In this document: positions 1-64,000 of the stretch, piece by piece
Layout of the letters: every line of letters begins with the position of its first letter
How positions within the stretch are numbered: the first letter of the stretch is position 1
Origin: Chiloscyllium plagiosum
Taxonomy: Eukaryota
Assembly (NCBI RefSeq): GCF_004010195.1
Contig: NC_057719.1
Coordinates: 38,874,887-38,938,886, forward strand
Direction of reading: 5' to 3'
DNA: 64,000 nucleotides
Program-made: the position numbers and the translations under genes
Notes under the pieces: generated by a model
Databases searched by the model: none
What the model saw: only the letters and a program-made list of their open reading frames with translations
Told to the model about the DNA's origin: nothing

Positions 1-325
1 AAGATGATTCGGGGTTTAGATAGGGTCGACAGTGAGGATCTTTTTCCACGTATGGAGTCAGCTATTACGAGGGGGCATAGCTTTAAATTAAGGGGTGGTA
101 GGTATAGGGCAGATGTTAGGGGTAGGTTCTTTACTCAGCGAGTCGTGAGTTCATGGAATGCTCTGCCAGTAGCAGTGGTGGACTCTCCCTCATTATGGGC
201 ATTTAAGTGGGCATTGGATAGGCATATGGAGGATAGTGGGCTAGTGTAGGTTAGGTAGGCTTGGATCGGCGCAACATCGAGGGCCGAAGGGCCTGTACTG
301 CGCTGTATTCTTCTATGTTCTATGA
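1..325 (+). mobile_element. CR1-type LINE 3' end
   Basis: ORF 4-249 'TRGHSFKL...FFTQRVVSSWNALP...FKWALDRHM' is the CR1 ORF2 C-terminus, followed by a 3' UTR ending TTCTATGTTCTATG. Confidence 0.92.
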
Positions 326-2238
326 TCACTGTATCTCAAGTAATTCACTGTATGTAAAATACTTCAAGATTTTACATCGAAGTAAAAATTATAACACATA
401 TATGCAAGTCTCTTTTCGGAAGTAAAATTGTTGAGAATTAAACCAGTGTTCATTACAACAGTATCTAGCACACTTTTCCCCATGTATTAACTTCTGAATT
501 TATCAAGCTTTAAGCTGTATAATCCAAATTCATCTGTACGGAATTCGATACCTGCAGTGAATTCACATTTTCCTGACTCCCTGCTGATTGCTTTTTATTC
601 ACTGGTTTGAAACTGTCCTCGTTCCCATGCAGCGTCCTTTACTTTTGCTATCTTTCTTTCTCCTCTGCAGGAACTCTTACCTTTTCAGACCCTATCCTTT
701 GTCGAATAACACCTCAATGCAGACATTTCCCCACCGCTGCTTCCCTTCCTGATTTTCAATAACTCCAACTTGAATAAGAATCATTCATGCTATACTAGGT
801 CAAATGCTGCCTCGATGTCTATAGTAGTCACTCCCACTCCACTTCTTGAAAACTCTTTTATTCATGCTTGGACCAAGGTTGAATTGAGGATAGAAGCCAA
901 GTGGCCTTAGTAGAACCTAAACTGAACAACAATGAGCAAGTAATGCTGTTAATCTCTCAACTATTCTCAACACAAAATCTGGGCAATTTACAAACAAGAC
1001 AGGGAGCTGGTAAATGTGGAAAGGAAAGTTTAACTTTGTTCTTTACATGGTTTTGATATTCTGGAGTGGTTTCAGCTTAGTTTAAAATATTTATTTTGAA
1101 TTAATTAGTCCTACATTAACTAACAACATTTTAAAAATCTTAACCTATTTTTCTAATCAGCCTGTTCAGGGATATTATTACATATTGGGACTTGAACCCA
1201 GGCCTCCTATTCCAAGAGTACAGATACTACCACTGTGACACAACAGCCCTTATCAACAATTTTTAACTAATAGTGTGGCATTGAAATACATTCAGTTTCG
1301 AGTCAGAATTAATTTTGTTATAAGGAAAGAATCACAATGGAACAGTCAGAGAAGTAATTAATTTATTAAAGAAGGGTATATACAAGGGTGTTGCACAATT
1401 TATACATGTGAGGAAATTATATCTATCTATCTGTCATTTATAACTACTGTCTCTTTTTCCCTGCTGATGGTTTTCCAAGATGATCCAGTTTAATTTTGTC
1501 TTTTACTAAGGATAGGCTTTGAAATCATACTAGGCAAACATTGGCCTATGAAAATTTAATGAGTTTTGAATTTTATTTGGTACTTTAGAGACAATTTATC
1601 TATGACTCCCTTAGGAAAGCAATCAAATGAGTAATACCAGAACATGTTAAATAACTCCAAACATTAGTTTTAAAATCTAATTGCTCATGGTCATTTTGAT
1701 CCATGCTCCAAATCAGAAACTTATAGCTGTTTTGCTCTGCAGAAATTTAATAGTATATTCCTATCATTCCCCAAATACATTTTTTATCTCACAATTATCT
1801 GTGCATTCTATACAGACTTAATTTTCTTCCAACAACAGGTGTGTTAAAGCTGGCAAGGAAAACCAATATGAAATGAATATGGAGTTTGCATTTATTCCAA
1901 GTGGAAGTACAATAGTAAAACAAAATATGGAAAAGCATAGAAAGTAGTGTAAAAACTGTAGTCAAGACCACCTGTTATGCAGTTTTCCATGGGATGGATT
2001 CAAAACAAACTTTTTTTTCTGAAATTCTATTCAAACAAAGTTAGTCATGTGAAGGATGGCCAAGAGCAGCACAGCTTGTATTTGTTGCTGAAAAATGATC
2101 AGTGGCAGATCTGGAGGGCTGATAGCTACTAGGAGTTCAGATCAAACTTCTGCCAGATGTATTGATTTAAATTCCGCAAACAACGTTAAACCACATCTAC
2201 TGGCATTCCTAACATGACTTCCACTGATAGCTATGACC

Positions 2239-3165
2239 TGTTATGATCCTGTGGAGATCAATAACTTTAAAAATAAAAATAAATCAAGTTTCCAGTTAAT
2301 AGCTGCAACAATGACAGGTCAAAATTTCACTTTTATAATATTTACTATAATGATGAAAAACAATATTAACTAAACATATTTATTGAATATAAACTATACT
2401 TTAAACAACAGAATGGAATACCACACTTCTTATTCCTAGTCCAACAAAAAAAAACACACTACACGTGCATTCTTTACAGTTCTGTAATGGGTACATTCAA
2501 TTTTTCCAGAACCAGTGCAAAGTGATTCTTATCATCAGAAGTTTCATTTCTGTTCTTTTCTTTCCTCAGCCTGAGAACTTGCAATCTTCTTAGAACTATC
2601 TTTCACAGTGAAGTTTTCTTTCCTTGCAAATTCTCCCTCTCACCACACAATTGGTCTTTTCAATCTAACTGTGAGCTTCCCGCTGCATGCCTGTACATTA
2701 AAGATTTTTTGGCCTCTGGGTGCCCGTCCATCTCCCTGATTTAGTCAGTTTCAGAAATTCTGTCTCTGATATTCAGTGATTTTCTGAGAAAACCTTTTAA
2801 GCTGATCTTTTATAATAGTTCCCCCCGCAACTTTCCTAATAGCAAGATGGATCATATTGACCTTGTATCTAGGCAGATTCACTAATTAGTTATGCTCAAT
2901 AGTCTGAATCACTTCAATTTTAAAACTAAATTGACAATTTAATACATAACTGTAGCAACCCATTCCCATTCTAGGAGATTACTTGGAGACAGCTTAACAT
3001 ATAGGCTTCCATCATTGTCTCGAAGTGTTGAACGTTTTCTCATTAAACCAACTTAAGCTTTTTTTTTCTAGTAATTAAATCACTTGTTACTGAGAGGTAG
3101 ACGTCAGGGTAGGTCACATGACTTAATCATTTTACCTTAAATTTAATGGTAGAACAATCATAAAA
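2239..3165. mobile_element. Possible solo LTR
   Basis: Begins TGTTATGAT and ends ATCATAAAA (inverted termini, 1 mismatch). No TSD visible. Confidence 0.25.
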
Positions 3166-4764
3166 CTCAATTGTAAGACTTGATTCCCAGCATCAAGACT
3201 TTATATTTATGAAGCACTGCTAGCAAAGCCTGTCCCAGACTGCATCAGAGAGAGGTGCAAGATTTAATTCAGAATAATGAGGTTTGAAGAAAATCTTTGA
3301 AGGAATAGATTTCAATAATTATTTTTATGAAGAGACAAAGGTGATAAGGTAAAGGATTTTAGTGAAGGAATTCTTATGAGTAAGACTGAGTCTTCTGAAT
3401 GCCATGTCATTAATCATGAGGTGCAAGGAAAATAACATGTTCAAAAAGCCATAGCCAAAGGAATGGAGTGCTCAGGCAGGGAAGCATTAAGCTAAGAGAG
3501 AATTACTGTGTTACTTACTTTGAAGACCTTCTGCAAAGTTGTGTGAACATGGCATATTTTTCCACAAGGAGTGGTTGAGGCACAGAACAATGCTTTTTTT
3601 CAAGGAAACATTGTTGTGTATTTGAAGTAGTAAAATATAGAGGCTTATGAAGAGAACACAGAGTTGCTTAAAATTGCCCTCATAACAGCCAGAGGACAAA
3701 AAGCTTCCTTGTGTATATTTCTGTCATTTTAATACTGATCACATTTCACATGTATTGCATTAGCTATGACACATTTGTGATGTCCTGAGATTGTTAAAGG
3801 TGCTGTATAAATGTAAGTCTTACTTATCTTTTAAGTATCTCCAGCCAATTGAATAAGACAAAATTGAGGAAAGACTTCAAGAAATTTAGAGTTAAAATTC
3901 AGTACATCTGCGGTTTGAGAGTCTAAGTAAGCGAGCGAGGACATCAGTGATTACAACCTAGGTCAGACTCTGGCTGAAAGCCCAGTAATAATTAATTCAC
4001 TATCGAAATTCATTCACGGTGTATTTTTAGAAATGAAGTAGGTGAGTCAAGGGATGGGGGATGAAGCTTGGGGCCAGTTTAGGAGAGGGAGTGAGAGTTA
4101 GAAGTGTGATGATTTCGCAATCAGTGTTAATAATAGAACATCAATGTAGCAGACATACTTTACCTTCACGAATATAACATTTTTCTTTCTGGAACCTTGC
4201 TTGATTCTTTCAGTCTATACGTTCAACTTAATTACTGGATCTTAATTAATTTGCTCAGATTAAAACATTGACATAAAAGAACATAAGTAATTGCTGGAGG
4301 TAAAAAATAATAGATTATTAGCAAATATGATCTGTTTCATTTCTAATGTGTTGCTGATATTTTTTAATTATGCATATATTTAAATTGTCACTTTAAGAAA
4401 TAAAAGCAAACTTATTTAACATAATGCTTGAATTTTTTTTTAAGGAGACCTCATAAGTTTGCTCCACCTGCATGGAAGATCACTTTTCAGCAATGGGAGT
4501 TAATTCAGTCATTTTCCAATTTAAATCATGTCTCCATGGTACCATCAACTAGAAACTCATAGGCCTGATAGTAAAATTAGACAAATTGAGCCTTTTGTCC
4601 ATTTGTGAACGATTCAATTTTGTGCTCTCCACAGTTGTGTCAACAAAATATTTCTTATTTACATTAATTTAATGGCCTTGGTTGAAAGGGTGAATGTACC
4701 ATCACTTTCAAGTGCATTCTGACCAGTAGAGCTTCAGTTGTATTTGGTAACTTGATTCCTGTTC

Positions 4765-5885
4765 CAGAGTGGCGAATGTTGTGCCCCTGTTCAAAAAAGG
4801 GAATAGGGATAACCCCGGGAATTACAAGCCAGTTAGTCTTACTTCGGTGGTAGGCAAAGTAATGGAAAGGGGACTGAGGGATAGGATTTATGAGTATCTG
4901 GAAAGACACTGCTTGATTAGGGAAAGCCAGCATGGATTTGTGAGGAGTAGGTCTTGCCTTACAAGTCTTATTGAATTATTTGAGGAGGTGACCAAGCATG
5001 TGGATGAAGGTAGAGCAGTGGATGTAGTNNNNNNNNNNNNNNNNNNNNNNNNNNNNNNNNNNNNNNNNNNNNNNNNNNNNNNNNNNNNNNNNNNNNNNNN
5101 NNNNNNNNNNNNNNNNNNNNNNNNNNNNNNNNNNNNNNNNNNNNNNNNNNNNNNNNNNNNNNNNNNNNNNNNNNNNNNNNNNNNNNNNNNNNNNNNNNNN
5201 NNNNNNNNNNNNNNNNNNNNNNNNNNNNNNNNNNNNNNNNNNNNNNNNNNNNNNNNNNNNNNNNNNNNNNNNNNNNNNNNNNNNNNNNNNNNNNNNNNNN
5301 NNNNNNNNNNNNNNNNNNNNNNNNNNNNNNNNNNNNNNNNNNNNNNNNNNNNNNNNNNNNNNNNNNNNNNNNNNNNNNNNNNNNNNNNNNNNNNNNNNNN
5401 NNNNNNNNGGTGACTTGATAGAGGTGTACAAGATGATGAGAGGCATAGATAGAGTGGATGGCCAAACACTTTTTCCCAGGATGTTGCCTGGAATGGAGAA
5501 TAGGTCGTACGAGGATAGGTTGAGAGTGCTAGGCCTTTTCTCATTGGAACGGTGAAGGATGAGGGGTGACTTGATAGACGTTTATAAGATGATCAGAGGA
5601 ATAGATAGAGTAGACAGTCAGAAACTTTTTCCCTGGGTGCAACAGAGTGTTACAAGGGGACATAAATTTAAGGTGAAGGGTGGAAGGTATAGGGGAGATG
5701 TCAGGGGTGGGTTCTTTACCCAGAGAGTGGTGGGAGCATGGAATGCGCTGCCTGTGGGAATGGTAGAGTCAGAATCTTTGGTGTCCTTTAAGCGGCAATT
5801 GGATAGGTACATGGATGGGTGCTATGTTCGGCACAACATCGTGGGCCGAAGGGCCTGTTCTGTGCTGTATTGTTCTATATTCTAA
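4765..5885 (+). mobile_element. CR1-type LINE ORF2 fragments spanning an N gap
   Basis: 'ANVVPLFKKGNRDNPGNYKPVSLTSVVGKVME...QHGF...SCLT' lies before the gap; ORF2 C-terminus and 3' UTR follow it. Confidence 0.92.
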
Positions 5886-7984
5886 CCTTTTGAATCTACA
5901 GATGGTGAGGGAGAAAATCGGAGGACCTTCAAGCCTCTGCCAGTAATAAACTATTGACACGAAGGCTCATTGTGGACATTTCCGCCCTACTTCCACATGA
6001 GCACTTAAAGGCCATTTCCAACCCTAGCTGCAGATGTTCATTCCTGGAGGTCTTGGGATCATGTATCCAGCATGACTGGCTAAACAGTGTGTGCTGCACT
6101 TCAGTGGAAATACAGACTCAATCTGCACTACTATACAGTTGACAGCATTGACATGGTTCAGAGACATGGTTGCTGATAGTCACCCTTCTGCCTCGCTTCT
6201 GACTTCCATGGCACCACTCTCCCCACAACACCCACCTCATCAGAAAACCAACACCCCTGTCAACAAAACTTACCCTTTCCTTGTGTCACTCCTCAATCCT
6301 GAGACTCTAGGAATTGCTGTTCCAGCAAGGGCACCAACCTTCCCTGTGGCAGTGCTGAGAGTTGGAGCTGCCAGATTCTATTGGCCAACAGCCAAGGTAG
6401 GCAGGACCCAGGGTCCTCATTCATGAGGAACAGTCTGCTGCTGTCTTCTGAGGTGAAGATGATTTGCTAGGCATTCCTTCAGAGGGTCAATGGGAGTGTC
6501 TCATTGCATTTTGAGGCAATGCATGAAACACCTACCAAACACAGAAGATTCAATCCTCAAAATTCACAGCAAAATCAAATAAAATTGTTATGTTGATCAG
6601 TAGCTCGAAAATTCTTACCAATAAAGGAAAATTTGCTGAACAGGTTTGAACATTAGCAGACTGATGACTCAAGTGATGCTACCAATTAGATCACATTATC
6701 AAGGATTTGGTGACATTATACACCCTGTCACTGAACTGAATGAATTCATAAAATTACATTATGCAAATATAACTAATCATTTACTCTTCCATCTACTGCT
6801 TGCCCTCCTGCACAATCTAAAATATTCAGTGATGAGACTCCCAACAAATGTGTTTGTCAGTTCTGATTTAATACTGTAGTCGACAGAGACATAGCTTCAA
6901 CAGCTGTGGCTGGTATTTCTTTTGCCAGATGTCACAATGGATTAAATTGGTTTAATTTGCTTTTTTCTAGAGAAGCACTTAACTGTGATATTAATGCAAT
7001 TCAGAAGTGCATTCATGTGTCTGTATGTTGCTGGAAATCTAACATGCTAAAAATACGTAGGGCATGGGAAATTGCACTTGCAATTTTCCCAACTCACGCA
7101 GGCAGGGCTCAGTGAAGGGAGTATAAATTCAGAAAACAGATCCCTTAGAGCGATGAGATTCTACTGAGGGAGAGCCATCTGCGTGATCACTTCATTTTAC
7201 ATGTATTCTTTTCTTATGAGCAGCTTCAAGGTTATTAAAAAACCTTGAAACAATGCATGTTTTATTTATCTCCAGTTGGAGGCTGGATTAGCAAATGACC
7301 TTTATCTACTTGAGAGAACATGCATCTAAATGTATTTAAATATATTGTACAGATGAGGCACACCTACTGCTCGAGCTTGCAATTCCTGAAAGTGATATAA
7401 TAATTATTGCATTTTTAAAAAAATTCTTTCATCAGATGTGAGCTCGCAGGCAAGGGAACTAATTATTACCAACTCCCAGTTGCTCTGAGAAGTTGGTGGT
7501 GAGCTACCTACTTGAACAGCTGCAGTCCATGTCGTGTAGGTTCACCTACAATGTTATAATTGTATGACACTGCTGCAAGGAGTGAATTTATAAAGTGTTG
7601 GGCAAGTGCTGATCCTACAGCCTTATAAAAGTGTCAAACAGTACTGTACATAGTTTGGATAATAGAAAATTTACCCATTTCGTATTTCTTCAGTTGATTC
7701 AAGTAAATATATATTGTAAAACAAGTTAAAACTAAATTTTTATAATCTCAAATCTAAAGATTTCAGTAAGTCAATCATAACATACTACTTCAGCTTGTGC
7801 AAAAAGAGAGCTGTTGAGCTGATCACGAGTGTGTCTTGGAGCTCAGACAGACATTCATATATGAGATTAAGATGACCAGATATTTGTTTCTTCAGAGAGC
7901 CAGATTATGAATACTAGGCTGAGCTCTAAGACTCACTAATGAAAAAAAATCTGTTACTTAAGCTTTGAATAGCAGTGTCCACAC

Positions 7985-8110
7985 AGAAAAAATGCTGTGG
8001 ATGCTGGAAATGTGAACCAGGAAAACAAAACTATGAAAAAAACTCAGCAGGTCAGACAACATCTGTGAAAAGAAACAAAATTAATGTTCCCGTTGTTGAC
8101 CTCTCCTTAA
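7985..8110 (-). repeat. Degraded PLE-tail repeat (Neptune-type 3' end family)
   Basis: GATGCTGGAAAT...AACTCAGCAGGTCAGACAACATCTG resembles the copies at 24.1, 31.3 and 63.9 kb. Confidence 0.55.
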
Positions 8111-8574
8111 CAGCTGCATTTTTGTTTTATTTGCAATGACTCACAGATATTTCATAGAATTCTAAAAATAACTATTTTTTTAAAAATAGTTGAACTCTGT
8201 GCAAATGTTTTTTTCATGAACATGTAAAGACTTAGCATTACTATTATGTAGCTTATTGGTTATTTGCATAATGCACACTGGATGAGTCAGCATGGAACAT
8301 GAGCATGCATTGGAGATGTGAATGAGCAGAAAGGAGGCATGGGAGAGTAAGAAGTGGGAGAGTAAAAACTGGCTGGACTCCACAAAAATTGTTGATGGAG
8401 TAAGGGATGGAGTGTAAGGTTGAAATGGCTATGCCCACAATAGAATTGGCCAGATCAGAAATGCAGGGTGTAGGCTCAATATTGTCACCCTTATTCAGCA
8501 TTGGAGAAATTGCCTGCATCAGAAATGGGGACAGGAACTCCGGAATTAGATCTTTTTCATTTTTATTGACCGAC

Positions 8575-10520
8575 TGGCATTTTTAATAAGGGATAACATT
8601 ACAGCTGTGCTGAGGGAGGATATTCCCAGAAATATATTGAGGCAAGTTATTTGGGTGGAACGGAGAAATAAGAAAAGGACGATCACCTTATTGGGATTGT
8701 ATTATAGACCCCCCAATAGTCAGAGGGAAATTTGAGAAACAAACTTGTAAGGAGATCTCAGCTATCTGTAAGAATAATAGGGTAGTTATGGGAGGGGATT
8801 TTAACTTTCTAAACATCGACTGGGACTGCCATAGTGTTAAAGGTTTAGTTGGAGAGGAATTTCTTAAGTGTGTACACTACAATTTTCTGATTCAGTATGT
8901 GGATGTACCTACTAGAGAAGGTGCAAAACCTGACCTACTCTTGGGAAATAACGCAGGGCAGGTGACTGAGATGTCAGTGGGGGAGCACTTTGGGGCCAGC
9001 GACCATATTTTTATTAGATTTAAAATAGTGATGGAAAAGGATAGACCAGATCTAAAAGTTGAAGTTCTAAATTGGAGAAAGGCCAATTTTGATGGTATTA
9101 GGCAAGAACTTTCGAAAGCTGATTGGAGGCAGATGTTTGCAGGTAAAGGGACAGCTGGAAAATGGGAAGCCTTCAGAAATGAGATAACGAGNNNNNNNNN
9201 NNNNNNNNNNNNNNNNNNNNNNNNNNNNNNNNNNNNNNNNNNNNNNNNNNNNNNNNNNNNNNNNNNNNNNNNNNNNNNNNNNNNNNNNNNNNNNNNNNNN
9301 NNNNNNNNNNNNNNNNNNNNNNNNNNNNNNNNNNNNNNNNNNNNNNNNNNNNNNNNNNNNNNNNNNNNNNNNNNNNNNNNNNNNNNNNNNNNNNNNNNNN
9401 NNNNNNNNNNNNNNNNNNNNNNNNNNNNNNNNNNNNNNNNNNNNNNNNNNNNNNNNNNNNNNNNNNNNNNNNNNNNNNNNNNNNNNNNNNNNNNNNNNNN
9501 NNNNNNNNNNNNNNNNNNNNNNNNNNNNNNNNNNNNNNNNNNNNNNNNNNNNNNNNNNNNNNNNNNNNNNNNNNNNNNNNNNNNNNNNNNNNNNNNNNNN
9601 NNNNNNNNNNNNNNNNNNNNNNNNNNNNNNNNNNNNNNNNNNNNNNNNNNNNNNNNNNNNNNNNNNNNNNNNNNNNNNNNNNNNNNNNNNNNNNNNNNNN
9701 NNNNNNNNNNNNNNNNNNNNNNNNNNNNNNNNNNNNNNNNNNNNNNNNNNNNNNNNNNNNNNNNNNNNNNNNNNNNNNNNNNNNNNNNNNNNNNNNNNNN
9801 NNNNNNNNNNNNNNNNNNNNNNNNNNNNNNNNNNNNNNNNNNNNNNNNNNNNNNNNNNNNNNNNNNNNNNNNNNNNNNNNNNNNNNNNNNNNNNNNNNNN
9901 NNNNNNNNNNNNNNNNNNNNNNNNNNNNNNNNNNNNNNNNNNNNNNNNNNNNNNNNNNNNNNNNNNNNNNNNNNNNNNNNNNNNNNNNNNNNNNNNNNNN
10001 NNNNNNNNNNNNNNNNNNNNNNNNNNNNNNNAAGAGGGTTACCTCAGATTACAACAGGATCTGGACCAGATGGGCCAATGAGCTGAGAAGTGGCAGATGG
10101 AGTTTAATTCAGATAAATGCAAGGTGCTGCTTTTTGGGAAAGCAAATCTTAGCAGGACTTATACACTTAAATGGTAAAGTCCTAGGGAGTGTTGTTGAAC
10201 AAAGACCTTGGAGTGCAGGTTCATAGCTCCTTGAAAGTGGAGTCGCAGGTAGATAGGATAGTGAAGAAAGTGTTTGGTATGCTTTCTTTTATTGGTCAGA
10301 GTATTGAGTACAGAAGTTGGGATGTCATGTTGCGGCTGTACAGGACATTGGTTAGGCCACTGTTGGAATATTGCGTGCAATTCTGGTCTCCTTCCTATCG
10401 TAAGGATGTTGTGAAACTTGCAAGGGTTCAGAAAAGATTTACAAGGATGTTGCCATGATTGGAGGAACTGAGCTACAGGGAGAGGCTGAACAGGCTGGGA
10501 CTGTTTTCCTTGGAGCGTCG
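8575..10520 (+). mobile_element. CR1-type LINE (endonuclease and RT portions, N gap between)
   Basis: APE motifs 'YYRPPNS', 'MGGDFNF', 'GASDH' and RT C-terminal 'LVRPLLEYCVQFWSP'. Nearly the same sequence as the 49.6-52.2 kb copy. Confidence 0.93.
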
Positions 10521-10575
10521 GTGGAGCGTACAGGATTAGATTGACAGTCAGTTTTGACCCAGTTTAACAAGTTGT

Positions 10576-11224
10576 TGTTAAAATGTATAAGTAAGCCAGT
10601 ATGTGACAATAGGATATGAGGGGAGTTTATAGTAAATCATTTTAAAGTATAACAGTTTGATAAGGGAGTAGAACAGTTAGACTATATGGCTAGCCTATGT
10701 GTAGCTACAAGCATACACAACTGATAACAAATAGAAGCAAACAATGGGCATATTGACTGAGTAAATTTCATGCCTGGTATTAAAAATCATGGAATTAGTT
10801 AGACGGTAAAATTCTTAGTGCGCTGAAATGACATGGTGAAAATAAGCCTCTCTCCAAGGGTTGAACTTACTATTAAACACCTTGTATTAAAGGGTAACCT
10901 TCACAGGACAAAAAGACCTTGTCAATAATGAACCCTAAGTCCATGCCTGAAAATGGGTATATTGAGAAAGATTTGTAAGGTCCTATATTGTTATAGGTGA
11001 TGAGAGAAACTTGAAGGTGGTTCCTTCCTGACTTTAGACTAACTTCCTTACATAGTTCAGGCAGACTTTGATAAGAAGCATGACTCTAAGAAGAAGAAAA
11101 AAAAAGAAACAGCTCATGCATACCAGCTATCATGTCCAATTAGGTCCAGATAGTCACTATTTGTCATCGTGTATTTTCTGTAGATTGTTTGTGTTCTATA
11201 TCACCTATCCAATTAATTTCAACA
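10576..11224. mobile_element. Possible solo LTR
   Basis: TGTTAAAAT...ATTTCAACA inverted termini around about 650 bp of non-coding sequence. No TSD seen. Confidence 0.3.
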
Positions 11225-11569
11225 TATACAAAATACTAGTTGCAGTCAATTCTGCTTAAATTGAATCTGTTCAAATCCAGTGTAAATAAGGAACATTCAC
11301 AAGGTCAAGAATTCACAAGGCTGTAATTCCCAAGGTCACTGCACATTACTCATTTTTTTGCAACAACATCGTGTAGCAGTCTGCATTATAGAATTGCTTT
11401 TAAATTGACTCCTGAGGGTGGAGTTTCTACTGCTAGCTCCTGATGTTTTCGCCTTCCAAATAGTAATGACTGCAAAATAAACTTACCTTGTTCAGCCAAT
11501 TTTAGGTGCCAGAGAACTTATTTTAAAAAATGATTTTCTAGCAGTCAGCTACACAATATCTTGTGGAGA

Positions 11570-11860
11570 CTGTGGTAAAGTGGCAATATCTTTGGACAAG
11601 TAATCCAGAGCTGCCCCTACCCCTCATCCTGGCTAACAATTTGGGGGCACGGGATCAAATCCCACCGCAGTAGATGTTCAATTTCAGTTTAATAAAATTT
11701 TTAACTAAGAAATAAATGTAATGGTGGCCACACATTCTGATTCACTAATATCCTTCAGGGAAGGAAATCTCTCATCCATATGTCCTTCACATGACTCCAG
11801 AACCACAGTGTTGTTGTTGTCTCTTAGCTGGCCAATGAAATGCCCTACCAAACAACTCTA
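11570..11860 (+). mobile_element. Degraded DeuSINE/SacSINE1-like SINE
   Basis: TTCACTAATATCCTTCAGGGAAGGAAATCT...GACTCCAGA core is shared with the copy at 61.85-62.18 kb. Confidence 0.6.
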
Positions 11861-12133
11861 TTACATCAAAATTGATTCATGGTCAGTTTGGATTAAAATG
11901 CAATAGTGCACAAATGTGTTTCCAGGCATGGAGTCATACAACCTCAGCCATGAGGCAGGAACTGGGTGAATCCATCTTGCAGCTGGTTTCAAGAGTAACA
12001 GTACAGGCCAGACAGTTGTCTTGTGAGCTCATATCATAGTGTGAAGCTGATGTTGAATGTTGAGAGGTGTGAAAGCTAAAACCAGAAAAGGAATAAAGAA
12101 GTAGACCCCAGCTGAAGCATTAGGTATGAAACA

Positions 12134-13570
12134 ATGGCTGCAATGTTTCTTCTCCCATGCTAGTCAAAATTAAAATGATATGAAGCAGGACTATCTATTT
12201 TTACGTGCAATGGCAAAGTTTTGAAATTGCAATTGATCTCCTTAACAAGACAGAGTTGATAAGAGTAATGACAGTCTTATCATTGTTGGAGAGGGACTGT
12301 TTCAAAGTATACCCCACTCTAAATCTCACAGAAGAATGGAAACAGAACAAATGGTAGATCTTTTGAAAGCCTTGAAAGTATGCTTTGAACTCCAACTGAA
12401 CATAAATTATGAATGGTACATGGTCAATATTAGGGCCCAAGTCAAAAAACAGCCCATGGATCAATGAGTGATAAATTTTAAACCATTCATAAATTCCTGT
12501 CAATTTTCACAAGTAAAAGAATGATCTAACTAAAGCCAGAATTGTATTATGCATGAGTTCTTGCAGTGAGAGCAAGTCTACTGAGAGAGGGGAAACAGAA
12601 TCTCAGGAAAGAAGTTGATATGCAAAAGTGCTGAGGTGGTAAATCAGAAACTAGAGAAGATTCATGGAAGAACAAACCAGGCATTTGCATTTAAACTAAT
12701 AAAATTTCTCGGCCCAAAATGCAGAGTGATCAAGGATAAAGGATAGGAAGAAATACTGAAGAGGCACCACACAAAGTTATAGAAAGCATTTTCAATGTGG
12801 GAAAAGCAAAGTTCTCAATGTCAGCAGAATTATTTTTCTCACAAGTCTACAGTGATAAGGAAGCACAACAAGCCAATAGTGATGGCCACTGAGACATACC
12901 AACAACAGATTCTGATGAATTGCACGACATCATACAAAATGTTAGTTCAGTCAAGTTTATGGGTGGCAAATAGTTTGTGACTGTTTCAAAGATGAACACT
13001 GAAAGAGGACATCAAGTCAAATAAAAAGTGATAGATAGACACCAAAGCATCATGATCTTCATAGATTATGCAAAACAACTCAACATAACAGACCAAAAAT
13101 TAAGCTCTCATAAGTAAGATTGTGGCTATACAATGGCACTGTACTCATGCACATGGGTTGAATTATTCTGAGAGCCTAATGTAATAGCATGTATAAAGTT
13201 CTGGAGTTCAAGATCATACATAGCATGCAAAAGTTTTATATTTCAACCAAAGCAGGTCTAAAGGTTGAAATTGGAACACTCAACATACCAGAAAGGAATT
13301 GCAGTATTTTGCAGCAAATTAAATCTTTGACTGGAGAACAGATCCTAGAGTGAAAAAAAAATGTGCTTACTGGTTTAGGATCCCTTGTAAAGAAAAAAAA
13401 AATATTTTGGAAGGCGTGACCACCACATAGTCATTATAGAGACAATGGCCCATTTTCATATTGTGGATACCCTCCAATGTGTTGTGTTGTGTAGTACTAT
13501 CACCATACTGAATGGGTCAGACTTCTAACAAACCTAGCAACTCAACACTCAGGATCCATGAGGCTTTTGG
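12134..13570 (+). pseudogene. Degenerate Ty3/Gypsy gag-protease region
   Basis: Hand translation across stops and frameshifts gives 'WQSFEIAIDLLNKTELIRVMTVLSLL', 'LLKALKVCFELQLNINYEWYMVN', 'ARIVL..VRASLLRE', 'VRLWLYNGTVL', matching the vertebrate Gypsy gag/protease pattern. Confidence 0.65.
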
Positions 13571-13799
13571 ACTATCAGCAGCAGCAGAATGATGTGTAAC
13601 CAGAATCTGTAACCTTATGGTGTGGCCCACCATTATCATCAAACCAGGAAATCAAGATTGGTTCAATGGAGAATGCAGTATGTAGAACTAAGGGTCTTTG
13701 GTACTAGCCTCTTCCTGACAGAGATTTACTGGATGCTGCTAGTGGCTGCATAAAGAAGAGAGGGAATTAATTGTCTAAGAGCAATACAGGATGTTATTA

Positions 13800-14410
13800 G
13801 GAGAGGTAACACAGCATAGCACAACAAAGTTTACTGGGGTCGTTGGCCATTGAGGTCACCCCATTCCCAGATAACGAGCTGTACAATTCCCCAGCCAGAT
13901 GAAGGATTTTCTCATCAGACAAAGTGAAAAGCCTGATCTCTATCATCACGTGAGCCATTGTGGTGGTCTTGGCACAGTTTGAGCCAATTTTTCCTGCCAA
14001 TGAGACAAAGGGAGAGATTGAATGAATATGGTGGAAGTAAATGGAAGAGCAATTGGTGGTGATGATACAGCAGCAGAAAAGGTGGTGACATGTCCTCACT
14101 AAGGAACGGGAATTGTAGACGGCAGGAAGAGTTAGTAGTATAGAAGATAAGGTGGGTGTTCAGAGGAATTAAATGGATATACTCAATGCTCTAGTGAGAG
14201 CTGTAGATTGTGAATCTTGGTAAGAGATATGTATAGTGGCAGAATTAGAATGAACAGTGGTTCTGTGATCGTGAAGATGGTGACACTTACCCTTGAGGAG
14301 TGCAGAAGATCATTGATCTTCTTTCTTTGTGGTAATATATTGTGCTCATTGGCCCTCCAAGGGAAAGGAAGCTTGCAATGTGGTCCCCAAACATTAAGGT
14401 TGGATAACCC
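13800..14410 (-). pseudogene. PIF/Harbinger-like Myb/SANT gene remnant (two exons)
   Basis: Minus strand 'RKKINDLLHSSR' followed by GTAAGT, then after an acceptor-like TTGGCAG 'IEIRLFTLSDEKILHLAG'. Homologous to 23510-23965. Confidence 0.5.
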
Positions 14411-14414
14411 CGAC

Positions 14415-14635
14415 GTTGAGGGACAGCGATCATAGAAGCATGGGAACACCATCACCGACAATTTCCTCCTCCAAGTCACACACCATCCTGACTTGGAATT
14501 ATATTAATGCCTTTAATCAAAATCCTGGAACTCCCTTCCAAACAGCACTCCGACTGCAGTAGCTCACTATCACATTGTTAAGCGGAATAAAGGCTGGCCC
14601 AACCACTGATGCTCACATCACATAGAAGAATAAAT
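14415..14635 (+). mobile_element. LINE 3' end (family of 45995-46940)
   Basis: CATCCTGACTTGGAA...AATCCTGGAACTCCCT...AATAAAGGCTGGCCC matches the 3' end at 46.7-46.9 kb. Confidence 0.65.
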
Positions 14636-15115
14636 TAAAAGAAAGCAAAAACAGAAATTTATATTTGCAATGAATTATAATGAAACTATTTTCATGTAAT
14701 TTATTGTGGTTAATAAAGAACAAGAGACTTTTGACAGCATTTAGCTAGAATGGATTGAGCTCAAGCCCTAGGTTGATCACCTAAGTATTCTATGAAAATG
14801 TTAACTATGAAATAAGGACAGTTGTTTTTTGTAGACAAATATATTGTTTGTATGATCTGAAATGAGTGAAATTTGCTAAACTGATGTATAAATAAAATGG
14901 CTGTTATAATTTAACATTGACCTGAGATTCCTACTTTGTAAACAAAAAACTAAATCTGAGATAGATGGGTAGAATTTAACAAATAGCATAATTATATGAT
15001 GTCCAGTATTGAAAGCACATTCTGTGATGATCTTGGTCAATGTCAATATAATTCATAGTCTGAGTGAGTTTCAAAATATGGAAAATGCATCCCGTTCTAC
15101 TCATCAATTAATTAT

Positions 15116-15322
15116 AAGAGAAAGTGATGACTGCAGATGCTGGAGTTCAGAGTCGAGAGTGTAGTGCTGGAAAAGCAGAACAGATGAGGCAGCATCTGAG
15201 CAGCAGAAGAATTAACATTTCGGGCAATTACTTCTGATGAAGGACTTGTGCCCAAAACGCCGATTCTCCAGCTACTTGGATGCTGCCTGACCTGCTGTGC
15301 TTTTCCAGTACTACACTCTCGA
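15116..15322. mobile_element. Short fold-back PLE-derived element with degenerate hammerhead
   Basis: Inverted arms at about 15152-15225 and 15250-15323; CTGATGA at 15234-15240; 14-bp TSD CATCAATTAATTAT (15102-15115 and 15323-15336). Confidence 0.85.
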
Positions 15323-16751
15323 CATCAATTAATTATCCACAGGGAATAATAAATTCTGAAATAATTAACTTATACACCCCTAATCAGCATAATATATTTC
15401 AGGACAACTTGGTCTTCTTACAGGAATCGCAAAGAACTCAAAAGATGAGTGATGACCACTACAAAATTAATGTCTCATTTTTTTCCAATGATTTATAAGA
15501 TAGCTGAAATATTGGATGTAGGATTAACCTTGTTTACTCATCAATCTCAAATTCATTATTGTATAATCCAACTACACATCCTGACACAGGTTCTACATCT
15601 TTAGACTTTGTAGCATTGTGAAATGGATCAAATACGGGAAAAAAAAATCAAGAAATGTTAACCTTGGTCAAAAAGCAAAATAATGTACAAGCTATGATAA
15701 GTTATGTTCAGCTAAAGCAGATTTGGCATCAATTCTAAGCATGGGAGGCTATTAATAGATGGAAAAGATTTCCATACTCAGTCAGCAAGCAGTGTAACCT
15801 CTGCATAAGAATGTTATAAGTTTGTGCAGCACACCATGTCTTAAGCACCCATCTAAAATGATACTTTGCTTATCAATTAATTTAATTTGCAGTTGAGACC
15901 AGTCCTATAGCAAGAATCCTTCTTACATTTCCTTCCTGGGGGTGCTGAGGTTAAATGCAAGACAAAGCTGTCATTCTAACTGAAATTATCTAACTCAAAC
16001 TGGACCTGAAACAGGAACCTCTTTGTGGTAGAATTGCACAATATCAACACTCAATTATTAGTTAGCATTAGAATTATTTATTGGATGTGTCACATTTCTC
16101 TGCTCCAAATATATTTTTTCTGAGTTCTAGAATGAAAAAAGTTATATTAAAACACTATAAGACTAATCAACTGAAGAAACATATAAAGGATCTTATTTTG
16201 AATACTTAGAAACAAAGGAACATGAGTAGGCCATTTAGCCTGTCAAGCCAGCATTGCCATTCAATTAGATTTGCATGAGAGGAGAATGCTGATTGTGTTC
16301 CTTTGACTTTGGTGTTTCTTGCAAATTGTGCAAGACACGAAGTTTCATCAAAACATGACGTTTTCAGCAACACTTTTCTTAGTCAAAAAGAGAAAGGATG
16401 CAATGTAAGGTTTAGGAAACTGAAGACAAACAGAGTCTTTGAAGAACACAAAGATAGTAGGAAAGAACTTAATCAAGGAATTAGGAAGGCTAAATGGGGC
16501 CATGAAATGTCTTTAGCAAACAGAATTAAGAAAAATCCCAAAGTGTTTTATACGTCTATAAGGAGCAAGAGGATAGCAAGGGACAGGATCTGTCCGCTCG
16601 GGGACAAAGGAGGGAATTTATGCAAGGAGCTAGAGGAAGTCGATGAGGTCGTTAATGAATGCTTTGCATCAGTACTCAAGAAGGAAGGGACATGGTGGAT
16701 GGTGAGTCTAGGGAGGAGTATGTTGATATTCTCGAGCAAGTCAATATAAAG

Positions 16752-17492
16752 GTCTCAAAGATGGCAACAGAGTAGCAGTGCAACATGAGCTGAGCTCATC
16801 TGCTCCATTTGCTTTCACTTTTTTCCTTCTTTCACTGTTTTCCTTTCTTTCTTTGATCTGTAGAGAGAGGGTTTCTGCAGGGTGTAAGAGGGTGAGCTCA
16901 GCAGATGGGACATTGAACTATTGTGGTGAGAGCGAGCCCGATGTGGCAATGAGAGAGGTCCCCCGGCATCTGTGGAAGTGTCTAGAGAAAGCAGGCTGAG
17001 GTGGTGATGAAGGCAGGGGAGATAGAGCTTATCTCTGGAGACAGCTCAGTTATGGAGGCAGCGGCGGCAATGGCACAGCAGCTTCATTGCATCTGTGGTA
17101 CGGCAGCAACTGGGGACCTAGATCGGGACTTTGGCAGTTAATGATTGAACCCAATGTGGAAACAGCGAGCCCAATGCAGTGGTGAGGGAGGTCCCCAGGC
17201 ATCTGTGGTGGTGGCGAAAGCAGGCAACCCAAGGTCTCCTAGAGAGCAGGCCAAAGCAAAGGAGATCGAGCTGTTGTAGGGACTATCATTTACTGTATAC
17301 TCAGCACAGTTAAGCACTTAGGAGGGACTGTAATGTTTAATTTTTAAACTTTGTTTTTTTATTTTTCTATTTTCTATCTAGGTACTTTTGATGGTGCCAG
17401 AAATGGCGACATTGTCCACTTTTCACTGTACTCAAGTTCTTCTATATTCCAGGGCAGGTGACAATAAAAGCTAATTCTAACTCTAGTTCTAT
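16752..17492 (+). mobile_element. Unclassified non-autonomous retroelement inserted in CR1
   Basis: Starts near AAGATGGC, has an internal imperfect duplication (about 16930-17050 and 17165-17280), and ends TTTTCACTGTACTC...GTGACAATAAAAGCTAATTCT. It interrupts the CR1 reading frame. Confidence 0.6.
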
Positions 17493-17608
17493 TAAAAAAA
17501 AAAGAGGTGGTGTAACACGTCTTAAAAAGCATTAAGATAGACAAATCCCCAGGATCTGATGGGATCTATCCAAGAATAATGAGGGAGGAAGGTCAAGAAA
17601 TTGCTGTG

Positions 17609-17815
17609 CTGAAAATGTGTTGCTGGAAAAGCGCAGCAGGTCAGGCAGCATCCAAGGAACAGGAGCATCAACGTTTCGGGCATAAGCCTGAAGAAGGGCT
17701 TATGCCCGAAATGTCGATTCTCCTGTTCCTTGGATGCTGCCTGACCTGCTGCACTTTTCCAGCAACACATTTTCAGCTCTGATCTCCAGCATCTGCAGTC
17801 CTCACTTTCTCCTCG
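17609..17815 (+). mobile_element. Short fold-back PLE-derived element with hammerhead core
   Basis: 81-nt inverted arms (17608-17688 and 17697-17777), a 3' tail, and a perfect 14-bp TSD AAGAAATTGCTGTG (17595-17608 and 17816-17829). Confidence 0.92.
17686..17717 (+). ncRNA. Minimal type I hammerhead ribozyme motif
   Basis: CTGAAGA-A-GGGC-TTAT-GCCC-GAAA-T-GTC. Confidence 0.7.
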
Positions 17816-18077
17816 AAGAAATTGCTGTGGCCTTGTATGACATCTTTAATCTTCTGGGAGAGGTCCCAGAGGACTGGAGACTAGCTTTGTTTAAGAAGGG
17901 GAGCAGGGATAATTCTGGAAATTATAGACTGTGAATCTTATGTCAGTGGTAGGGAAATAATTGGAGAAGATTCTTCGGGTATTTGCATGGAAAAATATGG
18001 CTTTGAACAGGGAAGGTCGTTCTCACAAACATGATTGAGTTTTTTGAGGAAGTGACAAATGATTGATAAGGACAGAG

Positions 18078-19570
18078 TCATAGCGATGTACAGCACAGGA
18101 GTAGATCTATCAGTCCAACTCATCCATGCCAACCGGATATCCCAACCCAATCTAATCCCACCTGCCAGCACCTGGCCCTTATCCCTCTAAACCCTTCCTA
18201 TTCATATACACATCCAGATGCCTTTTAAATGTTGCAATTGTACCAGCACCCCCACCCCCACTTCCTCTGACAGCTCATTCCATACATGTACCACCCTCTG
18301 TTAAAACGTTGCCCCATAGGACTCTTTTATATCTTTCCCCTCTCATCCTAAACCTATGCCTTCTAGTTCTGGACTCCCTGACCCCAGGGAAAAGACCTTG
18401 CCTATTTATCCTATCCATGCCTCTCATGATTTTGTAAACCTCTATAAGGTCACCCCTCAGCCTCCGATGCTCCAGGGAAAACAGCCCCAGCCTGTTTAGC
18501 CTCTCCCTATAGCTCAAATCCTCCAACCCTGGCAACATCCTTGTAAATCTTCTGAACCCTTTCAAGTTTCACAACAACTTTCTATCGCAGCCGCATCATG
18601 ACCTCCCAACTCCTGTACTCAATACTCTGAACAATAAAGGAAAGCATACCAAATGCCGCCTTCACTATCCTATCTACCTGCGACTCCACTTTCAAGGAGC
18701 TATGAACCTGCACTCCAAGGTCTCTTTGTTCAGCAACACTCCCTAGGACCTTACCATTAAGTGTATACAACCTGCTAAGATTTGCTTTCCCAAAATGCAG
18801 CACCTCACATTTATCTAAATTAAACTCCATCTGCCACTTCTCAGCCCATTGGCCCATCTGGTCAAGATCCTGTTGTAATCTGAGGTAACCTTCTGCGCTG
18901 TCCACTACACCTCCAATTTTGGTGTCATCTGCAAACTTACTATCTATACCTCTTATGCTCACATCCAAATCATTTATATAAATGGTGAAAAGTAGTGGAC
19001 CCAGCACCGATCCTTGAGAGACTCCACTGGTCACAGGCCTCCAGTCTGAAAAACAACCCTCCACCACCATCTTCTGTCTTCTACCTTTGAGCCAGTTCTG
19101 TATCCAAATGGCTAGTTCACCCTGTATTCCATGAGATCTAACCTTGCTAACCAGTCTCCCATGGGCAACCTTGTCGAACGCCTTACCTAAGTCCATATAG
19201 ATCACATCAACTGCTCTGCCCTCATCAATCCTCTTTGTTACTTCTTCAAAAAACTCAATCAAATTTGTGAGACATGATTTCCCACACACAAAGCCATGTT
19301 GACTATCCCTAATATCCTTGCCTTTACAAATACATGTACATCCCGTCCCTCAGGATTCCCTCCAACAACTTGCCCACCACCACCGTCAGGCTCACTGGTC
19401 TATAGTTCCCTGGCTTGTCCTTACCACCCTTCATAAACAGGGGCACCACGTTAGCCAACCTCCAGTCTTTCGGCACCTCACCTATGATTATCGATGATAC
19501 AAATATCTCAGTAAGAGGCCCAGCATTCACTTCTCTAGCTTCCCACAAAGTTCTAGGGTACACCCAATCA
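18078..19570 (-). mobile_element. Younger CR1 LINE (RT to 3' UTR) nested in the older CR1
   Basis: ORF 18582-19289 has 'KAFDKVAH', 'GVSQGSVLGPLLF' and 'KFADDTK'. Confidence 0.95.
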
Positions 19571-20699
19571 GGCCAAAAGATGTTGTCTATATGGCTTTTA
19601 GCAAGGTCTTTGATAAGAACCCTCCTGGCAGGCTGATACATTGGGATCCATGGTGAGATGATAAGATGGATACAGAACTAGCTTTTCAGACTGAAGATCT
19701 GTGGCCAGTAGTGTTCCAGAGGGATCAATACTGGGGACCCCTGTTGTTTGTAATACGCTATATAAATGATTTCAAAGCAGCCTGATTAGTAAGTTTGCAG
19801 GCAATACAAAGTTTGAGGGAATTGTAGATGGTGATAGTGGATGCTACAGGATATAGGTAGGCTGGAGACTTGAACTGAGAAGTAGTAGAAGGAGTTTAAT
19901 TGAGACAAATATGAGGGAATGCATTTTGGGAGATACAATGCAGAAGGGAAGTATACAGTAAATGGCAGTGTTATCAATGTTCAGATAGATCTTGGTGTAC
20001 AGGTCCAAATGTCTGAGAAAATGGTAACACAGTGGATAAGGTGTCCAAGAAGGCATATGCATGTTTGCCTTCAATGAGAGCAATAGAGTATGAAAATTGA
20101 CAAGTCATATTGCAGCTGTATAAAATTGTGCACAGTCTGTTCACCATGCTATCAGAAGGATGTGGAGCATTTAGAAAGGGTACAGAAACATTTTACCAGG
20201 TGGTGCTTAGTTTGGAGGGAATTAGCTATGAGGAGCGATTGGACAAACTTGGTTTGTTTTTATTTGAACATGAAAGGATAAGTAGTGACCTGAAAGAAGT
20301 TTACAAAATTATGAGAGGCATAAATAGAATGGATAATCTGTTTTTTTTTTTCTGAGGGTTGAAATGTCAATTACTAGGGTACATAGATTTAAGGTAGAAG
20401 GAAGTATGTTTAAAGGAAATGTGAGAGGCAAGTATTTTACATAAGTGTGGTAAGTGCCTGGAATATTTTGCCAGAGGAACTGGTGCAGGCGGATACAATA
20501 GCAATGTTTAAGAGGCATCATGGCATGTATGAATAGGCAGGGAATAGTGGGATATGGACAGTGTAGAAGCAAAATGTTTTTAGTTTAGAAAGGCATCATG
20601 TGTTGACACAAGTTTTGTGGGTCAAAGGGACTGTTCTTGCACTGGACTGTACTGTTCACTCAAGTTCTGTACAACTAAATAACTATTCAATAGATTGTT

Positions 20700-21200
20700 A
20701 CTATTCATCTACCTCAACTCTATTCTTCTGCATTATCTCCATATTCCTTAATGTCATACGTCAATAGATTTACGAAGACTAATGTCTTGATGCTCAATTA
20801 TTGGGCTTCCACAACCCTCTGAGTGAGAGAATTCCAAAGATTCATCACCAACTAAGTGAAGAAATTGCCTCTCATCTAAGTTTTAAACACCCTACCTCTT
20901 ACCCTTAGGTTATGTCCTCTTGTTTTAAACACATCAGCCCAGGGGAGCATCCTATTTGCATCCACCCCGTCATGCCTTGTAAGAATTTTATTTAATTAGA
21001 TTACCTCTCATTCTTTGAAATTGTAGGAAATAAAAACTCAGTTTCCTCAATCTGTCTTTATAAAACAATTCCTGGTTATAATTATAGGGATTAATCTGCA
21101 GTGCACTCTGTGGCAAGTCTATCATTCCTAAGATAAGGAGACCCAAACTGTACACAATACTCTAATTGCAGTCTCACCAAAGCTCTACACATTTGCAGAA
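20700..21200 (-). mobile_element. Degraded CR1 LINE 3' fragment
   Basis: 'RALVRLQLEYCVQFGSPYLRND' on the minus strand, followed by degraded 3' sequence. Confidence 0.8.
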
Positions 21201-23427
21201 AGACAACTTTATTTCTGTATTTATTGACAATACATTTCAGATTTCTGTAACACAAACCAGCCATGTTTTTATATTCCAAAATCTCATGTTATTGTTCTTT
21301 TGGATCAGCTATTTTTAATTGACACGATGATTTTCAAACAACAATCTTTGTGTGTGAAAATATGGTGTTAAATTTACATTTAGCTAAAGAGACTAGATCA
21401 GAGGTGAGTGGGCTACCAACTTTCTGCTATTAGGTGGCAGTTTGCTGATATATACCTGTATGCAGTTAATTTTGCCAGATGCTGCTTTAGGCAAATGATA
21501 ACCAATTGGAAATGTTCCAATTAGCATGTGGGACCCCAGTGAATCTGAAACCTGGTCAGTCTTTGTGGCAGACCTCTGGATAGGGAGGCATGCCAAGAAG
21601 TGGGGCCAGCAATCCACCAATACAGTTATTCCTTTGTTCAGTCATTGTACTGAAAAGCTATAGTCACAGCTACGGACTTATGGGCTTTCCTGTAGAGAAG
21701 CTCCAATCCAGAATGATGGTCTGGCAACGAAAGATTCTTCAAAGGGCATCTCCATCTTGAGGTACACTCTCTTTACCCTACCACTCCAGCAGTGCCTGCC
21801 TCTGACTAATCTTCCAGATTGGAAGACTTTCAGTCTAAGAAAGTTTCTCTACTTCCTTAATTAAACAACTAGCATAGGATTTGGCCACTAATTGACAACT
21901 TTCAAAACTGCATTGACGATCATTTAACAATGGAAAGTGGGATCAGGATGAACAAAATGTCCTGATGTCACAATTCTGATCCCAAAACAAAATAAAAATC
22001 CAGCACTTGGAATTAACCTGCAATTGGATTTTAAAAATTACAAAATGATTCTAGTCCTTTTCATGGACAATTCAATACCTTGTTATTTTCAGCTCCTCGT
22101 ACTGAGGTCTTTAACCCGAACAACAGTTTAGAAATATCAGAGATTACAGGGTATGCTTCACTGCATAAGAAACAAACATTCGTCATCAAGGTTCAAGTGA
22201 TATTTGATAAATAGGGAAGGGAATAAAGACATCTTTATTGTTTTATATCATTATGTATAGTAACATTTATTAGGATTGTATTTTCTATTCTTAATTTGTT
22301 TGTTCTAAATTTAAATAAATTGGGTTAGAGCCCAAGGTTCAGATGGTGGAGAATACTTCCAATCTGATTTTCAAAGACAAGAGGATCAAATGATGCATGA
22401 TTTTCTTTTCTATCTATTCTTAGACTATCCAGCATGTTTAACTACACAAACAGTGGTGATATGAGTCAATCAACTGAATGGATTGGATATTTTGAAGTGT
22501 GACACATACTTCCTCATATGCCATGGCTGCATTATTGAAATAATAAATATAATTATATGGTTGGCATATTATATTTTGACTTAAAGCACTATTCCAAAAA
22601 GAATGTATTGATTTACAAATTCTATTAGTGTTGTTTAATAGAGCTTTACTTTGACTCACTCATTTGTGCCTTTAATTAATTTATCATAACACAATGCTAA
22701 TTATACAAATTATGATCACTTTTTGCTGAACAAAATGACAGTGATCCTTTTTATAATTCATGTTAGAATTCTAAATGCTGTGCATACCCACTATCAATGC
22801 TCAGCTTGCAGAAACCTAGAAATAAATGATAGTGTCTGCTTCCAGAACTCTACATGAAGTTCAATACTTGGAAGAATTAAAAATTGTTGTATCTATTTTA
22901 GAAGAATAATCCATAACAATATATTTAATTTTATTTATTGATATTCAAGTCAAAATTATTTTAGTCAAATCTACTGAATAAAAAGGCAAGCCAGCTGTAC
23001 ATTTTAACATACAGAGCTGAATCTTACTTTTTTTGATTGCGTCAATTTTGTCAAATTCCACAGATGTCTTCCTTGTGAGATGGCCTAGTGAGATCTCTGA
23101 CTGCATCTTACCAAACTTGCTTCATTACTTACCTACACCATTCCACCATGTTCCTCTTGTCTGATCTTAGCCCCAATTTACTGCCAGCTGTTCCCAGAAA
23201 AACTCTGCACCCACAGGATATCTATTGAAAGACCAGCATTCCTGGTGCCATAGCTTCTTTAAAAGGCCAATGTGCACCCAGACGAGTATTGGCATTCTGA
23301 GACTTCATTACTTGGTCAAGGACATTATTTTTGAAAATGTCTGAAAAGAGAAGTGGCATGGTGATTGTCTGACAGGGATCTGTAGGTCATTGTCCAAGAT
23401 GACTTTCAGAGGATTTTTTTGTTTAAA

Positions 23428-23510
23428 GATTTTTAGATTTTGTTGTCACGTGTATTCATGTACAGAAGTACAAGAGGACACTGAAAAGTGTATAAAGCAA
23501 TGCCACCAGG
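23428..23510 (-). repeat. 3' end of the 16752-17492 element family
   Basis: Reverse complement reads TTTTCAGTGTCCTC...CACGTGACAACAAAATCTAAAAATCT. Confidence 0.5.
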
Positions 23511-23965
23511 CTTGGCAGCCTGGTCCAAGCTCAATGCTGTTCTTACATTCTGGATGAACAGCCAGCAATACCACAAGAAGATCAATGAACTTCTCCACTC
23601 TGCCAGGGCAAGTGCTACACTCTTCTCTGCTACTTCACATTCACTCTATCTCTGCTATGTACCCAATCCCACCAAGGCTCATGCTGTACCACTCCTACCA
23701 TTGCATGTAATATCTTCCTTCACTTGCTCTCATTGGTCACACACCACCAACCCTCCAGATCACTTGCTGAGCCACTTCATCACCTGTAGCTCAGCTGCAA
23801 CAGAATCAATGGCTGTTCCACCCATTCTTGTCTCACTCAATCCCCCCATCTTTCTCATTACATGAGAAAACAGCCTAGAACAAGCTAGAAAGAGCAAGGA
23901 TGGACAGTGCAGTTCCTGGTATCAGCCTTCTCACCCTGTGTGAGGATAGAATCTTGTCCCTTACA
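23510..23965 (+). pseudogene. PIF/Harbinger-like Myb/SANT gene remnant (two exons)
   Basis: 'AAWSKLNAV...NSQQYHKKINELLHSAR' followed by GCAAGT (decayed donor), a pyrimidine-rich intron, then 'EKTA*NKLERARMDSAVPGISLLTLCEDRILSL'. Confidence 0.5.
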
Positions 23966-24124
23966 AAACTAGATCATGACTGCTCCTGTACAGATACTGA
24001 GACATGCATGTCCCATAATTTCTAAAAGGGAAATTATGTTTAGCTAACTTGCTGGAGTTTTATGAAGAAGTAACACAAAGGCTCGATTATGCTAACACCG
24101 TTAATGTAGTGCACATGGACTTTT

Positions 24125-24240
24125 AGGAGATAAAATAAAGAAATGCAGGTGCTGGAAATTTGAAACAAAAACTGAAATTGCTGGCAAAACTCAGCACGTC
24201 TGGCAGCATCTGTAGAGAGAAAACAGAGTTAAGATTTTGG
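24125..24240 (-). repeat. PLE-tail repeat following a short CR1 fragment
   Basis: GCAGGTGCTGGAAATTTG...AAACTCAGCACGTCTGGCAGCATCTGTAGAGAG; CR1 'LTNLLEFYEEVT'-like sequence lies at 24020-24124. Confidence 0.65.
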
Positions 24241-24373
24241 CTATGGGGAGAAGAGCTGCAAAGCAGGAGTAAACTTGAAAAACATTTTTTAAAAACATGG
24301 ATTTTAAAAGCCATCTCAATTTCTCAACCATCAGGTCTCACACTTACACAACATCAGAGCTGCAGCTATATCT

Positions 24374-24665
24374 GGGCAGTACGGTGACCTCAGTGGTTAG
24401 CACTGCTACCTCACAGCGTCAGAGGTCCGGGTTTGATTCCATCCGCGGACGACTGTCTGTGAGGAGTTTGCACATTCTCCCAGTGTCTTTGCGGGTTTCC
24501 TCTGGGTGCTCCAGTTTCCCCCACAGTCCAAAGATGTGTAAATTAGGTGGATTGACCGTAGGAAATGCAGGGTTACAGGGATGGGGTGGGCTTCTATTCA
24601 GAGGGTTGATGTGGACTTAATGGGTCAAATGACCACTTCCACACTGTAGGGATTCTATTCTATGA
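24374..24665 (+). mobile_element. HE1-type V-SINE
   Basis: tRNA-like head with A/B boxes (CAGTGGTTAGC, GGTTTGATTCC), V-domain GGAGTTTGCACATTCTCC..., and a LINE-derived tail ATTCTATTCTATG. Confidence 0.9.
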
Positions 24666-25476
24666 AATGTTAGCAGAGGGGGAGAGAAGGGCCACAACCA
24701 GGAGGTCAGGATTTGGAAAAGCTGCAACATGAAAGCTGGGGAGGCAGAAGTTCATAACATGGAGACGGTGGACATCTCAACTCAGAATTAAGGGAGATAA
24801 AAGAACACAGCATGGAATATAGGAGCAAGGGAGATGCCAATCAGATTGCACAGGTAATGATGTTAAACTAATCTTGCATGCTCAATGAGACTTCACTCAC
24901 TACTAATTTAACAATGTTTTGGTTTAGCAATGTTAAACAAGGCAACTTTAAATGAGAACTTACTGTAGCTGTAAGTTAGATTGCTATAATTTCACTTGTT
25001 TTCTAGTTACTAAACTCTAGTTGAAATAACTTTACCAGGTTCTGCCTTGACTGAGGAATATCCATACTTATAATTTCTGTTTTTTAAAACTTGCATAAAG
25101 TGAGTGTTGGGAAAAGTTTAGCTGTAGAAATTGATGTATTATTGTCTGTATTATTGACCAGACATTTAAGACAATTCCATGACATTACAACATATGATGT
25201 TGCAGTACTTATTTTGCTTTCAATCACTCTGTCACTGTAATGGAGTCAGTGTACTGTGTTCAGTCAGTTATGTATATATAAAATGTAATATCAATAAAAA
25301 CAAAGCCCAAACTATATAGAAGTTTCTGATAGGATAGCAATATAAATCATTATTGTGGTTAATAAACTTCAAGACATCTGTTTCAACAAGAACTCAGACT
25401 TCATGAGCTAACATATAGAGAAGCATTCAGATCATATACTGGCAGTGGTGTTTGATTCAAGAAACCACTTTATGGT

Positions 25477-26480
25477 TCAAAGTTTGTGCGAAGATTTGTA
25501 GCTTGGGTGCTCGTTGTTGTGGTTCTGTTCGCCGAGCTGGAAGTTTTTGTTGCAAACGTTTCGTCCCCTGGCTAGGCGACATTATCAGTGCTTGGGAGCC
25601 TCCTGCGAAGCGCTTCTTTGATGTTTCCTCCGGTGTTTATAGTGGTCTGTCACTGCCGCTTCCGGTTGTCAGTTTCAGCTGTCCGCTGTGATGGTTGGTA
25701 TATTGGGTCCAGGTCGATGTGTTTGTTGATGGAGTTTGTGGATGAATGCCATGCCTCTAGGAATTCCTTGGCTGTTCTGTCTGGCTTGCCCTATGATAGT
25801 AGTGTTGTCCCAGTCGAATTCATGTTGCTTGTTGTCCACAACCAAGAGGACTAGCCACACTACCATACATCAGGAGCATCTCAGAACTGACAGCCAGTCT
25901 ACTGCGACCCCTAGGACTCATAACGGTACACGAACTAACAGCCACGCTCAGACAACAACTCACCAGAACGAAGGACCCGATACCCAACATGAGCAAAGAC
26001 CCGATACCCAACATGAGCAAAACTAATGTAGTGTACAAAATACCATGCAAGGACTGCACATATAGGACAAACAGGAAGACAGCTAACAATCCGCATACAT
26101 GAACATCAACTAGCCACGAAACGACACGAGCAGCTATCCTTAGTAGCCACACACGCAGACAACAAGCGACATGAATTCGACTGGGACAACACTATTATCA
26201 TAGGGCAAGCCAGACAGAGAACAGCCAGGGAATTCCTAGAGGCATGGCATTCATCCACAAACTCCATCAACAAACATATCGACCTGGACCCAATATACCA
26301 ACCACTACTGCGGACAGCTGAAACTGACAACCGGAAATGGCAGGGACAGACCACTATAAACACCGGAGGAAACATCAAAGAAGCGCTTCGCAGGAGGCTC
26401 CCAAGCACTGATGATGTCGCCTAGCCAGGGGACGAAACGTTTGCAACAAAAACTTCCAGCTCGGCGAACAGAACCACAAC
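25477..26480. mobile_element. Penelope-like element (Penelope/Poseidon type), truncated, with inverted 3' ends
   Basis: GIY-YIG remnant 'NVVYKIPCKDC..IGQTGRQL..RIHEH...REFLEAWHS' on + (25841-26480), an inverted copy at 25477-25840, and a 14-bp TSD AACCACTT(T/C)ATGGT (25463-25476 and 26481-26494). Confidence 0.93.
26405..26444 (+). ncRNA. Minimal type I hammerhead ribozyme motif
   Basis: GCA-CTGATGA-T-GTCGCCT-AGCC-AGGGGAC-GAAA-C-GTT-TGC, with stem I GCA/TGC. The mirror copy at 25552-25591 (-) has CTGATAA (core mutated). Confidence 0.8.
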
Positions 26481-27119
26481 AACCACTTCATGGTGACACA
26501 AAGTGGCAGAAGTTGGGCACTAAAAGCTAATCATGACAACTAATTGTTACTCAAGGCTGAAATGGTGGTAGCAGCAGTGAAATTTGTGACAAGACCTTTT
26601 CCTCAAGTAATTTCTCAACACCTACTTGAGTTCAGAGCTGAAGTTAACAACCAAGACTAAAAGTGTAACAACCTATACTGAAGCACAGTATGTACTTAAG
26701 CTCCATAATGGAGACATAATATTTGTGAGTAACCTTTCAATCTCTCATTAAAAAGGAAGACCAGGGCTGATCTGATTTAACAAATGGACCTTTTACAAGT
26801 GTATGCTATAGCTCTAATCTAATAAAATTGATTCTTGGGCAAGATACAGAAAAAAGACGACAATTTTCTAAATTAATAAGGCCTTTCCTCTGCACAAATT
26901 CTGCCATTTTTTTTTGAAATGTTGGAAAAACAAGATAAAGTTGTGCATGACACTACTTGCAGGAACAGCTCAGCTATTCTTTTAAATGAAGAAAATATAA
27001 AAGGAAGTGATAAACTCAAATTATAATCAATCATAATTTTAAATAAAAACTTTTTACTTCCAAGACCAACAAACAATGATAAAGCTGAGAAAGCAGTCAA
27101 AAGCCTGTTGCTGTCAGAA

Positions 27120-28155
27120 CAAAATTGGCTCGAAGGTAAGAGACTTGGTGGTGGAGTGTTGCTTTATGGACGGGAGGTCTGTGACCAGTGGTGTGCCACA
27201 AGCATTGCTGCTGGGTCCACTGCTTTTTAACATTTAAATAAATGATTTGGATGTGAATATAGGAGGTATGGTGAGTAAGTTTGCAGATGACACCATAATT
27301 GGAGGTTTAATTGACAGCGACGAAGGTTACCTCAGTACAATGGGACATCAATCAGATGAGCCAGTGAACTGAGGAGTGGCAAATGGAACTGTGCGAGGTG
27401 CTACATTTTGGAAGGGCAAATCTGGCCATGACCTATGTACGTAATGGAAAGGACCTGGGCGGTGTTGCCAGACAAAGAGACCTTGGAGTGCAGGTTCATA
27501 GTTCTTTGAAAGTGGAGTCACGGGTAGATAGCATACCTTTATTAGTCAGTGCACTGCATATAGGAATTGGGAGGTCATGTTGCAGCTGTACAGGACACTG
27601 GTTAGGTCACTTTTGGAATATTGTGTTCAATTCTGGTCTCCCTGCTTCAGGAAATATGTTGGGAAACTTGAAAGGATTCAGAAAAGGTTTACACAGAGAT
27701 GTTGCCAGGGTTGGAGTATTTGAGCTATAGGGAGAGGCTGAATAGGCTGGAGCTGTTTGCCCTGGAGAGTCATAGGCTGAGGGGTGACCTTATAGAAGTT
27801 TATAAAATCATGAAGGGCATAGATAGGCTAAATAGACAAGATCTTTTCCCCAGGATGGGGGAGTTCAAAATAGAGGGCATGTGTTTAAGGTTAAGGGGAA
27901 ATATTTAAAATGGACTAAGGGGCAACGTTTTCACAGAGGTTGGTGCATGTATGGAATGAACAGCCAGAGGAACTTATGAAGGCTGGTACAATTACAACAT
28001 TAAAAGACACCTGATGGGTATATGAATAGGAAGCATTTAGAGGGATATGGGCCAATTGCTGGCCAAGGAGACTAGATTAATTTAGGATATCTAGTCAGCA
28101 TGGACAAGTTGGATGAAGGATCTGTTTCCATGCTGCACATCTCTAAGACTCTAAA
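27120..28155 (+). mobile_element. Degraded CR1 LINE (RT to 3' UTR)
   Basis: 'SKFADDT', 'CEVLHFGRAN', 'RLRGDLIEVYKIMKG'. Confidence 0.92.
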
Positions 28156-29099
28156 TAAGTGAACATTTTCAGCAATTCTAGTGATGGCAGCAAAAATCCT
28201 GACAAAGTTTTCTAACTTTTAGAAGATCAATTTAAAGTTCAAGTTAACTTTGGAATACACAGCCTTGTTTTTATTATACTGACAACAGCCATTCAAAGGC
28301 AGGTTTCTATGTAAAAATACAGAATGTGATTTCACCAAACATAACCTAGCTTAAAGAAAATCCTATGGTCACTGACTCTACATTGCATTACTCGTTTCAG
28401 AAAAGCATTTCATGTTAAACCTAAGGAAAATACTACTTAGAAGACTACTAGAAGAATGATACAAGTTTAAAGCACTTGTAGGAGGCCAGAAACATCTTCA
28501 GATACTATGACTCTGACAGCTATTGCATGTATCATCATGGTCAATAAAACATCTAAATCTTGAAAGTGATGTGTCTTGTTCCACCTACTAAAATAGTGTT
28601 CAACATCTTGTGACATTGCAATCTCCTGTACAAGTGAACATTGACCTAAAGTGTCTTAGAAAGCAATTTATCCAGGGACACCATAATGATTCGTAGCAAT
28701 GTGTGAAGAACAAATATATTCAGTCAATGTTGCATTCAACATTCATAAGACCCAAAAGAAGTTGAGGAAGAAAGTTTGCTGACACCAGAGACTTAAACAT
28801 CATATGGCTTCCGAGCTTTAGTCCAGACAAAAATAGTTGATAAAAGTATTTGAACAATATTCTTAAAGGATAAAATAAATGTAACTGGATAAAAACTACC
28901 AAGGAAAGAATTGTTAACTGTGGTTTGAAGTTTTTGCACACAAATGAAAAGGTCATGCTGAGCTTACACTCAATGTGATACTGCCACCGTTCTGATGTAT
29001 TGTTAAAGTGAGAAGCTAACTGACCTCTTACGTGGTCATAGCAGATCCCATGATATTAATTTTAAAGAAGAGCATTTCTGGCCATTTAGGATTAAGAGT

Positions 29100-29215
29100 A
29101 AAGTAAAGCCAAAATACTGTGGATACCAGAAATAGGAAATAAAATTAGAAATAGCTGGAAATACTCAAAGGATTTGCTAGCATTTATGGAGAAAGGGACA
29201 GAATTAACATTCTCA
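29100..29215 (-). repeat. Degraded PLE-tail repeat
   Basis: CTGTGGATACCAGAAAT...GCTGGAAATACTC...GCATTTATGGAGAAAGGGACAGAATTAAC is similar to the 31.3-kb copy. Confidence 0.45.
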
Positions 29216-31059
29216 GGTGCAAAGAAAAGTTATATTCGTTGTAAAACATCACAAGCTTATTTTAAAATTGCAATATACTCCTCCATGGTGGGAGCATGTG
29301 CCATTAGCACTGATCTTAGCACTACATAGTTCATTTGAGGAGGGTACATCTGCTGATTTACAGAGCTGATGAGCAGCATGTGGTGGTGCAATGTGAGGAT
29401 TTGGAATCTTTTGACAGTGAAGCAGCTTGTTTCCTTCCTCAGTTGCACAGTGATAGATTTTGGACCTTACAGCAAGTATTTAACAGAAAGCTTTAATCTG
29501 AAAATAAACAATTTACGTAATCAATTAAAAGGTGTTAACTATGTTGCAAGGCCTGCCTTGATTGCACTAAATTTAATACTCAAATCCTGAATGGGACATG
29601 AAACCAAAATCTTTCACCTCAAAGAAATGAGTGGTACTGACCCTGACATTAAGGGAGAGAGTGAAACTTTGAGAACAGGGTTCAATTGGAAACCAGTCCC
29701 ATTAAAACTATTGAACCAATGCCACATACTGCTTCATGGAAAAATCTGGTGACCTCTGTAGCATGGATTTCCCCTTTCCTGTAATAGTTTAAATGTAGCA
29801 CCACATCAAGGCAATCTCTAGATATTTTTCAACAGTGATCTCATGAAGTAAGATAAACAGCCAATCACATTTTAGTATTTTCAGACAGCAAAGAGGGAAT
29901 AAAATGAATTGTTTATTCTTTACTTTTAATTAAATAAAATATGGAGTGCAATAAATTACATTGAAATATGGGATTGGAAAATGAAATATAAACAAACCTT
30001 TAAAAATGTATGTATTGTATAAAAGCATGATGGCAGCAGTTTCTGCAAATTTCATGCTTTGTTAAAATAACTACAGTATTGTGCTCTTTTGGCAAATGCT
30101 ACAATTAAGATAATTTAATATATTCATGCAACATGACTACTTGCACAACAACATCACTTTGTCTTATTCTTTGTCTTTTCACATCACTCCTATAATTACA
30201 AATCAGAGGTTGTGTCCTTCCGCCATCTATAATTCACCATTTTATAATATTATAATCGAGAGCAATATGAAACAATGATTGAGAGAAAAGAAAAACTGGT
30301 CCAATTATAATCTTCAGATATAAATGCAACTGTTGAACAAGGTATTCTGCTTTTCACGCAATCTACATTCAAGATTGTGCTGGTTTTAGAAAGCATTTTC
30401 TGTTCAGTTTTCCCCTCATATTTACATCCTACAGAATATAAAATCTGCCACATACGATGTATTTTGGAATATATTTTTCAAACATTACAGTTCAAATATA
30501 TTTTTGATATATATGAGTTCTAACATGGTGTGGTTCTATGAATGCAGTTGAAAATAGTTTTAGCACAAAAATAAGCAATCAACAACACTAATCCAGCATC
30601 TGTAAGTTACAATTAATTTTATAAATAATATCGAAGTTACTAGTTTCAAACGGGTACAATAGTCAATTCCTTATGAAATTAGAAGGTAAAATTTAAAAGC
30701 TGTCAATAAGTGTCTATTTATGCTCTTGCACATAATAAAACAGTCTTGATTAATTTCAAGATGCTAGCAAAGGTGCAATTAGTAAAATTTCATCATAGTA
30801 GTAATACCATTCTAGGTCATGGCCAGTTCAGTCAGTGGCCTACAATTCTTGGATGATTCTTCGTTTAGCACAAAAAGAATCAAGTCATTATGGATGTAAT
30901 TTGTGCTTGAAAAATCTTCAACATTTTGTGCTGGTTTGATTGATTTCACGCTGAAGATGCACCTGAGCAGAAACACCAGACTTAACAGTGGATCTATTTA
31001 GCTTTTCTTAATATTGTTGTAATGCAGCCAGAATGTAAAGTGCTTTCAAAACCAGAGCA

Positions 31060-31850
31060 GCCATACAAATATTGTAGCTACAAATGCTGCTCAGAATCTG
31101 GGAATTCTAAGGCAAATAACTTACCTTCTGACTGCTTACAACCTATTCATCATCTAGAAGCACAAATTCAGAATGCGAATACTCTTAATTTGCTTGAATG
31201 AGTCAAGTTCCAACAACACAAGCTCAACACCATCCAGAAAAATAATACTAACAGTTAAGTATTGCAGATGCTGGAAATTTGAAATAAAAACATAAAATGC
31301 TGGAGAAACTCAACAGGTCTGGCAGCATCTGTGGAGAGAGAAACAAAGTTAATGTTTTGAGTCTGGTATGATTCTTTTTCAAAACTCTAATCTAGAAATG
31401 CAGATATTGCTGTCAGCAATTCTATTCTTCCCCCCTTTTGTTCCAAAGAAGACTCATACTTGACTTGAAATATGAACATTATTTTAGGTCAAAGTAGCCC
31501 ACTGATCAGCATCCCATCTGTAAATTTAAACATATACTTCCTACACTGCTGTGCACAGTGGCAGCTGGATTTATTATCTAAACAACTCGCTGTAGCAAGT
31601 CACCAAGATTCTTTCAATTGCATTTCTCAAAAGCACAAAATAGAAGAACAAGGGCAATAGATGGACAAGAAGACTATTAACAGCTGCAAGTTTCCCTCCA
31701 TATCATACACCACTTCAACTTGGAAATATACTGTGTTTCCTTCAATTTTAGTGGGTCAAAAATCTTGGAATATCCTATCTAACAGAATTGTGGGTAAATA
31801 GAGGCATCAGGAACTATAAGGGTTAAAGGTAGCAAGTCACCACTTGCCAT
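31060..31850 (+). mobile_element. Degraded LINE 3' part (family of 45995-46940) interrupted by a PLE-tail repeat at about 31255-31480
   Basis: CAACAACACAAGCTCAACACCATCCAG and ACTTGGAAATATA match 46.5-46.8 kb. The insert has GCAGATGCTGG...CTGGCAGCATCTGTGGAGAGAG. Confidence 0.65.
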
Positions 31851-31866
31851 ATAGGAAAATTAATAC

Positions 31867-32920
31867 CTGGATGTAAGTTTGCTCACTGAGCTAGAAGGTT
31901 CATTTTCAGATGTTTCACCACCATACTACGTAATATCTTCTGTGAGCCTCCAGATGACACACTGGTGGTGCAGCCTGCTTTCTATTTATATCTTGGGTTT
32001 CCTTGGGATGGTGATGTCATTTCCTGTGGTGACATTGTTTCCTATGGTGATGTCATTTCCTGATTTTTTTTTCAGGGTGGTAAATGGGATCCAAGTCAAT
32101 GTGTTTGTTGATAGACTAATGTCATGCTTCTATGAATTCTTGTGCACGTCTCTGGCTTGTCCTAGGAAGGATGTGTTGTCCCAGTCGAAGTGGTGTCCTT
32201 CCTCATCCGTATGTGAGGATACTAATGAGAGTTGGTCATGTCATTTTGTGGCAAGTTGATGTTCATGTATCCTGATGGCTAGTTTTNNNNNNNNNNNNNN
32301 NNNNNNNNNNNNNNNNNNNNNNNNNNNNNNNNNNNNNNNNNNNNNNNNNNNNNNNNNNNNNNNNNNNNNNNNNNNNNNNNNNNNNNNNNNNNNNNNNNNN
32401 NNNNNNNNNNNNNNNNNNNNNNNNNNNNNNNNNNNNNNNNNNNNNNNNNNNNNNNNNNNNNNNNNNNNNNNNNNNNNNNNNNNNNNNNNNNNNNNNNNNN
32501 NNNNNNNNNNNNNNNNNNNNNNNNNNNNNNNNNNNNNNNNNNNNNNNNNNNNNNNNNNNNNNNNNNNNNNNNNNNNNNNNNNNNNNNNNNNNNNNNNNNN
32601 NNNNNNNNNNNNNNNNNNNNNNNNNNNNNNNNNNNNNNNNNNNNNNNNNNNNNNNNNNNNNNNNNNNNNNNNNNNNNNNNNNNNNNNNNNNNNNNNNNNN
32701 NNNNNNNNNNNNNNNNNNNNNNNNNNNNNNNNNNNNNNNNNNNNNNNNNNNNNNNNNNNNNNNNNNNNNNNNNNNNNNNNNNNNNNACCCTGCACTGCTA
32801 GACTACTCAGACCTCTTGACATCATGGTAGTTCACAAACCCACCAACATACTAAAACAGCAGCTAATGAACTTGAAAGACCCTAGACAGACAACAAGTAA
32901 AACTAATGTCATTTACAAGG
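31867..32920. mobile_element. Penelope-like element (second family), inverted halves around an N gap
   Basis: Minus strand 'KLAIRIHEHQLATK'; plus strand 'TARLLRPLDIMVVHKPTNILKQQL...NVIYK'. Its terminus matches the 42.17-kb mini-element. Confidence 0.88.
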
Positions 32921-33061
32921 AGGAGCTAGCCAGTGTTGTATGAGCATTTAGTATATTTGGTTTGCATTTTTCTAGCACTAAGTCAATGTAGCTAACAGTG
33001 ATGTGTACTTAGTTTTAAGTTGAACCTGATGTCTCACAATCTAGAGACAAGCTTCATTATT

Positions 33062-33270
33062 TGATGTAATATTATTAGATAATAAATATTTTAAAATAAA
33101 CTTTTACTTCTTATCAAGATTGAGCCTATCTTCTGCTGAAGTATTTCTGTGACATCTTTTATTCTTCCCCACTTGATATCAATAGTTTAGAATAACACTA
33201 ATAAGAAGGATTGGTCACAGTGAGTTTGCTCAAGGCATCACAGATCGTTTAACCACACTATATCATAAAT
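33062..33270 (+). repeat. Ancient ~200-bp repeat, putative 5' LTR
   Basis: Aligns by eye to 38424-38600 (+) and 63234-63416 (-): GATGTA...AGATAAT...TTATCAA..CCTATCTTCTGCTGAAG...TTCTTCCCCA...AATAAGAAGGA. Confidence 0.55.
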
Positions 33271-33914
33271 AATGAGGGTTTTGTCATACACAGTATGTAG
33301 CAGGAATGGATACAACTGAAGAAATCATTAGTTCTACAAAAGCCCCAATCATCCAAGGAAAAAATTCCAGTCGGAAATCTACATGTCCCTTTAAATAATC
33401 AGCTGCAGAAAAGCACACAGAGCCTGTCAGCTTCTGTGAACACAGCAGGAAGCAGCTTAAAAGGCAGCCACACTGCCAGCAGTATTATGCCCTTCCTGTA
33501 AAAGCTTGAAACAGCTACAAATTATGAAAACTACTGACCAAATTTGTGTTTGTATCAGAGTCTTATCAAAGTTATAACGGGAAAAATCTGAATCATAAAA
33601 CTTGAGCTAATACTGTTGATATTGGTCAACTGAAGCAAGTCCTTGAGAGGGAGGGTGAAAGTTTTCCACATAAGGAGAATTTCCAGGTGAGAGATAAAAG
33701 AAGGCTTAATGCATCATATTTAATAAATGAGAATCTCTAAAATTGTTTAAAATTATCAGGATAAGCACAAAAAGTCAAGGAATAGTTAAAACACCAAGAA
33801 ACTTTAACTAATGAAACCTCAAAAAGCAGCAAAAGTGTTTATTAAAAAAACAGGAAATGGTACATAATTATTTGTCCTCCATTTTATGGGAAAATAAAAA
33901 TGCTGCTACTTGTA

Positions 33915-34420
33915 TGAACATCTGAATTAGGAGCAGGAATATGCAATTCAGCCCCTCAAGCTTGCTCTACCATTCAAGGAGATCATGACTGATCTGATTG
34001 CAACTTCAAATCCACATTCCCACCTACATTTGATAACCTTTCAACCTCTTGCATAATAAGACTATTTGCTTTGGTCTTACAATTATTCAAAGATCCTGCT
34101 TCCACTTTTTCAGGAAGAGAGTTTAAAACATACACAACCTCTGTCTATAAAAATGCACCTAGTCTCTGTTTTAAATTGTAAACAGTTACTGCTAGTACTA
34201 AAGTCGCACATAAGGGGGAAGATCCTCTCTACATCTACCTGTCAAGACCAATCAGGATTTTATATGTTTCAGTTAATTTGCCTCTTACTCTTCTAAACTC
34301 CAGTGGATACAAGCCTAGCACGTCCAAATTCTCCTTATGCGACAACCATCCATTCTAGGTTTTAGCCTACAAAACATTCCTTGAACTCTAATGCATTTAT
34401 ATCCACCTCAAATAATGTTA
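33915..34420 (-). mobile_element. Degraded CR1 LINE 3' fragment
   Basis: Reverse complement of a CR1 3' UTR and ORF2 end (GGAGTTTAGAAGAGTAAGAGG..., CCTGCTCCTAATTC). Confidence 0.75.
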
Positions 34421-34816
34421 ATGCATTTCACAATCTTTAAATGTTTGAAAATAATGTTTTCAGTATAAACGTGAGGATAATTCTGAAACATTTAGCATAT
34501 TTTCAATTTTAATTTACAGTAATAAAAGAACATTTCTGAAATGGGAAATAAGAAATGATTAAAAATCTTCATTCAACGAACAAAGCTTCTTTGTGACAAA
34601 ACTTCATTAGCAATTCATCTTCATTATTTAATAATTAAAGAAAATATGACAATTTAAAACTTGCTTAAGAAGACCTAACGTTTTATACAATTGAAGTGAT
34701 TGTACAATTTTAAACACTGAACAGTAAAAGAAGCTGTTCCTGCAAACAATTAAAATGATTACGATAAAAGCATTCAAGTGAATAATTTATATTAGAGAAA
34801 CAATAGCAATTAAAAC

Positions 34817-35700
34817 ATGGAAAAAAAATACCTCCAAGAAGATTTAAAAGCACAAATGCTTCAGACAAGGAAGTAAGATTAGACTATTATGGACAAAGTT
34901 CAAGTTATTCAGAATGGTTTTAGTAGTTCAGAATCAGAGAAAAGTGAGTAAGCATATTTATTTATTGGTAGAGTGGTAGCAGATCATGTTTTAAAATAAC
35001 AATGTAAGAGAAGATACAGATACTGTAGAATATTATTGTAAGAGCATTTAACAATTATTATACATCAGGTATCATCAGGTATCAATTGGCATGGGGTCTG
35101 GGTGGGATGCTCTTTGGAAGGTTGGCGCAAACTCAATTGGCCAAATGGTCTCTTTTCACACTGCAGTTATTCTATGATTCTATGATATAATGGACAGAGA
35201 AAGATCTAGTGGAAAAAATCCATATTGTAGGAGAATGTATTGCCAACTTTATTCATCGTCTTTTAACATTGGCAGATATTGTTATTGCAATGATTTCCAA
35301 TCAGAAGTCATTTGACTCAGAATTGTCAGAATTTATGATTTATTTCTTTCAGGGATGTAACGATGAAAAGAGGATCTCACAAGAGAAAAACCAACCAGTT
35401 AGTGATAGAAGCTGAAATCTGAAAACAGCATTTGAAATATGGGAAATGTAAGTCAAACTAGCTCAAGAAGTTCATCAGGATTTGTCAACTTTCTAAGGTA
35501 ACAAAACCCAGGAACATCACATGATAAAGGTCTTTAAATCCTTTGATTCCAGATGGTACAGTTCTAAATGTAGAGTTACAAAGGACACATAGAAACAATG
35601 TCCAGCTTTATCATGCCAATGCAACATTTCTAGAAAACTAAGATATTTCCAGAGAAGTACAAAAGTTGAAAGATGACTATTAAACAACAGAACTAATAAT
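34817..35700 (+). pseudogene. Degenerate Ty3/Gypsy gag
   Basis: 'MEKKIPPRRF', 'GECIANFIHRLLTLAD', 'EDLTREK..EAE' and a zinc-knuckle-like 'KCRVTKDT*KQCPALSCQCNISRKLRYF', read across frameshifts. Confidence 0.55.
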
Positions 35701-36409
35701 ACTTATGTGTAAAAATCCTTTCAGCGAATATCTTTGAGAGAATACTTAAAATACCAAGACTCACCGTCATTGAAACACATATCATTATTTGATGGCATAC
35801 CACTTTGGAAGATACAAATCAACCTTTCCTGGGGCTAATAGATGATTCATCTGACACAAATATGATAGTAATCATGCAGGTCATCCAACTAATTTCAAAC
35901 TTCATACTAGGGAGAGTGATAGTGTATTAGCTGAAAAACATCCTTTGATTAGGAGAAGGAAACTGGAACAGTCTGACAGAGGACCGTATGGCACAGACAG
36001 AACACCACTCAAAAACAAATCTCAAGAATACTCTTAAAATACTGAGATCAATACACTGTAAAAAACGCATACATCATCAAAACCAATACCACTCACCTCT
36101 GAGCAGAAAAGTGTGCTTTGCTCTTAAAAGTTTACACTATGTTGAAGAACCTCAACCAGCTTTGAAGCCAAATATTATAGACAAATGTTACTCAACTTAA
36201 TAAAAGTAAGATTTCAAAGGTCTTAGAAAAATATTCACTAAGCTTAATAGAACAATGTCACTCAAGATGAATTAATATACAGTCCATTAACTCCATGATT
36301 GAGGGATCAGAAGATATGACGAACTTTCTAGGCCACGAGAAATTACTTAATGTCTCCCAACTGCAGATGACTCTTCAAAATCTGATCTTCTGGTACCTAT
36401 GATATTACT

Positions 36410-37150
36410 GAGACCATAAACCATAAGAAATAGGTTCCATCATTCAACTGGCTGATTCAAAATTCCTCACATCCACTTTCCTGCCCTTTGCTCAAAACCC
36501 TTTGATTCCTTTATTGATGAAGAATCTATCTATCGCAGCCTTAAATATACATAAGGACTCTTCCCTCACAGCTTTCAGTGACAAAGAGTTCCAAAGACTC
36601 AAAACCCTCTAAAAGAAGTAACCCTTTGGATGGGTACATGAACAGGAAGGGTTTAGAGGGGTATGGGCCAAATGCTAGCAAATGGGACTAGATCAGTTTA
36701 GGATATCTGGTCAGCATGAATGAGTTGGACCAAAGGAACTGTTTCTGTGCTGTACATCTGTGTGACTCTATCTCATCTTGACACTCCTTAATTCTGAGAT
36801 TATAGCCTCTGGTCCTAGACTCTCTCAGAGAAGAAACATTCTCTCAGCATTTACACTGTCAAGCCCCACAAGAATCTTTTATGTTAAATGAGATCACCTC
36901 TCATTCTTATAAATTCCAATGAGTAGAGTCCCAACCTGTTTAGCATTTGTTCATAAGACAATCCTTCCATACAGGGAATCATCCTTGTGAACCTTCTCTG
37001 AACCGCCTCCAATGAAATAATATCTTTTCTTAGGTCAGGGCACCAAAACTGCTCACAGTACTCAAAACATTGTCTCTCCAGTACTTTGTACAATTGCATC
37101 TCCTTGAAGTAATGGGCAACATTCATCAACTTTCCTGATTACCTGCTGTG
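36410..37150 (-). mobile_element. Degraded CR1 LINE with an oppositely oriented CR1 3' end nested at about 36625-36770
   Basis: 'EYCEQFWCPDLRKDIISLEAVQRRFTRMIP' on minus; GGATGGGTACATGAACAGGAAGGG...GTGACTCTAT on plus. Confidence 0.88.
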
Positions 37151-37159
37151 CCTGTGGTC

Positions 37160-37310
37160 TATCAATCACAGGATATGGATGTCACTGGCTAGGCTAGTAT
37201 TTTGTGCTCATTCCTAATTGCCCAGAGGACAGTTAAGAGTCAAATACATTGCTATGGCTCTGGAGTCACATATTAGGCCAGACTAGGTAAGGATGCCAGA
37301 TTTCCTTCCT
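37160..37310 (-). mobile_element. DeuSINE/SacSINE1-like 3' fragment
   Basis: Reverse complement GAAGGAAATCTGGCATCCTTACCTAGTCTGGCC...GTGACTCCAGAGCC...GGGCAATTAGG. Confidence 0.7.
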
Positions 37311-37573
37311 TTCTTCATTCACAATTATCCTTTCATGATGCAGCTTTCTGTAGTTTTTTTTTCATTTAAATAATATTCTATACTTTTGTTCTATCTTCCA
37401 AAATGCACATCAGGTCTAGGTAGTATAATCTTGAAGCAGTCAGTTCCGCTCTTTAGAAGAAGCTGTACTAAAATAATATAGTCAGCTTTATTGTCTATGT
37501 TTGAAATTGATAGACTACTAGAGGTGATAGACTACTGGAGGCTTTCTCCCCACCAGTGACAAATAATGAATAT

Positions 37574-37930
37574 GGGCACAACAAGGTGGCTCAGTGGTTA
37601 GCACTGCCAGGGACCTGGGTTCCATTCCACCCTTGGGTGACTGTCTGTGTGGAGTTTGCATGTTCTCCCTGTGACTGTGTGGGTTTCCACCGGGTTTCCA
37701 CCAGTGTGATTAATGGTACTCCAGTTTCATCCCACAGTCCAAAGATGTGCAAGTTAGGTGCATTGGTTATGTGAAATTACCCTAGTGTTCAGGAATGAGT
37801 AGGTTAGGCACGTAAGCCATGGGAAATGCAGGGTTACAGGGATGGGGTGGGTCTGGGTGGGATAGTTTTTGGAGGGTTGGTATGGACTTGTTGGGCTGAA
37901 TGGCCTGTTTCCATACCATAGGGATTCTAA
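37574..37930 (+). mobile_element. HE1-type V-SINE
   Basis: GGTGGCTCAGTGGTTAGC head, V-domain GTCTGTGTGGAGTTTGC, and tail GGGATTCTA. Confidence 0.9.
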
Positions 37931-38423
37931 CTAGTGGATCAACTGTTTGATGCTTGAAGTGCACCTGGGTGTTGATTTATTTAGACATTCTGCTCCAACA
38001 ATTCTCTGACATGGTTTGAGGAAACTAAAGATCACCTAAGGGAAACAAATATTCAACATTGACATTGATGCCAGAAAATATCCTTTGCAAAGAACTTTGG
38101 AAAGTCAAGGATTCGTCAAATTCCAATATAGCGACAATCCACACTGCAAACTGTTCTGCCCTCAAGCAGCAGACTTTCAACCCAATCAAGTCATCAGCCA
38201 GTTATGACGTCAGAGACTAGGGAGGAAACAGGATAATGCTCCATCTAATTTATTTATTTGAGACAATATATAAATAATTTAACAACCATAAAATGCTTGA
38301 GGATGGAGGAGGCAGATGATGACACATTCTCTGTTTTTTCTTTCAATTTGATACTTTCTTTAACTTCCTTTATTAACTGCTGTCAGCTTAACCCCCTCCT
38401 AGAGTCCTTCTTCCATTTATCTT

Positions 38424-38600
38424 AGATGTACAAGATAATACTTGTCATGTAATAAACTTGCACTGTTTATCAAAATTGGACCTATCTTCTGCTGAAGACT
38501 TTGTGTAGGTATTCTTCCCCAGTTAGCATCAATAAGAAGGAATGATGACAATGAATCTACCCAAGGAATCCCAAATGGTTTAGCCACATCAGACCATTGA
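38424..38600 (+). repeat. Ancient ~200-bp repeat, putative 3' LTR
   Basis: Diverged direct repeat of 33062-33270. Confidence 0.55.
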
Positions 38601-39339
38601 TAGTGATATTGGGAGGTATTTTCCAAATATAAGAAATATCATTTCCTTAGGGTTAATTAGAGATGGACAATAAATGCTAGGCTTTCTCGCAATTGTTTTC
38701 CCAGTAATTCGTTTTTTAAATTCCAAGTCATTATTCTGTTGCACAAAATGGAAGTAGGATGTACCAAGGTTATTCTGGATTAGGCATAAAAATATGATTA
38801 AACACTGGGTTTATCAAGTGTGAAAAATTACATGTGTCTGCCTTTGACTAACTGCGAACTGGGCAGATGCTTTTTAAAATATGTGCTGGTAAAGTAGAGC
38901 CTTTGGGAAAATTATTTTTGTGCCACGATAAGTGCTTGATGATAATGTACAGACACAGCCTAGAACTTCTGAAGGCCACAAGACAAACTTTTAATAAGAT
39001 TTGGCCATAATAATGTACATAAAAACATTAGTATTGTTTCCAATTTATTTGCATAGTGGCCTGAAAATGACAGTCAGTAAAAGCAGATACAGTTTTCTAT
39101 AAGCTCTACCAAAAAGCAGTTTTTTGTTCATTCAGATAGACATGGGATATCATATTATCAAATGTAAATCGACTGTATAAATAGTCTTTGACAAGAGGAC
39201 GTGTTGCACATAAAGCAGTGCAAATCAAAGTAAACACATAAGGAGGGAGTCAGCATCACCTGGATGCACAGGCAAGAGCAGGATCCAGAGATTTTGTGAT
39301 TCTGTGTGATTATGATTCCCTATCTTGATACTCTTCTCT

Positions 39340-39640
39340 TGCCTGTTCCTCTCAACACTGCTTCTGCACTCTTTCCAATGCATTCACATCTTTCCTAAAA
39401 TGTGGCACTCAGAACTGTACACAATACTCCAGGTGACATCTAGTAAGGGTCTTATACAGATTCAATATCACCATTTACTCTATGTCCTATTAATATAGAC
39501 GAGAACATTATATGCTTTAATTACTGTTCTCTCCACCTGTCTTGCCAATGCCCTGTGCACAGATATACACAGGACCCTCTGCTCGTGCAGCCCCCTTAGA
39601 ATAATACACCCTATTTTCTATTGTTTTTCACTGTCCTTCC
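39340..39640 (-). mobile_element. Degraded CR1 fragment
   Basis: Reverse complement contains CACCTGGAGTATTGTGTACAGTTCTG ('HLEYCVQF'). Confidence 0.7.
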
Positions 39641-42170
39641 TATCAATAACAGCATGGTGGACTGGTTAATGAGGTTAGCTTGCATGGGATCCAGGGAGAG
39701 CTAGTCAGTTGGATACAAAATTGGCTTGATGGTAGAAGACAGAGGTTGGTGGTAGATGGTTATTGTTCAAACTGGAGGCATGTGATTATTGGTATGCCAC
39801 AATGATCAATGATGGGTCCACTGCTGTTTGTCACTTACTTAAACAATTTGGATGAGAATGTAATAGGCATGTTTAGTAAGTTTGCGGGTCACATCAAAGT
39901 TGATGGTATAGTGGAAAGTGAAAAAGGCTATTTCAGAACACCATGGCATCTTGGTCAATTGGCCAGTGGGCTGAGGAATGGCAAATAAGTTTAATTTAAA
40001 TAATTGCAGTGCATTGCATTTTGATAAGGAAAACCAGGGCAGGACTTAAACAGTTAATGGTAGGACCTTGAGGTGTGTTGTCCAACAGAGAGACCCAAAC
40101 GTGCTGTACATAGTTCCTTGAAAGTGGTGTCTCAGGGTGGTTATAGAAGGCATTTGCCTTCATTGGTCAGAGCACTGAGTACAGGAATTGAGACATCATG
40201 ATACAGCTGTGTAAGATATTGGTAAGGCCACATCTGGAATACTGTGTACAATTCTAGATGCCCTGCTTTAGGAAGGAAGTTATTAAACTTGAAAGGGTGA
40301 AAAATGATCTGCAGGGATGTTACTGAGACTGGAGAGTTTGAGTTATAAGGAGAGGTTGGATAGGATGGGATCTTTTCCCCAGAGTGTAGGAGGCTGAGGG
40401 GTGACCTTATAGATGTTTATAAAATCATGAATGGCATTGATAAGATGAATAGTGAAGGCTTTTTTTCCCCAAGAGTAGGGCAGTCCAGAACTAGAAAGCA
40501 TAGGTTTAAGATGTGAGGAGAAAGATTTAAAAGGGACCTGTGGAACAACGTTTTCACACAGAGAGTGGTGTGTATATGGAACAAGCTGCAAGAGTAAGTG
40601 GTAGAGATGAGTATAATTACAACATTTAAAACACATTTGGATATGTGCACGGATAGGTAAGATTTAGAGCGTTGAATGTGAGCAAATGGGACTAGTCACT
40701 AAGAGTTTCTATAGGTACATGAAGAGAAAGAAATTAGTGAAGACAAGTGTAGGTCCCCTTCAGACAGAAATGGGGGAATGTATAATGGGGACAAAGAAAT
40801 GGCTGAGCAACTGAATACATATTTTGGCTCTGTCTTTACAAAAGAAGATACAAATTAGATACCCACAAATCAAATATCAGAAATGTTAGAGAATGCAAGA
40901 TTTAGTGAGAGGGAAGAACTGAGGAACATTAATATTAGTAGAGAAATGGTGTTGGGAAAATTGAGGGGATTGAAGGCTGATAAATCCCCAGGGCCTGATA
41001 ATCTACATCCCAGAGTACTGAAGGAGGTGGCTTTAGAAATAGTGGATGCATTGGTGGTCAACTTCCAGGATTCTAGAGACTCTGGAAGAGTCCCTGCAGA
41101 TTGGAGGATAGCTAATGTTACTCCAATATTCAAAAAGAGAAGTAGAGAGAAACCAGGGAATTTTTGACCAGTAAGCCAAATGTTGGTAGTGGGGAAAATT
41201 CTCGAATCCATTATCAAAGACTTTATAGCAGAGCATTTAGGGAGCAGAATCAGACAGAGTCAGCATGCAGTTATGAAGGGGAAATCATGCTTGACAAACC
41301 TGTCGGAATTCTATGAAGATATCACTAATAGAGCTCAAGGGGGACCCAGTCGATGTGGTATATTTGGACTTTCAGAAAGCATTTGACAAAGTCCTGAATA
41401 AGAGATCATTGTGCAAGGTTAAAGTGCAGGGGATTGGGGAAAGTCTATTGAGATGGACAGAAAACTGGTTGGCAGAGAGGAAACAAAGAGTAGGTTCCTT
41501 TTCAAATTGGCAGGCAGTAACTAGTGGGGTGCCACAGGAAGCAGTGCTAGGACTCCAGCTATTCACAATATATATTAATGATTTGAATGGGCAAACAAAA
41601 TGTAACATCTCAAAGTTGCAGATGATATCAAGTTGGGTGGGAGGGTGAACTGTGTTGAAGATGCAAAGATGCTTCAGCATGATCTGGACAGGCTGGGTAA
41701 GTGGTAAATCAATGGCAAATGCAGTATAACTTGGATAAATGCGAGGTTATTCACTTTGGAAGCAAAAACAAGAAGCAAGATTATCACCTGAATGGCTGTA
41801 AATTGAGAGAGGGGAGTACGTAGTGGGTCCTGGGGGACCTTGTGCATCAGTTGCTGAAGGTAAGCAGCAGGTGCAGCAGGCGGTAAAGAAGACAAGTGAT
41901 ATGTTGATCTTCATTGTGAGAGGTTTTGAATACAGGAGCAGGGGTGTGTTCTTGCATTTTTATAGGGTCTTGGTGAGGCCACAACCTAGAATATTGTGTA
42001 CAGTTTTGGTCTCCTTTGCTGTTGCTCTTGAGGAAGTGCAGCAAAGATTTACCAGAATGATTTCAGGGATGGTGGGACTGATGTATGACAAAAGATTAAC
42101 AAGGTTTGGATTGTTTTCGCTGGAGTTCAGGTGAGTGAGGGGGGGATCTCATAAAGATTTATAAAATTCT

Positions 42171-42346
42171 GGATGTAGGTTTGCTTGTTGAGCTGGAAGA
42201 TTCACTTTCAGACGTTTCGTCACCATACCAGGTAACATCTTCAGTGAGACTCTGGATGAAGCGGTCTGAAAATGAACCTTCCAGCTCAGTGAGCAAACCT
42301 ACATCCAGAACCTCAACTTGATCTATAATCTTCTCAAAACCCGCTA
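42171..42346. mobile_element. 176-bp fold-back PLE mini-insertion inside CR1
   Basis: Inverted arms, a one-sided tail, and a 14-bp TSD ATTTAT(A/T)AAATTCT (42157-42170 and 42347-42360). Confidence 0.9.
42208..42247 (-). ncRNA. Minimal type I hammerhead ribozyme motif (intact core)
   Basis: Minus strand reads TCA-CTGAAGA-T-GTTACC-TGGTAT-GGTGAC-GAAA-C-GTC-TGA. Confidence 0.85.
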
Positions 42347-43061
42347 ATTTATTAAATTCTAACAAGACTAGACAGGGTAGATGCATGGACGATGTTCCTG
42401 ATGGTGGGTGCCTCCCGATCCAGGGATCACAATCTGAGGATTTGGAGTGGATCATTTAGGATGAAGATGAGGAAACATTTCTTTACCCAAAGAGTGGTGG
42501 GCTTGCAGAATGCATTACCAAAGGATTTAGTTGATGTCAAAACATTAATGTATTCAAGGGGCGGCTAGATATAGCACTTAGGGCGAATGGGACCAAAAGT
42601 TATGGGGAGAAAGCAGGATTAGGCTGTTGAGTTAGACAATCAGCCATGATCGTGATGAATGGAGAGCAGGCTCAAAGGGCCAAATGGCCTCCTCCTGCTC
42701 CCATCTTCTATGTTTTGATGTTTCTATGTTAGTTCAGTTTAGGAAACCTGTTGGCATGGATGGGTTGAGCTGAAGGGTCTGTTTCCATGCTGTATGAATC
42801 TATGATTCGGCATTGAAACTTATCTGTCAACAATCTGCCCACTCCACCAACTTGTCTATGTTCTTCTGGAGTTTTACACTTTTTCTTCACAGTTTACAAT
42901 TCTTCCAAGTATCTGGAAACACTAAAATTGCCCACTGCATATCAATATCTACATAATTAATATTTATCAAGAAGAACAAGTTCCCAATTTTGACCCCTGG
43001 GAAACTCCACTACAAATCATCCTCTTGCCCAAAAAATGTCCATTGACCATTACTTCCTGTT

Positions 43062-43192
43062 GGGGTAAAAACAATGACTGCAGATGCTGGAAACCAGATT
43101 CTGGATTAGTGGTGCTGGAAGAGCACAGCAGTTCAGGCAGCATCCGAGGAGCAGTGAAATCGATGTTTCGGGCAAAAGCCCTTCATCAGGAA
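43062..43192 (-). mobile_element. 131-bp monomeric hammerhead-headed PLE-derived element
   Basis: Minus strand starts TTC-CTGATGA-A-GGGC-TTTT-GCCC-GAAAC-ATC. Perfect 11-bp TSD TACTTCCTGTT (43051-43061 and 43193-43203). Confidence 0.9.
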
Positions 43193-44157
43193 TACTTCCT
43201 GTTTCCTATTGCTCAGTAAGATTTTTTAGTTTTATCCTTTTGTTAGCTTTGTAACATTTAGTCTTGATTTTTGTTGTTTTCATTGGTTTTTCTTCTCTTT
43301 GCCCCTCCCTGCCAATCTCCGACACTCATTGCTCATATTAATATTTTCCTCTTTTTGGTTTACTCTCTGCTATACCACCTTTTCCAACATTTGATCCTTT
43401 GCTCCACTCTCTCACCTTAGTCACAGTCTCACCAACAAACCACAAAGTTTCCTGTCATTAGCTACATCCTTATCTAAACATCCAATCAATTTCATCCCTT
43501 CTCATCCCAGAGCTACATCAGCCATGAAAATTATCATTGAATTCAGTGCAGTCCATCCTCATACTTACATGAAATATGATGCAGTAATGTTTCCAACATT
43601 CCTTTGAACCTTATGAAGTTTCATAAATGTTGGGGTGCTTTTGCTCAGAATTCATCACCTTTTAATTCATTGCTACATTATCAAGATGCCAATATTAGTT
43701 TTCCAAACACTAATGGCTTGGTACAATTTGACCCGCATTTGCCACCGAAGCACATTCGCTTTACAAATGAGTGATGAATTGAATATGAATGAAATGTAGC
43801 AGCAGCTTGCAAACAGATGCTTTATATATTTGTCCCTTCAATGGACTAGTGGCTAGTGGATGAGCAGATGTGGATTCCTGGCTTTCAGTCATAAAAGTGA
43901 CACTGATTGTGCCCAGCCCGAGCGTTGTCCCTGCCATTTCCAATTGCATTTCACATCCAGAGAACAGCAAGTGATGACAGGAAACACAACTCAAAACAGA
44001 TACCACCAATACTGGACTCTGTCTGGTCTTAAGATATCTCCCCACTCCCAGAGCCTCCATGCCCCTTCTACGCCCCACCACTCTGCAACCCATTTCCATC
44101 AATCCTTCCCCAATATGGACATCCATCACGTTGAACTTCACCTCCAACTGTCCTCAC

Positions 44158-44657
44158 TCATAGAGTTATAGAGATGTACAGCATGGAAACAGACCCTTCG
44201 GTCCAACTTGTCCATGCCCCAGATATCCTAACCCAATCCAGTCCCACCTGCCAGCACTCGGCCCATATCTCTCCAAACCTTTCCTATTCATATACCTATC
44301 CAGGTGCTTTTTAAATGTTGCAATTGTACCAGCCTCCATCACTTCCTCTGGCAGCTCATTCCATACACGTACCACCCTCTGTGTGAAAAAGTTGCCTCTT
44401 AGGTCTCTTTTATATCTTTCCCCTCTCATCCTAAACCCATGCCCTCTAGTTCAGGAATCCGCCACGCCAGGGAAAAGACTTCGTCTATTTATCCTATCCA
44501 TGTCCCTCATGATTTTATAAACCTCTATAAGGTCACTCCTCAGCCTCCAATGCACCAGGGAAAACAGCCCTAGCCTATTCAACCTCTCTCTATAGCTCAA
44601 ATCCTCCAACCTTGGCAACATCCTTGTAAATCTTTTCTGAATCCTTTCAAGTTTCAC
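44158..44657 (-). mobile_element. CR1 LINE 3' end
   Basis: 'VKLERIQKRFTRMLP', 'FFTQRVVRVWNELP' and the 3' UTR. Confidence 0.94.
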
Positions 44658-44829
44658 GCGTTTCCCTGCCTTCTGAAACATGACATTGCATGTTGATGAC
44701 ATCTACTGTGCTTCATTGCATTCCCCCTTTGTAAGCCACAGTGGTCATTGCCAGAATCTGATAGTCATTATGGAGACATTACTGTAGGATGAAAAGGATG
44801 GAATCAAGAAGAATAGGAATGCAAAATTT

Positions 44830-45520
44830 CAAGATTCAAAGTCACTTAAGTATTCCTGTGCATGCGTTTCAAAAGATTAGTATGTAGATACAAACACAAT
44901 CAAGAAAGCTGATGGAATGCTATGCTTTATTATGAAAGGAATTGAACATATAAAATAAGGGTGTGATGTTTCAGTTATACAGGTCATTGGTGAGACCTCT
45001 TCTCAAATATTATGGCTTTTTAGTTGGTAAAGTGGATTGGAGCTGGTTCACATGTGGATTTCTACATTGATACCTGGAATGAGTGGTTTATTTTGTGGAT
45101 ATGTTGAATCGGTTGAGCTTCTAGAAACTGGAGTTTAGAAGAGTGAAAGATGACTTGATTGATCCTGATTCATGAGAAGGTGGACGTGCATAGGATGTTT
45201 CTTTTTGACAGGTCAATCTAGAACTGAGGAACTGTTTTAAAATTAGGAGTTGCACTTTGAAGATGGAGGTGTGGAGAATTTTTTTCTCTCAGAGGGCATG
45301 AGAATTTGGAACTCTCTGCCTCAGAGGGTGGTATACTCAAGGTCATTAAATATTTTTAGGACAGAGGTGGATTGGTTCCTCTTGAGAAAAGGAGTGAAAG
45401 GTTATCAGGAGTCGATGGGAATGAGGAATTTGAAACACAAACAGCTATGATTTATATTGAATGGCGCATCAGGTTCAAGAGGCTGAATGGTCTACTTCTG
45501 CTCATATTTCGTATGTCTCT
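44830..45520 (+). mobile_element. Degraded CR1 LINE 3' part
   Basis: 'RIWNSLPQRVV...IFRTEVDWFL' followed by the 3' UTR. Confidence 0.8.
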
Positions 45521-45994
45521 ACATTTTGTGCCAAGGACTCCATTGCACCCTAGAATCCTCCATGTAATGAAAGAAATTGAAATATCTTTCTGGAAAATAA
45601 CTTTCTAATCTTAGAGCAGTAGAATCAGCTTCATAGATAATGTGTGGATTGCTGTGAGGAGGCTGTAAAAGTTCAACCCCCATTTGGAATGAGGCGATCA
45701 ATCAAAACCAATTGACTACACAAGCAATTCCTTCAGTGAAATCATCGGATGCCTGAAGGATTATCAGTAAAGCAACCAACCTCAGCTGCTTGCCATTGAT
45801 TTGGGGAATGTTATTAGGTTATGTATTGGGAACCAATGGAAATAATTTACAATGTATTTATTATCAATTGACCAACAGAATCTAGGTACAACAGGGATTG
45901 TCACTAGTCTGGGAAAAAAATCCCCTTTTCAGACCAAGAGGCTCCGTTTTGGGATTGCTTTGTCTAATGTGTTCACAAATCACATTTATTCACA

Positions 45995-46940
45995 TCTGCC
46001 CAACAATGTGAAAAATTGACCAGATATAAACTGTACACAAAAAGGAGGACAAATCCAATACAGCCAGTTACCACCCCATTAGTCTACTCTTGATCATCAT
46101 TAAAGTGATGGAAGAGGTCATCAACAATGTTATGAGCAACACCTGCTCAGCAATAATCTGCTCAAAAATACTGAGTTTGGGTTCCACCAGGGCGACTCAA
46201 CTTCAGACATCATTACAATCTTGGTTCAAACATGGACAAAAGAGCTTAATTCTAGAGATAAGGTGAGTTTGCCAGCCCTTGACATCAAGGCCCCATTTAA
46301 CTAAGTATCAAGGAGCTCAAACAAAAATAGAATCAATGGGTTTCATTTATATAGTGACAAGAGCAGGTCAGAGGCTAGGAATAGTGTGGCGAGTAACTCA
46401 CCTCCTGACTCCTCAAAACCTGTCCACCATCTATAATAAACAAGTTAAGATTATGATGGAATATTTCTTACTTTCCTGCATCTCCAACAACACTCAAGAA
46501 ACTTGACCCCATCCAGGACAAAGCAGCCTGCTTAATTGACACCATATCCACAAACTTTATAGCATCACAGATGCTCTATAGCAGTAGTGTGTACTACCTT
46601 CAAGATTCAGTGCAGAAATTCACCAAAGATCCTTAGACAGCACCTTCCAAACACACAAGCACTTCCATCTAGAAGGATAAGGGCAGCTGACAGGTGAAAA
46701 CACCACTAACTGCAAATTCCACTTCAAGCCACTCAGCATTCTGACTTGGAAATATATTACTGTTCCTTCACTGTCGCTGGATCAAACTCCTGAATTCCAT
46801 CCCTAAGTGCATTGTGGGTCAACCTTTAGCATGTGGACTGCATCAGTTCAAGAAGGCAGCTCACCACGAGCTTCTCAAGGGCAACTAAGTATAGGCAATA
46901 AATGCTGACCCATCCAGTGACACCCGCATCCCACAAGTGA
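45995..46940 (+). mobile_element. Degraded CR1/L2-group LINE, distinct family, internally deleted
   Basis: 'KSNTASYHPISLLLIIIKVME' RT N-terminal motif. Its 3' end CAAGGGCAACT...GGCAATAAATGCTG is shared with the DeuSINE-like SINEs. Confidence 0.8.
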
Positions 46941-47246
46941 TGAGTCAAATCTGATTGAAATCCTAGGCCAGAATGTTCCGTGTTTTCAGGTTAAGTCCAA
47001 AAACAGGACTTGCAGAAAATCACCCATCCTACCTTGGTGAGAAAGTCCACTGAATCTTCTGGCATTCAACAACTGATTGCCTGCAAGAATAACAACGCTA
47101 CAAGAGGTCTCATAAGAGGTAGCACAATGGCTTAGCACTGCTGCATTCTAAAACAGAAGTATATTGCACACTTGAATCCACACTGCATTGTTAATGAGAG
47201 TACAAGGGAAGTTACAGGCACAGATTTCCTTGTGGTATTGGGGTGT

Positions 47247-48333
47247 TATAGAGTCATAGAGTCATAGAGATGGAAACAGACCCTTCGGTCCAACCCATCC
47301 ATGCCGACCAGATATCCCAACCCAATCGTCCAACCTGCCAGCACCCTGCCCATATCTCTCCAAACCCTTCCTATTCATATACCCATCCATATGCCTCTTA
47401 AATGTTGCAATTGTACCAGCCTCCACCAAATCCTCTGGCAGCTCATTCCATACACGTACCACCCTCTGCATGAAAATGTTGCCCTTTAGGTCTCTTTTAT
47501 ATCTTTCCCCTCTCACCCTAAACCTATGCCCCAGGGAAAAGACTTGCCTATTTACCCTATCCATGCCCCTCATAATTTTGTAAACCTCTATAAGGTTACC
47601 TCTCAGCCTCCGACGCTCCAGGAAAATGCCCCAGCCTGTTCAGCTTCTCCCTATAACTCAGTTCCTCCAACCATGGCAACATCCTTGTAAATCTTTTCTG
47701 AACCCTTTCAAGTTTCACAACATCCTTACGATAGGAAGGAGATCAGAATTGCACACAATATTCCAACAGTGGCCTAACCAATGTCCTGTACAGCCGCAAC
47801 ATGACCTCCCAACTCCTGTACTCAATACTCTGACCAATAAAGGAAAGCATACCAAACGCCTTCTTCACTATCCTATCTACCTGCGACTCCACTTTCAAGA
47901 AGCTATGAATCTGCACAAGGTCTCTTTATTCAGCAACACTCCCTAGGACTTTACCATTAAGTGTGTAAATCCTGTTAAGATTTGCTTTCCCAAAATGCAG
48001 CACCTTGCATTTATCTGAATTAAACTCCATCTGCCACTTCTCAGCCCATTGGCCCATCTGGTCCAGATCCTGTTGTAATCTGAGGTAACCCTCTTTGCTG
48101 TCCACTACACCTCCAATTTTGGTGTCATCTGCAAACTTACTAACTGTACCTCTTATGCTCGCAACCAAATCACTTATGTAAATGACAAAAAGTAGAGGGC
48201 CCAGCATCGATCCTTTTGGCATTCCACTGGTCACAGGCCTCCAGTCTGAAAAACAACTCTTCACCACCACCCCTCTGTCTTCTTCCTTTGAGCCCGTTCT
48301 GTATCCAAATGGCGAGTTCTCCATGTATTCCAT
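47247..48333 (-). mobile_element. CR1 LINE (RT to 3' UTR)
   Basis: 'SKFADDTKIGG' and 'QRVVRVWNELP'; tail repeat GACTCTAT. Confidence 0.94.
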
Positions 48334-48655
48334 GTTGTGGGGACAAGGCTTAAAGAAGGGCAGAGCCGGGTGTTAAATAATCCTAGTTACAAAGTTTTTA
48401 AAAAGAAAGAAAGAAAGGAAAAAGGAGGTGGGATGACCTTTTTGGTTAATGGAGTAAAAGGACGTTTTTGAGGGTTCAAGGGCAGAAACAGTTTTGGCTG
48501 AAGCTAAAACGCAAGGTGAGAAAAATAAAGTGTTTTGAATGGAATACTACCTGGAACTAAAGTGGAGGCAGGTTCAATTGAAGCATTCAAGAGGATATTG
48601 AATGATTATTTCAATAGGAACAATGTTATGGGAAAAGGCAGGAGAAGGCAGGAAG

Positions 48656-51600
48656 GATAAGGGAGATAGGCAGCTAGTGCAGGAGTTTTGGAAAATGTAG
48701 GGGGTGATGGATTCTCAGGGGCACGTAGCACGAACAGCCAAGTTTTTGGTATTGAGACTGGCTCTAATGCAACGAGGGGTACATCGGCTTCCAAGAGATC
48801 AATTGTGTTAGGGGATTCTGTAGTCAGACGGTTCTGTGGCCAGCAAAGAAAAAGCAGAATGATGTGTTGTTTCCCTGGTGCTCGGATCAAGGATGTCTCA
48901 GAGAGGGTGCAGAATGTTCTCGGGGGGAGAGGGGCNNNNNNNNNNNNNNNNNNNNNNNNNNNNNNNNNNNNNNNNNNNNNNNNNNNNNNNNNNNNNNNNN
49001 NNNNNNNNNNNNNNNNNNNNNNNNNNNNNNNNNNNNNNNNNNNNNNNNNNNNNNNNNNNNNNNNNNNNNNNNNNNNNNNNNNNNNNNNNNNNNNNNNNNN
49101 NNNNNNNNNNNNNNNNNNNNNNNNNNNNNNNNNNNNNNNNNNNNNNNNNNNNNNNNNNNNNNNNNNNNNNNNNNNNNNNNNNNNNNNNNNNNNNNNNNNN
49201 NNNNNNNNNNNNNNNNNNNNNNNNNNNNNNNNNNNNNNNNNNNNNNNNNNNNNNNNNNNNNNNNNNNNNNNNNNNNNNNNNNNNNNNNNNNNNNNNNNNN
49301 NNNNNNNNNNNNNNNNNNNNNNNNNNNNNNNNNNNNNNNNNNNNNNNNNNNNNNNNNNNNNNNNNNNNNNNNNNNNNNNNNNNNNNNNNNNNNNNNNNNN
49401 NNNNNNNNNNNNNNNNNNNNNNNNNNNNNNNNNNNNNNNNNNNNNNNNNNNNNNNNNNNNNNNNNNNNNNNNNNNNNNNNNNNNNNNNNNNNNNNNNNNN
49501 NNNNNNNNNNNNNNNNNNNNNNNNNNNNNNNNNNNNNNNNNNNNNNNNNNNNNNNNNNNGAAATTGAGAAACAAACTTGTAAGGAGATCTCAGCTATCTG
49601 TAAGAATAATAGGGTAGTTATGGGAGGGGATTTTAACTTTCCAAACATCAACTGGGCATGCCGTAAGTGTTAAAGGTTTAGATGGAGAGGAATTTCTTAA
49701 GTGTGTACAAGACAATTTTCTGATTCACTATGTGGATGTACCTACTAGAGAAAGTGCAAAACTTGACCTACTCTTGGGAAATAAGGCAGGGCAGGTGACT
49801 GAGGTGTCAGTGAGGGAGCACTTTGGGACCAGCGACCATAATTCTATTTGTTTTAAAATAGTGATGGAAAAGGACAGACCAGATCTAAAAGTTGAAGTTC
49901 CAAATTGGATAAAGGCCAATTTTGATGGTATTAGGCAAGAACTTTCGAAAGCTGACTGGAGGTAGATGTTCGCAGATAAAGGGACGGCTGGAAAATGGGA
50001 AGCCTTCAGAAATGAGATAACAAGAATCCAGAGAAAGTACATTCCTGTCAGGGTGAAATGCAAGGCTGGTAGGTATAGGGAATGCTGGATGACTAAAGAA
50101 ATTGAGGGTTTCGTTAAGAAAAAGGAAGGATATGTCAGGTATAGACAGGATAGATCGAGTGAACCCTTAGAAGAGTATAAAGAAAGTAGGAGTATACTTA
50201 AGAGGGAAATCAGGAGGGCAAAACGGGGACATGAGATAGCTTTGGCAAATAAAATTAAGGAGAATCCAAAGGGTTTTTCTCAAAGATCAGCAAGGTGGCC
50301 TTTGTGTGGAGCCACAGAAAATGGGGGAGGTACTAAATGAATAATTTGCATCAGTAATTCCTGTGGAAAAGGATATGGAAGATATAGACTGTAGGGAAAT
50401 AGATGGTGACATCTTGCAAAATGTCCAGATTACAGAGGAGGAAGTGCTGGATGTTTTGAAACGGTTAAACGTGGACAAATCCCCAGGACCTGATTAGGTG
50501 TACCCTAGAACTCTGTAGGAAGCTAGAGAAGTGATTGCTGGGCCCCTTATATTTGTAGCATCGATAGTCACAGGTGAGGTGCCGGAAGACTGGAGGTTGG
50601 CAAACATTGTGCCACTGTTTAAGAAGGGCGGTAAAGACAAGCCAGGGAACTATAGACCGGTGAGCCTGACCTTGGTGGTGGGCAAGTTGTTGGAGGGAAT
50701 CTGAGGGACAGGATGTACATGTATTTGATTAGATTAGATTAGATTAGATTCCCTACAGTGTGGAAACAGGCCCTTCGGCCCAACAAGTCCACACCGACCC
50801 GCCGAAGCGTAACCCACCCAGACCCATTCTCCTACAATTACCCCTTCACCCAACACTACGGGCAATTTAGTGTGGCCAATTCACCTGACCTGCACATTTT
50901 TGGATTGTGGGAGGAAACCGGAGCACCCGGAGGAAACCCATGCAGACACGGGGAGAATGTGCAAGGCAAGGACTGATTCGGGATAGTCAACATGGTGTTG
51001 TGTGTGCGAAATCATGTCTCACAAACTTGATTGAGTTTTTGAAAAAGTAACAAAGAGGATTGATGAGGGCAGAGCAGTAGATGTGATCTATATGGACTTC
51101 AGTAAGGTGTTCGACCAGGTTCCCCATGGGAGACTGATTAGCAAGGTTAGATCTCATGGAATGCAGGGAGAACTAGCCATTTGGATACAGAACTGGCTCA
51201 AAGGTAGAAGACAGAGGGTGGTGGTGGAGGGTTGTTTTTCAGACTGGAGGCCTGTGACCAGTGGAGTGCCACAAGGATCAGTGCTGGGTCCTCTACTTTT
51301 TGTCATTTACATAAATGATTTGGATGTGAGCATAAGAGGTACAGTTAGTAAGTTTGCAGATGACACCAAAATTGGAGGTGTAGTGGACAGCAAAGAGGGT
51401 TACCTCAGATTACAACAGGATCTGGACCAGATGGGCCAATGGGCTGAGAAGTGGCAGATGGAGTTTAATTCAGATAAATGCGAGGTGTTGCATTTTTGGA
51501 AAGCAAATCATAGCAGGACTTATACATTTAATGGTAAGGTCCTAGGTAGTGTTGCTGAACAAAGAGACCTTGGAGTGCAGGTTGTAGATAGGTTAGTGAA

Positions 51601-52240
51601 GAAGGCATTTGGTATGCTTTCCTTTATTTGTCAGAGTATTGAGTACAGGAGTTGGGAGGTCATGTTGTGGCTATACAGGACATCGGGTAGGCCACTGTTG
51701 GAATATTGCGTGCAATTCTGGTCTCCTTCCTATCGGAAAGATGTTGTGAAACTTGAAAGGGTTCAGAAAAGATTTACAAGGATGTTGCCAGGGTTGGAGG
51801 ATCTGAGCTACAGGGAGAGGCTGAACTGGCTGGGGTTGTTTTCCCTGGAGCGTCGGAGACTGAGGGGTGACCTTATAGAGGTTTACAAAATTATGAGGGG
51901 CATGGATAGGATAAATAGATAAAGTCTATGGGACTCCAGAACTAGTGGGCATAGGTTTAGGGTGAGAGGGGAAAGATATAAAAGAGACCTAAAGGGCAAC
52001 TTTTTCACGCAGAGGGTGTTACGTGTATGGAATGAGCTGCCAGAGAATGTGGTGGAGGCTGATACAATTGCAACATTTAAGAGGCATTTGGATGGGTATA
52101 TGAATATGAAGGGTTTGGAGGGACATGGGCCGGGCGCGGGCAGGTGGGACTAGATTGGGTTGGGATATCTGGTTGGCATGGACGGGTTGGACCGAAGAGT
52201 CTGTTTCCATGCTGTACATCTCTGTGACTCTATGGCTCTA
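48656..52240 (+). mobile_element. Near-complete CR1 LINE: SGNH/esterase-like ORF1 and EN-RT ORF2, disrupted
   Basis: ORF1 'IVLGDSVVR...CCFPGARIKDV'; EN 'GDFNFPNINW' and 'SDH'; RT 'GVPQGSVLGPLLF' and 'FADDTK'; 3' UTR. Stops, frameshifts and an N gap are present. Confidence 0.94.
50728..50962 (-). mobile_element. HE1-type V-SINE (5'-truncated) nested in CR1
   Basis: (ATTAG)n tail and V-domain GAGGAAACCGGAGCACCCGGAGGAAACCCA. Confidence 0.9.
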
Positions 52241-52353
52241 GGAGACTGGCACTAATTTAAAATGATCAGAGAACGAGTGCAGACTTTGTGAGAAGATTTG
52301 TAGCTTGGGTGCTCGTTGTTGTGGTTCTGTTCGCCGAGCTGGGAATTTCTGTT

Positions 52354-52393
52354 GCAGACATTTCGTCCCCTGTCCAGGTGACATCCTCAGTGC
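52354..52393 (-). ncRNA. Minimal type I hammerhead ribozyme motif
   Basis: Minus strand reads GCA-CTGAGGA-T-GTCACCT-GGAC-AGGGGAC-GAAA-T-GTC-TGC. Confidence 0.72.
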
Positions 52394-53697
52394 TTGGGAG
52401 CCTCCTGTGAAGCGCTTTTGTGATGTTTCCTCTGGCATTTATAGTGGTTTGTCTCTGCCGCTTCTGGTTGTCAGTTCCAGCTGTCCGTTGCAGTGGTGTC
52501 GTTTCATGGCTAGTTGGTGTTCATGGATGCAGATCGTTAGCTGTCTTCCTGTTTGTCCTATGAAGTGTTTTGTGCAGTTCTTGCATGGGATTTTGTACAC
52601 TACATTGGTTTTGCTCATGCTGGGTATCGGGTCCTTCATTCTGGTGAGTTGTTGTCTGAGAGTGGCTGTTGGTTTGTGTGCTGTTATGAGTCCTAGTGGT
52701 CGCAGTAGTTGGCTGTCAGTTCGGAAATGCTCTTGATGTATGATAGTGTGGCTGGTTGTGTCGTTTTGTGGCTAGTTGGTGTCCCTTAGGCATCTCACAG
52801 GATGCCACACTCACAGGAATCTGATTCACTAGAGAGGAAGAAAAGGACAACTAACTCCCATTCCTTGAAATGATGGTACAGAAAATACCTAACGGAGAAT
52901 TCACCACAAAGATATACAGGAAAGCCACACACACAGACCAAGTCCTGAACTACGAAAGCAACCACCCCAACACACACAAAAGAAGTTGTATCAAGACACT
53001 GTTCAAAAGGGCCACAACACACTGCATTACACCAGAACTGCAAAAAGAGGAAGAGGAACACCTGTACAATGTATTTGCCAAAAACGGATACCACCGCAAT
53101 TTCATCAACAGATGCCTAAGGGAAAGACAACGGAACGAGGACATGCTGCAACCCAAAGGACTAGCCACACTACCATACATCAAGAGCATTTCCGCACTGA
53201 CAGTCAACTACTGCGACCACTAGGACTCATAACAGCGCACAAACCAACAGCCACTCTCAGACAACAACTCACCAGAACGAAGGACCCGATACCCAGCATG
53301 AGCAAAACCAATGTAGTGTACAAAATACCATGCAAGGACTGCACAAAACACTTCATAGGACAAACAGGAAGACAGCTAACGATCCGCATCCATGAACACC
53401 AACGAGCCACGAAACGACACGACCAGCTATCCTTAGTAGCCACAAACGCAGATGACAAGCAACATGAGTTCGACTGGGACAACACTACTATTATATGACA
53501 AGCCGAACAGAGAACAGCCAGGGAATTCCTAGAGTCATGGCACTCATCCACAGATTCAATCAATAAGCACATCGACCTGGACCCAATACACCGACCACTG
53601 CAGCGGACAGCTGGAACTGACAACCAGAAGCAGCAGAGACAAACCACTATAAATGCCGGAGGAAACATCATAGAAGCGCTTCACAGGAGGCTCCCAA

Positions 53698-53737
53698 GCA
53701 CTGAGGATGTCACCTAGACAGGGGATGAAACGTCTGC
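53698..53737 (+). ncRNA. Minimal type I hammerhead ribozyme motif
   Basis: GCA-CTGAGGA-T-GTCACCT-AGAC-AGGGGAT-GAAA-C-GTC-TGC. Confidence 0.78.
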
Positions 53738-54426
53738 AACAGAAATTCCCAGCTCGGCGCACAGAACCACAACAACCAGTGCAGACATTAGGTCTAATGG
53801 TCTTTTTCTGCACCTTAACATTTCTGTGATTCTAGGTGTGATTGGGAGTGCTGGGCATAAAGTTATTGTTCCCTGACAGCAAGGGGAAAATCTTGACAAT
53901 AAGTTTGCAAAAACACAGGCTAGGAAGGCTAAAACGGAAAGGGAGTATTTACCTTTCGGTCAAATATTGCTACCATCATGTATAGGCTGCTCATTGCCAA
54001 GCTGCTGTAGACAGAGCAAGGGCCCAAAAATTATTTTAAAACTCATGCCTTTACTAAAAGGGAAAAAAAGGCAAATTTTAGAGATTTGAGAAAAGAGACT
54101 AATAAAAGAAGAAAGTTAAAAGAATTTTAGTACGTCAGAAGATTGAGAAACATAATTTGAACTATGCTTTTGGTGGGAAGAATCATTACAGTTGTATCTA
54201 TTTTAAAAATTGTGGAAAGGGACATGCTTCGTGCTTTGTACTGTGACAGGCATAAAAACATCTATTTTACTCAGGATTGTGGAATCCTCAATTCTGATTG
54301 CAGAAGTTAAAGGGATGTTCCTGAAGGTAGGAAACAATAGTGAAGGGAAGAAAACCCAGTAAAGCAATACAGAGATACAGTATCGCTATTCAGCACAATT
54401 CAAACTTAAACAAAGCAACATAATAA

Positions 54427-55062
54427 TCTAATGGACTAAGCCAGACCACTCAAAACATTCTTAAGCAGGCAACTCAGGCCATAACTTTGCAATTTGTTTT
54501 GGTAAGCATACAGTGAAAATTACCCATGTTAAGATAGCTAGGTTGACGACTAGATTTTAAAACAGACAATAATTTATTTACAAAAATACATAATGCTACA
54601 CAAAGAACAGAATAATGAACCCCTACAGAACTCAGTCTATTCAAAATAGAATTAATTATGCCATTCTGAATATACACAACAGTCCCAATAATGGAACTCT
54701 CTTTAAAAACCAGTATAAATGGAACACATGCTGACAGGTTGAAGTTGAAGGGCAGAAAAGAGAGAGAGAGTTTCTGCACAGTTCCCTGTTGAACCTCCAA
54801 CCAATTCAAGACTGAACTAAAACTGCTCAGCACAGCTCAGCTCAACTAGAGAGCTGACCACTCACCTTTCTTTATACAGGTCACTTCTAAAACATGACCA
54901 CTTTGGCCTGAAATCTCATCTGTTTACATATAAACAAAGGGCATTTCAAAATTCTTTTCATCTCTGTACCAAACCAGACCCCTCTGAAAAAAATCAAAGA
55001 CAGAGTCTCCTTGGGCCAAGGAACAGCTTTTAGTGAAAAAAAAAGAGACTAGCTCTGTGATA
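54427..55062 (-). mobile_element. Probable solo LTR
   Basis: Decayed TG..CA-like termini (TCTAATGG...GTGATA), 4-bp flanks ATAA/ATAC, and TATA-like and AATAAA signals on the minus strand. Confidence 0.45.
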
Positions 55063-55179
55063 ATACGGGTCACTTAATGTTCAGCATTACTCAAAGAATT
55101 TCATACAGTATTGCCTTGATGCAAAACTTTACAGCTGGTAGACAAAGAAAACACTGCATGATCGCTATAATCATTCACC

Positions 55180-56220
55180 TTATATTTTAATGATCTGGTT
55201 GAAGGGACTGGGGGCATTCTGGTGAAGTTCGCCGGTGATACAAAGTTAGGTGGACAGGCAGGTAGTACTGATGAGGTGGGGAGGCTGCAGAAAGATTTAG
55301 ACAGTTTAGGAGAGTGGTCCAGGAAATGGCTGATTAGATTAGATTACATTACATTACTTACAGTGTGGAAACAGGCCCTTCGGTCCAACAAGTCCACACC
55401 GCCCCGCCAAAGCGTAACCCACCCATACCCCTACATTTACCCCTTACCTAACACTACGGGCAATTTAGCATGGCCAATTCACCTGACCTGCACATCTTTT
55501 GGACTGTGGGAGGAAACCGGAGCACCCGGAGGAAACCCACGCAGACACGGGGAGAACGTGCAAACTCCACACAGTCAGTCGCCTGAGGCGGCTGATGAAA
55601 TTCAACGTGAACAAGTGTGAGGTCTTGCACTTTGGAAAAATGAAAACAGACATGGACTATTTTCTAAATGGTGAGAAAATTCATAAAGCCAAAGTGCAAA
55701 GGGATCTGGGAGTGCTAGTCCAGGATTCTCCAAAGGTTGATTTGCAGGTTAAGTCTGTGATTAAGAAAGCAAATGTAATGTTGTCATTTATCTCAAGAGG
55801 GTTGGAATATAAAAGCAGCGACATGCTTCTGAGACTTTATAAAGCTCTCGTTAGTCCCCATTTAGAATACTGTGTCCAATTGTGGGCCCCACACCTCAGA
55901 AAGGACATACTGGCACTAGACTATGTCCAGAGGAGATGCACACTGATGATCCCTGGAATGGTAGGCCTAACATATGATGAACGGCTGAGGATCCTGGGAT
56001 TGTATTCATTGGAGTTTAGAAGGTTTAGAGGAGATCTAATAGAAACTTACAAGATAATGCATGAGTTAGAAAGGGTGGATGCTGGGAAGTTGTTTCCGTT
56101 AGGCGGGGAGACTAGGACCTGTGGGCATAGCCTTAAAATTGGAGGGGGTCAATTTAGAATGGAAATGAGGATGCATTTCTTCAGCCAGAGAGTGGTGGGC
56201 CTGTGGAATTCATTGCCACG
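55180..56220 (+). mobile_element. CR1 LINE RT-to-C-terminus fragment
   Basis: 'KFAGDTKLGG', 'KCEVLHFG', 'HLEYCVQLWAP', 'FFSQRVVGLWNSLP'. Confidence 0.93.
55335..55589 (-). mobile_element. HE1-type V-SINE nested in CR1
   Basis: V-domain and tail; 7-bp TSD GGCTGAT (55328-55334 and 55590-55596). Confidence 0.92.
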
Positions 56221-56390
56221 GGTAAGTGGAGCCTCCACCCCGGAGACTCCTTGCCTCATTCCTGATGAAGGGCTTTTGCCCGAAACGTTGATTTTCCTGC
56301 TCCTCAGATGGTGCCTGACCTACTGTGCTTTTCAAGCATCACTCTAATCTTGACTCTGATCTCCAGCATCTGCAGTCTTCACTTTCGTCT
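56221..56390 (+). mobile_element. Short hammerhead-bearing PLE-derived element
   Basis: Same body and tail as the 17.6, 43.1 and 62.9 kb copies. Confidence 0.85.
56259..56291 (+). ncRNA. Minimal type I hammerhead ribozyme motif (intact core)
   Basis: TTC-CTGATGA-A-GGGC-TTTT-GCCC-GAAA-C-GTT-GA. Confidence 0.75.
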
Positions 56391-56399
56391 ACATTGCTG

Positions 56400-56745
56400 G
56401 AGTGGGCACACATGGTAGTGGATGAAGTTCGGTATTGAGAAATGTGATGCATTTTGGTAAAAAGAGCATTTTGGAGACACACTGAAAATAAAGGGTACTA
56501 TCATAAAGATGGGCAGAGGTTGACAGAGCTGGATGTACATGTTAATAAGTCTTTATATGTGGAAGGACAGATAGAGAGAGTTGATAGAGACAGCTGTTAA
56601 TAAAGCAATTGGTATTCTTGATTTAAAGTTAGGAGCATAGAGCAAGCATAGGGAGATTATGGTGAATGCATAGAGGACATTCATTAGCCCTTAACTGGAG
56701 TATTGTGTATAGTTCTGGATGCGACATTATGAGAAGGATGTGGAA
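56400..56745 (+). mobile_element. Degraded CR1 fragment
   Basis: 'CDAFW/HFG'-like segment and 'LEYCV*FW' motif. Confidence 0.7.
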
Positions 56746-56749
56746 GAAG

Positions 56750-57200
56750 TGTGAAATTGCCTCAAAGTCTAATGCTAAGTTTAAAGATGAACAAGTTAAT
56801 ATACTATTGCTTTCAGTAACATTTATAATGGATTATGTATAAATTACCACAATATAAAAGGCACAGATACTGTTCGTGAAGTTTTGAAGGTTTTTGAGAA
56901 TTACTTCAAACTGAGAACAAAAACAATTCTTAAAAGGGCAAGACTTTACAGAGGACTCCAGCATCGAGGGAACCCATGGATGTTTTCATTAATAACCTAT
57001 ATGCATTAGTGGAAAAGTATTATTCTAAAGCATTGAAATCAGAATTCTTAAAAGACAAGCTTATTGTTGGAATTGTTTCGGGTTTTTGACGGATTGTTAC
57101 AGTTCATGGCAGATTTAACTTCAGAGAAAGCTATCCAAATCATGCGCGACACAGAAATCAGGAAGACGCACGGAGTTTTTGAGAGATAAAGAATTGCAAC
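56750..57200 (+). pseudogene. Degenerate Ty3/Gypsy gag
   Basis: 'EQVNILL', 'VLKVFENYFKLRTKTILKRARL', 'EPMDVFINNLYALVEKY..ALKSEFLKDKLIVGI', 'ADLTSEKAIQIMRDTE'. Confidence 0.75.
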
Positions 57201-57394
57201 AAAAGTATGGAAACTCTGAAGATACATAGGTCAGCCAATAAAGAGAGCAAGCCAAACAGCAGATATGAAGAGCTAAATTTTCCTAGCCATTCAATAATGC
57301 AGTCATTGTCAAAAAAGTTGAAAAATTCAATTAAAATTTACAGTAAGGAGGTTCCCGAGAGTGAGAGCAAAATTTCAAACAATGAGAGATGATC

Positions 57395-57767
57395 TCCTGA
57401 AATTTACAGCATACTAAAAAAGGGAGATAGGGTAGATACAGGTAAGATGTTTCCCCTGGTTGGGAGCCTAGATCCAGAAGATATAATTTAAAAATAAGGA
57501 GAATGCCACTTATGTCTGTAATGAGGAGACATTCTTTTACTGAGAGAGATGTAAACCTTTAGAATTCTTCACCACAGAGAGCTGTGGATACTCAGTCTTT
57601 CATTATGTTTAAGGTGGAGATTGATAGATTTCTGACTACCAGTGGCATATGGTAATGAGGATGGGGTGAGTAAAAGGCATCAAAGTAATCAATCAGCCAT
57701 GTTCATATTGAATGTTGGGGCAAGCTCAATGAGCTGAATGGTCTACTCCTGTACCTATGTTCCTATA
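57395..57767 (+). mobile_element. Degraded CR1 3' end
   Basis: 'FKVEIDRFL' and a 3' UTR ending CCTATGTTCCTAT. Confidence 0.8.
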
Positions 57768-59068
57768 TTTTGGCATGACATGTGACAATCTGCAATACTA
57801 GTTCAGTAACATTAGTACTAAGTGACCATTACTCAAATGTAAGATTCTGAAGGGAAGTTGTAATATGGACCATGACAAGCTATATAATAACCTATTCTTG
57901 CCACCATTATGTTTTAACATGCACTTATAGTGGGAAAGTCATGATCATTGTATCAATGATATCTGCTTCAATCAGTAACTGCACATCACAATTACAAAAC
58001 AAACTTCTAAATAAGGTTTTTACTGCTCTCTGTTCTAAGTTCCATCTTCATTCTAGATATTCTAGACCAATCGGTTCCTATCTCATTTTTTCATAATTGT
58101 ATTTTGCTCTAATTAGCAGCAACTCCAATTTTGCAACTATCTCTTTACATTTCCTCATATTTGTCAATGTTCCAGTGAATCTGAACTCCACCTTCTTGAC
58201 TGCCACAATGTAACTCTTGTAGAGTGTTCAGAACTGCACAAAGTTCCATAATTGTGGTTTTATCAAATATTTTACATAGGTTCACTATTACATGTCAATT
58301 TTATATGCTATGCCTCTAGTCTAAAATCCAATATTCTATTTGTTATTTTTTGTTCTAATCCAATAGAGGTGACAGAAATCTACCTTACCCCTCAACCCAT
58401 CAAATTGTTTTGTTCCAAAACAGACTCAAAACGTCAATCTAGGTTCAAGAACACTAATGGCATGCACACCTAAAACAGAATCTCATCCACCTTGCTGTCT
58501 CAGAAGGTGAGTTAATGATTCAAAATCATTGTTACTCATTCCTGTGCCGAGCCTACAGCTTAATTATAGATGTGAATACGTTTCACCTAATTAAAGAGTT
58601 AGAAACATTTTTGAAAAGTAGTTGAACATCAACTAATTATATATTTTCTACATGATATTATATTAAAATAAGGCAGAGGTTAAGAACATACTTGAGTTTT
58701 CAGCGAATTCTGAATGGAAACCTAATAAGATATAATGCATTTTTCTTCCTGAAATTTAAAACTATAAAAGCACATCTGCATCATGAACACACTAGCTGTG
58801 GTGACCAGTTTTGGAACAATTCCACTACAATTTCCTTTCCAACAGGGAGCACAGTTAGTGTTTACTTTATCAAGTTAATTATTTTACTTTTTACCTTACG
58901 TGCTGTTTAATGCTTGCCTTTCCTCCCACCGAGCACTGCTGAAACAAACAAAACAATACAGAGACTATCTGGCTGCTGCACTGTACATAATATACAGGTT
59001 TTATTTCCTATCACAATGTTATTTTAAAGAATCTCATCCGCATGTAAAAGTGATCTACAAAGTGAACA

Positions 59069-60377
59069 AAGTAGTCAGGCAGCGGGCTGGAAGAACACAG
59101 CAAGCCAGGCAGCATCAGGAGGTGAAGAAATCAACGTTTCAGGTTCTTCAGGATTGGGGGTGGGTGTAAGGGGAGCTGCAGATAAAGGGGATGATGGGGA
59201 CTGGGCGGTGAAGTGGGGATAGGTGAAGGCTAGCAGAAGGTGCGGCCTGGTTGGTCAATGGAAGGAATGAATCCGATAGGTGGCTGGGAGGGGTGAAAGG
59301 AAGGGGGAGGGGCTGTAAAGGGAGTTGGGGATGGGAAGAGAGGTTATTTGAAATTGAAGAACTCAATGTTGAGTAGTCAGGCTGTAGGCTGCCCAGGCAG
59401 AAGATGAGGTGTTGCTCCTCCAATTTGCGGTTTGGTTTGTTGTGGCAATGGAGGAGGCCAAGGATGGTCATGTCGGAAAGGGAGTGGGAAGGGGAATTAA
59501 AATGGGCAGTGCTCATATGCTCGGATGAGGAGATATTCCACTCCCAAGCATCCCAGATGTACACCTATTTTGAACAACATGCTGTTCCTCCTTTTATCAT
59601 CCAGACAGCCCTCAACCCAACCACTTCCATTCCCTGTTCCACTGCTCTAAATCCCTCCCCCTCCAAGTGCAACAAAGACAGAGTCTCCCTTGTCTTCATC
59701 TACTACCTCACCAGTCTCAGCATCCAATGCATCATCCTTAAACATTTCCTCCAACTCCAACCTGACCCCACCACCAAGAATATCAACTCATCCCCTCCCC
59801 ACCCCTCTCTGCCTTCCATAAGGACCATTCCTTTTGACATTCCTTGGTTTGCACCACTCTCCTCACCAACCCGCCCACCCCCCGAACCCCCAGGTACCTT
59901 CCCCACAACTGGAAAAGATGCAAAACCTGCCAGTTCACCACCCCCCTCACCTCCAGCCAGGGTCCCAAACATTCCATCCAGGTGTGACAGAGGTTCACCT
60001 GCCTCTTTTCCAGCCTAGTTTACTGCATCAAGTGCTTCTGATGTGATCTTCCTTACATCAGGGAAACGGAATGTAAACTTAGGGAACTCACCAACCATCT
60101 CAGCCAGGCCCATAGGGGCCGACCAGACCTCCCAGTCACTACCCATTTTAGTTCCCAACAAGGTCGTACCCTCTGTCTGTCTTCATCTATCCCCTTCACC
60201 ACCCTGCCCCCATCACCTCTCTTATCTGCAGCTCACCCTGCATCTACCCCTAGACCTAAGAAGGATTACACCCAAAACATTGACTTCTCCACCTCCTGAT
60301 GCTGCCTGGATTGCTGTGTTCTTCCAGCCTCCCGCCTGTCGACTTTGGTTTCCAGCATCTGCAGATGTTGTGTCCCT
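59069..60377. mobile_element. Neptune-type Penelope-like element, truncated, with inverted 3' end
   Basis: Plus strand: 'LICSDEEIF...DRVSLVFIYY', Cys-linker 'PGTFP..KRCKTC' and 'LVYCIKC..YIRET'. Minus strand: 'HFNSPSHSLSDMTILGL...RKLEEQHLIF.LGSLQP'. 13-bp TSD TACAAA(G/A)TGAACA (59056-59068 and 60378-60390). Confidence 0.88.
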
Positions 60378-61844
60378 TACAAAATGAACAGGCTGACTTT
60401 AAAAACATTGAAATACATCAATCATGATGTCATTTTAAACATCCGCATTGCTTGTAAAAATGATTCATAAAGATAACAGACTGATAATATTGAAATTAAT
60501 CATCAAGATATTTTCAGAAAATAATTTGTTCAGGTCACTGGCTCTTTCCCTTCCAGAAATAGAGCATTTTAAAAATCATTGTTCTTTGTTCTTTGTATTG
60601 AAATACCCATTTAAATAACATACTTTTGTGTTTACAATATACTTCTGACATCCAGTGTAACAGAACTGATAAAAATAAAGGAAGGAGAAACAAAAAAGGG
60701 TAAGAATGTCCCTGTTTGCTATCTATACAAAAATCAAAAATGTGTGCATGAAGAACAAATTTTTTCTCTCATCCCAAAAGATGGATGATTCTGGAATCCT
60801 ATGTTATGAGAACAGTGCATTGGAGACAGAGACAATGAATTCTCTATTCTCTTCATATTATGCTAGTTCCTTGCAGTTTAAATGAAGAACACTTTTTCAG
60901 GAGACTCATTTCATAAAGGTACATGAAAGATAAAGACGCTGATCTGTTTACTTTTCTCTTTTCACTGCCATGAAATATCTGATAAAGTACAAAATAAAAA
61001 TGCACAGCAAAAATAAAGCTCAGTCCACAGAGGCTTCAAATAGTTAAATGTGTTCCTTACAGAACGTCATGTAGTAATTACAAGGTTTGTACTTTCTGAC
61101 ACCATGCACTAACCAATAAATTGGACTAATAAAAGATATAATTATCTTCGAATTGCAGGAGACAGCAACATTGACTGTGACTGCATAGCTTACTTCTGTC
61201 TAATTTTGTACCAAAATATTGAAATAAAAATAAATATATATTTTAAACAATTGTTAGCACAACCAGAAAATTAAAAATTACTTATTAGGTGGAAAGATTA
61301 TAGCTTAAACTACACTTGCTGTCAAACAAATACCGAAGAAGTTAGCAATACCACTGTTACATGAAACAAACACAAATGCTGGCACTTTCATCTATTCATC
61401 TCATCTGAAACACATTCGATAGCAAAATTCACTAATAAGGATAAATGACATGACATACTGTAATTGAACTGTTTAATGAAAATCCAACTAATTCTGTAGC
61501 ATATTTTCCCATCAGTAAAAATAAAACAAAGCTGCTGTCAGTTGGCCAACATCTGCTTGTTTCCAGCTGTGACATTGTGTTGAGTTGTATATAGTAGCAC
61601 AATACTCTGTCAAAAAGAGGAGGGGGGAGGAACTGCAAGATTTCAGAACAACTTAAATCAAGTGTCTGTCAGATGGTTGTACAGCAATTTATGGTGTGTG
61701 ACTGCACATTCATTTCATTTAATTATGTTTTTAAAACGGCTCATGGGAAGGACCAAATCTCAGGGAATAAATCTAAGAAATAGGGTAGAATTATCAATGA
61801 AAATGTTATAAGAAGGTTATTATTGTTGTATGGGGAGACAACAG

Positions 61845-62182
61845 CCAAGTGATACTATGACTAGATTACTAATCCAGAAACTCAACTAATGTTCTAGGAC
61901 CTGACTTCAAATCCTGCCATGGCAGATGGGGAATTTGAACTCAATAATTAAAAATCTGAAATCAAGAATCTACTGATGACTATGAAAACATTGCCAATTG
62001 TCAGGAAAAACCATCTGGTTCACTAATGTCCTTCAGGGAAGGACATCTGCCATCCACACCTGGTCTGGCCCATATGTAACTCCAGACCCACAGCAATGTG
62101 CTTGACTCTCACTGCCATCTGAAATGGCTGAGCCAGTTACTCAATTCAAAGGCAGCTAGGGATGGGCAATAAATGCTATCCC
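61845..62182 (+). mobile_element. DeuSINE/SacSINE1-like SINE
   Basis: B-box-like CTTCAAATCC, core CTGGTTCACTAATGTCCTTCAGGGAAGG...ACTCCAGACCCACAGCAATGTG, and tail GGGATGGGCAATAAATGCT. Confidence 0.75.
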
Positions 62183-62412
62183 TAGTGGATAAGAAAGAAA
62201 ATCTTATTTCAAATGTTTATAAACTAATTCAGTTGATCTGATCTCAGTGTTGCGATGGAAATGGGTTACAACCAAGACCTTCTGACCAGTGCTCTCTGAC
62301 TGTGGTGTCTACTATAAAGGTGCGCTAGCTGAAATTATCCTTGTTTATCAGTCATCCAACATTTTAAAATTACAGATTGATACTAATATTTTTTGTGTGG
62401 GGTCTCTCATAA

Positions 62413-62865
62413 CATGGCAGAATCTTCACCACTGTCAATATCTTATATTATATTGTGTGGCAAAACCATCTAATTCTGAATCAATTCTGTATCATAGAAA
62501 ATGTCTCTATTATACTGTACAGCTCAATTCCATGTCTGAAGAATTTGATTTTAAATCTTCTTGGAGGTGTAATCTCTTTCTCCATTGTCATTTTATTTAA
62601 CTGCTGTTGTTTCACATATTTAAATTATTTATTTGAAAGTTTTGCAGACATTTTATTGGAGATGTAGCTGGCTTTACTGTTCAGTGTCTTCTTCAGCAAG
62701 TTTTAAAAGTAATAATACCAGTAGGCCACCACCTTCTCTTGAATTATGCTCCTGTTTGTATAGAAGAGATTATTTCCAAGTGTTTAAAGATCATTGATTC
62801 AGAATTAGATGGTTTTGCCACACAATATAATATAAGATATTGACAGTGGTGAAGATTCTGCCATG
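62413..62865. repeat. Perfect 73-bp inverted repeat with a 307-bp spacer
   Basis: 62413-62485 is the exact reverse complement of 62793-62865. Confidence 0.95.
62486..62715 (-). pseudogene. Gypsy 5' UTR/gag start remnant
   Basis: Minus strand 'MEKEITPPRRF...RHFL*YRI'. Aligns to 34655-34900 (AAAACTTGCT.AAGAAGAC, ACACTGAACAGTAAA, CCTCCAAGAAGATTTAAAA). Confidence 0.6.
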
Positions 62866-62996
62866 ATTCCTGAAGAAGGGCTTATGCCCAAAACGTCGAT
62901 TCTCCTGCTCCTCTGATGCTGCCTGGCCTGCTGCGCTTTTCCAGCACCACACTTTTCAACTCTAGTCTCCAGCATCTGCAGTCCTCAATTTCTCCC
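62866..62996 (+). mobile_element. 131-bp monomeric hammerhead-headed PLE-derived element (G12 mutated)
   Basis: ATTC-CTGAAGA-A-GGGC-TTAT-GCCC-AAAAC-GTC followed by the family body and tail. Confidence 0.85.
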
Positions 62997-62998
62997 AT

Positions 62999-63224
62999 TG
63001 TAATAAGTTCAGCCAGGTGGATATCATGGAATATAAATTCCCTGATTGGGACTGTTAACCTGGTCAAATCAGGGAGCCTTGGCTGACAAAGATAAACAGG
63101 AATGTCAGAGGTTCTGTTCACTCTGATAGGTTGCTCTGAGGAAGCCAAACCATTGCAAGGACTTTCCATGAGTAAATAAAAGGTGACTTTGTGATGGGAT
63201 GCCAGCCTCTGTGGAGTTATTTCA
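62999..63224 (+). mobile_element. Probable short solo LTR
   Basis: TGTAATAA...TTATTTCA inverted termini, TATA-like ATAAA, and AATAAA at about 63175. Confidence 0.6.
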
Positions 63225-63233
63225 ATCACCATA

Positions 63234-63416
63234 TTGTATTATGGTGCATGATTAAACCATCTGAATTGCCACTAGTCTTTCTTATTGGTATTAATCTAAG
63301 CCACTGAAACCAAATGGGGAAGATCATCAAAAAGAGTATTTAACAGAAGATTGGATCAATCTTTGTGAATAGTAAAACATATTATGTAGTACTCATTATC
63401 TTGTTACATTACATCT
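63234..63416 (-). repeat. Third copy of the ancient putative LTR
   Basis: Reverse complement aligns with 33062-33270 and is followed on the minus strand by PBS-like TGGTGA. Confidence 0.55.
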
Positions 63417-63431
63417 TGGTTGGGGGGGGGG

Positions 63432-63744
63432 GGGCGGCACGGTGGTTAGCACTGCTGCCTCACAGCACCAGAGACCTGGGTTCAATTCCTGCCTCAGACG
63501 ACTGACTGTGTGGAGTTTGCACATTCTCCCTGTGTCTGCGTGGGTTTCCTCTGGGTGCTCCGGTTTCCTCCCACAGTCCAAAAATGTGCAGGTTAGGTGA
63601 ATTGGCCATGCTAAATTGCCCGGAGTGTTAGGTGAAGGGGTAAATGTAGGGGAATGGGTCTAGGTGGGTTGTGTTTCAGTGGGTCGGTGTGGACTTGTTG
63701 GGCTGAAGGGCCTGTTTCCACACTGTAATTAATCTAATCTAATC
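63432..63744 (+). mobile_element. HE1-type V-SINE
   Basis: GGGCGGCACGGTGGTTAGC head, B box GGTTCAATTCC, V-domain, and (AATCT)n tail. Confidence 0.93.
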
Positions 63745-63857
63745 AATGATTTTGTGTGAGACATCAGGGTGAATATACATGTAAGTACAAATTACTGTTA
63801 GTTACATTGCCTTAGCACTAAAACAATTCAAACTAAACTAGAACACTACTTTGACAC

Positions 63858-63998
63858 ACTGAAATAAACACACAAAATGCTGAAGAGACTCAGCAGGACT
63901 TGCAGCATCTGTAGGGAGAGAAATAGAATTAATGTTCAAATTTTCTCCAGTATTCTCTGTGTTTATTTCAGATTTACAGCTTGGCAATATTTTGCCTT
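63858..63998. repeat. Degraded fold-back PLE-tail repeat
   Basis: CTGAAATAAACACACAAAATGCTG...and its inverse CAGTATTCTCTGTGTTTATTTCAG. Confidence 0.6.
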
Positions 63999-64000
63999 TA

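Follow-up and report, generated by a model that had tools for sequence, protein, structure and literature searches.

Short hammerhead-bearing inserts in a shark genome appear to be terminal-repeat stubs of a Penelope-like element with a preferred 5' end just upstream of the ribozyme core

Results

Inserts in the window

The short hammerhead-bearing inserts in the window, a 64,000-nucleotide stretch of Chiloscyllium plagiosum DNA, are, judged from sequence, stubs of a Penelope-like element (PLE), derived from its hammerhead-bearing terminal repeat (pLTR), and not a separate mobile family. We think it likely that such stubs form when internally primed reverse transcription runs off a capped, uncleaved RNA starting at -4, where +1 is the C of CUGANGA.

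The five related inserts described in the sequence-only reading (at 15116, 17609, 43062, 56221 and 62866; a to e in Table 1) were all present where claimed. Perfect target site duplications (TSDs) were recovered at three of them (14 bp at 15116, 14 bp at 17609 and 11 bp at 43062), the two insert-adjacent bases of the copy at 43193-43203 matching the parent as well (microhomology); no TSD of at least 8 bp was found at 56221 or 62866. The hammerhead arm starts within 5 nt of the core in four of the five inserts (a at +1, b at -1, c at -3, or -5 counting two TSD-shared bases, and e at -4), the exception being 56221, which reaches upstream to about -30. Both monomers, at 43062 and 62866, indeed measure 131 bp. 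Inserts 15116 and 17609 are genuine insertions but not the single units they were taken for, each being a head-to-head pair of one tailed arm (ending at about +127) and one tail-less arm (ending at about +90); in 15116 the hammerhead is carried by the tail-less arm. Insert 62866 has at its 5' side a 73-bp inverted copy of nearby flank, the last base of which is the G preceding A-4.

Table 1. Features of the PLE family in the window (positions of the whole stretch)
Feature	Coordinates	Strand	Remarks
Left TSD of insert a	15102..15115		14 bp; right copy 15323-15336
Insert a, tailed arm	15116..15227	-	+16 to +128, without CUGANGA core
Insert a, tail-less arm	15234..15322	+	+1 to about +90; hammerhead decayed (G12 lost, stem II mismatch)
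Left TSD of insert b	17595..17608		14 bp; right copy 17816-17829
Insert b, inverted tail-less arm	17609..17688	-	+10 to +90
Insert b, tailed arm	17687..17815	+	from -1; core start 17688
TSD of insert c	43051..43061		11 bp; other copy 43193-43203
Insert c, tailed monomer	43062..43192	-	131 bp; youngest subfamily; core start 43189
Insert d	56221..56392	+	short fold-back, parent 3' UTR from about -30 (56233), tailed unit
Older copy, same family	59024..59504	-	upstream through UTR into GIY-YIG coding sequence
Older decayed arm, same family	60258..60364	+	with about 100 nt upstream parent sequence
Inverted copy of genomic 62413-62485	62793..62865	-	73 bp; joined to insert e 5' end
Insert e, tailed monomer	62866..62996	+	131 bp from A-4; core 62870, G12 lost; without TSD

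A full hammerhead motif had been ascribed to all five inserts; it is complete in one of them, the tailed unit of insert d (core intact at 56262, without a clean TSD), and incomplete in the other four. The core at 17688 carries a helix III change of a tolerated type, a CpG change breaks a helix III pair at 43189, and G12 is lost from the cores at 15234 and 62870. A loose core pattern was matched at 20 places in the window (6.9 expected). With a stricter hammerhead descriptor, 664 kb gave 28 matches and each of 5 shuffles 0-2. An Rfam search gave 0 matches at the gathering threshold. The family's common form has the features of a minimal type I hammerhead (CUGANGA / GAAA / UH core, stem II and palindromic helix III), which were found together in 21 of 74 census arms, and the earlier view of the motif as a minimal type I hammerhead, belonging to a Neptune-type PLE of a shark-like genome, was borne out. 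Stem II covariation, suggested as a check, was absent among 158 hammerheads: the stem is constant, loop and N7 vary, and only 2 double-sided stem II changes were seen, each single. Folding gave no evidence of structure (z of -2.2 in one copy and about -0.2 to -0.4 in three others).

The parent element

The parent is 3.2-3.4 kb long and encodes a reverse transcriptase (RT) and a GIY-YIG endonuclease (EN) with a Neptune-type linker. Its order is unit, ORF start near +165, RT, GIY-YIG, a 215-nt UTR and the unit repeated, so that a hammerhead unit sits directly behind the GIY-YIG ORF as well as in front of the ORF start; the direct repeat flanking the ORF on both sides was seen at two loci (L110 and L118). 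The 514-aa frame of L118 scored 23.6 bits for GIY-YIG (cut-off 22.6) and 16.3 bits for RVT_1, below cut-off. DKG and YIDD motifs were seen, and there were 543 homologs at E<=1e-20. The CX2-5CxxC linker between RT and EN was present in the L028 and L118 translations. In the portion of PMC8557442 covered here, this linker defines the Neptune clade and is common to Nematis too; our Neptune-type assignment is putative, being judged from the linker motif only. The ORF copies read are frameshifted or were read in part.

The inserts bear the marks of PLE insertion, namely TSDs, tail and inverted arm. Inverted head-to-head pairs make up 34 of 108 insertions, and TSDs of 8-15 bp flank 24/34 pairs and 14/36 short solos. 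The 3' ends of 115 arms are bimodal (43 at +85..99 and 56 at +120..134), the two classes, at about +90 and +126, corresponding to absence and presence of the optional tail. Extrapolation gives about 600,000 arms in the genome, and stubs account for about 1.6% of it.

The 5' ends form a wall near -4

That the 5' ends are not random, as had been proposed, was confirmed in a census of 142 arms from 864 kb, where 38 ends fall at -9..-1 and 5 at -29..-10 (p 8e-15). The census was drawn from 182 matches by excluding 27 in which flank was carried in the references and 13 of a distant older family; five 5' end calls were set by hand where the alignment crossed an inverted junction, and the end-caller was unbiased in 317 simulated truncations. 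Non-inverted arms gave 15 against 3 ends in these intervals and an independent 200 kb gave 10 against 1, while a position-ordered sample had 20/30 ends at -9..-1 and 0/30 at -35..-10. Among 30 e-type copies examined that are linked to the 5' side of the ORF, 17 reach +7, and 12 of these begin at the same wall; in the c-type ORF-linked sample the wall was weaker.

The wall is not absolute. Ends range from -9 to +19, with -3 as common as -4, which needs trimming or several starts, and 26 of the 69 arms reaching -1 continue beyond -30, so another route must exist (3'-repeat priming or strand transfer). An unrelated Poseidon-like family had no wall. Family 2 has a hammerhead, yet 0/30 of its ends lie at -19..0, and family 3, unrelated in sequence, has a wall about as far from its own core, with 17/30 ends at -9..0. 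A splice acceptor was rejected as the boundary, an AG at -8 occurring in some subfamilies only and no common upstream exon being seen. A rule placing the wall 30 nt below a TATA-like motif fitted families 1 and 3, but its prediction for family 2, where the motif differs between copies, failed.

The ribozyme, going by its predicted cut, does not make this boundary. Cleavage is predicted at +28/+29, 32 nt downstream of the boundary at -4, and self-cleavage at +28 cannot generate a 5' end upstream of the core. A pile-up at the cleavage site itself was weak and did not replicate (10 ends at +29..39 vs 2 at +20..28, p 0.04; 0 in the replicate set); ends at +33..+40 start some bases downstream of the cut, and a part of them are deletions at microhomology.

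An extra G precedes A-4

Genome-wide, the base before A-4 is G in 4,874 of 8,093 copies (60%, expected 25%) and A or T in 3,219. Before T-3, G was found in 1,172 copies against 7,267 with C or T (14% G), an odds ratio of 9.4 for the A-4 class. Non-inverted copies had the G in 10/18 (expected 4.7), and among them no other junction class showed a significant excess. When 30 G copies were sampled by eye, the target or the inverted arm could also account for about half of the G's; in about 9 the G matched neither parent, target nor inverted arm, and 4 of these are bounded by exact TSDs. A jump to the repeated ATTC at +30 was rejected as the source of the G, the expected duplicated core being seen by eye in 0/30 sampled G copies. 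In family 3 the G occurs at -8 in 3/4, too few copies to weigh. As covered here, PMC11702581 describes an extra G marking capped full-length L1 insertions, and the position-specific G at A-4 is, by analogy, the signature known from capped L1 RNA.

Discussion

Proposed run-off at a capped RNA start

In the mechanism we favour, the template would be an uncleaved RNA whose capped 5' end is predicted to lie four bases before the hammerhead core; the element's RT would prime inside it, at a distance of about 95 or 130 nt from that end, and copy until it runs off. A-4 would be the main transcription start, as suggested by its initiator-like context and by an AT-rich motif about 31 nt upstream, which is present in the subfamilies read, and the extra G would come from the cap. 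The run-off cDNA may then join the target, or a second cDNA primed on the other strand, which would yield the inverted arm; alternatively it may jump to another template. The template could be full-length mRNA or short RNAs from truncated copies retaining the upstream promoter. Stubs beginning at -4 lack the AT-rich motif and would mostly be dead ends. The bimodal 3' ends match the two internal RT starts of an anole PLE in vitro (PMC11167929), and in D. virilis Penelope transcription starts within the pLTR (PMC2377424). Among 414 reads of one poly(A) single-cell run, on both strands, there was no position at which many molecules begin; 69 have loose ends at -4, which are explained by read-through of genomic copies. 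The same raw reads held no back-joints of circular RNA, for which such a run is a poor test, and a second RNA run had 0 matching reads.

A wider reading, which we put forward tentatively and hold to be somewhat doubtful, is that Neptune-type PLEs have a retrovirus-like strong-stop step. The RT would prime near the capped 5' end, copy the terminal repeat and have to jump to the 3' repeat to reach the ORF; failed jumps would be integrated as stubs, and the hammerhead would stay uncut on productive templates. If true, one mechanism would lie behind pLTRs, partial tandems and chimeric copies.

Alternative explanations

An RT roadblock could produce the wall if synthesis started in the 3' repeat of a full-length RNA and fell off just past the hammerhead, at a bound protein or a fold, with no RNA end there. 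Twelve of 60 loci show by eye a short internal piece followed by the unit from -4..+3, which can also be read as internal deletions in line with a roadblock, and the similar core distance of the family 3 wall despite unrelated sequence fits as well. We nevertheless regard a roadblock as unlikely, since it does not predict a G excess at a single position, ORF-linked 5' copies begin at the same place, family 2 has the hammerhead without the wall, and the hammerhead helices would already be unwound once the RT is past the core.

The proposal of a discrete non-autonomous retrozyme- or SINE-like family, with one or a few 131-nt masters transcribed alone and mobilised in trans, was not supported, as the unit is shared with the ORF-bearing parent, short and ORF-linked copies have sequences in common in each subfamily, and short copies have no lineages of their own within subfamilies; we give it a smaller chance still. 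Short units do have a very high copy number, they predominate in subfamilies b (56/68 sampled rows) and e (42/52), and short and long labels cluster on the tree (31 changes vs 41.9 shuffled; 0/500 shuffles as low). One column splits short from long in subfamily c (4/12 vs 25/28, p 0.0007 uncorrected), but it is a CpG site and the sample was ranked against a query bearing the change. Private variants of a short-copy lineage were not found in 70 columns, which have limited power, and in each of 4 subfamilies short copies were no closer to one another than to long ones (permutation p 0.66-1.0). Short and long copies occur together in four sets of identical rows, and junctions and inverted arms vary copy by copy. 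Among 142 arms (864 kb) there were 11 same-strand neighbours within 1 kb, none of them abutting, hence no head-to-tail tandem of hammerhead units, and the unit boundary lies away from the cleavage site.

That fold-back or microhomology joining at the palindromic hammerhead gives rise to the wall as a side effect, by self-priming on an antisense template as PMC3846280 proposes for palindromes in discussing rotifer PLEs, is very improbable and already weakened. Head-to-head pairs are frequent and mostly joined near the core, but copies without an inverted arm have this wall and this G excess too.

Comparison with known systems

The element class, the ribozyme and inserts with tail and inversion are already known, so that no new mobile system is described here. 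The findings are of value for the mechanism, for how PLEs copy themselves and what the hammerhead does: genomic junctions in their thousands point to a single base as the capped RNA start, and they indicate uncleaved RNA as the template.

With the EN+ Neptune-type PLEs (Craig et al. 2021, PMC8557442; Arkhipova et al. 2013, PMC3846280), as far as the portions covered go, the shark element shares RT, Cys-rich linker, GIY-YIG and a pLTR at both ends, and also heavy 5' truncation, adjacent inverted copy, optional 30-40 bp tail and TSDs. Those portions describe 5' truncation without a sharp boundary, whereas the shark stubs mostly end at one wall with an extra G. The minimal hammerheads of metazoan PLEs (Cervera & De la Pena 2014, PMC4209133) have the same core, extra base before stem II, G-C closing pair, palindromic helix III and weak helix I; they are mostly single dispersed motifs, as here, and were interpreted as truncated PLEs. 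The shark family differs in its invariant 4-bp stem II. That paper proposes cleavage and circular templates, whereas the shark stubs retain the whole ribozyme, and their templates were therefore uncleaved.

In Poseidon PAc of Anolis (Frangieh et al. 2024, PMC11167929, in the part covered), too, the RT starts internally at two sites, and these define the tail. Cutting and extension take place on both strands there and the main substrate is unprocessed RNA, in which we liken the shark family to it. PAc belongs to another clade and its ORF starts inside the hammerhead, compared with near +165 in the shark element; neither a 5' wall nor an extra G is reported in that part. Non-LTR retrozymes (Li, Clavereau & Pollet 2026, 10.64898/2026.07.22.740005; PMC7761336) are also pLTR-derived, non-coding and equipped with a type I hammerhead, occur as many dispersed monomers and are reported in one chondrichthyan, but they are defined by ribozyme-bearing tandem units and cleavage-to-cleavage circles, neither of which was seen in the shark family. 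Full-length L1 insertions (PMC11702581, in the part covered) likewise carry an extra G at the 5' junction where the RT gets to the end of the RNA. Because L1 priming takes place at the 3' poly(A) end, synthesis up to the cap yields a full-length copy, whereas in the shark element, with priming taken to be internal, the run-off product would be 95-130 nt.

Nature of the inserts and their parent element

Five inserts, 76-90% similar to one another by sequence comparison within the window, were present where the sequence-only reading had placed them, and the three TSDs that it had reported were indeed perfect. The picture of five single units, each with a full hammerhead, held only in part: the complete motif was found in one copy and not in the other four, two of which are without G12, and two inserts proved to be head-to-head pairs while another carries an inverted piece of flank. 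An Rfam search gave no matches; a minimal hammerhead descriptor gave 28 matches in 664 kb as compared to 0-2 in five shuffles. Positions are numbered from the C of CUGANGA (+1).

Inserts and other features. Positions are those of the window, except for the last two rows (positions in locus).
Position	Feature	TSD	Remarks
15116	insert	14 bp	head-to-head pair, tailed and tail-less arm
17609	insert b	14 bp	head-to-head pair, tailed and tail-less arm; within CR1-like repeat
43062	insert	11 bp	
43062-43150 (-)	example of unit body (46-110 nt in)		predicted long stem
56221	insert d	none of at least 8 bp found	extends ~30 nt upstream of core; within CR1-like repeat
62866	insert e	none of at least 8 bp found	adjoins inverted flank
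62413-62485	flank piece, 73 bp		source, 300 bp away
62793-62865	inverted copy of flank piece		5' end of insert e
18074-19324, 27119-28153, 39653-40669, 47248-48334, 50489-52233	kilobase-size copies of another repeat		70-90% identity
25510-26483, 42215-42308, 52277-53779	family 2 (Poseidon-like)		inverted arrangements
24133-24239, 31255-31359, 63860-63936	older distant relative		only part of body in common
L110:1831-2816	open frame, from inside hammerhead		
L118:2062-2900	open frame, from inside hammerhead		

The inverted flank suggests that run-off cDNA of insert e jumped onto nearby genomic DNA. In four copies the unit body is predicted to form much the same long stem, which closes immediately ahead of the tail end; it is a candidate protein-binding or priming structure with weak folding z-scores. 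The many kilobase-size repeats resemble CR1-type LINE 3' ends.

Most of the best 30 genomic matches to the 43062 insert extend upstream into a common pyrimidine-rich UTR, and one locus (L028) continues into a GIY-YIG frame (E 1.8e-4). Two loci, L110 and L118, displayed the layout of a parent of 3.2-3.4 kb: unit, ORF start near +165, RT, CX4CxxC linker, GIY-YIG, 215-nt UTR and second unit. Many long copies are partly N, and only their non-N sequence was read. The closest named proteins were from carpet sharks (83-88%), followed by other sharks and rays, consistent with a shark-like host. Judged by the definition in PMC8557442, the linker sequence fits the Neptune type proposed earlier or Nematis. 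At both loci the frame is already open far 5' of the ATG near +165, the first that they have in common, and a long Pro/Thr-rich stretch lies within it ahead of the RT.

The 5' boundary

We took a census of arms, i.e. single copies of the terminal repeat, in contiguous stretches of nine contigs (864,000 bases, 840,603 non-N, window included). After removal of 27 flank-derived matches and 13 weak matches to the older distant relative, 182 matches left 142 arms in 108 insertions; five 5' calls were adjusted by hand. The extrapolated genome load is ~600,000 arms, or 1.6% of the genome. In a first census, 43 and 56 of 115 arms ended 3' at ~+90 or ~+126, respectively. The 134 unmasked 5' ends confirmed the expectation of non-random starts: 15 lay at or upstream of -100, 5 in -99..-30, 5 in -29..-10, 38 in -9..-1, 26 in +1..9, 18 in +10..19, 2 in +20..28, 10 in +29..39 and 15 further in, the fall upstream of -9 having a p of 8e-15. 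This wall was also seen in non-inverted arms (15 ends in -9..-1 vs 3 in -29..-10), in an independent 200 kb (10 vs 1) and among 30 copies sampled in position order (unmasked ends at -9..-1 in 20, at -35..-10 in none), and no bias of the end caller toward it was found in 317 simulated truncations. Among arms reaching -1, 26 of 69 extend beyond -30.

Family 3, a hammerhead family of unrelated sequence that likewise carries a tail and inversions (6,791 exact core matches), is also walled, with 17 of 30 ends at -9..0, whereas family 2, the Poseidon-like PLE of the window (25 bases of its core have 12,366 exact matches in the genome), had none of 30 ends in -19..0. The wall is thus neither a search artefact nor general to hammerheads. 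Family 3 (L161-L190), known from sequence short of the ORF, has a 5-bp stem II, a long UTR with CA repeats and, near its wall, an A at -8 that TATAAA precedes by 30 nt. Family 2 has its own hammerhead with a longer stem II and an AC-rich 3' end; a wall 30 nt below its TATA-like motif was predicted and the prediction failed.

Short copies as a separate family

Type I hammerheads cut after GUH, 3' of their own core, here at the predicted position +28/+29. A cleavage product would therefore lack the core and have +29 as its first base; the surplus of 5' ends at that place was weak (p 0.04) and absent in a replicate. The claim of a discrete retrozyme- or SINE-like family was not supported. Among 168 rows (112 short, 56 long), short-short distances were below short-long distances in none of four subfamilies (p 0.66-1.0), short and long copies occurred together in each of four identical-row sets, and no abutting tandem units were found among the 142 arms. 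Nor was stem II covariation, proposed as a check, seen among the hammerheads compared. The short/long label did cluster on a tree of only 70 columns (31 changes vs 41.9 in shuffles, 0/500 as low), which we ascribe to the unequal share of short copies among subfamilies and to near-duplicate rows. One CpG column separated short from long copies in subfamily c (p 0.0007, uncorrected), probably owing to ranking against the query. The inserts are a real feature, of a known kind of element.

An extra G at the boundary

The wall is also where copies begin that extend into the ORF start and so come from the 5' repeat (12 of the 17 e-type copies with sequence to +7; the sample of c-type copies was less clear). 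By eye, 12 of 60 ORF-start loci had an internal piece and, behind it, a second unit with its start at -4..+3. In the DNA sampled, G preceded 10 of 18 non-inverted junctions exactly at -4 (4.7 expected), with no G excess at -3, -2, -1 or other non-inverted junctions. Exact genome-wide counts for subfamilies b and e, whose parent base at -5 is C, confirmed this, with 4,874 G vs 3,219 A/T before A-4 (60%, expected 25%) and, one base further in, 1,172 G vs 7,267 C/T before T-3 (14%, expected 29%), an odds ratio of 9.4. Inspection by eye of 30 G loci showed the G to be absent from parent, target and inverted arm in ~9, four of them with exact TSDs, and common to the target in ~8 and to the inverted arm in ~7; the remainder had filler. 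The surroundings of A-4 are initiator-like, and ~31 nt upstream the subfamily references read have a TTTATCT-like motif. RNA reads do not bear on the start: among 414, from both strands, 69 had a loose end at -4, and no position stood out as a common start.

Capped full-length L1 insertions are known to be marked by an extra G (PMC11702581); non-templated addition at a template end would likewise put the RNA end at -4.

Proposed mechanism and relation to known elements

The RT would prime at +128 or ~+92 on a capped RNA beginning at -4, and the cDNA would run off at the RNA 5' end, then join the target or a second cDNA, or jump template. Long copies may arise either by strand transfer or by priming in the 3' repeat. 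Earlier reports describe two internal RT starts, cutting and extension of both strands and use of uncleaved RNA (PMC11167929), transcription start inside the pLTR (PMC2377424) and TATA/Inr-like motifs in rotifer pLTRs (PMC3846280). The element works like an EN+ PLE with a minimal hammerhead, sharing the features tested, and dispersed single hammerhead motifs have already been read as truncated PLEs (PMC4209133). The inserts lack the tested features of retrozymes (10.64898/2026.07.22.740005; PMC7761336; PMC6155905; PMC6765202); the first of these sources may include a chondrichthyan family that overlaps the insert family. Our literature search, which covered sources outside Repbase, Dfam and most subscription papers, found neither the shark insert family nor, for PLEs, the 5' wall or an extra G described. 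With its extra G, the 5' boundary is a useful clue to how PLEs replicate, and one open to testing.

Two chimeric inserts, one joining pieces of two subfamilies (L253) and the other pieces of the insert family and family 3 (L259), suggest jumps between different RNAs.
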